Part shown: in pieces, positions 1 through 64,000 of the stretch
Layout of the letters: every line of letters starts with the position of its first letter
Position numbering within the stretch: position 1 is the stretch's first letter
Assembly (NCBI RefSeq): GCF_004010195.1
Contig: NC_057755.1
Coordinates: 8,399,286 to 8,463,285, forward strand
Direction: 5' to 3'
Source of the DNA: Chiloscyllium plagiosum
Lineage: Eukaryota
Length of the DNA: 64,000 nucleotides
Notes under the pieces: generated by a model
Database searches by the model: none
Told to the model about the DNA's origin: nothing
What the model saw: the letters and a program-made list of their open reading frames with translations, nothing else
Position numbers and translations under genes: made by a program

Positions 1-305
1 AGGTTGGTGGGGTGGAAGGTGATGACCAGTGGGGTTCTGTCCTGGTGGAGATTGGAGGGGCGGGGTTCAAGGGCGGAGGTGCGGGAAGTGTAGCAGATGT
101 GGTGGAGAGCATCGTCGACCACGTTGGAGGAGAAATTGTGGTCTTTGAAGAAGGAGGCCATTTGGGCTGTCCGGTAGTGGAATTGGTCCTCCTGGAAGCA
201 GATGCGGTGGAGCCGAAGGAATTAGGAGTACAGGATGGCGTTTTTACAGGGGGCAGATTGGGAGGAGGTGTAATCTCGGTAGCTGTGGGAGTCGGTCGGT
301 TTGGG
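1..305 (-). mobile_element. Penelope-like retroelement fragment (RT thumb region)
   Basis: The minus strand translates KPTDSHSYRDYTSS...YS*FLRLHRIC...PLVITFHPTN, typical of the PLE thumb. Its distal part aligns to the Penelope copy at 34845-34990. Confidence 0.85.
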
Positions 306-309
306 ATAC

Positions 310-1191
310 GAGAAAGTCCAGTAGATATAAACACTTGCAGGTTCGTGTCCTGGATATTCAAATAAAACATAGTTGAAACAAGTTGTTTAATTTTCGGTAA
401 CTTGTAGTTGGTTAATTTAAAAGTGAGAGAAACGGTTCTTCAAATTCCTAAAAAGGATCTGGGTTTAAAAGATGATTGTCGAATTTGCCAAGAAAGTTTA
501 GAAGGAAAGAGAAAGCGATATATTTATGTTTAGCAAAGAAGTTAGATTTCGGTTGAAACAAGGACAACATTCAATTGTAATTGTAAGAGAATTACTCAAG
601 CACGAAGGGGTGTCAGAGAAACAGAGAAGTGCAGTAGAGGTAGAAAAACTTAAATTAGGATTGAAGAAAATGGTGTTAGAACATCAACATAGAGAGGGAA
701 AAGAATGAGAGAGGGAGAGAAAAGTCAGAGAGGAAAAGAGAGAGGGAAGGTTCTTAGCTGGTAAATAGAGAGAGAAGAAAGGGAGAGACAATTAGAGAGA
801 GAATTTGAACTTGAGTAGTCGCGACTGAGTCAGCAAAGTCAAGTTAACAGGACAGAATAAACAAAAGGTAGTGATTGTAGAAGTATGTCAGAACACTGCC
901 ATATTTTGATCAGGAAAATGTCAAAGCCTTCTTTCTTGTACTTGAAAAATTGGCTAGGCAGATGGAGTGGTCCGAGGATTTGTGAGAAATGCTAGTTCAG
1001 ACAAAACTGGTCGGCAGAACTGATGAGGTATTTGAGGCGCTGTCATAAGAGGGCTCAAAAGCTCATAAAGAGATGAAACAGGCTATTTTACTTGCTTATG
1101 ATTTTGTAGCAGAAGCATATAAACAGCGGTTCAAAAACATAAAGAAGGAACCAGGTCAGTCTTCTGTTGAGCTCGAAAAAAAAAACATAGT
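310..1191 (+). mobile_element. Decayed Gmr1-like Gypsy leader and gag, 5' part (interrupted at 1191)
   Basis: Colinear with 27790-28780; MKQAILLAYDFVAEAYKQRFKNIKKEPG matches VEQAILSAYDFVSEACRQWFRNAQKEP. Confidence 0.85.
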
Positions 1192-1834
1192 TTCGCCAAG
1201 CTCGTCCTTTTTTGCGAAAAACTGTTCTGTAGCTCAAGGATACTGTCATAGTTTTCTTTTTCAGTAGGGTAATAAACCAGCTTAGGCTTCAATCAGTCTA
1301 GTTTGGTACAGAGATGAAAAAGCCTTTGATAGGTCTTTTGTTCATATATGAACAGATGAGACCTCAGGCCAAATTGGGCATGTTTTAGAAGTGACATGTA
1401 TAATGAAAGGAGAGTGGTCAGCTCTCTAGCTGAGCAGTTTAGTTCCGTCTTGATCTGGTGAGGGGATCAACAGTGAGCTGTATGGAAATTCTCTCTCTCT
1501 CTTTCTGCCCTTCAACTTTGATCTGAAAGCATGTGTTCCATTTATACTGTTTTTTTTAAAGGGAGTTTGCTTACTGGGATTGATGTGTGCATTCGGAAAA
1601 GGATAATTAAGTCTAGTTTGAATAAATTACGTTCTGCAGCGGTTCTTTATTCCGTTCTTTGTGTTTCGCTGTGTAATTTTGTGAATAAAGTTTTGACTGT
1701 TTTAAAACTTAGTCGTCCTCTTATCTAACGTATTCCAAATAATTTTCACTGTACACTTACCAAAACAAATTACAAAGTATGGTCTGGGCTGCCTGATTAA
1801 GACTGTTTTGAGTGGTCTGGCCTAGTCCATAACA
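1192..1834 (+). repeat. 5' LTR of the nested element
   Basis: Aligns along its length with 3325-3981. Followed by a degenerate PBS-like TGGGCGCTC. Confidence 0.8.
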
Positions 1835-3324
1835 AATTGGGCGCTCTTTGCGGGGTTAAAATGTTAAGTCCTCGTGTCTTTGTTTCGGGTGTTGGCTTGG
1901 TTGGATGGTTAAAGTTTGGGATAGGATTGGCTCTTTCTATCGCCAAAAGTTTTCTCGCTGTGGATGCAGTGAATTTGGAAGTTTTGCAAAAAGTGAATAA
2001 GACCATGTGACAGAAATTAGCAGGGAAGCTGGAATTGGACTGCCTGCTTCTGTAACGAAAGGAGACATAATTACAGCAGTAGCTCAGCATTTAAACTTGC
2101 TGCAGAAAATATTAGAATCTGTAGCAATTGCAAGATTCCAATTGCAAATGAAGCAGATTAAGTTAGAGGCGAGAGAGAAGGAAACAGCAATAGAAATGAA
2201 ACAGGAGATAGACCGCAAGCTCCAAGATGGCATAGGCGAAGTGGGTTAAAGTGACTGGAGCTCATTCATAGTCATGGTACGAAAGCTGGATGGTACCCAA
2301 CGGTTATCTGTGAACTATCGCAAAGTCAACGCTGTTACAAAGTCTAACGCATATCCAATTCCACGGTTGGAGGACTGTTTCGAAAAAGTGGGACAAGCAA
2401 GTTATATTTCTAAAGTGGATTTGCTCAGAGGCTACTGGCATGTCTTTCTGTCCGAGTCAGCAAAGGCAATTTCGTAACACCAAATGGTCTATATCAGTTC
2501 AAAGTCAAGCCATCTGGTATGAAAAACGCTCCATACACATGTCAGGAACTTACTAATAAGGTCATTGCCGGATTCCCCAAATGTAAGCAGTATTATGGTT
2601 CCTGGGGTTGAGTGGATTTTACTGAAAGTTTGTGCTCAACTTTAGCAGTGTTGCTGCTCCACTCAGCAAATTGTTAAAAAAAATTAAGACGGTTCAGTGG
2701 ACAGCAGACTTTCACTAGGCATTTGACAGCCTAAAATCTGCGTTTATCACTGCTCCAGTAATAGCTACGCCGGATAACACAAAGCTTATCAAGGTGGCTA
2801 TCGATGCCAGTGATGTAGGTGTTGCTGTGTTGCTCCTGCAGCAGGATGACGAGGGAATAGAAAGACTCAGCGGGTATTTTTTCCAAGAAGTTGAGCGTTC
2901 ATCAACAGAAATAGTCAACGGTGGAGAAAGTGACTCTAAGCTTGGAGTTGGCTTTACAACATTTCAATATTTATATTACCAGCTGAGACAATCGTATACC
3001 CTGATCACAACCGATTGACATTTGTGGAAACATTTAAGGACAAACATGCCAGACTGTTTTTATGGAGCTTGTTGTTGCTGTAATTCAATTTGAGAATGTT
3101 GCATGTGGCAGGTTGTGAAAATATGATTTCCGATGCATTACCAAGACCCGAATAAGATATTGAGGCGTTTAATGGTGGGTGTTCAACGGCCTGAATTTGC
3201 TTGTGGTTGTGCATGTTTACATGTTTATAGCCATTGCAGTGTATATGTGTGGTTTATACTACTAACCGTTTTTTGAAGGGTTAAAAATGAAGCCATCTTT
3301 TGGTTCTGATGGTTCATTTCTATA

Positions 3325-3981
3325 AGGGCGGATGGTTCATCAATCTAGTCCCTTTTTTTTTCTAAAATCTGTTCCTTGGCTAAGGATACCCTGTTCTCGA
3401 TTTTTTTCAGAGGGGTCATCCACCAGTCCGGGCTCTGATCAGTCTGGTTTGGTACAGAGATGAAAAAGATTTTGAGAGGCCTTTTGCGAATATGTAAAAT
3501 TGATGAGACATCATGCCAAAGTGGTTGTGTTTTAGAAGTGACCGGTTTCATGAAAGGTGAGTGGTCAGCTCTCTGGATGAGCAGTTTAGTTCAGTCTTGA
3601 ACTGGTGAGGGGTTCAACAGTGAGCTGTGTGGTAACTCTCGCTCTGTCTCTCATTCTGCCATTCAACTTCAACCTGGAAGCATGTGCTCCATTTATTCTG
3701 GTTTTTAAAAGGAGTTTGCTTATTGGGATTGTTGTGTATATTCAGTACAGCATAATTAAGTGTAGTTTGGATAGACTGGGCTCTGTAAGAGTTATTTATA
3801 CTGTTCTTTGTATTTCACAGTGTATTTTTGTGAATAAACTTTGTCTTTTAAAGTCTAGTAGTCAACGTAGCTAACTTAATCCGGGTAATTTTCACTATGC
3901 ACTTACCGAAACAAATTGCAAAGTTATAGTCTGGGCTGCCTGCTTAAGAATATTGCGATTGGTCTGCCCTAGTCCATAACA
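3325..3981 (+). repeat. 3' LTR of the nested element
   Basis: Preceded by the purine tract AAGGGCGGA; ends ...CCATAACA. Confidence 0.8.
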
Positions 3982-4145
3982 GTAGTCCTTTAAATAGATG
4001 GGTGCATGTTTTAAAGATAGATAAGACTTTCAGGCTCAAAGAAAGAGATTATTCTGCTCGAGAGTTGAATACTTATACCCAAGAGTTGGTCGAAACAGCT
4101 AAGAGCTGTGTTTCCAGGAGATGAGTTCCTGGTTCAAAAAAAGGA
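3982..4145 (+). mobile_element. Continuation of the interrupted Gmr1-like gag
   Basis: GGTGCATGTTTTAAAGATAGATAAG...GATTATTCTGCT aligns to 28795-28852. Confidence 0.75.
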
Positions 4146-4279
4146 CATCATACCAGCAACATGCAGAAAATTATGTTGACCACCTGTTACGCTGCTGAGC
4201 GTGATTAATTCTATATCAAACAACGCAAACAGTAGACAGTAGGCAAGGTTGGCAAACAGAAATGTGACTGTGGCTTTTA

Positions 4280-4480
4280 GGGTTTAGTCACGCCAGCTTC
4301 AGGACGTCTCTGCAGGAGTTCCTCAGGGTTAAGTCATAAGATCAACCGTCTTCACCTGCTTCATCAACAACCTTCGCTCCTTCATAATTTCCGAGATGGG
4401 GATGGATGTGCAAAATCCATCACCAATGTGCCACTCCTCAGATACTGGCACAGTCCATATTCAAATGCAACAAAACTCCC
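4280..4480 (+). mobile_element. LINE RT fragment (L2/CR1 group)
   Basis: GGAGTTCCTCAGGG...TTCACCTGCTTCATCAACAACCTT encodes a GVPQG...FINxL motif. Confidence 0.65.
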
Positions 4481-4804
4481 TAAACATTATTCAGTGCCGC
4501 ACACCGACAGTACTGACGTTCTCGCAGTTCATCCCGCCCACTGTACTGATCATTTGAAAGTGCAGCACTCCCTTGATAATGACCTTCTGACAGTGCAATC
4601 CCTGCCAGAAACGAGCCTCTGTCAGTGCAACATTCCCTCATCACTGACCTTCAAATAATGCAGCACTCCCTCAGAGGGACGGGCTGTATTCCTAAAATTC
4701 CTACTGTGTGGAAAAAGCCACTCATCCCAACAAGTCCACAACGACCCTCTGAAGAGCATCCAAAGACTAACACATCGAACTTACTTTTCCCGAGACAATG
4801 CGGG

Positions 4805-4990
4805 ATAATTTGGCACGGCCAATTTACCTAATCTGCAAAGCTTTTGACAGTGTAGGAAACCAGAGCACCTGACGAAAACACACACTGCCATGTGGAGAAC
4901 GTGCAAACGCTGCACAGAACTTGGATGAAATCAAACCCAGGTCACTGAAGCTGTGAGGTATAAATCTAACCACTGATACACCGTACTGCT
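4805..4990 (-). mobile_element. HE1-like tRNA-derived SINE, diverged
   Basis: GGAAACCAGAGCACCTGACGAAAACACAC...GAGAACGTGCAAAC resembles the younger copy at 38925-38985. Confidence 0.7.
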
Positions 4991-7037
4991 CCCAACTGAG
5001 AGATAGGTAGAGGAGGGTAAGGGGGAGAGGCAGAGTGTGAGACAGAGTGGAGGAGCTGTCTCCACAAGAAGAGGATTCAATGAGGCCATTTGCTTGCTGC
5101 GCACTGACCAGGTCAGTCACAGGCCATTCAATCCACACAGATTTAAATACCTTAGCCCCAGGGAGTGTAGCGCAGCAGTACAACGATAGCAGTAGAGTTT
5201 GTGTATGTGGGGGTGGGGGTGGGGTGTCGTGTGAAGCACATTTCGTGAGATAATGTTTGGGGTAACGAAAATAATTAGGGTAGGGCATAACTTTGGAAGG
5301 GGAGACAGAATGGGGTGAAGTGTTTTTTGTGGAGTGTACAAAATGAAATGGGCACTGTCTCGAAGGTTGACATGCTCTTACTTCTCCCATAATTAACTGA
5401 TAAACAAACCTCAAACGGTTATGATGACAGTCGAACTTCCCTTCGAATACTAAAATCCAAAACATCCAGAGAAATTAGACTCACCCCTCGCATTCTCTAA
5501 AGGTTAAAAGGAAAAGAAACTCCACTTAGTATTAACAAATACCAATGTATTTATTCAATATTTAACAGTAAACAATTTACCAGAATTACCATCAAACTAC
5601 TCAATTCCCCCGTAAGTACTAATTATTCCCTAACTGAAATAAATTATACTGCAATGAATGCTGTACAAATAAACACAATTTCCGTTTGTAAAATGCTGCT
5701 TAATAAGAAAGGAATAAAGTAAAATTCAGCCTCTCCAAGTTTGCATGGTCTATGTCTTCTATGCTTTATCTCCAAAGTTCTTTCTGCTTATCTCGCATGA
5801 TAAATGCCCTTCTGATGATTGCTCTGTGAGAAGTTTTGAGCTGGAGATACTCTCTGTACCTTTGATGGGTCTTTTTGGAGAGCTTAACAATTCTGTGTGA
5901 AAGCCAAGTTTGTCTCTCAGGTTGCATAATTGTTTTTGCTGCAATTTAACATTTGCTCTCCCTTCATATGACAGGTGGCCCGTCCCCTCCACCTTTGTAT
6001 CTTTTATCCCAGAATATGTGAGACCTCATCAGAAATCATTACAAGCTGCAGAAAGTATTATAAAATTAATCCTTTTTTCGCACTTTTTTCACTCAGAGAT
6101 ATCTGGATACAATTGCAGTGGAAATGCTCTACTGGATGTGTATAATGTCAGGAATACCACTCAAAGACAAATAATTTCTACATTGCAGAGGAACAGCAAT
6201 AATTTTCCACTGAGTGTGTTGCGTACTGAAGGACCTCAGTACAGTTTCAAAACTGTGCACACTGTGTGTGTGTGTGTGTGTGGTGTTCAACATGAACACC
6301 ACACACACACAGTTTGTTTCGGTTCTGAGTTTCTGTCGTCCCTCCCTCCCTCACTGACTAAATCCTTTATGATTTTCATTCTCCACCACCTCATGTTCAG
6401 TGGTGAGGGGTGGCCAGCAAAGTGTGGCATTTTAACACTTTCAACAGAAGGAAGGGCCATTGTGCTATTTTGACTCGGCAGCCCTGGACAGTACATTTCT
6501 GTTTGGACTGCATTGGAACAGCATCCCATTATAATTAGAAAGTCCAATGCTGTAATATTGGGAGCCCAGCCACTAGTTATCATACACAAGTTTAATTTAT
6601 TAATAACGCAAAACTAAATGTAATTAAATATTTTCCTGTGCAACTGAACTCCTCTCTGAACTGAAACGATGATGCTGCATGAATACACGTTTGTTTGGTG
6701 GGTTCTAATAATGTCATGTAATCACCTGCCGCAATGTCTCACATCAAAACAGTTCATAGCTGGTTGTTTATGACATTAATATGGTATCTGGTGCCTTTTT
6801 ACTGAGCAATGAGACTATGTATTTAATAGGCCATCAATTTTGGGTTAACTATTCTATTTAATTTCATCAGAACCCTCCAAAGGAATTGATCTTTGTGGAG
6901 ATGTACTGAGAACTCAAATCTGATAGAAAACTGAGTAGGAAATTCCACTCCACCACAAAATTTCTTTGGATTGTGCACTGATGAGGAATACGAAGGTTCC
7001 CGGCTCAACTCTCTTCCTGCATTGGGATAAGGACTCT

Positions 7038-7495
7038 CTGTCAGGATGTGATGGAATACTCCCGGTTTGCATGAATGGGTGCAGCTCCAACAAACAGTCA
7101 ACTGACTTGATACAATCCAAGAAGAAGCAGCCCACTTGATTGGCACCACATCCACATACATCCACTCCCTCCACCACTGAGGATCAGTAGCAGCAGTGTG
7201 TACCATCTCCAAGATGCACTACAGGAATTCACCAAACTTCGTCAGACAGCACCTTCCAAACCCATGACCACTTCCATCTAGAAAGGCCAGGGCAGCAGAT
7301 ATTTGGGAACAGTATGTAAGTATGTCGTTATTCCTTCACTGAGGCCGGTCAAAATCCTGGAAGTCCTTCCCTAACGACACCAGCCACAGCACATGGAATA
7401 TATTGCTTCAAAAAGACAGCTCACCAGCACCTTCTCATGGATGGATAATAAATGCTGACCAGCCAGTGACACCCAAGTTCCATGAGTAAATAAAA
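7038..7495 (+). mobile_element. LINE 3' end (L2/Crack-like)
   Basis: Same family as 21050-21555 (-), 22615-23105 (-) and the short copies inside the inverted-repeat arms. AATAAATGCTG lies near the end. Confidence 0.7.
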
Positions 7496-7549
7496 AGAAT
7501 TCATCACTTGCAAACAATGGAATTCTCCTGTGGGCTTCTCAGTGGAGTT

Positions 7550-8662
7550 TTATTTATTCATAATGCAAGGAATCCATGTAACTAGATGTTTCGCTGTGTT
7601 ACTGATCTTCGCTCTGAATCTCGACAGTGTTACTGCTTAAGTAAATAGAGTCATAGAGCCATAGAGTCACAGAGATGTACAGCATGGAAACAGACCCTTC
7701 GGTCCAACCTGTCCATGCCGACCAGATATCCCAACTCAATCTAGTCCCACCTGCCAGCACCCGGCCCATATCCCTCCAAACCCTCCCTATTCATATACCT
7801 ATCCAAATGCCTCTTAACTGTTGCAATTGTGCCAGCTTCCACCATATACTCTGGCAGCTCATTTGTGTTTGTACAACCTCTTATGATCTGCAGTATGTAA
7901 CCAACTATACGAAAGTTATATAGAAAAGGTGAATAATTATCAGCATGGCTTCCTTGAATAACATAATATTTGAAATGCCCAACAAAGATTGACCAGGAAG
8001 GATGAAGCTCCTAGAGATGGTGAAGTGCCAAAGCACAGACTTCCTTCTGCTCTCTTTCTCTGGATCTCCGCGATTCTCTCCTTTGCTCTGACCATTCAGC
8101 CTCTTCCGGACTCGACTGATCACTAAAATATGTCTGACTGTCAAAACGTTATGCAACCGAATTAGAGCGAATGGCAGGGGTCAAAACCGTGTCATGCCAA
8201 TCTAATAGCTCACACCAAGTCTCAGTAAAGAGGATCGGCTTTTCTTTACAAATTGAATGGAACATTGTTGGTTTTTCACAGAGGTTCACGTAAAAAATAG
8301 GAGGAATGTTTTTCAACCAGAATAGAATGCAGGCTATTGCTAGAACAACAGTCACAGTTTTCTTTTTGCAGCATTTCTTTTTCACCTTCTGGAAATAAAT
8401 GGTCACAAATCAGTCAAAGGAAGAAGCGATGTTGCAACAGGCACAGCAACCAGTGGTTGCGCAATACAGGATTTCCGTAATACTACATACAGGAGTGATG
8501 TCCAGGAAACACAGTGGGAGATAATAATAGGGAAGTTCCTCAGTATTACATCAGTGATAATGACCATCAGATCAGGAGCTGCCATAAACATCAGGTAGTG
8601 AGTAGCCCAAGGAGAATCAGCGCACTTTCCTTGGGAAAGTATAACAATCGGCAGCAAATTAA
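7550..8662 (-). pseudogene. GPR139/GPR142-like GPCR pseudogene, exon 2 only (copy A)
   Basis: Acceptor TTGCACAG|TTAATTTG at 8663/8662. Pieces VNLLPIVILSQGKC, KNIPPIFY and ESRRKSVL lie in different frames. The DRF Arg codon is TGA, and a CR1 tail is inserted in the TM7 motif. Confidence 0.92.
7646..7870 (-). mobile_element. CR1/HER1-like LINE 3' tail inserted in GPCR copy A
   Basis: (CATAGAGT)-type tail at 7646-7675; similar to 37600-37800. Confidence 0.8.
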
Positions 8663-8764
8663 CTGTGCAAGTCAAACAGAAAAATATGGATTGAATTTTT
8701 CTGTCCCTACCTATTCCAGATGACAGAAATATGATCTCATCAACAAAAATCAGAGCACGGTGTG

Positions 8765-8975
8765 AGTAATCGAAAATGTGATGCTGGAAAAGCACAGCAT
8801 CTGAGGAGCAGGACATTTCGGGCATAAACCCTTCACCAGCAGCCATTCTTAATGAATGGCTTTTGCCTGAAACATCGATTGTCCTGCTCCTCCGATGTTT
8901 CTGACCTACTGTGCTTTTCCAAAACCACACTCACGACTATGATCTCTAGCATTTGCGGTTCTGACTTTCGCCTGG
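8765..8975. mobile_element. Penelope-type terminal fragment with inverted copy
   Basis: GCTGGAAAAGCACAG ... CTGTGCTTTTCCA inverted pair; matches the end of the Penelope copy at 35770-35895. Confidence 0.7.
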
Positions 8976-9493
8976 CTGATTTCAGCACTCTGTGGTTAGA
9001 TGTGATTGGTGTCCAGTGACATTAAACTGCAAGATTTCCATACCTATCTAGATTGAACTCCAGTCTAATCACTCCAGAGATGATGGAGTTTGGAAAGAGA
9101 CTGAGCTGATGGTCCAGCCTAGGAGAGCAGAAGGAAGTTTGTGATTCTGTTTGGCTGCACGGTAACCATCTGAAAGAGTGCAATAGATTCTTACAGTTCT
9201 CAGCTCCAACTATGGCATGCACAGAAGCCCATTAGAAACCTCAGTACCATCCAGTCACAGATTGGTGATTGGACTGCCGAAAAACCAAATTCTTCCCTTC
9301 TCCATTGATCGGTTCATCTCCTGCTCTTGACGTTGGAACAAATCCTGTTTGGAGGAGCAACAGAACCGGGAAACAGATCACCAGAACCTGTGTAAGATTT
9401 GAAACAAAACTACTCCATTGCTTTACACAAATGCAGTATAACAGCATACTGTGCTCCCGTCGTGATAACACCTATGTGTTCGGACTGCTGTGA

Positions 9494-9701
9494 TGTTCTC
9501 CCCGTGTCTGCGTGGGTTTCCTCCGGATGCTCCGGTTTCCTCCCACAGTCCAAAGATGTGCAGGTCAGGTGAATTGGCCATGCTAAATTGCCCGTAGTGT
9601 TAGGTAAGGGGTAAATGTAAGGGTATGGGTGGGTTACGCTTCGGCGGGTCGGTGTGGACTTGTTGGGCCGAAGGGCCTGTTTACACACTGTAATGTAATG
9701 T
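9494..9701 (+). mobile_element. HE1-like SINE, 5'-truncated, young
   Basis: Near-identical (reverse complement) to 38770-38970; TGTAATGTAATGT tail. Confidence 0.85.
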
Positions 9702-9889
9702 CACTGTTCATTCGAATACATCACTGACCGCACTGTTACTGTCACTGTCAATCTCGATACATCATGAACCGCACTCTTATTCTCGCTGCCCATACAGTAA
9801 AATCACGACACTTGGCATAACTCCTTCAGGAAATGTTGATCAATGAGCATTAAGCTGTAATAATATATTAACATATTAATCATAAAAGA

Positions 9890-10860
9890 TCTGTGAAGAA
9901 TAGAGTGGGGCCCAAAACGAGGATAAATAGAGTAAGCTGCTCACTGAATCTGAGGATGCAGCAGAGGTACTAAATGATTATTTTACTTCTGTCTTTCCTG
10001 AGTTCGTATTCAGAAAGTGAGCAGTACAGTGTGTGATAAAGAAGAGATGCTAATAAGGTAAGCAGTACTCCTGGTGGAGAAGTCGTCAAGCCTTGATGGG
10101 ATGTTGCCGAGAATGTTAAGGGAGAAAATTGCGAAGTTGTTGACAACAATCTCCCAAGTTTCCCTGAACACTGGTTTAATTCTGAGGGCTAGAAGATTCC
10201 AAATGTGAACCTGTTGTTCAAGAGAGGGGAAATAAATACCCAATGAACTACAGACCTTTTGGTTTGACATCAACAGTTAGAAACCTGATGGAGTCCACAA
10301 TACCAAGATAAGTTAATCACACACTTTGAGAAAAGTAATTTACTTTTAAGCAGTCAACATTTCTTTGGCAAGGCCAGGTTATGTCTGACAATTTTATTTG
10401 GGACAGGGTGGTGGCTATTGGGTAGAGCTGTGGATTTTTTATTTTCTTCAATAAAGGCTAACGTAAAATAACTGTTCAACTACCTTTTCTCATCATTGTT
10501 TCCACAAATGGCGAGAGAATTATGATGTGGCAGAGCGGACATTTTAATTCGTGGGGCAAACTGGAACGAGAGGATATAGTTTTAGAATAGCAAGGGTGGC
10601 AGACTTAAAACAGAGATAAGAAGGAATTGATTCCCAATGAATCATGAATCTGTGGAATTCACGGCATCAGCGTGCAATGGATGTCAGGACACTGAATACA
10701 TTTAAGGAGGAGATGGACAGATTTTAATGAGTAATGGGTTAGATGGTAACTGACAATGGGCAGGAAAGTGGAGTTGAGGCTGAAATGATCGTGTTGAATA
10801 TTAGAGCAGATTCGAGAGGCTTAATGGCCTCCTCCTGCTAATAATGCTTATGCTCTCATG
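9890..10860 (+). mobile_element. Degraded CR1-like LINE ORF2 and 3' end
   Basis: GATGCAGCAGAGGTACTAAATGATTATTTTACTTCTGTCTTT (AEVLNxYFxSVF); CR1-type 3' tail near 10780-10850. Confidence 0.7.
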
Positions 10861-11074
10861 GTGACTTCACACAAACGTCAGATAACTCTGCTTTCTGTCG
10901 CCATAGATACTGTCAGACTTGCTGAGTTTCTTCTGCAATATCTGCTTTCATTTGAATACTAATTTAAGGTGTTACATTTGATAGTGACATGGAAACAATT
11001 TATGAATTGAGATACTTCCATATACTCTCTGGAGATCATCGATTTTCCCATGTCCATCTTACAAAAACGTTTTG

Positions 11075-11560
11075 TACAAAAACGCCCTATCCATATTCCT
11101 CAAGACTTTATATTTTTTTATGAATCATTTGTGAACTCCATCAACTCTCACAACATTTTTCTTGTGGCAGAGAAGCCAAAACTGCACGCATTAACCCAAA
11201 AGTGGCCTAACCAATGTCCTGTACAGTTGCAACATGACCTCGAATCTCCTGCACTAATGGACTGAACAACAAATGCAAGCATACCGAATGTCTTCTTCAC
11301 AGTCCTATCTACCTGCGACTCCACTTTCAAGGAATTATGAATTTGCACTCCAATGTCTCTTTGTTCAAAAACATTCCCCAGGAACTTGCCATCAATTGGA
11401 AAAGTCGTTTCCAGATTTACCTCACCAAAATGCTGCATCTCACATTTATCTAAATTAAACCTCATCTGCCATTCCTCAGCCCAATGGTTCATCTGATCAA
11501 GATCTCATTGTACACTGCGGTCACCTTTTCCATTGCACACTACACCTTCACCTGTAAACT
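11075..11560 (-). mobile_element. CR1-like LINE ORF2 fragment
   Basis: ORF 11148..11492: WAEEWQMRFNLDKCEMQHFG...RDIGV. Confidence 0.85.
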
Positions 11561-11974
11561 TACTCATTTACCTTCTTAGCATCCCTCCTTTAATCACATG
11601 AAAGTCAAAAAGGGGTTTACATGAGTAGAAATGCATTGGAGTTAACAGTGTTAGTACACCAGAGAGAACATCTCAAAAAGAAAACTGTCCCTCTCTACTG
11701 TTCATCGTGAAAGAGACTGCGAGAGCAATGAGATGTTCTTTCTGGGATGAGAGGATGGTTTGGTAGAAAACAGCGGGTCAGTGCTTTAGCCTTGGGCTGT
11801 TCCAGTCTGTCCCCACTCTCCCCCTTCCCCATTAGACTCAGACTCGAAATACACACAGATACAAATGCTACAAATGTGGAACAGCACTTATACAACACAA
11901 ATTACCACAAGACTTTTGCACAAATTACTAGATCTTAATAATGCAAATAAACACATGACTCGGAAGAGGCAGCG

Positions 11975-12835
11975 TACTGAAGCAGCCTGTCAGAGAATGC
12001 AGCAGAATAGAGATAGGTTGGAGAGTTGGTCTGGGAAATGGCAGATGGAGTTCAGTCTGGAAAATGCGAGATCCAATTCAAGAGCAAACCATACATTAAA
12101 TAGTAAAGCCCTGGAAAAGTTGATGCACGGAGTGGTCATGGGTGTTCAGGTCCATGGTACCCAGAAGCTGGCAACTCAGATCAATAGAGAGGACAAGAAG
12201 GCATACAGCATGCTTTCTTTCATCGGAGGAGGTATTGAGTACAGGAGTTGGCAAGTCAAGTTACAGTTGTTTGATACTTTGGTTCGGACACATTTGGAAA
12301 ATTGCACACTGTTCTGTTCGCTACATTACCACACCGATGTGGATGCTTTGGAGAGAGTGCAGAGAAGGTTCTCCAGGATATTGCTTTGTATTCAGGGTGC
12401 TATCTATGAAGAGAGGTTTAGTAGTCTAGGATTGTCTTCCTCCTAACAGACGGAGATTGAGGGATACCTGATTGAGGTCGACAAAATTATGAGATAGAGA
12501 CACGATGGATGGCAATAATTTTTTTAACATTGTGGGGGAGTCTATTATTTGCGGTCACGAGTTCAAGGTGAGAAGGGAAAAATTTAAGGGAGATATATGT
12601 GGAAATTTCTTTATGCAGAGGTTGGTGGCTGGCTGGAATGTATTGCCAGTTGAGTTTGTAGAGGCAGGCATGACAGCATCATTTAAGATATATCTAGATA
12701 GATGCATGAATGGACAAGAAGCAGAGGAATACAGATCCTTGGAAAATAGGTGACGAGTTTGGGTAGGGATCTGCATCGGCTCAGGCTTGGAAGGCTGAAC
12801 GGCCTGTTCCTGTGCTGTAATTTGCATTGTTCTTT
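11975..12835 (+). mobile_element. CR1-like LINE 3' portion
   Basis: WSGKWQMEFS...LVRTHLENC...LERVQRRF...FFMQRLVAGWNVLP, followed by a 3' tail. Confidence 0.85.
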
Positions 12836-12974
12836 GTAGGTGTGTGAACAAATGAACACGTGTTTATTCCAAAAATGAAAAGAAGATGTTTGCACAAATT
12901 TAATGAAACTAAGGCAAACATCTAAAGTCGGCAATTTTAATTATCTTGAGATTTATACAAATGATTACCTGCTC

Positions 12975-13315
12975 ATCTTTGGACTGTGAGAGGAAACTGG
13001 AGACATGGCAGAATGTACAAACTCCATGATTCCAGCCTCAGCAACTGTCTGCGTAGAGTTTGCACATTCTCCCGGTGTCTGCGTGGGTTCCCATCGGGTG
13101 CTCCAGTTTTGTTCCCCTGTCCAAAGTTGTGCAGGGTAGGTGAATTGGCCACGTTAATTTGTCCGTGGTGTTGATCGATGTGTAGGTTAGTTGAATTAGT
13201 CAACAGAAATGTAGAGTGATATGATCGGGAATGGGTCGACGTAGGGTACTCTGCGGAGAATTCCTGTGCACTGGTTGGGACAAATGGTCTGTTTCCATAC
13301 TGTAGGGATTCTATG
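12975..13315 (+). mobile_element. HE1-like SINE preceded by a short inverted piece
   Basis: GAGTTTGCACATTCTCCCGGTGTCTGCGTGGG core at ~13056; a reverse-strand fragment lies at 12975-13030. Confidence 0.75.
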
Positions 13316-14061
13316 ATAAATGCGTTATACAATGGAACACACGGTATTTACTATTTCGCACAAAACATTTATACAAATCAAGATAAGTTTATTTTTCAAA
13401 ATAAACAGAAGTTACATTAGATGCTGGATCAAATGAACTTAATTCCTAGCAACATGTAAAGGGATATAACAATGCATATTTTCTTTGAGAGTTATCTATC
13501 TCTGTTGGCAAGTTCTGGGAATTTCTCTCAGTGATTCTGTTGGAATCTTTTCAAAATTGTTGACAAGAAGTGAGTTGAATTGTTTTTGTTTTGTGTGGAA
13601 ATTCAACAGCCGAACTGTTAAGGTTCTGACGCTATTAATTGGAGACTTAGGAAATTGGTTCAGCATCTTGGCGCAAAGCTTCGATTGTTGGTGCTTGAGC
13701 ATTTTATCTTCCATATATTTGACCTGTGAACAATGTCATTACATTCAATTCAATGGAAATCGCGGCAGAGTATGTGCAACGCAGAAATATTCCAGTTGAG
13801 ACCATTTTTTTCCCGATCATTCTGCAGCATTCTGTTAAAACCATTTTCTTTTCTGCCTGACTTTCCCCGAAAAAGGACAGCAGCTGCATTACTATGATAT
13901 GGTCATTAATTTGATGTTACAGTTCTTGATCAGGTAGGATCTGTAGACAGGCCTCCTGGCTCCGAGATAGAGTCAATGCGACTGTTCCACAAGTGGAAAA
14001 TGCTTCAGCGCCAGCTGCTCAAATAGATTGAAGGCGTTGACACATGATAACACATGACACA

Positions 14062-14485
14062 TGAGGTCACCCCTCAGCCTCTGACGCTCCAGGGAAAACA
14101 GGCCCAGCCTGTTCAGCCTCTCCCCATAGCTCAAATTCTTCAACCCTGGCAGCATCCTTGTAAATCTTTTCTGAAGCCTTTCAAGTTTCACAACATCTTT
14201 CCGAAAGGAAGGAGACCAGAATTGCACGCAATATTCCAAAATTGCCTAACCAATGTCCTGTACAGCAGCAACATGACCTCCCAAATCCTGTACTCAATAC
14301 TCTGACCAATAAAGGAAAGCATACCAAACGCCTTCTTCACTATTGTATATACCAGCGACTCCACTTTCAAGGAGCTATGAACCTGCACTCCAAGGTCTCT
14401 TTGTTCAGCAACACTCCCCAGGACCTTACCATTAAGTGTATAAGTCCTGCTAAGATTTACTTTCCCAAAATGCAGCACCTCAATT
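14062..14485 (-). mobile_element. CR1-like LINE ORF2 fragment
   Basis: EYCVQFWSP...LERLQKRFTRMLPGL...RLRGDL. Confidence 0.9.
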
Positions 14486-15290
14486 GCATAAACTGGTGGA
14501 TTCTCATGAGCATCCCCCACAACGCATACCAAATCATTAGAACAGAATTTATAAGACTTCCTTCGTAGTATTGTTGCACATAAATCTTTTGATGCCGCAA
14601 TCTACTTCAGTCTTTACTGTCCTTCCTCAGGCAGTTGATTGTGAGACAAACTGAGAAATAAATTGCAATTATTTACGATATGGAACAGCTTCTGAGATCG
14701 ATGATGGGTAACGTTATTACTGTTGCTTCTTTACAAAGTGATTGTTTTTTTTACAGCACTTGTTAAAATAATGTTATTTATCAATGAGAGATATCGCCAC
14801 TGCCCTCTGTAAAGCTATTGAAATTTCCTCATTGTGATTTAAACGGTAGCAATTTGTGAGAGAGTTCCACGTGATCACGTACTCGTGAAGAAGCAGAAAT
14901 AAAGTTGTAATCAGTCTGTTGAGTGAGTTGTTGCAAAATGTGTTGGAGTTGACAGAGATGTCTGAGAACATTTTCCAGGTCTTTAAGCGAAGTCTTCAAT
15001 ATACCTGGTAACTTTCAATTACTACCGTCAGAAGTGGTACAATTTCTAAACATAATTTCACCTGTTTTTATTTAGCAAATCCATGCAAGCAAATTATGGG
15101 AAAAGAAGATGTTGTGAACAGTTAAACGATGAATATTTTACGACAAACTCACTCGGTTGTTTTCAATTGTGCACTACTCTGAATGACCTGGGGCAGTGCA
15201 GGAATAAATTTATCTGTCAGTCTGTTGGTATTGTCACCACTGGGTCATCATTGTTGATGTCCATTTATAACAGCACAGTTGTTGCACGAC

Positions 15291-16005
15291 CTGAGCACTT
15301 CATATTTATGTAGCGCCTCTTCCAGCTGATAGAATCCCTCATTGTCTATGCCACAGCTGTACAGATGCAGCTCCTCAATCTCCTGAACCATCATTAATGC
15401 CTTTGAAGGGGCCATGCAGTCAGAGGTTTTAAGAGGTCACCTTGTGAATCATATTATCTTCGTTCGAGTTGAGGCATCTTGCAACAATGTTGTGCATCCA
15501 AATTCATGAACTCATACAATATCTCAAGGAACCTTCTTTTTTAATTGTCTCTCATTTTACAAATTTTGCACGCAATTATTGAGTTTTTCTTTCAGCCAGT
15601 CCGATATGTTTGAGGCTGTTTCAGAGTGTAGCACCTCCCACCCCCCGCCCCACCAAGTAAAACGCAATCTGTTTCTTTGATTTTGGTGATGAAAGGCTAA
15701 TGAGAAAATGTGACACAAACTTAAATCTGTCATAATTATAATTGTACCAATCAGTTACGATTTCCTTTACTTGATGAACTGGTGTGTTTGGACATTTTAA
15801 TTGTGCAGCGACAATATCCTTCAAAATGGAGTGAGTGACCATGGAGCCAAAACCATTGTCTCAAATTTCCTTCATAAATGCAGAGATCCAATTGTAAATA
15901 GGGAGCTTTGTGATGTTTGAATTGAGCTCTTTTTAAACACAATAGTTTTGGTGCATATTTCCTGATAGGCCAGAAAGTGTACCGTGAGCAATGACGTCTC
16001 CACAC
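15291..16005 (-). pseudogene. NLR (NACHT-LRR, NLRC3/NLR-C-like) pseudogene: WH-HD2 to first LRR
   Basis: VTHSILKDIVAA (winged-helix FxHxxxQEFxAA-like), DRFKFVSHFLISLSS (HD2), and SDCMAPSKALMMVQEIEELHLYSCGIDNEGFYQLEEALHKYEVLR ending at a GT donor (15290). Clear nucleotide paralogy with 59270-59720. Frameshifts and stops; the 5' part is cut by a CR1. Confidence 0.8.
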
Positions 16006-16009
16006 ATTT

Positions 16010-17175
16010 ATTGATAGCTAACATGGCTTTGGGCATAGGAAATCACGTCTCATTGATTTGCTTGAGTTTTTTGAAGAAGAAATGAAATGAATCGATGGGG
16101 GCAGAGTGGTGGACGTATTATATATGGATTTCAGTAAGGTGTTTGACAATGTTCGCCATGGTAGACTTGTTCGCAAATTTAGATCACATGGAAATCAGAG
16201 AGAGCTAGCCATTTGGATACAGAACTCACTCGAAGTTAGAAGACAGAGAGTGGTGGTGGACGGTTCCTTTTCAGGCTGAAGGCCTGTGACCAGTGGTGTA
16301 CCACAAGGACCAGAGCTTGGTACACTGCTTTCTGTCATGTACATTAATGATTTGGATGTGAACATAGAAGATATAGTTAGTAAGATTGCAGATGACACTA
16401 AAATGGGGGTGTAGTCGACAGCAAAAAGGGTTACATCAGAGTACAACGAAATCTCGACCAGATAAACAAATGGGCGGATCAGTGGCAGATGGAGTTTATT
16501 TTAGATAAATGTAAGATGTTGCATTTTGAAATTGAACATCTGGACAGAACGTATGCACTTAATATGCGTTTGATTTGCTTGATTTTTATTGGCGCATTGA
16601 GCTTGGGAGTTGGGACGTCATTTTGCCAAAGTATATGACATTGGTCAGGCATTTTGGAATACAGAGTGCAGTTCTGGTCTCCCTGTTATGTGAAACATTT
16701 TGTGAAACTTGAAAAGTTTCAGAAACGATTTATAAGGGTATTGTCATGTTTGGAGGGTTGTATGGAAACCCTATATTGGCTGGGGCTGTTTTCCCTGGAA
16801 TGTCGAAGTCTGAGAGCTGACCTTATAAAATATTATGTAATCATGTGGGGCTAGGATAGAATAAATAGACAAGGTCTTTGCTGAACTTCGAACAGAAAAC
16901 TCCAAAACCAGAGGATATAGGGTTGAAGTGAGAGGGGAAAGATTTCAAATGGCCCTAGGAGAATGTTTATGTCACACAGATGGTGATGTTCGTAAGGAAT
17001 GCCAGAGGGAGTGGAGGCTGGTACAATTACAAAATTTAAAATGCATCTAGGTGGATATGAATAGGAAGGGCTTAGAGGAATATGGGCCAAGTGCTGGAAA
17101 ATGGGATTAGATTAATTTGGGCCATCTGGTCAGCGTGGGCAAGTTGGATCGAATGATCTATTTCCATGCTGTATA
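16010..17175 (+). mobile_element. CR1-like LINE RT to 3' end
   Basis: YMDFSKVFD, SGVPQG, ADDTK and EYRVQFWSP motifs; CR1 tail. Confidence 0.9.
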
Positions 17176-17649
17176 TCCAGTCTCTCCTTGTATCTAAATC
17201 ATTCATTTCTGGTTTCATTCTAGTCAATCTCCTTTGAGCTGTTTCCATGGCTTTTTCTGTCATTAATTCACTAAAAGGATGAGTTTGTAACTGGCTAGGC
17301 ACTATTTATTGCTCACCCTTAATTGCCCAGGGAGCAGTTCAGGAGTGAATCACATCGTTGTGATTCTGATATCATATGTAGGCCAGATCAGTTAAGCATG
17401 GCAGTTTCCTTGCCTTAAAGTACGACTGAACCAACGGCCTTTTTCCTGATAATTGACAATGATCGTCATTGGATTTTTAAAAAATAATAAATTCGACCAT
17501 TTGCCCTGGAAGGTTTCAATCTAAGGCCTCCAGAACATGATTTGGACCTCTGGAGGAACAAGTCAGCAATATTAACAGATGGTCAGCCAACATCCTTCCT
17601 TAAGTAAAGTGTCCAGAACTGAGCACTAGTCTTCAAACAAGGTCTGATG

Positions 17650-17842
17650 AATGATTAATTGGGTCATCGACCGACTGCATTCCCACCTACCTTCCCCCAG
17701 CCCCACCTCCTTCCATTTATCTCTCTGCCTCCTTGAGCCACCCCCTTTCCTGATGAAAAGCTTTTACTCGAAATGTCGACTGTCCTGATCTCGGATGCTG
17801 TCTGACTGGTTGTGCTTTTCCAGCACCACACTTTTCGACTTC
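17650..17842 (+). mobile_element. Penelope 3' terminal fragment
   Basis: Aligns to 35690-35860; CTGATGA...CGAAATGTC motif. Confidence 0.7.
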
Positions 17843-18299
17843 CATTTTTGGAAACCCATCTTGTTCACTCATTCCTCTTCCTCAGTAACGACAGTACGTT
17901 CTTCTCACTTGGTTCTACATATGACTCCTTATCCTGAACAATTGGGAATGGGGAATCAGTGCTGACCTCAGCAGCAATGCAAACATTGTGTGTGAAAATT
18001 TTCACACTTTAATCAGTGAGTGAAATATTCTTCTTTAAAGAGGTCAGCCCAAACCGACAATACAGAAGGGCAGTTTTATAACATATTTTCATACTTGGAT
18101 TAAACTATCTTGATACAGCATACGTTGAAATAATTTCAGATCTGAGTATGGGGCTCAGAGTACTTGGGAATACAGTTGTTATTGCTGGTACATTCGAAAT
18201 TCTGGTTCTGTTATTTCATTCTACTATTTAAGCAGAAACTATTCTTCATAATTGGAATTAAATTTGTTACTGTAGTGTTTTTTTTCTGCAATTTGAAAA

Positions 18300-18452
18300 T
18301 CACAATAATGATGAGCAATGATGCAACCTCGATCTCCCCAAGGAGCTTCCACACAGTATAAGGCAGCGTCTCTGGGAATACATCAGGTCAGAGTTTCAAA
18401 CAAGGAGCTTGTCAGCTGCCTGAAGGGACAGATCACCTGGCACGGAAAAAAA
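18300..18452 (+). promoter_or_regulatory. Putative proximal promoter/5' UTR of the intact GPCR
   Basis: Homologous in the four copies that retain exon 1. TAATGA at 18306, CTCCCCAAGGAG at 18334-18345, TATAAG at 18357. Confidence 0.35.
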
Positions 18453-18519
18453 ATGTTTCAAGCAATTCAACAAGTGAAGAAAGTATTCTACACCATTCTT
18501 GCAATCATTGGAGTTCCTG
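18453..18519 (+). CDS. GPR139/GPR142-like GPCR (copy B), coding exon 1
   Basis: ATG...MFQAIQQVKKVFYTILAIIGVP plus G|GTATG. It is 67 nt with a phase-1 donor that joins exon 2 in frame, completing TM1 (GVPVN). Confidence 0.88.
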
Positions 18520-19067
18520 GTATGGCAATAAGACAATTTATTTTTACTTAATCTGCTACCGATCTGCTCTCTGGTTTTATCTTTTGAACAATAGCATCCC
18601 GGCTCTCTCACTGTTTAGCGTTATTCACATACCAGAAAAGTGACAGCAATTCACAGCGCAGCATCCTTGGTAGAATTCTGCACTGAAAGAGACTCCCAAC
18701 TGCATTGCAGTTGCAGCATTTTCTTCTCTCAGTGTTCTGTCATCTATTAAGGTTTCATAAAGGTAAAATATATGTGGATCATTCAACAAGTTAGTTCTGA
18801 ACGAGGATGACTGGATTTGAAAAGTAGACTCTGTTTTCTGTCATAGTGCCAGTCCTGCACAGCAATATCTGATTTTACTGTACAAATGAAGCTTGTTTGC
18901 TCAAGAATTGTATTGGTTAAGTGATAATATGAGTGAAGTCTTGCAAGACATTAAAAAGAAAAATAAAACAAGAGAATATAAATTATATCGATTAGTTAGA
19001 GATACTAGAATTAGGGAACATTGTCTAAGAATTAAGGCCAAAGCAATCACGACAGGTGTTAGCAAAC

Positions 19068-19322
19068 ACTTCTGCACAGAAATTGCGGGAGAGTTTTGGA
19101 ACATTCTTCCACAAACGGCAGTAGATACTTGATCAGTTATTCAGTTTAATAAGATAACATTGTTCTTCTTTGTTAAGCAAAGGGATTGAAGATATTTACT
19201 TCTGCACAGAAATGGTGGGAGAGCTTTCGAACTTTCTTCCACACACGGCAGTAGATACTGGATCAGTTGTTCAGATTAATAGGATAGCATTGTTTTCCTT
19301 TGTTAAGCAAAGGAATTGAAAC
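19068..19322 (+). repeat. Tandem duplication, 130 bp period, in an intronic CR1 tail
   Basis: ACTTCTGCACAGAAAT at 19068 and 19198; both units end TTTGTTAAGCAAAGG-ATTGAA. Confidence 0.9.
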
Positions 19323-20087
19323 TTTGAATTGTAAATCTTCACCTAACTGGCATTCCTGCGTGCAATTCCTCATCATCATCTGTGGTCAGGAAATTCAAAT
19401 ATTGACAGATTGTTCACCTGATCGGCGATGATTGTCATGTGCAGATGTGTACATTCAGAGTGTAAATATTAGAGCAGCCCTGACACTCATACGTTCTCAA
19501 TAAGGGAGTTATGCATGCTCTGTTATTCGGTATTTGTGTAAGACACGTGGAGTAGAATTGTTTGAAACCTTGTGTAGGTTATGAAAACCTGTATCCTCGT
19601 CTTCTCATGGCTCTGATCAGGATTTGGTCCAATGCTAAGACAAGGGGAAGATCTGCTGCAAGAAGAAGGGGAGCGTATGGTTTGTTAACAGTTCAATCAC
19701 TAGTTCTCTGACTGTTTGGGGGTCAGGTTTCTAATAGGTTTCTGCACCTGCCAGAGTTGCAATTGAGAACTTTAAGAATTTATGACACTCATTCAAATAG
19801 TTGCCTTCTAAACCAAACAAAATGTCTCACTTCCTTCTGCTCCCCAAGGGGAAGGGTGTGGCGTGCGCTCATTCACTGCCAAACTCCATAATCTCTGAAT
19901 TAATTGCGCTGGAGGACAGTCTGAGGTGGGTGTGAAAGTGTTAAATCTCAAATACACTTCCATCAACCACCTCCAATCATGCAGTGTTATGTTTTGGGTA
20001 TTAAATACTTATTGCCGCTCTATCTACTAACCTGGGAGCATTTCAGATCAGTAATTCACTGGTTCTTTTCCCATTTGTCTTCCACAG

Positions 20088-20989
20088 TTAATTTGCTGGC
20101 AATTACTTTCCTTTCCCAAGGAAAGTGTGGTGTTTCCCCTTGCACTACTCGCTACCTGGTCGTTATGGCAGTTGCTGATCTGTTGGTCATTTTCACCGAT
20201 GTTATACTGAGGAGGTTTCGCACTTATTATTACCCGCGGTCTTTCCTGGCCATCACATCTGTGTGTAGTGCCACTGGAGTCCTGTTTCGTGTAGCTAGGG
20301 ACTGCTCTGTCTGGTTTACCATCACTTTCTCCTTCGACCGATTTGTGAACATTTGCTGCCAGAAGCTGAAAAGAAAATATTGCACTGAGAAAAATGCGAC
20401 TGTGGTTCTAGCAACAACCTGCACCCTGTTCTGTTTAAAAAACATCCCCTTCTATTTTCAGTATGAGCCTTTGGTGATAATCAACTATGTATCTTTTTAC
20501 TGTAAAACGAAGTCAAGTTACATGACTGAGACTTGGTGGGTGGCTTTAGATTGGCTTGATACAATTTTGACCCCCTTATTGCCATTCACTTTAATTTTGT
20601 TGGTCAATGCTCTGACAGTCAGATACATTATAGTGACCAGTCGAGTCCGGAAGAGACTGAAGTGTGAGAGCAAAGGAGACAATCGCCGAGACCTAGAGAT
20701 GGAGAGCAGAAGAAAGTCAGTGATATTGCTCTTCACTATATCTGGGAGCTTCATCCTTTTGTGGTCAATTGTTGTTGCAAATTTCTTACATTATGTTATT
20801 CGAGCAGCCCATCCTGACAATTACTCGGCATTCCTTTATCACATCAAGACAGTTGGTTATATGTTGCAGAGATTAAATTGTTGCACAAACACATTTATTT
20901 ATGTAGCAACATTGCCTAGGTTCAGAGCGAAGATCACTACTACAGTAAAATCTCTGTTTACGCAAATTCATTACACTAAGACTAAATAA
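20088..20989 (+). CDS. GPR139/GPR142-like class A GPCR (copy B), coding exon 2; spliced product 322 aa
   Basis: Pyrimidine tract plus CCACAG|TTAAT acceptor. Open frame with TM2 AVADLLV, TM3 SVWFTITFSFDRF, Cys in TSVCS and FYCK, TM5 PLLPF, TM6 FILLW and TM7 NCCTNTFIY. Confidence 0.93.
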
Positions 20990-21049
20990 TATTCCTCAGT
21001 GAAGATCAAAGAAGGACCTTATTGTTTTAGAGCTTTTTTTTTTTGCATT

Positions 21050-21555
21050 TTAGTCGCTTGATGTTGGCATCTCTGCCTCAGTCAGCATTTATTTCCCGTC
21101 CCAGTTGGCCCGTCAGAGGCGGTAATGCACTGCCTTCTTGGACCAATTAGTCCATGTGCTGTAGTTATATCCAAAAACTCGTTAAGGATGGAAATCCACA
21201 ATTTTGACCCTTTGACAGTGAAGGAACGATATTATGTTTACAAGTCAGGATGGTGAATAGCTTGTCGGGGAACTGGCAGGAATCGTGTTTCCATGTATCT
21301 GCTGCCCTTGCCCTTCAGGGTGGAAGTGGTCGTGGCTTTGGAAGGTGCTCTCTGTGGATCCTTGGTGACTTTCTACAGTGCATCTTGCAGATTGAACACA
21401 CTGCTCCTTCTTAGTGTCTGTGGTGGAGGGAGGATCTGTTTGTCGATGTAGTGTAAATGAAACGGGCTGCTTCATTCTGGATGGTGTCAAGCTTCTTGAG
21501 TGTTGTTGGACCTGCATCACTCCAGGCAAGTAGAGAGTATTTCATCGCAATCCTA
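21050..21555 (-). mobile_element. LINE 3' end (L2/Crack-like)
   Basis: Reverse-complement homolog of 7038-7495, in the equivalent position downstream of the GPCR. Confidence 0.75.
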
Positions 21556-22614
21556 AAGAAGAGTCCTTATCCCAATAGAGAGTTGATCTGGAAGCCTGTG
21601 GATTTCCCATCTTAGCACAATCCAAAGTTATCGTCTGGGGAAATGGCATCTCCTTGCAAATAATTGCTACTAGCTTCAAACCTTCTGTAAGTCTCCATCA
21701 CAATCAAATCCTTCGAAGGGTTCTGATGAAAATAAATAGAATAGTCAATCAGAAAATGTTCCACTATTAAATACGTGGTCTCAATGCCCAGTAACATTTC
21801 AACAGACCCCAGAATATCACAAAAAAAGAGCTGTTTCAATGTGAGAAATTGTGGTGGTTCATTACATGAATTGCGAGAACTCACTCACCAAAAAAAAAAT
21901 CACAACAAATGCGTGGGCTCACTAATCTTCAAAATGAAGGTGCCCAATTCCAATGAGCTGATACTCCAATGCTGTCAAATCAGAAATTTCCTGTCAAGCT
22001 GTACTCAGTCAGAATAATGCTTCCACCTGCCTTATGTTGAAAGAGATACAATGCCAACTTTTACAGCCACCGTACAACACTGCCTACAGTGTGATGGAGA
22101 ATGAGAACCTTCAAGCATTCAATTAGCAATGGAGACATTGCCTGAAACGGACTGGCCTGAGACAGCACCATGGAAATCCATGGCAATTTAACATCGAGAC
22201 AGACGTCACTTTCAAATACTTATACAGATCTCTCTTGAAATCTCCAGTAGAATCAATCTCAACCACACTCCTGGGCAGTGCATTCCACATTCTAACAAAC
22301 GTCTTAGTAAACTCTCTTTTTAGCCTCACTTGCCGCTCTCTTGCAGATAATGCTGATATTTATCATGATGGACAGTGAAAATAAGAATGAGGTCAATTGA
22401 GTATGTGGATGGACAGTGTCAGTAAGAGTGAGGTCAGTGATGTCTCCATTGTTGGAAGCCTATCTTGTTCACTGAGTACCATTCCCTCAGGAATGGCGGT
22501 TTATTTCAGGTAAATTTCTGGTCACACGAAATTCTTGCATTATCAAAAAGAAAACTCCACAATGAAGTGCACAGGCATGCTGTGCTCTGTTATTTCCAGA
22601 ACAAATATTCTTTA

Positions 22615-23105
22615 TTTTTCTTCACTCTTGGGATGTGACATCACTGGCTGGGTTAGCATTTATTACCTGTCCCTTGTTGCCCCTTGAGAAGGTAGTGGTG
22701 AGCAGCCTTCATGAACAACTGTAGTCCTTGTCCTGTAGGTAGACCCACAATGTTGAGTGTAGGGCATTACAGAAGTTTGACCCAGCGTGTGAAAGCACGG
22801 TGACATACTTCCATGTCAGGATGGTGCGCGCTTTAGAGGGGAAGTTACTGTTCTGTTGCTCTTTACCCTATAAATGGAAGTGATGGCCTGAGTTTGCAAG
22901 TTGCTGGATGAAGGATCTTAGGTGAATTTCTACGGTGCAAGCTATGCATAGTGCACACTGCTGTTACTGAGTGTCAATGGTGGCGTGGATAAATAGATAT
23001 GGATGTGGTGCCAATCACGTGACCTGCTTTGTCCTGGATGTTGTCGAATTCTTGCGGGTTGTTGGAGCTTTTCTCCTCCAGACAAGTGGGGAGTATTCTA
23101 TCAAA
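22615..23105 (-). mobile_element. LINE 3' end (L2/Crack-like)
   Basis: Colinear with 21050-21555. Confidence 0.7.
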
Positions 23106-23769
23106 TCCTGTCAGTCTTTATCACATTATGCCGTGTTGAGTTGGCGTCCTGCAGATTCCCTATTGGAGAACAATCCAAAGGAATGCTCGGTTGAATTGTT
23201 TTTTAATCCTTGGTAATCCCTATCAGTTTGGAACTGTCTGTACGTCTCCATTAAATACATAGTCTCAGTTCTTAGTAATAATTCAACAGACCACAAATGT
23301 CGCAAACAGCCAACTACTGAACTGCTTCGATGTGAGAAATTATAACAGGTGATTTCGTGACATTACCAGAACACATCCACCGAATATTTATATTTGTGGC
23401 AATATTGTCCTGGTTCACAACGAAAATCAGTAATGCAGGAAACTGTCCAGTTCCACAAATTCGTTGGTTGATGTAAAAATAAGACTTCAGCATGATAACA
23501 AATGTTGGCTCCTTAGATTTCAACAACAAGCTTACAAATCCGAGGGGCTACAACTTGAAACCCTCCCCAAATATAAATTTCCTGTTGTGGGGCCCAGAGT
23601 CCAAATTGAGCAAGCAAGCTCCCTTACGTTGAGAGTCATACAATGTTACCCTCTTCTGGCTTCCCATCGCCGTTGCAATTAGGTGATGTAGGGTGAAAAG
23701 CCTAAGGTTTCAGTATGGGAGAAAGAGATGGAGGGCAGCAACTCACAGCACCATATGAACGGACAGCAC

Positions 23770-23960
23770 CAACAACACAGAGTCAGACATGTACACAATC
23801 TCTCTCACACACACACATACACACATGCACACACGCACAGACACACAAACACACACACACACTCAGACATACACAGACACACACTCTTTCGCATTCACAC
23901 ACACATCTGCACACACACACACAAATACTTGTACACACACACATATGCACACATGAAAAC
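23770..23960. repeat. Imperfect (CA)n microsatellite
   Basis: Direct reading. Confidence 0.9.
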
Positions 23961-24879
23961 AGATGCTCTCTCTATGATCCCTCAGCGTCCTCCACTCCAC
24001 ATTGGGGAAGTAGTGGTGGTGGCATTGTCGGTGGACGTTTAGCTCAGAAGCTAAATGAATACTTCCAGACCCAGGTTCGAATCCTACTATAGCAGCCAGT
24101 GGAATCTGAATCCATCCAATGTAAACCTGGAATTAAGAATCTAATCATAGTCATGATTCCCTTGTTTAGATTGAGAAAACCCATCTTGTTCACTGATGCC
24201 CTTCAGGGGAAACCGTCTGACCTGAAGGAGCACTGCACGTTTGGAGGGCCGATGAGGGATTGCTGCATGGTCAGTGGATAGGCTTAGAGGGAGTTTTGCA
24301 GTGTCGTCAGATTAGTCAAGAGGGGACATATAGCGGCTGCTGGATTAGCACTGTTGGAGGGTCAGTACTGAGGGAGTGATGCACTATCAGAGATGATGTT
24401 TATCAAATTAAGCATTAAACTGTTTTAACCACCACTTCCCCTTCCCTCCCAGCCAAGCATGTAAAATGACATATGGTTCTGTGGAATGGTGAACGGATCC
24501 AAACAAAACTGACCTTGATTTCTATTCACAAATGCTGCCATACCTGCTGAGATTTTCCAGCAAATTCTGTTTTTGCTTCCAGGAACAGAGTCAGGGTTAT
24601 GAGCGTCAGATTGTAGAAGCTGTGGGGTGGGGTGGGGTGGAGTGGAGCGGAACAATGGAGGACAAAGAGCCTGAAACAGACTCGAGAAATCACCCACATC
24701 ATTCAAAGACAGTCATCAGGCTACTTTGCGTCCAGTAGTGTGAAATGTTTGAGTTTTAATCAATGATCATACTCTAGCAGACAGTGACCCTAATATGGTA
24801 CAATGTATTATTCATTTTCAAGGCTGGATATACGTTTTTGAAACAACTACGTTAAAAATTCTGTCGCACCCCCCCCCCT

Positions 24880-25495
24880 TCTCTGACTGTCTCCCTCCCT
24901 TGCACTCTCTCTCGCTCTCTCTCTTTCATACTCTCTCTCTCGCTCTCTCTCTCTCGCTCTCTCTCTCTCGCTCTCTCTCTCTCGCTCTCTTCTCTTCCTC
25001 CTCCACTTTTCTTTACCCATTTCCCTTTTTTCTCTCACCATTTCTATAACTCCCTTTCGTCCTCTCTCTTTCTCTCATTCCTACTCTCTTTCGCTCACCC
25101 TTTTTAATCAGCCGTTTTCTCTTTAGTCTTTTTCTCTCTTTCACATGCATCTCTCACTTCCCACTATTTTCCTCAATCACCTCTTTTCTCTCTCTATGCG
25201 TTCACCTATTCTCTCTCTCCCACTTCCTCTCTTTCCCTCATGCTTTCACTCTCTAGCCCTTTCTCCTACTATTTCGCTCACACTCTCGTTCTTGCCTTTT
25301 CTCTCTCCGTCGCCATCTCTCTCTCTCTCTCTGTCTCATTTGAGCTCTCACATTTTCTGTCACTTGCTTTTTCACTCTCGTGCTCGGCTTTCTTCCCTGT
25401 GTAGTGTATCTGGGTGTATATGTCTGTGTATGTGTGCCTCCAACTGTGTATGTTTAGGAGTACATATCTGCGTGTGTATTTCTGTGTGTCTTGAT
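24880..25495. repeat. CT-rich polypyrimidine tract followed by imperfect (TG)n
   Basis: Direct reading. Confidence 0.9.
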
Positions 25496-27005
25496 TTTTT
25501 TTAAACAAATCATTCACAAGATGAGGCCATCTTTGGCTAGGTCAGCATTTATTGCCCAAGCTAAATTGCTCAGAGGTACATTGCTGTGTGTCTGGAATCA
25601 TGCATATGCCAGACAAGGTAAGAATGCAGCTTCTTTCTATAAAGAACATTAGCAAACTAGATAGACTTATCTGAAAATTGACAACGAATTCATGATCATC
25701 ATTTGAACTCAAATTCCACTATCTTTAATACAGTGCATGTACGAGTGTGCATCTGTGCATGTATATATGCCTCTGTGTGCATACTTCCCTGACTGTGCGT
25801 CTGTTGAGTGTTTTGCTGTGGTTTTGTGTGACTGGTTCAGTGCCTGTTTCTCCAGGTCAACGAATCAGAGTCTGTTAAGACTCATATTGACGAGAGGGAG
25901 ACAGTGGCTTCTTTCTGGTGCAATGGTTATTGGAGACCACCCAGTCACACTGTTGACACTGAATGCCTCAGTCATTAATACCAGTTGACTTCCCACAACA
26001 ATTGGTTTGGAGCCCTGCCCAAACTCCACGAAAAGCTCAGTGCAAATAGCCCTGGGGTCCCACAGAGAGACTGCCTAGCTATCAAGTTGAACAGTGGTGG
26101 GGTCACATGAAACTGAGGAAGGGTCAAGCAGAAACCTTCAAGCAACAGGCCAGCTGTGACTGCTGTCTTGGAAGAGATCAGCTTGGCCCTGAAACTTACT
26201 GTGACAGTGTGAAAGACTTCACCTGGGCCAGGAGCAATCATTAAAATGCTCAGACTTTGCCTTCGCCTCTCCATGGAGTGAGGCAAAACTGTAGTACAAT
26301 GTCACCCAAAACAGAGTTAGCACAGAGGCAGAAGGGTCGAATGAATGTCTCTCCAACACAGGCGAGGAAGAACTACTCATGCTAAAACATAAGGTTGTTC
26401 GTGAAAACATTTGAAAATTATTGTGAGAAGGATGTCGAAGGTTTAAAGAAAAGTTTGGAAATGGTGTGAACTTCACTTTACAATTTTGTTTTCAAACGGA
26501 AACCTGTGCTGGAAAAAAAAAACTTGTTCCCAAAACATACACAGTTTGACTAATAGCCCATTAAAATTCAAATTCAGGAATAAAGACTTTCCGAATTGAA
26601 TAAAGGGGAGGGAACGGTAAGCACAAAATTCCGAGATATACCTTGTCCATATGCTTAGAATGGTTTATTTTTAAGAAAAACAATTGGTTTTCAAAATAAA
26701 GTATCAAATATTATTCTGAAAGACCGTGGGTAAAGTGACAACATTAAGTTATCTCGTGACTCGTGACCCTCTCCATTTCAGACCAGCAGAAAATTCATCC
26801 TTTTCACTGGCAGCTTTTTAAATATTTTTATGACACGGAAGCCACATTGCAAGATTTTGAAGAAGTCAGAATTTTGGATGTTTTTAAATTTGTTCACTTT
26901 TTCTTTATATCTGATTAAAATGATCCAGAAGATCAAACCACCTGATGAACGAGCCGTGCTCTGAACCCTAGTGTTTCCAAATAAACCTGTTGAAATTCAA
27001 CCTGG

Positions 27006-27718
27006 TGTTATGAAGATGTGTGTGCACTATTCCCTTAAGAGAGTCAAAAGCTAGCAGGGACAGTACCATGTGTTCTCAATAAGATACAACGTAACATGCG
27101 CTACAGTTATTGGGGTAGCAAGGGTAGCTAGGGTAGCTAGTTGCTTGGAAATGACAAAAGTGATTTGAATTAGGCCGATCAGTTTAGCTCATAGCCAGAA
27201 AAATATCAAACGCTAATCCAGTTTAAATTTAGTATATTGACAATCTTAGAAGCCAATGACACAATCCAATACATTGGGGATACAAACCAGGGGAAAACTG
27301 AACATTTGAGAGGAGAAGTGCCAAACTACTGGTAAGTAAAGATGGCCTAACATCTTAAAAGTACCTTTATTGATAAGTAAACTGTGAAGCGGAATCCCCA
27401 AGAAGAAGGAAAGAAGACAAGAATTCAGAGAAAACTGAAAGTTATCTGGTTTTGAGACAATAACTTTTGCATTGTAAAGTTTGATCGGGTGGTATATCAA
27501 TCTAGTATTTTAGAGGGGTAAGTAAAACATAGGTTAGGGGAAGGATTTGTAAGTACTTATTAGTTAATTATTCTCTGTTTTACTTTAAGAAATAAAATTG
27601 CTATTCTTAACTTTGAATAGTTCTTGGCCTGTCGAATTTCACAGATTACTGCACGGGATAAAGCTTTTCTGTGTTGCTGGTTTACAATAAGCAGGAGATA
27701 TTGCCACGTCAGAGAACA
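27006..27718 (+). repeat. 5' LTR
   Basis: Starts TGTTATGAAGATG, ends GAGAACA; aligns with 33282-33964. Confidence 0.9.
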
Positions 27719-28576
27719 GATTGGGAGTTCAGCATAGGGATTTGAACTGGTTTAAACAGATTTGAATTTATTTGGGGGAACGATATTCCCAGCAGCCTTA
27801 AACACTTACGGGTTAGCATTGGGAACTTTAAATAAAACGTAGGTGAAGGCAATTTGCTTACTTTCGGTGACTTGTCTTTGACTAAATAATAAGTGAAAGA
27901 AATCGCTCTTAAAATTGTCAAAGCGGTTCTGGGATTGAAAGATGTTCCTCAAATTTGGCAAGAAATTTCAGAAGGAAAGAAAATGGCCACAGTTTCAGAA
28001 TTAGCAAATAAGTTAGATTTGTGTTTGATCAAGAACAAAAGTAAACGTCAACTTGCCAGGCAATTAGTCAAACACATAGGTGTGGCAGAGAAACAGACCA
28101 GTGCAGTAAAAATAGAAAAAAATGCAATTACAATTGAAGGAAATAGAATTAGAAGATAAGCAAAGGGAGAGCGAAAGGGAAGGAGAGAGAGAAAAAATAA
28201 GTAAGAAAAGAGAGGGAGAGAGAAAGAGAAAGACAGAGAGAAGAGTGGGAGAGAGGAAAACAGAGAAAGAAGGTTCTTTTCTGAGCAAATAGAGAGAATA
28301 AGGAAGGGAGAGACAAAAGAGAGAGAAAAAAGAGAAAGGGGAAAAAGAAAGAGACAGAAAGTTCTTAGCTGAACAAAAAGAGATCGAGTTTGAACTTGAG
28401 AAGTTGCGACTTAGACCACAAAGTCAAGTTAACAGAATGGAGATCAAAAGAGAAAGAAGTGACGTTTGTAAATATATCAAAGCTCTGCCACATTGTGATG
28501 AGAAAGATGCTGACGTCTTCTTTATTTCATTTGAAATATTGGAGAGGCAGATTGAGTAGTCCAAGGATTTAGGATA

Positions 28577-29158
28577 ATGCTAGTTCAGACTAAAATGGCA
28601 GGCACAGTTATTGGGGTAATTGCCGCACTGTCAGATGAGGGATCAAGAGATTACGGAGATGTTGAACAGGCTATTTTAAGTGCTTATGACTTCGTATCAG
28701 AAGCATGTAGACAGTGGTTCAGAAACGCACAGAAGGAACCTAGGCCGACTTATGTTAAGTCCAAAAGAATTGAACATAGACATTTTAGTCGATTGGTGCA
28801 TGCTTTGAAAGTAGATAAGCCCATTGAGATGCGAAGAAAGATTATTCTGCTGGAGGAGTTCATTAACTCACTTCCAGGAAAGGTAAGAATTCCCGTGGAT
28901 GAACAGAAATGTCAGCAAATGAGAAGGGCAGCTGCTAATATAAAATTAGCAGATGAGTATATGTTGGTGCACAAGACAAGTTTCTGGTCAGAATTTCGTC
29001 CTGTGAGGGATAAAAGTTGGGAGAAATGGAGATCCTACACTGTGAAACCAAGAGTTGAGCGTACTGCTAAGATTTTACCAAAGATTAAAGAAACGCAGGA
29101 GGTGGAAGTCTTCAGGTGTTTTCTCTGTAATGGAGTGGGACACATAAAATTACAGTGA
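28577..29158 (+). pseudogene. gag fragment with SCAN-like capsid C-terminal region and zinc knuckle
   Basis: SEACRQWFR...IILLEEFINSLPGKVRIPV and CFLCNGVGH. Confidence 0.8.
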
Positions 29159-31421
29159 TGGTGGTTTCAGAAGGGCACTGGGAAAAGGTATTTTCAATGC
29201 CAGAAGGCGGGACACGTAAAGACACAGTGCTTGTCGTTAAAGAAAAGCACTGTGGGAAAGGTGTGGTAAAATAACCTAAGCTAGTGGCATTACTGAAGGT
29301 AGCAAAGGAGACCCAGAGAAGAGCTGAGGAGCTGCAGGAGAGGGCACAGACTCGTCACGGACTTGGTATGGAGTTTGTACATGATCTCGACAAAGAATTC
29401 GCTTCTGTGTGTAAAGTTTACTCGAAAGAACGGGGGAGAAGTACAGAAGGCATAATGTTGACAGATACAGCATCTAATCAGTCGCTGACAGTAAGAGATG
29501 GGCGAATATGCACTCCTTCTGATCTGTTACCCGAAAGAGTGGTAATTTATGGGATGGATTGGCCAGAACTTTAGCGTTCCACCATGTAATATCCAGCTGA
29601 ACTGTGAACTCAAGACTGGGGAAGTTACAGTGGGAGTGATGCTCAGAGTGTCTGTTCCAGAAATTGAGTTTATTCTTTGGAATTATTTGGCACTATTTGA
29701 CACCCCATGTTTTGGAGAAGCCTAAGGAAGTCCAAGAAACTCAGGAGTTAAAACAGAAATATCCGATAGTTTCCCAGACTGTGTAGTAACCAGTTCCCTC
29801 TATTATTACTCACAACACAAAGTGAAAAGTAAAGACAACAACGAAGGAGTTCAGGGTCAGTTAGTGGATACCCTGTTTGATGTAATGATGCAGGAAAAAC
29901 CTGCACAGGCAGAGGGTCAGACAGGGTGCTTAAATCTGAAAGGTGAAGGGACTTGCAATAGCAAGGGAAGATGATAAAGGATATATATGTGGATGCGTAC
30001 TCTGAAAAGGGGGCAGATAATATTCAGAAGGGATATTATCTTAAAGATAGAATCCTTAGACGGAAATGGAGACCACGACAGGTTATCGAAGAGGAGAAAT
30101 GGGTCGAAGTGCACCAGATTGTGTTACTGTTAGCACACAGACAGGAGGTTTTATGGGTAGGACATGAACTACCTATAGGAGGTCACCGAAGGGTATAAAG
30201 AACTCAGGCTAAGACACAAAAACATTTTTTATTGGCCTGGAATGCACAAGGATGTGGTTAACTTTTGCCGTATGTTTCATGCATGCCAAATGATAAGTAA
30301 GTCACAGTTGGTCGTAAAACCAGCACCTTTGTTGCCAGTTCCCGCATTTGAAAAACATTTCATGCGGTTTATAACTGATAGTGCATGTCGCCTCTCGAGA
30401 ACTAAAAATGGGAACTAGTATTTGATAGCCATAACAGATGTGTCTACCAGATTTCTGGAGGGAACTCTATTATGGAGTATCAAGGCAAAAAATGTAGACG
30501 AGGATTTAGTAGCTTTCTTCACATGATATAGGCTACCCAGAGAAATTCAGTTGGACTAAGGGTCACATTTTACTGCTAGGCTATTTAAGGAGATTATGGA
30601 TAGCTTACGTATACAACACGTTAAATCCAGTGCGTATCAACCTGATTCCCAGTAAGCTTTAGAAAGGTGGCACCAGATCTTGAAGACCATGTTGAGGGCA
30701 TCCTGTCAGGACTACCAGAATGATTGATATGAAGGTATCACATTTGTATTGTTTTCCATAAGATATGCCCCAAACGAATCTACTCAGTTCAGTCCCTTTG
30801 AATTAGTATTCGGGCATGAAGTGAGAGGCCCTTTGAAATTAATTAAAGAAAAATTGGCAGGACTGATGCTGGGTATCTCACACTTAGATTTCGCATCGAT
30901 GAGGGTGACTTTAAATGCAGTAGGTTAGTAAACGATCAGTCTCAGGAGCATAGAACACAGTTGAACGATTTGTTACTGCAGTATCTGGGCATACGTAAGA
31001 ATCTGATTGGGTGGACAAATGTTATTGTACATGAAGTAGACATAGGGAATACTGCTCCGATAAAAAAAAACGCCACTCTAGGCTCAATCCTTTCAAAGCC
31101 AGACAGGTCCAGATGGAGGTAGAGACCCTGCTTGATGAGGACTTCATCTTAATTCCCAAACTGGATGTGACTCAATAATTCTGCGTGGATTATTGGAAGT
31201 TCAACGCCATTACAAAATCGGACTCATATCCAATTCCTGGATTGTTGGACTGTATTGAGAGAGTTGGACAAGCTAGATACATCACGAAGTTGAACTTAAT
31301 GTGTGTTTACTGGCAAGTATCTTTATCAGAGACGGCAAAAAGATTTTTTGCGTTTATAATTCCAAATAGGCCATATCAGTTTAAAGTGATGTCCTTTGGG
31401 ATGAAGAACGCACCCATCACA

Positions 31422-32240
31422 TGTGGATAAATGTATGGTTATCCACTTTGGTAGCAAGAACAGGAAGGCAGACTACTACCTCAATGGAATCAATTTATGT
31501 AAAGGGGCAGTACAGAGAGATCTGGGTGTTCTTGTACACCAGTCAATGAAGGCAAATATGCAGGTACAGCAGGTAGTGAAGAAAGCTAATAGCATGCTGG
31601 CCTTCATAGCAAGAGGAATTGAGTATAGAAGCAAAGAGGTGCTTCTGCAGCCGTACAGGGCCATGGTGAGACCACACCTGGAGTACTGTGTGCAGTTCTC
31701 GTCTCCAAATTTGAGAAAAGACATTCTGGCTATTGAGGGAGTGCAGCGTAGGTTCACGAGATCAATTCCTGGAATGGCAGGATTACCTTACACTGAAAGA
31801 CTGAAGCGACTGGGCTTGTATACCCTTGAGTTTCGAAGACTGAGGGGGGATCTGATTGAGACGTATAAGATTATGAAAGGATTAGACACTCTGGCAGCAG
31901 GAAACATATTTCCACTGATGGGTGAGTGCCAAACCAGAGGACACAGCTTAAAAATACGGGGTAGACCATTTAGGACAGAGCTCAGGAGAAACTTCTTCAC
32001 CCAGAGAGTGGTGGCTGTGTGGAATGCTCTGCCACAGAGGGCAGTGGATGCCCACTCTCTGGATTCATTTAAGAAAGAGTTGGATAGAGCTCTCAAAGAT
32101 AGTGGAATCAAGGGTATGGAGATAAGGCAGGAACAGGATACTGATTAGGAATGATCAGCCATGATTATATTGAATGGCGGTGCAGGCTCGAAGGGCTGAA
32201 TGGCCTACTCCTGCACCTATTGTCTATTGTCTATTGTCTA
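31422..32240 (+). mobile_element. Young 5'-truncated CR1/HER1-like LINE nested in the Gypsy RT
   Basis: Largely open ORF 31423..32148 and (CTATTGT)n tail. Host RT reads KNAPIT before the insert and FQSL after it. Confidence 0.93.
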
Positions 32241-33281
32241 TTTCAGAGTCTCCCAAACAGAGTTGTGGCTGGGTTATGAAACTGTGCAATCTGTTTGGCC
32301 AATGTAGTGATCTTTAGAAAGTCACTTCTTTGGAAGCTTCACATAATACATTTGGCAGTGCTCTTTGAACGACTACGATAAGTAGAACTGGTGATAAACT
32401 TTAATAAAACTGAATTCACAAAAACGTAGGTGATGTTCGTGGGACATAACATCAGTCATGGAAGGCTGACTATTCGCAAAGACAAAGGTCATCGAGGAAT
32501 TTCCAAGACCAAACTCGAAGAAAGAGGTGCTTTGATTCTCAGTTCTTTGCAGATTCTATTGGAAGTTTATTCCAAATTCCAGCACTGTAGTGGCACCGTT
32601 ATCCGATTTACTGACGAAGAGCACAAAGTTTCAGTGGGCAGAACCATACCAGAAGGCATTCGAGCTTTGAAAAGCAATATTTACCACCAAACCAGCTCCA
32701 GCAAACTTTTCAAAACCCTTTAAAGTCGCCAACGACACTAGTGACATAGGAGTTGGAGCCGTGCTCTGACAGTAACCAGTAAGATCAGGATGGAATTGAA
32801 TTGCCAGTTGGTTACTTTTTGAAAAAGATCAATACTTACAAGAGGAAATTCTCCACAATTGAAAATAAACTATTGAGTTTGGTACTGGTTTTACAATATT
32901 TTAATGTGTATGTCACAAGCAATGTTTCGGAGACAGTTATGTACACAGATCATAATCTTCTTACACACTTACAATGATTTAAAGACAAGAATATGAGACT
33001 ATTTCATTGGAGTCTTAAGACACAGACTTTTAACTTAAAACTCATACATGTTGTGGGTCATAAGAATGTAATCACGGATGTGTTATCACGAATTTAACTG
33101 TAAGAGTTTAGATGAGATTTGTATTTCTTTAATGTTACAAACATACAGGTAGATGGGAAGAGGTTAAGGTTAACTTATAGTAAAGTTATCTGTACGTTAA
33201 GGTAATGTGTTTTTTAAATGAAGAAAATAAATTAATCATTTTTTTCATTATGATGGTTCATTTTTTTCTTAAGGCGGGCGG

Positions 33282-33964
33282 TGTTAGGAAGATGTCGGTG
33301 CATTGTAACTTTAAGAGAGTTAAAAGCTATCAGGGACAGCATCAAGTGTTGTGATACAATGTAATATGTTCTCCAGCCACTGGGGTAGCTGGGGTAGCAG
33401 GTGGCCTGGTAACAACAAAACCGATTCGAATTAGGCCAGTTTAAATTATAGCCTGAAACATACCAAATAAACTTAAATCCAGTTTAAATTTAGTATATAG
33501 ACAATCTTAAAAACCAATGACACAATCCAATGCTTTGGGGGTGTAAGATCGGGGAAAATTGAACAGTTGATTGGAGAACTGCCATGTAAGGATGGTCTTA
33601 CAAATGGCTTTCTTAAAGGTGTCTTTATCGACCACTAACCTGTGAAGCAGAATCCGCAAGAAGAAGAAAAGGAGACAGGAATTCAGAGAAAACAAAAAGT
33701 TGCCTGGTTTTGGGATAAGAAGTTTTGTTTTGTAAATCTTAATCAGGGGTTTTCTCGGACTAGTGTTGTAGAGGGGAAAGTAAAAGAGAGTTAAGAGGAA
33801 GGAATTGCAAATAGTTGTGAGTTAAGTATTCTCTGTTATACGTGAAGAAATAAAGTTCTTAATTTTTACCATAAATAGTTCTTGGCCTCTCAAATTTTCA
33901 CAGATAAATGTATTCTGTGTTGCTGGTTTACATTAAGCTGGAGAGTTTACCCCGTGTTGTAACA
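33282..33964 (+). repeat. 3' LTR
   Basis: Starts TGTTAGGAAGATG, ends TGTAACA. Confidence 0.9.
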
Positions 33965-34129
33965 CGTGGTATTGTGTGATTTTTAAAGATGTGGAAGGAA
34001 ATCAAACGTTAAGATAGCGTGCTTACTATGAGCTGCTACGCAGTGGCAGTCAGGCCTCATGCCCAATGTTGTCTTAATGTTTTGTAGCCATCCACAGCTT
34101 GTTATTAACTGCTCCAGTGGCTTCATTAA

Positions 34130-34395
34130 ATGAAGTTTATAAAATAATGAGAGGTATCGATCAGGTGAATAACCAAGGGTAGGGGAGCGCAGTAGTTGAG
34201 AGCACAGGTTTAATGTGAGAGCGAAACGATTTCAAAGAGACCTATGGGGTAACTGTATCATGCAGGGTTAGGTGCATAAATAGAATGAGCTTCAAGAGCA
34301 AGTGGTGGAGGCTGGTACAATTACAACATTTAAAAGACATCTGAATGGGTAAATGAAGGGCAGGCATTGAGAGGAGTATAGAGGGAAGGCATATG
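34130..34395 (+). mobile_element. CR1-like LINE 3' fragment
   Basis: GAGGCTGGTACAATTACAACATTTAAAAGACATCT is shared with 17013-17050. Confidence 0.75.
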
Positions 34396-34397
34396 AG

Positions 34398-35895
34398 TGT
34401 TGTTCCCCAATGTAGAGAAGACTACATTGTGAGCATCGAATGCAATATAAAAAATTGTGAGAAGTGTAGTTAAACCGCTGTTCCACTTTATTTGGGCCCT
34501 TAGACAAGGTGGGAGCAGGTAAATCGGCAGGTGTTACACCTTTGGCAGTTACAGGAGAAGGTTGGTGTGTCGGGGGGCGTTGGGAGTGAAGGATGCCTTT
34601 ACCTGGGTGTCCTGGCGGGAACTGTTCCTTCAGAAGGTGTACAAGGGATGGGAGAGGGATATGTGATGTGGTGGCATCTCGCTAGATGTGGCGCAAATGG
34701 CGGTTGATGATCATCTGGATGTGGATGCTGGAGGGATAGTAGGTAAAGACAAGGTGAACCCTATAACTATTGCGGGAGGAAAGAGAGTGAGGTCAGAAGT
34801 GCATGAAATGGGTCAGACCCAGTTGAGGACCCTTCAAACATCGCAATTCCCTATCCCACGTGGTCGACAATGCCCTGTAGAGCATCTCCTCCACTTCCCG
34901 CACCTCCATCCTTGAACCCTACCCCTCCATTCTCCACAAAGACAAAATTCCCCGGTCCTCAACTTCCACCCTACCAACCTCCAAATACGTCGCATCATTC
35001 AACGCCACTTCCACCACCAGCAAACAGACCCCTCCACTTGGTATAAATTTCCTTTCCCACCCTCATCTGCGTTTAAGAGAGCATTCTCTCCGCGACTCCC
35101 CTGTTAGGTCCATGCCCCCCACCACCCCACCCTCCATCTTCCCCTGCCATTGCAAGAAGTACAAACCCTGCGCCCACGTCTCCCCCTTACCTCTGTCCAA
35201 AGCCCCCAAGGTTCCTTCCACATCTGACAGAGATTCACATGTATTTCCACACACATCACCTGCTCTGTCCGTTCCTCTCCATGTAATCTCCTCTACATCA
35301 GGGAGATAGGACGCCAACCTGCAGGTCATTTCAGAGAACATCTCTGGGACACCAGAACCAAACAATCCCACCGCCTTGTGGCTGAAACTTTAACCCTCCA
35401 ACCCCTCCCAGTACACCAAGTACATGCAATCCTTGGCCTCCTCCATCATTTAACTCTAACCAGCTGACACGTGGAGGAGGTACGCCTCATCTTCCGCCTT
35501 GGGACCCTCCAACCACAAGGGAATAATATGGATTTCATCAGTTTGCTCAACTTCCCTCCCCTTACCATATCCCAGATCCGACCATCCAACTCTGTACTGC
35601 CCTGTTTAACTTGCCTACCTGTCTACCTTCCTTCGCCACCAATCTACTCTCCTCTCAGACCTATTATCATCACCCTAACTTTGATATACCTATTGCATTC
35701 CCAGCTGCCTTCATCCCAGCCTCATCCCGCCCACCATTTATCTCTCTGTCCACTTCGGCCACTAGCCTCATTTCTGATGAAGAACGTCTGCTGGAAACGT
35801 CGAATCTCCTGCTCCTCGGATGCTGCCTGACCGGCTGTGCTTTTCCAGCACCACACTCTACAAATCTGATCTCCAGCATCTGCAGTCCTCACTTT
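34398..35895. mobile_element. Penelope-like element: inverted 5' piece (34398-34835, -) plus forward 3' piece (34845-35895, +)
   Basis: GIY-YIG remnants on both strands: CIRCSQCSLLYIGE (-) and CNLLYIREIGRQPAGHFREHL (+). Confidence 0.85.
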
Positions 35896-36209
35896 CTTCA
35901 CAGAGTGACACTTGCTTCCATCTCTTTCTACTAGGCAAGTTCTCTCAGAAACAGAAAATCAGTGCTATTTCACTTCTTACACTCTAGACTTCAGAAAACA
36001 GTTACTTTCACATAAATTGCATAAACATAGAGGTACTTTCACGAAATATATAAATAGACAGTTCCAAAACAAAATGTTAAATACAAAATAGTCAGCATTT
36101 TCATCATATTAAATGCAACATACTGAGTAAAATTCTTTACTCACAGAGATTCTCATTCATGGCTCAGAAATTCTCAATGCACATAGCGTGCATATTGAAT
36201 TTTACAATG

Positions 36210-36620
36210 GAACATCCAAACAGAAATATATTCAGCATATCGAGCGTGTTCTGCCATTCACTGAGATCATTGCTGATCTGTGACCTAACTCCATACATTG
36301 GCTTTTGTCCAATACCCCTTAATGCAAGTGCTCGGCAAAAATTTGTGCATATCAGATGTAATATCAAAAACTGATCCAGCATCCACTGCCATTTTTGGAA
36401 GAGAGTTCTAAACATTTCCCACCCTTTGTGTGGACAAGTGCTCCCTCACACCTCTCCTGAACATTCTGGCCCTCATTCTCAAAGTCCTTCATACTAGAGT
36501 CCCCAACCAGTGGAAATAGCTTATCTTTGTCCAGCTTGCCTTCTCCTGTTTGTATCTTGAAAGCGTTTAGTCAGATCAGCCCTTCACTTTCCAGATATTA
36601 GAGAAAACAGACCTAATTTG
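36210..36620 (-). mobile_element. CR1-like LINE 3' end in the intron of GPCR copy D
   Basis: Same position as the CR1 tails at 18890-19190 and 47235-47530. Confidence 0.7.
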
Positions 36621-36988
36621 TGTAACAAACCAGAAATTGTCGAAGAAACTGAGCATGTGTAGTAGAATCTGTGGAGACAAAGCAGAATTAAAGTATTGAG
36701 ACCTTCTTCAGAATTAACTTGCATGGTGTCACTTTATACCTTCAAACTGTATGAAATCGAAAAAAATGACAGAACACTGAGATCAGAAAGTGCTGCATCA
36801 GCAGTGAAGGTGGGAGTCTCTGTCAGTGGAGATTGTACCGAGAATGCTGCTCAACGAATTGCTGTCACTTTTCTGGTTTCTGGATAAGGCTGACTAGTCA
36901 ATGAGCTGGAGACAATATTATTCAAAAGATAAAACCAGAGAGCAGATCAGCAGAAGACTAAAAACGTTCAAACCTCAGAAGACCTTAC

Positions 36989-37054
36989 CAGGAATGCGAA
37001 CAAATCTACGATGGTGTAGAACATTTCCCCCACGTGTTGAATTCATCGATGCAT
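36989..37054 (-). pseudogene. Orphan exon 1 of a GPR139-like GPCR (copy D)
   Basis: ATG CAT CGA TGA ATT CAA...TTC TAC ACC ATC...CCTG|GTAAG. It has a nonsense codon and is 66 nt rather than 67. Flanks 36620-37590 align to copies B, C and E. Confidence 0.85.
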
Positions 37055-37599
37055 TTTTTTTGTGTGAGGTGACCTGTTCCTTCAGGGGACTGACAAGCTC
37101 CTATTTGAACCTCTGAGCTGACGCATTGCAGAAAAGCCTGGTATTATGTGAAGGTCGCTGGTGAGATCAAGGTAATTGAAATGCTCAGTTTCGTTGCTGT
37201 TTTTCAAATTTCTGTAAATGAGCAAATTGTTCACAATAACGATTTTACTTCCAATCATGAAGGATATTTGCTGCTCAGTAGATCATAAAGAAATAACAAA
37301 AATAAAACCCGAGATCTGCCGAAAATGACACTATCCAGTCATCACCATGACCCCATCCGATGATCGCAAATTATTTCAATCACCACGGCACCGGGACTGT
37401 TTAATCCAAGTGCAAAAGTATGTCTCAGAGCTGTCCTGCTAGACTCTAGGGCAGGAGCTCCCATTTTTGAATAAGAACATTTCACTCACTGATTGAAATG
37501 TGAATCTTCTCACAAACTGATTGTGTGCATTGCTGCTGAGATGAACGTTTATTCCCCATCTCCAAATGCGCAGGATCTGGAGGCACATGAAGTAGAAAG

Positions 37600-38265
37600 T
37601 CATAGTCATAGAGATGCACAGAATGGAAACACACCCATCCGTCCAACTCGACTATGCCGACCAGATATACTAAACTAATCGAGCCCCTTGTGCCAGCACT
37701 TGGTCGATGTCCCTCTAAACCCATTTTATTCATACACCCATCCAGATGTCTTTCACATTTTGTTATTGTACCAGACTCCATCGTTTCCCCTAGCAGCTCA
37801 TTTTGTACACGCACCACCCCCTGCATGATAAAGTTGCCCCTTAGTTCTCTGTCCTCCAGTTCAGGGCTCCCTCACCCCGGGGAAAAAATCTTTGCCTATT
37901 TATCCTGCCCATGCCCCTCATGCTTTTATAAACCTCTACGGGCTCAACCCTCAGCCTCCGACACTCCAGGGAAAACAGCCCTAGGCTATTCAGCCTCTTC
38001 CGTTAGCACATACCCTCCAACCCTGGCAACATCCTTGTAAATCTTTTCTGAACCATTTCAAGTTTCAAAACATCCTTCTTGTTGGAGTTAGACCAAAACC
38101 GCACACAGTATTTCAAAACTGGCCGAACCAATGTCCTGCACAACCGCAACATAACCACTCAACTCCTAAAATTCGTGCTCTGACCAATAAAGCAAAGCAC
38201 ACGTTCTTCGCTATCCTATCAACCCGTGACTCCACTTGCAAGGACCTAAGAAACTGTACTCCAAG
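37600..38265 (-). mobile_element. CR1-like LINE 3' portion
   Basis: Aligns to 14062-14400 and 7646-7870. Confidence 0.85.
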
Positions 38266-38705
38266 GGAGGAAGACATACTGTCTTTCCTGAGGAAAGGGG
38301 CACAATGAACAAGGTGGGCTTATGGAGACATGGATGGGCATTTTAATTCCAAATTAGAATGTAATTTGACTTTCAGTACCTGACGTGATTGCTGCACTTG
38401 GGAGTAACCCTTCAGGAGAAGTTGATCAATGAGCTGTCAGTTGTAATAATACACGAACTTAACATCATAAAACATCACTGAAGAATAGATTGGGAACAAA
38501 AGGAACATGCAGGATGAACTGCTCAGTGAACCTGAAGATAAGGCAGAGTGAGTGAATGAATATTTTGCTTCCGTCTTTACTGAGTTACCATTGAGTATCT
38601 GAGCTGGACAATGAGCGATAAAGAAGAGGTGCTAAAAAGTAGGCAGCACTCCAGGTTTACAAGTCTCCAAGCCCCGATGAGATTCATCCATCCCATTGCT
38701 GACAG

Positions 38706-39022
38706 AGATTAGATTAGATTAGATTAGATTAGATTAGATTAGATTAGATTAGATTAGATTAGATTAATTACAGTGTGGAAACAGGCCCTTCGGCCCAACA
38801 AGTCCACACCGATTCGCCGAAGCGTAACCCACCCGGACCCATTCGCCTACATTTACCCTTCACCTAACACTACGGGCAATTTAGCATGGCGAATTCACCT
38901 AACCTGCACATTTTTGGATTGTGGGAGGAAACCAGAGCACCCGGAGGAAACCCACGCAGACACAGGGAGAATGTGCAAACTCCACACAGAGAGTCGCCTG
39001 AGACGGGAATTGAACCTGGGTC
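38706..39022 (-). mobile_element. Young HE1-like SINE with expanded (AATCT)12 tail
   Basis: Twelve perfect AGATT units at 38706-38765, then the SINE body including a B-box-like GGTTCAATTCC on the minus strand. Confidence 0.9.
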
Positions 39023-40110
39023 ACAGGGATCAATGCTAGGACTCCAGTTATTCGCAATATGTTTTAATGTTTTAGATGAGGGAACTTTGTATAATATGTC
39101 CAAATTTGCAGACAACACAAAATTGGGTGGGAGAGTTAACTGTGTGGAGGATGTAAAAGAAGCTTCAATTGGACAAGTTCAATAAGTGGCAGATGCATAT
39201 AATTATCCACTTTGGAGCAAAAATAGAAGGAGAGTAGATTGAGAAAGGGGGAAGTGTAATGAATCCTGGGTGTCCTTGTCCACCAGCCACTGAAAGAAAG
39301 CATGCAGGGGCAGCAGGTAGTGAAGAATGCAAATGGTATGATGGCCTTCATAATTACAAGGTTCGAGTGCAGGAGTGGGGGTGTATACTGGAATTGTATA
39401 GTACCTTTGTGAGGTCACACTGGAGTATTTTGTGCAGATTTGATCTCCTTATCTGTTCTGGCTATAGAGGGAATGCAACAAAAGTTTATTAGACTGATTC
39501 CTGGTATTCCTGACGTATGAAGGGAGACTGGATTGGTTAGGATTATATTCACTACAGTTTAGAAGAATGAGGGAGAGACCTCATAGAATCTATAAATTTC
39601 TAACAGGATTAAACAGAGTAAATGCAGGGAGAATGTTCTTGATGACTGGTGAGTCCAGAACCAAGGATCACAGTCAAAGGATAAGGGGATCAAAGGAAAT
39701 GGGGAGAAAGCAGGAACAGGGTACTGAGTTGGATGATTATTCATAATCATATTGAATGATGGTGTAGGTTCAAAGGACTGAATGACATATTTTTGTTCCG
39801 ACATTCTGTGTCTAATATGAGCAGGGAAGTAATGTTGAACTTGTATAAGATACGAGTTAGACTTCACCTCAGGTATTGCATAGAGCTCTGGGTGCCACAT
39901 TTTCAGAAAGATGTGAACACATTGAAGAGAGTGAGAAAGCAATTTACAAGAATTACATAGAACATAGAAGAATACAGCGCAGTACAGGCCGAATGGCCCT
40001 CGATGTTGCGCCGATACAAGCCCACCTAACCTATACTAACCCACTATCCTCCATATACCTATCCAATGCCCGCTTAAATGCCCATAAAGAGGGAGAGTCC
40101 ACCACTGAAA
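39022..40110. mobile_element. Stacked CR1-like LINE fragments
   Basis: SKFADNTKLGG on + through a 3' tail at ~39800, another + piece to ~39955, and a - strand tail to ~40105. Confidence 0.8.
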
Positions 40111-42199
40111 TTGTGCACTTTCATAACTGAGATTGTTGGATCTTTAAGCATAAAGGATATGGTGATAGGGGGAGAATGTGGAGTTATGAAGTTCAGCCGT
40201 GATCTTGAATCATAATCCTTTATCTTATGTTATTAATATGCTTGAGGTTTCTCATGGCAGTTATCTAGCTAATCCTTCAGTTCCATTAAGATATACAATC
40301 AATGTCAGGGCAATGGGATGGACAATAAATTTTGAAAATGAATTTTTCAAGATACAGCCAAATACAAATTTGAGAGCACCTTTGCCTATCAGGCCATCAT
40401 GGAAATTGGGAAAAAGGTTAGTCAATTGTATTATTCTAAAATGAGAGCACAGAGAAATATTAGACTTGCAAATGTTGAGAGGTGGATAAAGTAATAGGAC
40501 TTTAATAGGGTATATTTTGGTTATATTAGAGATCTGTCATAATAACATTGTGTCTTCTAGAAAAAATATGCCATATTTAGCATAATCAGAGTCAGGGAGT
40601 CATGCAGCATAGAAACAGGCCTTTCAGCCCATCAAATCTGTGCTGACCAACAAGAACGAAATAACGATTGGCAGCCCTTATAATATATTCTGTTCAAAAT
40701 CAAAACTAACAAGATTAATCCAAATAAAAAAGCGATGCTGATAAAGAACTGCGATTAAGTGTTCCCAAATCCAAATGTAAAAGTTGTGAGAAAATATTTT
40801 AAGAACGAAGTGAAAATATGTTAATCTATGTTGAGCTAGTTTTCCTGTTGATTGTGTTGATGAATAAAAATTTTTATTCATTTTATTGTATATGTATTGT
40901 TTAGCACCCCACTTGCTTGAATGAAGGTGTCATAAGTCACCGCATGCCTCCATTGTAATGTGTGTACTTTTTATCTGCTCATTATGCATTTTTCCATACC
41001 CAGGATACTGGTAATCTAGTAATCATTTTCCCAGCTACATTCTCCATCATTCAGATAATAATCATAATCATGGCCTTTTGTTGAACACTTTCACGTTATT
41101 TTCAGAGAAAAGTTTGCAGTGTTGTATCAAGCAATAAATGTTGTCCAAGTCAAAGATTGTTTTTCATACCATCAACATGATGAGTGGCTCATTTTCATCC
41201 ATGCCAAATTTGTTCCATGTTGTCATTGTTTTCTTGACAATGACTGAGAACCAGCTCTGGAGCGAGTCCATGCAGTCTTGTTAAATAATTGAATTTGAAG
41301 TTGCAGCCAGTTACACGACAATGTTTCAAACCTAAAACTGAGTGGGTGATTCTAGCCTAGTGACAGGAGATCGTAGAAAATATGAGTCAGCCTCAGGCCA
41401 GTTATAATGAGCTAAATCCACCAAAAATAGACTTGGGTACACAATTACACCAGCTTCAAAATGACTGATGTAAATCAGGTAGCTTGCACTATGGGGATTA
41501 CAAAAGGTCATCTGAACAGTCTATCCATATCCCAGTTCAGCTACTGACATCATAACAAAATAACTCATGCAGTTAATGTTTTCTTCATGATCTACAGATT
41601 TTTTTTTTAAACCAGCCTGTTCAGAGATATCATTACACATGTTTGGATTAGGTGTGACTTTAAATCAAGCCTCCTGGCCTAGAGGTAGAGACACTATCAG
41701 TATACCACAAGGGCCCTTAAGAAATTTGCATTCGATCCACAGTTCCTATCAGAGCAATAAGCAGTCATTCCTCGACTGGGAATCAAACATGGGCCGTGGT
41801 GATAGCACCAAATTCCAACCATTAGACCATCAGAGAAACTCTTCATGATCAATGATAGACAAAATATTATTAATTATAGCTGGGAAAATATTGCTGATTT
41901 CAGCCATTTAAAGCATTGTCCACTTTAATTTAATTGAATAAACCTCATTTTATTTTCAATAATAAATAATAAATATAATGAAATAATAAATGAAGCTGCT
42001 CAGCAATATTTTGTATGTGTTATTTTATCTAAACATCAAGATTTTAACTAATTTTATAATGATTACAACATATAATTAGATAGCTTTCGATATGTTCTAT
42101 TGATTAATTGCCTGCACTGGAATAATCCCTTCCCACTGCTAATTCTAAAGTTTTGATAAACTTGATCTCTAAACACTCTCTAAGTTGCAAAGTTCAAAG

Positions 42200-42525
42200 T
42201 TCAAGAACCATGCCAGGGCTTGAACACAACAATCCAGGCGAACTGGATAGTTTTGCAATGCTGTGGGAGTGCTATACTGTCAGAGGTGCTGTCTTTTGGA
42301 TGAAGTGTTAGACAGAGGCACCATGTGTTCTCTTAGATGTAAAGATCCCATGGCATTATTCCAAAGAAGAGCAGGAGAGTTATCCCTGATATTGCGGCCA
42401 ATATTTATCCTTCAATCAGCATCCCAGCAAAACAAATTATCTGGTCATTATCACGTTGCTGTTTGCGGAAGTTTACACTGTGCAAATTGGCTGCTGTGTT
42501 TCCTATATTACACTAGGGTTGACAC
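42200..42525 (+). mobile_element. Deu-domain SINE (SacSINE1/AmnSINE1-like)
   Basis: GGATGAAGTGTTAGACAGAGG...TAAAGATCCCATGGCA...GGCCAATATT matches the Deu-domain consensus as I recall it. Confidence 0.7.
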
Positions 42526-42529
42526 TTTA

Positions 42530-42868
42530 GAACCCTGTAGTACACACTTATCCCTCTTCATCACGAGAGTAAAAATCACTGAATTATGGTCACTATCCCC
42601 AAAGTGCTCACCTACCTCTAATTCTAACACCTGGCCTGGTTCGTTACCCAGAACCAAATCCAGTATGGCCTCACCTCTTGTTGGCCTGTCTACATATTGT
42701 GTCAGGAAACTCTCCTGCACACATTGAACAAACACTGACCCATCTAACGAACTTGAGCTATAGCTTTCCCAATCAATATCAGGAAAGTTAAAGGAACCCA
42801 TAACAACCACCCTATTACTGTCACTCATCTCCTGAATCACCTTCCCTATCCTTTCTTCAATTGTTACC
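42530..42868 (-). mobile_element. CR1-like LINE endonuclease fragment
   Basis: VVMGSFNFPDIDW...PTRGEAILDLVL...GDSDH. Confidence 0.9.
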
Positions 42869-42869
42869 A

Positions 42870-44510
42870 CTAAAGGGATATCGCCGAGAAAACGTAAGGG
42901 TCTAAAGGTAGATAAATCTCCTGATCCTGATGAAATACATCCCCTAGTTTGCTCAAAGAAGTTGCAAACTTATAGTTGATGCGTTAGTGGCAATTTACCA
43001 ACAATCGCTGGATTTCGGATAGGTCATGGCAGACTGGAAGACAGCGAATGTCGTGCTGCTTTTTGAAAAGAGTGTAAGTAGAAGGCCGGTAACTAAAGGA
43101 CAGTTAGTTTAACATCTGCAGGCGCGAAAATGCCACATACTATTATTAAAAAAGAAATAGTGAGGCATCTGGATGGAAAGCGTTCCATCAGGCAGACACA
43201 GCATGTATTCAGGAAGGGGAAGGTCGCGTTTAACAAACTTACTGGCATTCTTTGTGGATGGAGGGGAATAGGTGGACATGGATTTCCAGAAGGTGTTTGA
43301 TCAGGTGCCACATAAAAGGTTCATTCATAATGTAAGAGTGCATGGAGTTTTGGGGAATCGACTAACGTGGATAGAGGACTGGTTAACCAACAGACAACAG
43401 AGAGTTGGGATCATTGGGTGTTTACCTGGTTGGAGATCAGTGGTGAGCGAGATGCCACAGAGGTCGGCGTTGTGCTCACAACTGTTCATGGTAGATATAA
43501 ATGATTTGAAAGAGGAGATTGATGTTTGCTGATAAGACCAAATTGAATGGAAAAGCAAACTACACAGCGGATGTTTGGGGAATGAAGAGAGATTTAGATA
43601 GTAAAATTGAGTGGGCAAGGGTCTGGCAGATGGCGTACAATGGTGGTAAATGTGAGTTTATCAAGTTTGGAAGTAAAAGGGTAGGTCAGAGTGTTATTTA
43701 AATGGTGAGTGATTGCAGTGTGCTGTTGTGCAGAATGGCTTAGAAATGATTGGATGTGAATTGCTAAAATTAATTTACAGTTAAAGTATGTAATCAGGAA
43801 GGCAAATGAAATATTGTTTTTTTTACTGGATGGACAGAATTTAAGAGCAGGGAGATTCTGCTGCAATTGGAGGAGGAAAAGATGAGGACTGCAGATGCTG
43901 GAGGTCAGAGTCGAGATTGTGGTACTGCAATTTTACAAGGTGGTGGTGAGGCCACACCTGGAGTATTGTACCAGTTCTGGTCTCTTTATTTTATAAAGTG
44001 TATCCTGGCTTTGCAGACAGTGCAGAGGAGGAGCAACAGGTTTATTCTGGAGATGAGGGGGTTACCCTGTGCGCATAGTTTGAACAGCTTGGGACTGCAT
44101 TCGCTCGGATTTAGAAAAATGAGAGGGGTTCTTATAGAAACATGTGCAATTATGAAAGGAATAGATAGTATAGAGACAGGCAAGTTGTTTCCACTGGTAT
44201 GTGAGACTAAGACGAGGGAACGTGGTTTCAAGATTAGGGGAAGTAAATTTCGGACAGAGATAAGGAAAAATTGCTTTTCCAAGAAAGGAGTAGATCTTTG
44301 GAATTCTCTGTCCAGAGAAGCAGTAGAGGCAGCTTCATTTGATACATTCATGATGGGTTTATGCACGGTCAGAGAATTAAGGGTTATGGGGATAATTCAG
44401 GTCGGAGGACCTGAGATGATAGATCAGTCAGTCATGACCTTAACGTATGGCAGAGTAGGCACGATAGGCCAAATGGCCTGCTCCTCCTTCTATTACTGTG
44501 AAACTATGAG
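42870..44510 (+). mobile_element. CR1-like LINE RT to 3' end
   Basis: KSPDPDEIHP, MDFQKVFDQVPH, FADKTKL and WNSLSRE motifs; short Penelope tail inserted at ~43868-43925. Confidence 0.9.
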
Positions 44511-44659
44511 GGCATCACTGGCTCGCAGCAGTTATTTAAACATGGCACATAGAAACTTATAGCGCAGTACAGGCCCAGAATGTTGTCTCCACCTATGAAA
44601 CCAATCTGAAGCCCATCTAACTTATATTATTTCATTTTCATCCATATTGGTATCCTCTG

Positions 44660-45930
44660 GGTCAGGTGAAGATCATCCTGATTGTAGAGGTCGAACCTAC
44701 ACCAGAAGGAGCCTGAATTATCCAGGAATGCGAAACCGTCCCTTCTACAACATTCTTGTAGCCATGTGTTCAAATCATCGCTCTCCCTCGCCTCGCTAGC
44801 TCATGGCACAGGCAACAAGCCAGAAATAACAACTCTGTTTCTTCTAGCAGTAAGATTCCACCCAAGCTGCCTGAATTTCTGCCTTTAATCCCGATCTCTC
44901 CTTCTGCCGATGCCATTGGTGCCTATGTGGACCATGACTTGGGGCTGCTCTCCCTCTGCCTCAAGGATCCTGAAAACACGATCAGAGACATCACGGACCC
45001 TGGTTCCTCGGAGGCCATACATCAAATCCGAGTCTCTCTCATTCCCACAGAACCCATTATCTATTACCCTAACTATGGAGTCCCCAATTACCAATGCTTG
45101 CTCCCCCTCCCCTTTCCCTTCTGAGCAACAGGAACAGATACTGTGCCAGAGGCCTGTGCCCCATTGCTTACCCCTGTAAGTCGTCTCCCCCAACAGTATC
45201 TTAAATGGTGTACTTGCTGTTGAGGGCATGGTCCATAGGGGAACCCTGCACTGCCTGACTGTTCCTTTTCCGTCCCCCGATGGTAACTTATCTATCCTTT
45301 TCCTGTATCAGAGTGTGACTACCTCCCTACAAATGCTCTCAGTAACCCCCCGCCCCCACCCCCACCTCCCGAATGATACGACATTCATCCAGTTCCAGTT
45401 CCTTAATGCAGATCTCGGGGAGCTGGCTTTGGGTGTACTTCCCACACATGCAGTTAGCACGGACACTAGTGGTCACTTTTATCTTGCCACATTCGGCTGG
45501 AGGAACATTCAACTGCCCTAAGCTCCATTTTCATTATTCTAAATTCCCAACAAGATTATTGAAAACTGGAAACAAAAAAAAAAAAATCTAGTCACCCTAC
45601 CAATCCAGCAGAAAGAAACCCTTTTGTTTTGGTTAGAGGAGGACGATGCATGGGAGACACTGTCTGAGTCATGTTTCGGGTAAAGCAACCACCCAATATA
45701 TAACGTCACTCACCTGGCAGTCCCGTGTCCATTCTTTCACAGAGTGCGCTCTGCTGATACGTGAGGTTTGTTTTTATACTTTAAAATTTACTTTCTGGTC
45801 AGGGACCGGTTCTCGCCATCGTTCCTCCACTGAAATTGTCACCGAAAGAAACGAAGAAAGCTGAACATGTGGTAAGCTTTTATGCTTTAAATTTACCTTT
45901 CGGTCAGGCCCCTAGTCCTCGCTGTAGCTC
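44660..45930 (-). mobile_element. CR1-like LINE 5' part: ORF1 with SGNH/GDSL esterase domain and probable 5' UTR
   Basis: ALVIGDSIVR...GTRVRDV...VHIGTN in ORF 44885..45229. Confidence 0.8.
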
Positions 45931-46135
45931 TTCCCATTGCAACTGCCGCCGAAAAAAAATCTATGCCAATTTCTGCCCAACATGAATTGCCCGGAGGGCA
46001 GTTCAAGTGTAACAGCAGTACAGCAGCGCTTCACGGGAGTTCCAAAGCATTTGAAGGTGTCACCGTGACACCTCGACGGGGAACAAAACATCCATAAATC
46101 AACGTCCCAGCTCAGCGAACATCCCCATAACCAGA

Positions 46136-48606
46136 TGAGAACATTAGGGAAGTCAGTGATGTAACTGGCTGGACAGTGGCAATACAATGAGGGCACTGAT
46201 GCATCTATTGTTGGGATCCCACCTTTTTCACTTGGTCTCCTTCCCTCAGGAACGGCAGAATGTTTTCCTCCCTTGATGATTCATGTGACTCCAGGTCTTG
46301 GAGATGGGGGATAAATGATGATCTCAGAAGGAATGCACACATGCAGTGCCTGAGAAGGTTCATACTTCAATCAGAGAACGAAATGTTCTTATTAAAGAGG
46401 GCAGCTCCTAACATAGAGTGCAGAAGGAAAACTCTGAGACATATTTTCACACTTGGAATAACCTTACTCGATGCAGCATCGGTTGAAATATTTTGTGACC
46501 TTGGAAATATTTGAGTGGGCAGTGTTATTGTTGACAGATTCCAGATTATGATTTTTTTATTTCATTAGGGTGTACGAGCAGCCACACTCCTTCATAACTG
46601 ACATCAAACTTATTATTATAATTAATTTGTTCATTTACAGAAATTTGAAAACCTGGAATAAAGCTGAGCAATGTTGTAACCTTGATCTCTCCAAGGAGCT
46701 TCCCATATAGTATATGTCAGCAGCTCTGAGTTTCAAATGAAGAGCTGGTCAGCTGCTTGAAGGGACAGATCACCTCACACGTAGATATACACCGACAAAT
46801 TCAATAAGTAGAGAAGTTGTTTCACGCCATCCTTGCTTTCATTGGCATCCATGGTATGTCTTTATAATAATTGAACGTGTTTTAATTTGCTGCTGATCTG
46901 TTCTCTGGTTTTATCTTTGAACAATAACATCTCCAGCTCACTGACTGGTCATCCTTATCCAGGCACCAGGGCAGTGATAGCCATTCACTGAGCAGCATTC
47001 TCGGTACAATTCTCCACTGACAGATATTCCCAACTTCACTGCTGCTGCAGCATTTTCTGATCTCAGTGTTCTGTCATCTGTTCTGGTTTCATGTGGTTTG
47101 AGGGTGTAAAGAGAGATCATGCAAGTCAGGTCTGAAGAAGAGTCATTGAACTCGGAAGTTTAAATCTGCTTTGGCTCCAGAGATTCTACCAGACCTGCTC
47201 AGTTTCTCCAACAATTTTTGTTTTGTTACACAAATGAAGCCTCCTCGCTCTAGAATTAGAATGTCAAGGGTGATCTGAGAAAATTCCTATGATATTAACG
47301 AAAAATATTGGAAATCATAAACTATTCTCATTGGGTAGGGATTCTAGAATGAGGGAACTTACTGTGAGAACACCTGTCAGAGTGTTCCAGCTTGGGAAAC
47401 ACTTTGACATACAAAGGATGGTAAATCGTTGGAAACGATTTTCGCAAATAATAGTGGATGCTGGATCAGTTTTGAATTTTATATCTGAGGTGGTACATCT
47501 TTTGCGCATCAAAGAAACTAAGGGATGTGTGCCCCATTTTGCTTTGTAAAACGTAGTCTAACTATCATCCTTCCAGGAAATTCTCTCCTCCTCCCCGTAT
47601 TTGGCTAGTGAAATCAAATCTTGACAGCTTGCTGTCCTGATCCCTGTATGCCAAGAGTTTTGTAATGTACAGATGTATAAATTTAAAGTGGAAATATCGG
47701 AACAGTCCAAATACTCACACATTTTAGTGATCAGTCAAGTCTGGAAGAGGCTGAAGGATGAGAGCAAAGGAGAGTATCGCAGAGACACAAAGATGGAGAG
47801 CAGAGGAATAGCTGTGATTGTGGTTGTTACGACCTCTGTGTGTTTCATCCATCTGTGGTTAATCTATGTTGTAAATGTCTTATATTATTTCATTCAAGGA
47901 ATCAATCCTCACGATTACTCGAGTTTTGTGTATCACTTCAGGAGAGTTGGTTACATGCTGCGGAACCTAAGTTGTTGCACAAACACACTTATTTACGCAG
48001 CAACATTGTCTGTTTTCAGAACAAAGATCAGCATTGCAATAAAAATACCTGGTTACATGGATTCCTCGTGTTATAAATAAGTAAAACTCCTCAGTGGACC
48101 CACAGAAGTGTCATATTGATTCCAGAGCATGAAATAATCTTTTAAAGGTATTCACTTGTGCGATATGGGCATCGCTGGCTGGGTCAGCATTTATTACCAA
48201 TCCCCTGTTGCCCCTTGAGAAGGTGGTGGTTCGCTGACGTCTTGATCCACTGCAGTCAACAATGCCCTGAGGGAAAAAAAAATCCAGGATTTTGATCCAG
48301 CAGCAGTGAAGGAACGGCAATACAGTTCCAATTCAGGAAAATATCTAGTTGCATGAATTCTTTACACAATGAACAAATGAAACTTATTAACGATAACTAT
48401 ACCGGGCTCACTATTTTTTAATATCAAGCTTACAAATTCCACTGGGCAGCTAAATTAATGCAACCCGTAAACAGATATTTCCTATCATCGATTGCAGATG
48501 CAATAAAATGCAAGAAATCTGGCTGCTGTTAAAAGTGGTGCAATGCAGCCCTCTGCTGTCGTACCCAGGCCTCTGGAGGATTCAAACTCTCAAGGAATTC
48601 ATCAGC
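46136..48606 (+). repeat. Left arm of ~2.5 kb inverted duplication
   Basis: Reverse complement of 54820-57300; four ORF-track translations are identical between the arms. Confidence 0.97.
46787..48083 (+). pseudogene. GPR139-like GPCR pseudogene (copy C)
   Basis: Exon 1 at 46787-46853 has ATG>ATA and an in-frame TAA. The intron is fused at ~47718 to ICL3-TM6-TM7 (HILVISQV...LSCCTNTLIY). The acceptor and the rest of TM1-TM5 are deleted. Confidence 0.9.
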
Positions 48607-48639
48607 ACATATCCAAATGAATTACACCTTTAATCCCTC

Positions 48640-48810
48640 AGAAACTCACTCTTACACATACGCATACAGATATGCTTCCACGTGCACACACATAGAAAGA
48701 CAGACACCCACTCACACACACACAGACACGTGAACATGCACACACGCACATACCCACACATTCATGCAACGTTCTCTCTCTCACACACACACACACACAC
48801 TCACAGATAA
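48640..48810. repeat. Imperfect (CA)n
   Basis: Direct reading. Confidence 0.85.
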
Positions 48811-49404
48811 ACTCAGACTCAGTAGACAAAAAAAAACGTGGCTGTAATCGATGAGGAGAAAGACTGAGAAGGACGCTTAGTGGTTCCTCTTCACATGGAG
48901 GATGAGATGATTGTATTGATTCCTGTGCTGCTCAGATTGCTGCTTCACAGTTTTCCTTCTCTGGAGGTTCTCAGTGATTGAAAAGAGACATTCAGACTGG
49001 GTCACACATAACTGATCTCTAACAGACTCATTAAGAGGCAGAGCTCATAAGAACTGCTGAAGGAACAATAAAACACATTTCTGCAGACTTAAAGTAGCTT
49101 TTACTGAGAGAACAGAGAGATCCTTAGAAAATGGAGGCCTGAACGCTTCTCTGAATCTGGATCCTAGCCCCAAGATGTTCAGCAGACTGAGAACCAATCA
49201 CATCTCTACTGGCAAACAGAAGCCCTTTGTCAATGATAATTGGTCACTAATTCACAAACCAATAAGCTATTTGCTGCAAACCAAAACTCTATCTGTAAAT
49301 AACTCATTTCGTCTGCAACCACAGTTCAATCATTGGATCACTCTCAACTTTCAAATCATGCAGCAATCCTCCACCAACCTTCTGCTGTTAAAATGGCTCT
49401 TTTT

Positions 49405-49760
49405 TGTGTGTGTCTCTGTGTCTGTATGTGTATGGTTGTCTGTGTGTGCACAGATAGGTATTTGTGAATGTCTGCATGCATGTGTGTGTTTGTGTGCCTC
49501 TCTGTGGTCATCTCTGTACGTTTCTGCCCCTATATATGTATCTGTGTGCCTGCCTGTCCATGAGTGTTTCTGACCATATCTATGTAAGTGACACTCTCTG
49601 TGTGTCTGTCCGTGTGTGTTTGTGTGCTAGTGCACATTAATGTGTGTATTTCAGTGTTTTGTTTTTTGTTTGTGTGCATATCTGGGTATGTCTCTGTGTT
49701 GATGTGTGTGTGCCTATTGTGTATTAATGTAACAATCTATCCGTATTTGCGTGCATCTGT
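49405..49760. repeat. Imperfect (TG)n
   Basis: Direct reading. Confidence 0.85.
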
Positions 49761-49769
49761 TAGCGAGGC

Positions 49770-50760
49770 TTGAGAAGATTTGTAGCTCAGGTTGAGGTTT
49801 TGGACGCAGTTTTGCTCGCTGAGCTGAAAGGTTCATTTCCAGACATGTCATCACCCTACTTGATAACATCTTCGGTGGGCCTCGGGCGAAGCACTGCTGA
49901 AAATTCCTGCTTTCTATTTATATGTTTGGGTTTCTTTGGGTTGGTGATGTTCTTTCCTGTTGTGATGTTATTTCCTTGGTGAAGTCGTTTCCAGTTCCTT
50001 TTCTCAGAGGGCGGTAGATGGGGTCTAACTCGATGTGTTTGTTGATAGAGTTCTGGTTGGACTGCCATGCTTCTAGGAATTCTTGTGTGTGTGTTTGTTT
50101 CACTTGTCCTAGGATGGATGTGTGTCCCAGTCGAAGTGTTGTCCCTACTCATTCGTATGTGAGGATACTAGTGAGAGAGGGTCACGTCTTTTTGTGGCTA
50201 GTTGGTGTTCATGTATCCTGGTGGCTAGTTTTCTGCCTTTTTGTACAATATAGCGTTTGTTACAGTCCGTGCACAGTATTTTGTAAATGACATTAATTTT
50301 GCTTGTTGTCTGTATAGGGTCTTTCAATTCATTAGCTGCTGTTTTTGTGTGTTGGTGTGTTTGTGGTCTACCATGATGCCAAGGGGTCTGAGTAGTCTGG
50401 CAGTCATCTCCAACGTGTCTTTGACGTAGGGGAGAGTGGCTAGGGTTTCTGGACGTGATTTGTCTGCTTATTTGAGTTTGTTGCTGCGAAATCGGCGGAC
50501 TGTGTTCTTTGGGTATCCATTCTTTTTGTATAGACGGGACTTTCCTCTGCTCTGCGATTTCTCAGCAACAAACCAAGCAAGCAGACTTGTTTGTGAGTTC
50601 ACCACAGGAAATAACATCACCACAGGAAATGACATCACCAATTCAAAGAAACGCAAACATATAAATAGAAAGCAGGAGTTTTCCGCAGAGTTACGCCAGA
50701 GGCGCACTGAAAATGTTACATAGTAGGGTGACGAAACGGCTGGAAATGCATCTTTCAGCT
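49770..50760 (-). mobile_element. Penelope (Poseidon-type) 3' part with GIY-YIG, plus inverted terminal copy (50600-50760, +)
   Basis: KNGYPK and NVIYKILCTDCNKRYIVQKGRKLATRIHEH motifs; 50600-50760 mirrors 49820-49980. Confidence 0.88.
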
Positions 50761-50969
50761 GTGTGTATCTGTGTCTGTATCGCTGTGCAATGAGGTATCT
50801 GTTGTTTTGGAGATGAAGCCATTGAAATGGGGTCAAACTGTCTCTCTCTTTGTCTGTCCCTCTTGTGTTTAAAGTGATCCAATGTTAATAGAACATGGAA
50901 TGTGGAAGAGGACAGGGCAGTGCAGGATCTTTGACCCTAAATGCTGTGCTGAACGCTTATCTTACTCGA

Positions 50970-53170
50970 GGAGGGGAATGAATCAAGCCAGGTGTTAGAT
51001 TTCAAAGTAGGTGATCACCTTGGTCATAGTGGCCACAACTTAGTTACATTATTTTGTCAATTGAAAGGGATAGGTATATACCACAGGGCAAATGTTATAG
51101 CTAGGGGAAAGGCAATTATGATGCAGTTGGGCAAGATTGAGCATGCATAAGGTGGGGAAGGAAACTGCAGGGGATGGGCACAATTGAAATGTGGTGCTTG
51201 TTCAAGGAACAGGTACTGTGAGTCCCGGACAAGTATGTACCTGTCAGACAGGGAGGAAGTGGTAGAACGAGGGAACAATGATTTACTAAAGAAGTTGAAT
51301 CTCGAATCAAGAGGAAGAAGGAGGCTTATGTGAAGATGAGATGTGAAAGGTCAGTTAGGGTGCATGAGAGTTACAGGTTAGTCAGGCAAGATCTAAAGAC
51401 AGAACTAAGAAGAGCCAGGAGAAGTCATGAAAAGTCTTTTGGCAAGTAGGATCAAGTAAAACCCGAAAGCTTTCTGTAGGTATGTCAGGAATAAAAGAAT
51501 GGCTAGCGTAAACTTAAGGCCAATCAAAGACAGTTGTATGTGACGTCTGAAGAGATTGGAGGGGCGCTAATTGAATATTTGTTTCTTCAATATTTACACA
51601 GAAAAGGACGAAGTTGTCCAGGTAAATACTGAGATGCAGGCTATCAGACTAGATGCAACTGATGCTCATAAGGAGGAGGAGTTAGAAATTCTGAAAAGTG
51701 TGAAACTAGGCCAGATGAATTTTATTCTAGGATTCTATGGGGAGCTAGGGAGAAGATTGCAGAGCTTTTGGCTCTGATATTATGTCATCATTGCCTACAG
51801 GAATAGTGCCAGAAGACTGGAGAATAGCAATTTTTGTCCCCATGTTCAAGAAGGAGTGTAGAGACAACCTTCGTAATTATTGACCAGTGATCCTTACTTC
51901 GGTTGTGGGTAAAGTTTTGGAAATGATTATAAGACTGAAGATTTATAATCATCTAGACATGAATACGTTGATTAGGGAGAGTCAACACGGTTTTTTGAAG
52001 GACAGGTTGTGCCTCACAAACCTTATTGAGTGCTTCGAGAATTTGACCAAATTGTAGATGAAGGTAAAACATTTCATTTTATATGGATTTCAGTCAAGCA
52101 TTTGACAAGGTACTCCACGGTAGGCTATTGCAGAAACTGCGGAGCCATAGGATTGAGTGTGATTTAGCGGTTTGGATCAGAAATTGTCTAGATGTAAGAA
52201 GACAGATGGTGGTGGTTGATGGGAATTGTTCATCCTGGAGTTCAGTTACTAGTGGTGTGCCACAAAGATCTGTTTTGGGGCCACTGTTGTTTGTCAGTTC
52301 TTTAAATGACCTGGATGTGGACGTAGAAGAATATTGAAAGTTATTAAATTTTAATACATAAATAAGCTGCGGAGCTGGGCTGAGTGGTGTCAAATGCATT
52401 TTAATGCGGAAAAGTGTGAGGTGCTTCACAATGGAAGGAACAACTGGAATAAAGATTGCTGGGCTAATTGTAAGATCCTTGGTTGTGTGGATGAGCAGAG
52501 TGATCTCGGTGTGTACGTAAATAGATCCCTGAAAGTTGCCACCAATGTCCATAGGGTTGATAAGAAGGCATATTCTGTGTTTGCTTTTATCAGCAGAGGG
52601 ATTTCGTTTCGGAGCCATGAGGCCATTTTGCAGCTGTACAAAACACTATTGCAGTCGCATTTTGAGTATTGCATACAGTTGTCGACACGGCATTATATGG
52701 AATCATTGGAAAAGATGCAGAGGTGATTTACTAGGCTGTTGGCTGGTATGCAGGGAAGGTCTTATGAGGAAAGGCTGTGGAATCTGAGGCTGTTTTTGTT
52801 AGCGAGACGAAAGTTAAGAGATGCCTTAATAGAGACTAAAAAGATGATAAGAGGATTAGATAAGATGGACAGTAAGAGCCTTTTTCCTCAGATGGCGATG
52901 GCTAGCATGAGGGTTCATATCTTTAATCTGAGGGGTAATAGATATTGAATAGCTGTCAGAGGTAGGTTATTTACTCAGAGAGTAGTAAGAGCGACGAATG
53001 CTCTGCCTACAAGGGTAGTGGACTTGCCAACATTTAACTGGCCACTGGATAAACATATGGATGATAATAGAATAGTGTCGGTTAGATGTGTTTTAGATTA
53101 GTTTCACAGGTCGGCGGATCACCGAGGGCTGAAGGGCCCGTTCTGTGCTGTAACATTCTATGTTCTCTGC
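50970..53170 (+). mobile_element. CR1-like LINE ORF2 (end of EN, RT) to 3' tail
   Basis: MDFSQAFDKVLH, TSGVPQRSVLGPLLF and MHFNAEKCEVLH motifs. Confidence 0.92.
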
Positions 53171-53184
53171 TCTATTTTAAGACT

Positions 53185-54048
53185 ACACTAGCCGACATAG
53201 CCTTCATTTTTCTCTCATCCATGCGCTATCCAAGAGTGGCTTGCAAGTCTCTAATGTATCTGAATCTGCTACCACTGCTGGCAGTGCATTCAACACACGC
53301 ACCACTCTGTGAAAAAACAAACTACCTCTGATATCTCTGCAAGTCCTTCCTCCAACCCCCTTAAAACTATGCCCCTTTGTGAAACCATTTCTGCCCTGGG
53401 AAAATGTCTCTAGCTATCCACTTTATCTATACCTCTTATTATTCCGTACACCTCTATCAAATCACCCCTTATCCTTCTTCACTCCGATGAGAAAAGCCCT
53501 AGCTTCCTCAACGTTTTTATTTCATAAGACATGCCCTCCAGTCCAGGCAACATCCTGGTAAATCTCTTTTGCACCCTCTGTAAAGCTTCCAAGTCCTTTC
53601 TACAATGAGGTGTCCAGAACTGAACACAATATTCAAAGTGTGGCCTAACTAGGGGTTTCTCGAGCTGCAGCATAAACTCGCGGTTCTTAAACTCAACCCC
53701 CTGCTGATGAGAGCTAACACACCGTCTTAACAACCCAATTACCTTTGGTGGCAACTTTGAGGGATCTATGGACGTGGACCCCCAAGATCTCCCTATTCCT
53801 CCACTTTGCCAACAGTTTTGTATTTAACCCTGTAATCTGCATTCAAATTCGAACTTCGAAAATGAATGATTTCGCACTTTTCCAGCTTGAATTCCATCTG
53901 CTATTTCTCAGCTCAGCTCTGAATCCTGTCAATATCTGGTTGCAAACTACAGCAGCCCTCCACACTATTCACCACTACACCAAACTTCGTTGGCAAATTT
54001 AGTACACAATCCCTCCGCTTACTCATTCAAGTCATTTATAAAAATCAC
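53185..54048 (-). mobile_element. CR1-like LINE 3' portion
   Basis: LVRPHFEYCVQFWTP...VQKRFTRMLPGL. Confidence 0.9.
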
Positions 54049-54819
54049 ATGTTGATACTTATATTGATGCATACATGTGTTCATGTGTGTGAATGGTTGT
54101 ATAGGTGCCTGTGGACCAGCTCTGCCTGCGATGGGAATCACATTGTCCGAAAAGACAGTTAAACGAATAAATTAAAATGTGGTGAATCAAGGGCTCAGAC
54201 TCTCTCTCTCTCTCTCTCTGCCTGTCCTTTTTGTATTTTAAGTGATACAATTCCATCCACTACTGGACTCCCCAAGCCACTGCACAAGCATCAGATTGAT
54301 TTTGGAGAAAACATCAAAGCCTGTGAATGGCTCATTTTGTGCATTGGTTTATTTCTTCAAAGAATACCTTTGGACACTCAGAATCATTTTGCCCTATCCC
54401 TTGCGATGTTGTCCATGAGATATGAGGAGGAAGAGGTGAACATGCTCAGTGCTGGTCTCATCCCCTTGACCTTGAAATCCTTTCTCACTTCGAATTTGTG
54501 AGAGCACATCAGAAAACATTGTAAGCTGCAGAAAGTGATGTAAAACTTACCCTTCCTCCCACAAAATGGCTCACTCGAATGTACCTGTAGAGAATATCAA
54601 TGGAAATACTGCATTTGATGCGTATAATATTAGAAATACTGCTCAAAGACAAACTCCATTTTGCAGATGAAGCAAATGCGAGCATGTTCCACACTGATGG
54701 ATCTCATCCCAAATGCAACTGCCTCCACACCAGACGTGTGTATGTGAGTGTGTGTGTCTGTGTTTGGATGGTGCTGTTAGTTTGGATTATGCTGTAAGTT
54801 GCTGCTCTCTCTCCCTCTC

Positions 54820-57300
54820 GCTGACTGAATTCCTTGAGAGTTTGAATCCTCCTCTACATCACATGCAGAGGCCTGGTTACGACAGCAGAGGGCTGCATTG
54901 TACCACTTTTAACAGCAGCCAGATTTCTTGCATTTTATTGCATCTGCAATCGATGATAGGAAATAGCTGTTTACGGGTTGCATTAATTTAGCTGCCCAGT
55001 GGAATTTGTAAGCTTGATATTAAAAAATAGTGAGCCCGGTATAGTTATCGTTAATAAGTTTCATTTGTTCATTGTGTAAAGAATTCATGCAACTAGATAT
55101 TTTCCTGAATTGGAACTGTATTGCCGTTCCTTCACTGCTGCTGGATCAAAATCCTGGATTTTTTTTTCCCTCAGGGCATTGTTGACTGCAGTGGATCAAG
55201 ACGTCAGCGAACCACCACCTTCTCAAGGGGCAACAGGGGATTGGTAATAAATGCTGACCCAGCCAGCGATGCCCATATCGCACAAGTGAATACCTTTAAA
55301 AGATTATTTCATGCTCTGGAATCAATATGACACTTCTGTGGGTCCACTGAGGAGTTTTACTTATTTATAACACGAGGAATCCATGTAACCAGGTATTTTT
55401 ATTGCAATGCTGATCTTTGTTCTGAAAACAGACAATGTTGCTGCGTAAATAAGTGTGTTTGTGCAACAACTTAGGTTCCGCAGCATGTAACCAACTCTCC
55501 TGAAGTGATACACAAAACTCGAGTAATCGTGAGGATTGATTCCTTGAATGAAATAATATAAGACATTTACAACATAGATTAACCACAGATGGATGAAACA
55601 CACAGAGGTCGTAACAACCACAATCACAGCTATTCCTCTGCTCTCCATCTTTGTGTCTCTGCGATACTCTCCTTTGCTCTCATCCTTCAGCCTCTTCCAG
55701 ACTTGACTGATCACTAAAATGTGTGAGTATTTGGACTGTTCCGATATTTCCACTTTAAATTTATACATCTGTACATTACAAAACTCTTGGCATACAGGGA
55801 TCAGGACAGCAAGCTGTCAAGATTTGATTTCACTAGCCAAATACGGGGAGGAGGAGAGAATTTCCTGGAAGGATGATAGTTAGACTACGTTTTACAAAGC
55901 AAAATGGGGCACACATCCCTTAGTTTCTTTGATGCGCAAAAGATGTACCACCTCAGATATAAAATTCAAAACTGATCCAGCATCCACTATTATTTGCGAA
56001 AATCGTTTCCAACGATTTACCATCCTTTGTATGTCAAAGTGTTTCCCAAGCTGGAACACTCTGACAGGAATTCTCTGACGACGTTCCCTCATTCTAGAAT
56101 CCCTACCCAATGAGAATAGTTTATGATTTCCAATATTTTTCGTTAATATCATAGGAATTTTCTCAGATCACCCTTGACATTCTAATTCTAGAGCGAGGAG
56201 GCTTCATTTGTGTAACACAACAAAAATTGTTGGAGAAACTGAGCAGGGCTGGTAGAATCTCTGGAGCAAAAGCAGATTAAAACCTCCGAGTTCAATGACT
56301 CTTCTTCAGACCTGATTTGCATGACCTCTCTTTACATCCGCAAACCACATGAAACCAGATGACAGAACACTGAGATCAGAAAATGCTGCAGCAGCAGTGA
56401 AGTTGGGAATATCTGTCAGTGGAGAATTGTACCGAGAATGCTGCTCAGTGAATGGCTATCACTGCCCTGGTGCCTGGATAAGGATGACCAGTCAGTGAGC
56501 TGGAGATGTTATTGTTCAAAGATAAAACCAGAGAACAGATCAGCAGCAAATTAAAACACGTTCAATTATTATAAAGACATACCATGGATGCCAATGAAAG
56601 CAAGGATGACGTGAAACACCTTCTCTACTTATTGAATTGGTCGGTGTATATCTACGTGTGAGGTGATCTGTCCCTTCAAGCAGCTGACCAGCTCTTCATT
56701 TGAAACTCAGAGCTGCTGACATATACTATATGGGAAGCTCCTTGGAGAGATCAAGGTTACAACATTGCTCGGCTTTATTCCAGGTTTTCAAATTTCTGTA
56801 AATGAACAAATTAATTATAATAATAAGTTTGATGTCAGTTATGAAGGAGTGTGGCTGCTCGTACACCCTAATGAAATAAAAAAATCATAATCTGGAATCT
56901 GTCAACAATAACACTGCCCACTCAAATATTTCCAAGGTCACAAAATATTTCAACCGATGCTGCATCGAGTAAGGTTATTCCAAGTGTGAAAATATGTCTC
57001 AGAGTTTTCCTTCTGCACTCTATGTTAGGAGCTGCCCTCTTTAATAAGAACATTTCGTTCTCTGATTGAAGTATGAACCTTCTCAGGCACTGCATGTGTG
57101 CATTCCTTCTGAGATCATCATTTATCCCCCATCTCCAAGACCTGGAGTCACATGAATCATCAAGGGAGGAAAACATACTGCCGTTCCTGAGGGAAGGAGA
57201 CCAAGTGAAAAAGGTGGAATTCCAACAATAGATGCATCAGTGCCCTCATTGTATTGCCACTGTCCAGCCAGTTACATCACTGACTTCCCTGATGTTCTCA
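54820..57300 (-). repeat. Right arm of ~2.5 kb inverted duplication
   Basis: Reverse complement of 46136-48606. Confidence 0.97.
55358..56649 (-). pseudogene. GPR139-like GPCR pseudogene (copy E)
   Basis: Mirror of copy C with the same lesions; exon 1 at 56583-56649. Confidence 0.9.
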
Positions 57301-57334
57301 CTGTCCTTCTCGATACATCACTGGCCTCGCCAGT

Positions 57335-57650
57335 ATTCAAAGAATTAAAGAATCCCTGCATCGTGAATGAAGGTAATTCAACCAATTGACTTCTGACCAG
57401 CCCTCCCATGAGCATCCCACACAGACCCATCCCTCTCCTCTGTCCCCATGCCTCACACAACAAATCCAGGTAGCAAATGCCTCCCTAGACATTATGAACA
57501 ATTTATTATCCACCCAACCTGCACGTCTTTACTGTGAGAAGGAACTGAAGCACCAAGTGGAAACCCAGGTAGACTCCACAGGCACACTCGCCTGAGGGTA
57601 GAATCGAACCCGAGTCCCTGGTGCTGTGAGGCAGCTGTGCTAATACGCAG
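57335..57650 (-). mobile_element. HE1-like SINE, diverged
   Basis: GAATCGAACCCGAGTCCCTGGTGCTGTGAGGCAGC is the tRNA-like head on the minus strand. Confidence 0.7.
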
Positions 57651-58099
57651 TCACTGTCCACCTGAATATATCATTTACCTCCCATTTATTGTCCCTGCCA
57701 ATCCAGATTCATCAGTAAACATAGAATACATCCTTGTCACCACCTGCCATGGCTGGATTTGAACTCATATCTCCAGGCACTTAACCTGGCCACGGTGTAA
57801 TATTAACTCCGCGACCTTACATACCACTATTCCACTCCCTGCATGTATGAAAGGCCATTTCAAATAACTGGAATAAATCTGGGTGATTTCAATACAACTG
57901 ATCAATGGAACAACCATTTGACAATATCAAAGGCAGACACAATAGTACTTAGAATAACTCTCCTTGGGGGTGATATTTTTCTTGATTCATTGGTCAGCAT
58001 TCAGTTCATAATATTGCTCTGTTAAATAATGGTCCAACGAATGGCAATTTTAATGTTTTTGAAAATTGTTATTCCAGAAAGATTGTCAGAAACACAAAG

Positions 58100-59955
58100 A
58101 ATAACTTCACAAAAGGAATGAGGGAATTTGAATCACAGCAGAGAAGTAAAGAATTCCGACATTTCCACTGAGTGCAAGACACACCCAAGTACAAATTATT
58201 GCTTTATTGGGTGAGCAGGAACAAGTAGACAATGCACTAAATAGCAGGGCAAAGTGAGGACGGCAGAGGATGGAGATCAGACTCTTAACGTGGTGCTGGA
58301 AAAGCATATTTCATATTTCTGGAAAAGAGCATTCTTGATGAAGAGGTTATGCTCGAAACATCGAATCTCATGCTCCTCGGATGCTGTCTGACCAGCTGTG
58401 CTTTTCCAGCACCACACTTTTTGAGTATGGCAGATGAAGAATTCTGGAGTAATGCTGAAAAGTATCATCCAGTCGAAATAACATTAGATTGTTTAGTGAG
58501 AAAACATAGCGAAGAGACAGGAGTCTCTGGGACTACCCTCATCATGGGAGCCCCGGGTTTTGGAGATGGTACAGAAAGCTATCCATGTTTGGGCAGCAGA
58601 CGAAATGTACCAAAAGATTGATGCGATCTTTCCATTTAAAGTTCAGCAAATGAATTCCATCGATGGAGAATCTGGTTAAGTGAAGTGATACGATATTTCT
58701 TCTCCATTTGACAAACTGATCATAGTTTTTTCTTTGTGGATACAGCCAGAAAAATAATATTGTTCATACTTGATGACTGAGATCTTTTCCATAAAACTAC
58801 AGATTTCATCGATGCGCTGAACAGCAATGATTGTGAATCTCAGAGTTTACGCCTTAAACATTTGTGTGAAATATCCCACATTGTGTGCTGTCTTATAAAA
58901 GGGCAATTGCTGAAAGGCTGCTCAGTGTTGGGAACAAGTTCTCCATGGAAACTGCAGACTCTTGGAAATGTCCGATTAAATCCAGTTGTCAAAATCCTTG
59001 GGGGTTCAATGCAAAGAGAAGGAAACAATACTTTCTTCACTGCTCTGCAGCTGGACAGTTTGCTTCAGATAATATTGACCAGAATGACATGTTATACACC
59101 ATGTGCCATAATCCTCGCTTCTGCTCGGTTCTGTGTTCAATAGTGGAAGCCCAGCAGAAAGAATGAGCCCAGATGTCAGCAGTCACAACCGATACAAGGA
59201 TGCTCCTCACTTACCTCACTTGTCTTTTGTAGAAATGTTATTATTAAATTGTCATTGTTCATGTGATGCTTCTGAAATTGGGTATTTTGGCCTACGGGGC
59301 AATTTGCACCAAAGCCATTGTATTTAAAGGAGGCTAATTTAAACAGCACAAGCTCCCTTTTTCCAATTGCATCTCTCCGTGTATGATGGAAATTCATACC
59401 AATGATGATGTTGACTACGTGTTCACTCACTCCATTTTGAATGATTTTGTCGAAGCCCTCTGGAAATCTCAAAGTACATCAGCAGACTGAGTGAGAAAGA
59501 CAATTATGGAATGGCACAACTGCCCCAACAACTGATTTAAGTTTGTTTCACGTTTACTCATTGTACTTTCATCACCAAATGAAATGAAACACGTTGGGTT
59601 TTACTGAGGGGAAACTACATTCCACAACAGCCCTGAACGGATCAGACTGTTAGAGACAGAGGCTAATTTTCCAATGTTAAAGATACCAAGGAATAATAGA
59701 AGAAAAAAAGAACTGATCAAGTTGAACGGTGGAGTAAGGTCAGGTGATGAATGACCTCCTGCTGCTTTTAATTCCTTGTTTCGCACGTCTCCAAATGAAG
59801 CAGTATCAAGCATACCCGAAGTGCTCACCGGATAAGGTGTAGCAGAGAGTGTGCTCAATAAACAGAGTGTAAAGGTTATTCCTGCAGTGGCAGTGATAAT
59901 CCGCAGTATCGGAAAAAGATGGTAGTTTAAATCTCTCAACTTGGAATACTTCAGG
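58100..59955 (+). pseudogene. NLR (NACHT-LRR, NLRC3/NLR-C-like) pseudogene, large NACHT exon
   Basis: Walker A remnant TTLIMGAPGFG, MVQKAIHVWA, Walker B ILFILDD, IVCCLIKGQLLKGCSVLGTSSP, KILGF...RKQYF, MLYTMCHNPRFC and YVFTHSILNDF. Many frameshifts; Penelope tail inserted at ~58255-58425. Confidence 0.88.
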
Positions 59956-61964
59956 TAGGAATTTCAACATGGTATTTCCTTACAATACTCAGGGGCTATT
60001 GCCTGGTCAGGGAATTAAAAAGATTAAAATAAATGGAAGTAAAAAGAAAATATGAATAACTGATGCGAAGGTTTAAAAAAAAACAAATTGTACTAAGACT
60101 GAACTGTGTATTTGTTTACAGTGGGACAGTGAGTCTTGAGTAACAACATCCCCAGTCTCCGATTGCATCTCAAATGCATTGGATAGTGGTATGTATGCAA
60201 ACGAGCGATGTTCGGGCAATTAATTCCAAACTCTCGGTTAACATCAGTGCACGGTGTATTTGTCCGGAGTATCTGCTCACTGTGGGGCTGAAACAATTGC
60301 TACTCAGTTTGTCATGTTCAATGGCAGCAGCTATAATCTGTCCCTACATTCAGACAGAGAACGTAGTTGCAATAATTGCAATAAAGTCTAAGGAGCATTA
60401 ATTTGGAAATTGCAACCAAAAAAGCTTATTAGAGATATCTGAGTTAATGGAGGATAGACACAGCAGATAAATCACTCCAAGCTAATTTACTGCCTTTATT
60501 TTGATGTGTCTCCTTTGGGTAGAAAAGAAAGGTTTTCAGAACAGAAAACTACAGTTCCTGGATATATTGTTTTCTGAACTAAAGAAACTCCAAGGATCTA
60601 TCGTGAACCACTATTCTTCAGATCTCGACTTACGAAATCTGTCATTGATGCAACGAGTGGAGGTTGAGAGATACAAATTCACCACAATAGGCTGTCAGGT
60701 AACCTATCAGCCCATCATCAAAATACTATACTGGGACAACAGAAGTGAGATCCAGCATCCACACAACCTTCAGAGTGGCGAATCCACTTGAGCGAGCAAT
60801 TGGCAAACATATGTTGATTTTGAACATCGTAAACGGATGCATTGAGAAACCAGCAATGATATATTGAATACTTACAAGTATGGAGGGAGATAGCAAGTGA
60901 GGGAAATCTGTTTTGCTGAATTTGCCTTTGGCAAGAGTGTGCGTGTGGGTTGCTACCTTGTAGCAATTGATGCCTGGCAGTTAAATAATATACATTTTTT
61001 ATTAATTTTTGATTGCGTTAAAATTATGCTAATACATTTGTTTTGTTTGTATCGAATCATGGAACACAGTGCTTTACATTTGTCTTTAAATATGATAAAC
61101 AGTAGGGTCCAGGCTATCACCTTCACATATGTAAAGGGGGGTTGATCTGGCCCATGTTGGCATTACAAACCAGCCAACTGAGCTGCTGACCCTCTCCGTC
61201 AGTGCACAGTACACGGGATACTGGACACATATTTGACTGTTGAGGTTTGGGTGTGAGAGTTAGAATGGTAATGGACTGGAGCTCACTGCTTTACGGGTAC
61301 AGTGGGAGTTGATGTGAGCTTGATAACAGAAAAGATGTCCTAACGAGAGCTGAGAATTAATTCTAATTTGCCCTGGCATGGTACTCTTGAGCTCTGGATG
61401 TGGAAGAGTGAATTGGATGTGGAAGGCAGCGAACTCCTTAGGAAAGATGAAATGCTATATGGATTGGCATTATCCATTCCTGACCAATGTGCATTCCAGA
61501 TTAAAGCTCTCCGTGAAAGGTTTTTGAGGAAATCTATAATAAAAGAAATTCGCTCAGTTCCTTTGCTGTTGGCTGATCCAAATAAACACAGATGGAACTT
61601 GAAAGGGGCATAATAAGGCAATTCATTCTGGGAAGTTAATTTACCTGAAAATCGTACCAGGCAAGAAATAAATTGCAACCCCGTCAAAATAAATAATGCT
61701 TTATCATCACAGGGTGTTAATGAATACAATCGAGATAAGCAAAACATTCTTTGTTGTTTCATAGAAAGTTTGCTCACACTGTGAAAGTTTAAACCCATGG
61801 TTCAAACAGACATAAGTCTTTCATAAGCCCAGCTAACAGAGGGATCACTGTGGCATATTGGCAGTGTTCCTACCTCTTAACCAGGTTCACACACCACCTC
61901 CTCGAGAGGCGTTTAGCAAAATCATTTAAAGGTTGTTTGAGGCAATTAAAAACCAAAGCACTGT

Positions 61965-62135
61965 TGATGCTCGGAATCAGAAATTGCTGGGGAAAACTCA
62001 TCAGGTCTGGCACCATCCGTGGAGACAACGTAGAGTTCAGAACTGTCCTGTGGAAGGGTCACTGGGCCAGAAACATTAACTTCTGCTTTCTCTCCACAGA
62101 TGCTGCCAAACCTGTTGAGTTTCACCAGCAATTTT
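61965..62135. mobile_element. Short Penelope-type terminal fragment with inverted copy
   Basis: AAATTGCTGGGGAAACTCA ... TGAGTTTCACCAGCAATTT inverted pair; related pieces at 47125-47225 and 63075-63180. Confidence 0.6.
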
Positions 62136-63239
62136 GGGTGGAGGGAACTATAGAACAGGTTGCGAACAAAGTTTAAATCACAGAGACAACTCACAGAATG
62201 CTGAGGCAGGGTATCAGCTGATCTGAGACGCGAGGTCATTCAGACAATTCAATGTAAAACTAAAGAATAAAGATGGTGTTGTAAAGTGGAAAGGAATTGA
62301 TAAGATTAAAAAGTCAAAAGGGCAAGTTTGTTGTTGTCACACACAGCAATCAAACTTAACTTTCACTAATTAAGGCCGTTCTTAATTAATAACAGGGTCC
62401 AGGACCTTGAACAGTTCTGAAGTAAACTCGGCACTTTGTACCTCAGATGCATGGCTGTGTTCTGATAAAAGCGTTATGGAACAGAATGTAGCTGATCATG
62501 GATTTTATAGTGGCAATGACTGTACACACGTAATCCACATGCCTGCGATATTACAGGCACAGACCAGGCTCCGGATGGTTACATTTGTAGCTGTCGACTT
62601 CCAAAATGTCAACCTAAGCCAAAAAGATTTATCCACTTTGGATCCCATTACACATATCTCCCAATATCGGAAAGTAGAGCTTTCCTATGAAACCTTACGG
62701 AAGCCGAAATGGCATAAAGCAAAGAAGCATTAATTTGTGTGGGAAAAATGGCACCTTTTTGTGGAAAAGCGAAAGTCCTCTTCGGATTTCATTCAGTTAA
62801 TGAAAACAATTAATAATGTAAGTCCTTAATAAAAGCAAAGTGGCATAAGGCTAAGTTTTGAAAATTGGGGGTACCTGTAATAAGAAAGCAGTCTGCTTAT
62901 TAATGGAAGTTACAAATTATAGAGAAGGAGCCATCAACCACGCACGGATATGGGTGTTTAGATCATAGACCATACATTGGACAGAATTGAGTTACCTAAT
63001 GGTGTTTCTAGAACTTTTTTCAAAAGGGGCTGGCTCACGAGGCAATTTTGAGCTGAAGAAACCTTCGATGGGAAACAAAAATAGAAATTGCTGAAAAAAA
63101 ACTCAGCAAGTCTGGCAGCATCTGTGGAGAGAGAAAGCAGAGTTAATTTTTTGGGTCCAGTCATGCGTCTTCAGAACAGAACCAACCTTAGATTAGACAT
63201 TAAACGCTAAGATATTGTCACACAATTCTGTGTGTGTGT

Positions 63240-63266
<27 letters not shown>
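63240..63266. repeat. Poly-G run (27 nt) after (TG)n
   Basis: Direct reading. Confidence 0.9.
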
Positions 63267-63270
<4 letters not shown>

Positions 63271-63445
63271 TTGCTCAGCCAGAGTGATGGCTTTTATTGT
63301 AAAGTAACACGGAAAGGGCAGGTTCAATTCGCACACTGGCTGAGGTGACCAGGAAGAATTCTCCTTCTCAAGTTAACCCATCACCTGAGGTATGGTGACC
63401 CTTAGTTTAAACCACCACCAATCATCTATCTCACTAATGAAAGTC
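63267..63445 (+). mobile_element. tRNA-derived SINE, diverged
   Basis: B-box-like GGTTCAATTC at ~63321 with no complete cloverleaf. Confidence 0.5.
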
Positions 63446-63684
63446 CATTAGAGACTTTCTTGGTTGCTTTGGAATATCAGCTCATTTTCTCCCTCTGCTT
63501 ATTTCCAGGGTTTCCTCTTTTCAATAATGATGGGATATGACCAGTGCTGCAGTGCACAATAATGTCTGTCATAGACATTAGATTGGCTGGATATGGAGTA
63601 GCTATTTACACAGATGATTAATAAATTGCGCTATAAAATGTTCTTACTCCAACAAATAAACTAGAACAACCCTTCTTATAACTT

Positions 63685-64000
63685 TGACAATCAAGGAGTG
63701 GGCTGGGTCGATCAAAGTTTACAAGATGTTAATCGGGATAGGTAAATAATAGGAAAATAAGATCGACAGGTAATTAATTATTAGCTTTGATCGGGGAATA
63801 CAGGAATCGAGATCGATTTTTTTACAGAGCAGAAAGACGGGCCAATTAATCACGCGAAGAGCAGTAGCTGTTTGGCATTCTGTTTGGAGAACGGGAATAG
63901 ATGCAGAAGATTTGTCGAGTTTTTAAGTAAGTGGTTGATGGATGGCTTTGAGTCCGACGTTCTCCTGGCTTTTCAGACAAAGGCAGCTTTTGGAAGTTAG
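63685..64000 (+). mobile_element. Highly diverged CR1-like LINE 3' end
   Basis: GATCAAAGTTTACAAGATGTTAA (IxVYKM) and downstream CR1-like motifs. Confidence 0.5.

Follow-up and report, generated by a model that had tools for sequence, protein, structure and literature searches.

The receptor genes in the window, the whole 64-kb stretch of Chiloscyllium plagiosum DNA analysed here, are a small, mostly decayed part of a large family of class A GPCRs, probably with two exons, that occurs in cartilaginous fishes and is a distant relation of GPR139. By itself the window holds a minor, mostly dead cluster, with one intact copy (B) among seven receptor-gene traces (A to G, Table 1). The interest lies in the family, whose sequences suggest that it may form a chemosensory repertoire that has so far escaped notice.

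Anatomy of the cluster

Family-profile scores ranged from 71 to 422 bits for the pieces of copies A, B, D and E, far beyond chance. The preliminary description had reported five diverged paralogs on both strands within about 50 kb, only one of them intact. The five loci, their span and the use of both strands stand, and B is indeed the only intact copy, A, C, D and E all being broken. Five diverged paralogs is nevertheless an overstatement, as D and E are inverted copies of each other that match at 98%; the remnants F and G have to be added. The arms that carry D and E differ in 47 of 2486 alignment columns and show no difference over 1102 nt (47373-48474) spanning the coding half, a uniformity that may reflect gene conversion or an assembly effect. 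The gene was already dead when this recent inverted duplication took place. A word-based search with the 3' part of D as query gave 0 of 50 candidates, and a comparison with the PDB gave no match below E 0.35.

The copied unit comprises an upstream element, the putative promoter, exon 1, the intron and exon 2; copying was local and occurred in either orientation, and most copies died by deletion, frameshift or repeat insertion. The large family turns over by birth and death, as had been proposed. Elements related to the degenerate repeat upstream of A also lie upstream of D, E and F; only degenerate units were seen, with no clean 26-bp satellite array. Neither promoter nor exon 1 was found for copy A. 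C and A lie on the same strand and cover complementary parts of B (C up to the equivalent of 19286, A from that of 19465), and could therefore be two halves of one gene; they are more likely separate copies because A has its own upstream element.

Table 1. Receptor-gene copies and associated features of the window
Feature	Position	Strand	Description
Copy A, exon 2 pseudogene	7550..8662	-	5 internal indels, 2 stops
Repeat insertion in copy A	about 7647-7863		~217 nt
Degenerate repeat element upstream of A	9694..9826	-	
Copy B, upstream region	17841..18452	+	common to C, D and E, ~68-70% identity; putative promoter
TATA-like box upstream of copy B	18357		
Copy B, exon 1	18453..18519	+	67 nt; start codon and first half of TM1; GT donor at 18520; reading frame continues into exon 2
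Copy B, intron	18520..20087	+	1568 nt, phase 1, just before N1.50 in TM1; predicted from sequence
Tandem duplication in copy B intron	19068-19320		130 bp
Copy B, exon 2	20088..20989	+	second half of TM1 to helix 8; AG acceptor; open to stop
Ghost copy F	22358..23251	+	upstream element fused directly to 3' end and 3' flank; gene body deleted
Remnant G	23385..23489	+	last ~30 codons of another copy
Copy C remnant	36350..37600	-	upstream region, exon 1 and part of intron, without exon 2
Copy C, exon 1	37054-36989	-	stop at codon 4, 1-nt loss
Inverted repeat	46136..57300		arms 46136-48606 and 54820-57300 (98.1%), spacer 48607-54819
Copy D pseudogene	46787..48080	+	3' intron and first ~180 codons of exon 2 deleted
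Copy D, exon 1	46787-46853	+	start codon lost, in-frame stop
Copy D, 3' half	47718-48080	+	still open
Copy E pseudogene	55361..56649	-	inverted near-identical duplicate of D, also without first ~180 codons of exon 2
Copy E, exon 1	56649-56583	-	
Copy E, 3' half	55723-55361	-	

Copy B and its relatives in cartilaginous fishes

The gene structure first read for copy B (18453-20989) was confirmed, with 322 aa, an intron in TM1 and about 23 residues ahead of N1.50. Its exon-2 frame matches Pfam 7tm_1 (E 5.8e-19) and its exon-1 peptide matches the N-termini of 30 of 328 relatives at E<=0.01. N1.50, D2.50, DR3.50, P5.50, W6.48 and N7.49/Y7.53 are all present, which places it in class A (rhodopsin), while P6.50 and P7.50 are replaced, as in most family members. 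Copy B belongs to the family by its high identity (exon 2 up to 64.7% identical to the relatives compared), by its nested position in the family tree and by a shared signature (paired cysteines in ICL1 and ICL2, TM7 cysteines). Exon 2 keeps 63 of the 68 family columns conserved at >=90%; the five lost are as many as or more than in about 85% of relatives. Copy B is predicted to be a complete receptor: it retains the conserved residues for activation and those facing the G protein, and both cysteines of the TM3-ECL2 disulphide. B, C, D and E each have a short first exon that stops immediately ahead of N1.50. Among 262 relatives the N-terminus is short (median 24 aa), with 21-27 residues before N1.50 in 148 of them, as measured on protein length only.

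Rather than the few members genome-wide that the preliminary description had named as an argument against its view, the horn shark (Heterodontus francisci) has at least 110: 73 of 120 and 35 of 120 listed matches, together with P0007, make 109 distinct proteins, to which P0058 is added. Pairwise identity among the 109 ranges from 35 to 93% (median 61%). A shark, ray or chimaera name was attached to 120/120 and 119/120 listed matches and to 26 of the 30 representatives looked up, the rest being without species. Among named matches the family is thus found only in cartilaginous fishes, in agreement with a lineage-specific expansion; "elasmobranch", the term used at first, is too narrow, since a chimaera member exists. 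In Chiloscyllium plagiosum itself (run X5), the DNA contig depth over the coding bins of copy B exceeded the median of four intron bins 26-fold to about 1560-fold, which suggests many relatives and is not a copy number.

An unlikely alternative is genomic drift, in which a unit easily copied in repeat-rich DNA multiplies, only a minority of the copies are of use, and most of those still intact, with B among them, are heading for decay. One intact copy among seven traces, the recent inverted duplication of a dead gene and the repeated element preceding several copies are all consistent with it. So are the long branch of B in the family tree (0.65) and its weak constraint relative to the pieces of one relative: 21 of 509 coding positions diverge against 95 of 1482 in the intron, and the coding value is not significantly lower (p=0.06). 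However, one shark has no fewer than 110 annotated and diverged proteins with near-invariant core residues, which fits poorly with drift. The same holds for the persistence of members in chimaera, rays and sharks, and for dN/dS values below 1 (0.48 for B-A, 0.69 for B-D), which show past purifying selection.

Relation to GPR139 and the ligand pocket

By sequence profile, GPR139 is the closest solved relative of the family (85 bits, next 61; E 3e-23), as the designation GPR139-like had suggested. A single-copy GPR139 orthologue, also named beforehand as a contrary outcome, is not what we found: the horn-shark members number over a hundred, and identity between GPR139 and the family consensus is about 26% (a visual count of 72 of 280 positions in the profile alignment). 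GPR139 and GPR142, class A orphans activated by L-Trp and L-Phe, have the class A motifs and W6.48 in common with the shark family. They differ from it in copy number, GPR139 being conserved and low-copy where the shark family exceeds 100 in one shark; the TM3 cysteine, kept in 276 of 291 family relatives, is absent from GPR139 in the profile alignment. According to PMC6504862, the orphans GPR210A/B of coelacanth, gar and fishes are further subtypes beside GPR139/GPR142; they have few genes per genome, and we set them beside the shark family by description only.

The Trp/Phe pocket of GPR139 is formed by F3x33, H5x43, W6x48, R6x51 and N7x38 (PMC5430874). Copy B keeps one of the five, W6.48, a general class A switch, and all five are kept in none of 291 relatives, with two or fewer in 266. 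Because this pocket is not kept, copy B and its relatives are more likely not GPR139 orthologues. The amino-acid repertoire envisaged at the outset does not hold in its GPR139 form: although the family profile finds GPR139 as its best solved match and 25 of 291 relatives retain three or four of the residues, an aromatic amino-acid sensor repertoire using the GPR139 pocket seems to us very improbable.

Pocket positions vary strongly. In the 109 horn-shark paralogues, variability was 2.07 bits at 17 pocket positions, 1.35 at other outer-TM and 0.56 at inner-TM positions, a contrast computed on this family alone and generic for GPCR paralogues. Signatures of eight pocket positions took 247 different forms among 291 relatives. 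A conserved, putatively G-protein-facing half with hypervariable predicted pocket positions is the pattern that a repertoire of diversified sensors would show.

Candidate functions of the family

The best explanation, to which we give a little less than even weight, is that of a large cartilaginous-fish receptor family, with birth-and-death copying and variable pockets, most likely devoted to detecting external chemical cues. Since members share the signalling half and differ strongly in the pocket, each would probably have a ligand of its own, either a small molecule or a peptide, while using a common G protein for signalling. The cues would most likely be sensed at an epithelial site, for example by olfactory, taste, skin, gill or gut cells. 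The family, assessed without a control family, combines clustered birth-and-death with a diversified pocket. OR, TAAR, V1R, T2R and Mas-related/formyl-peptide receptors resemble it in these respects and in their short N-terminus and conserved inner half; unlike them, copy B has an intron in TM1 within its coding region, and none of 41 family members matched the corresponding Pfam families, whereas all 41 matched 7tm_1.

Turnover and pocket diversity fit equally well with immune surveillance, in which receptors on leukocytes or mast cells would detect peptides from microbes or damage in the manner of formyl-peptide or Mas-related receptors. Cartilaginous fishes reportedly lack MAS1-related receptors (PMC8455134), leaving this niche open, and in a Foldseek search the modelled fold of one member (Stegostoma P0063, pLDDT 89.6) matched peptide and chemoattractant receptors generically; GPR139 was not singled out and did not appear among ranks 1-50. 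By sequence profile, however, chemokine receptors come after both GPR139 and neuromedin-U receptor 2, and we consider the immune role somewhat unlikely.

Like peptide receptors, the family has the canonical disulphide and an ECL2 hairpin, which would also suit receptors for expanded endogenous peptides (neuroendocrine or reproductive), comparable to invertebrate FMRFamide-receptor-like expansions. FMRFamide-receptor-like and Srw clusters are the nearest Atlas neighbours after the family's own and share lineage-specific expansion, as in the published snail expansion of FMRFamide-like receptors (PMC11589774); they belong to different phyla, and Pfam Srx was matched by 1 of 41 shark members and Srw by none. 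Frequent pseudogenisation and hundreds of pocket variants would be unusual for receptors of fixed self-ligands. We know of no matching peptide expansion, and hold this role to be hardly credible.

A motif of olfactory-promoter type was noted upstream of B, D and E and dismissed as not above chance (0.46 expected per 250 nt). No RNA datasets are listed that cover 17800-21300. In a single-cell RNA run (X17, tissue not given, about 2% of the run read), 130 reads aligned, all only partially and without an exon 1-exon 2 joint, and no read supported copy B. This counts against the chemosensory reading, as does the lack of any GPCR among the top-50 "brain and olfactory epithelium" genes of catshark, a weak test for sparsely expressed genes (PMC11979771).

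Whatever its role, a family that supplies a single shark with over 100 GPCRs is at odds with the description of cartilaginous fishes as having few GPCRs in general (PMC8455134). Their olfactory receptor repertoire averages 43.8 genes, the smallest among vertebrates despite many sensory neurons (PMC10869828), a view that becomes directly testable with existing tissue RNA-seq. A bolder proposal, which we regard as doubtful, is that sharks, rays and chimaeras possess a further unrecognised chemoreceptor family from the GPR139 lineage, larger than all their known olfactory receptor families together and hidden under an automatic label; if the chemoreceptor reading is true, it would overturn the view that these fishes smell with only about 44 receptors. 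No description of the family was found in the literature searched, and the whale-shark supplementary files covered (12 of 24, and file 19) gave no hit. Most members bear the automatic NCBI name "probable GPR139", which misleads orthology and expression studies.

The receptor gene cluster

The receptor cluster in the window is small, most of its copies are dead, and it belongs to a large and real family of chondrichthyan GPCRs. As the preliminary description had proposed, copy B is a two-exon gene with a 322-aa product and the sole intact copy of the cluster: it is open in both exons, its 1568-nt intron is in phase 1 and its exon-2 frame matches Pfam 7tm_1, while copies A, C, D and E are broken. 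These four relatives sit at the positions first assigned to them.

Coordinates of copy B, its broken relatives and the additional remnants
Feature	Position	Strand	State or basis
Copy B, exon 1	18453-18519	+	six-frame reading and local searches
Copy B, exon 2	20088-20989	+	six-frame reading and local searches
Copy A	8662-7550	minus	exon 2 interrupted by a repeat insertion and damaged by 5 internal indels and 2 stops
Copy C	37600-36350	minus	upstream region, exon 1 (codon 4 is a stop), part of the intron
Copy D	46787-48080	plus	start codon lost, exon 1 stop, first ~180 codons of exon 2 gone
Copy E	56649-55361	minus	start codon lost, exon 1 stop, first ~180 codons of exon 2 gone
Two extra remnants	22358-23251 and 23385-23489		

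Five loci are present, but the five diverged paralogs originally counted are not five lineages: D and E form the two arms of one inverted repeat (98.1% identity over 2486 columns), which leaves four independent lineages. The arms show zero differences over 47373-48474 (1102 nt), with flanks differing by about 2.3% (chance about 5e-12); this tract and its inverted partner reflect either gene conversion or an assembly effect. Copy C is without exon 2, and a search of copy A for promoter and exon 1 found neither. C (36350-37600) and A (7550-9497), lying 27 kb apart and in the same orientation, carry complementary halves of the gene unit and might represent a single gene whose intron contains B; the separate upstream element of copy A argues against this. 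The whole gene unit has been duplicated in both orientations, and copies have often died. The dN/dS values, 0.48 between B and A over 260 codons and 0.69 between B and D over 109 codons, indicate that the dead copies A and D were once under constraint.

Size and range of the family

A phmmer search of 1.84 billion representatives with the open 3' half of copy D gave 77 matches at E<=0.001. Thirty of these were looked up: 26 carried a shark, ray or chimaera name and four had no species, the named ones being mostly annotated 'probable G-protein coupled receptor 139'. Copy B exon 2 shares 55-61% identity with the best of those looked up. With a member from horn shark (Heterodontus francisci) as query, 2382 clusters were retrieved at E<=0.001 among 6783 candidates, a number that is not a family count, since only the best 120 were listed and other GPCRs may be included. 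All 120 were chondrichthyan, and 73 were H. francisci proteins, spread over some 20 distinct contigs by a count made by eye. The most divergent member retrieved 761 matches, the best 120 comprising 119 chondrichthyan proteins (35 from H. francisci) and one unnamed. The 109 aligned horn-shark proteins cannot be isoforms, since their pairwise identity is 35-93% with a median of 61%. One further member was found, and the total is a lower bound. Horn shark has at least 110 distinct family proteins; a family of only a few members genome-wide, which the preliminary description had named as speaking against its reading, is not what was found.

Among 291 aligned relatives the best identity to copy B was 64.7%; closer orthologues may exist beyond this set, which came from D and family-member queries. 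Summed contig depth in DNA run X5, expressed relative to the median of four intron bins, was 26-, 1562-, 45-, 62- and 52-fold over the five coding bins of B. This is not a copy number, but it points to many relatives in C. plagiosum. In both DNA runs the depth peaked over 20212-20412, far above adjacent coding bins; conservation among a very large number of copies may be greatest in this TM3 region. X5 also contained two contigs near-exact to most of exon 2 and one with a single extra nucleotide in the early part of exon 2, which is either an allele of copy B or a paralogue.

The family proteins are present in NCBI under an automatic name. The family itself is apparently undescribed: no description of it as such was found in the literature searched, which included few subscription journals and leaves absence unproven.

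Binding pocket, relation to GPR139 and possible role

Position numbers were set from motifs, and we assumed a list of 17 pocket positions. Within the family, across the 109 horn-shark paralogues, entropy was 1.56 bits per position in the outer half and 0.64 in the inner half; it was 2.07 bits at the pocket positions, 1.35 at other outer-TM and 0.56 at inner-TM positions. Such a contrast between outer and inner halves is usual among GPCR paralogues. Eight-position pocket signatures took 247 distinct forms among the 291 relatives. The signalling side is conserved and the pocket variable; each member would bind a different ligand, all acting through one shared G protein.

A profile of 41 members run against PDB matched 473 sequences, with GPR139 at the top (85 bits, E 3e-23) followed by neuromedin-U receptor 2 (61 bits). 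Identity of GPR139 to the family consensus is about 26% (72/280, counted by eye). The L-Trp/L-Phe site of GPR139 is formed by F3x33, H5x43, W6x48, N7x38 and R6x51 (PMC5430874). The residues of copy B in these columns are R, D, W, Y and V, so that one of the five is kept; none of the 291 relatives keeps all five, two keep four, 23 three and 266 two or fewer. The supposed kinship with GPR139 and large family size held, but not the GPR139-type amino-acid pocket, and sensing of amino acids in that manner seems very improbable. For amino-acid assays the most promising members are P0229 and P0278, two shark proteins with four of the five residues. As aligned to the family profile, GPR139 lacks a Cys at position 3.25; in the family this Cys is present in 276/291 relatives and its ECL2 partner in 279/291. 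With a model of one member, Foldseek ranks 1-50 held generic peptide receptors instead of GPR139; Atlas placed one member among 'probable GPR139' chordate clusters, followed by FMRFamide-receptor-like and Srw clusters. Endogenous peptides are scarcely to be expected as ligands. Judged by sequence, the family appears related to GPR139, yet falls outside GPR139 proper. GPR210A/B are described as orphans (PMC6504862).

Cartilaginous fishes have a mean of 43.8 olfactory receptor genes (PMC10869828, whose main text has no match to 'gpr'), V2Rs dominate the catshark repertoire (PMC6368271) and a paucity of GPCRs has been stated (PMC8455134); the family had no match in 13 of the 24 supplementary files of the latter. 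Sharks go unmentioned in the accessible part of a GPR139 review (PMC12208981).

A sensory role is a testable hypothesis, and external chemosensation has somewhat less than an even chance of being the family's function. Several observations count against it. Single-cell RNA run X17 (unnamed tissue, about 2% of the run) gave 130 reads on 17800-23800, all partial and none with an exon 1-exon 2 joint. The 50 most specific catshark brain-and-olfactory genes include no GPCR (PMC11979771). The sequence preceding B, D and E contains an olfactory-promoter-type motif, though no more often than expected by chance. Copy B has lost 5 of 68 highly conserved columns, a loss matched or exceeded in only 15% of relatives, and its branch in the family tree is long. 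Against listed DNA pieces of a relative, it differs at 21/509 coding and 95/1482 intron positions (p=0.06). Immune sensing is an unlikely function, and genomic drift a decidedly doubtful account.

Other repeats in the window

Copy A, the ghost copy at 22358-23251, D and E are each preceded, in gene orientation, by a short repeat element in degenerate form (9694-9826, 22358-22506, 46136-46204 and 57232-57735). All the upstream units found were degenerate, and no clean satellite array was among them. The D/E spacer holds smaller inverted repeats, 49822-50760 and 52372-53919 (84% over 166 nt; 63% self-inverted over 1.6 kb). A run of 27 consecutive G at 63240-63266 is possibly a sequencing or assembly artefact. 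A decayed LTR-retrotransposon-like element spans 27004-33955, with direct repeats (27004-27709 and 33280-33955) 74.5% identical and a SCAN-like frame (28556-29155) scoring below the Pfam cut-off. At 1197-3981, direct repeats (1197-1834 and 3341-3981, 78.6%) flank an RT RNase H-like frame (2719-3015). A LINE endonuclease-like frame lies on the minus strand at 42511-42969, and the window is dotted with many fragments that we take to be LINE-like.
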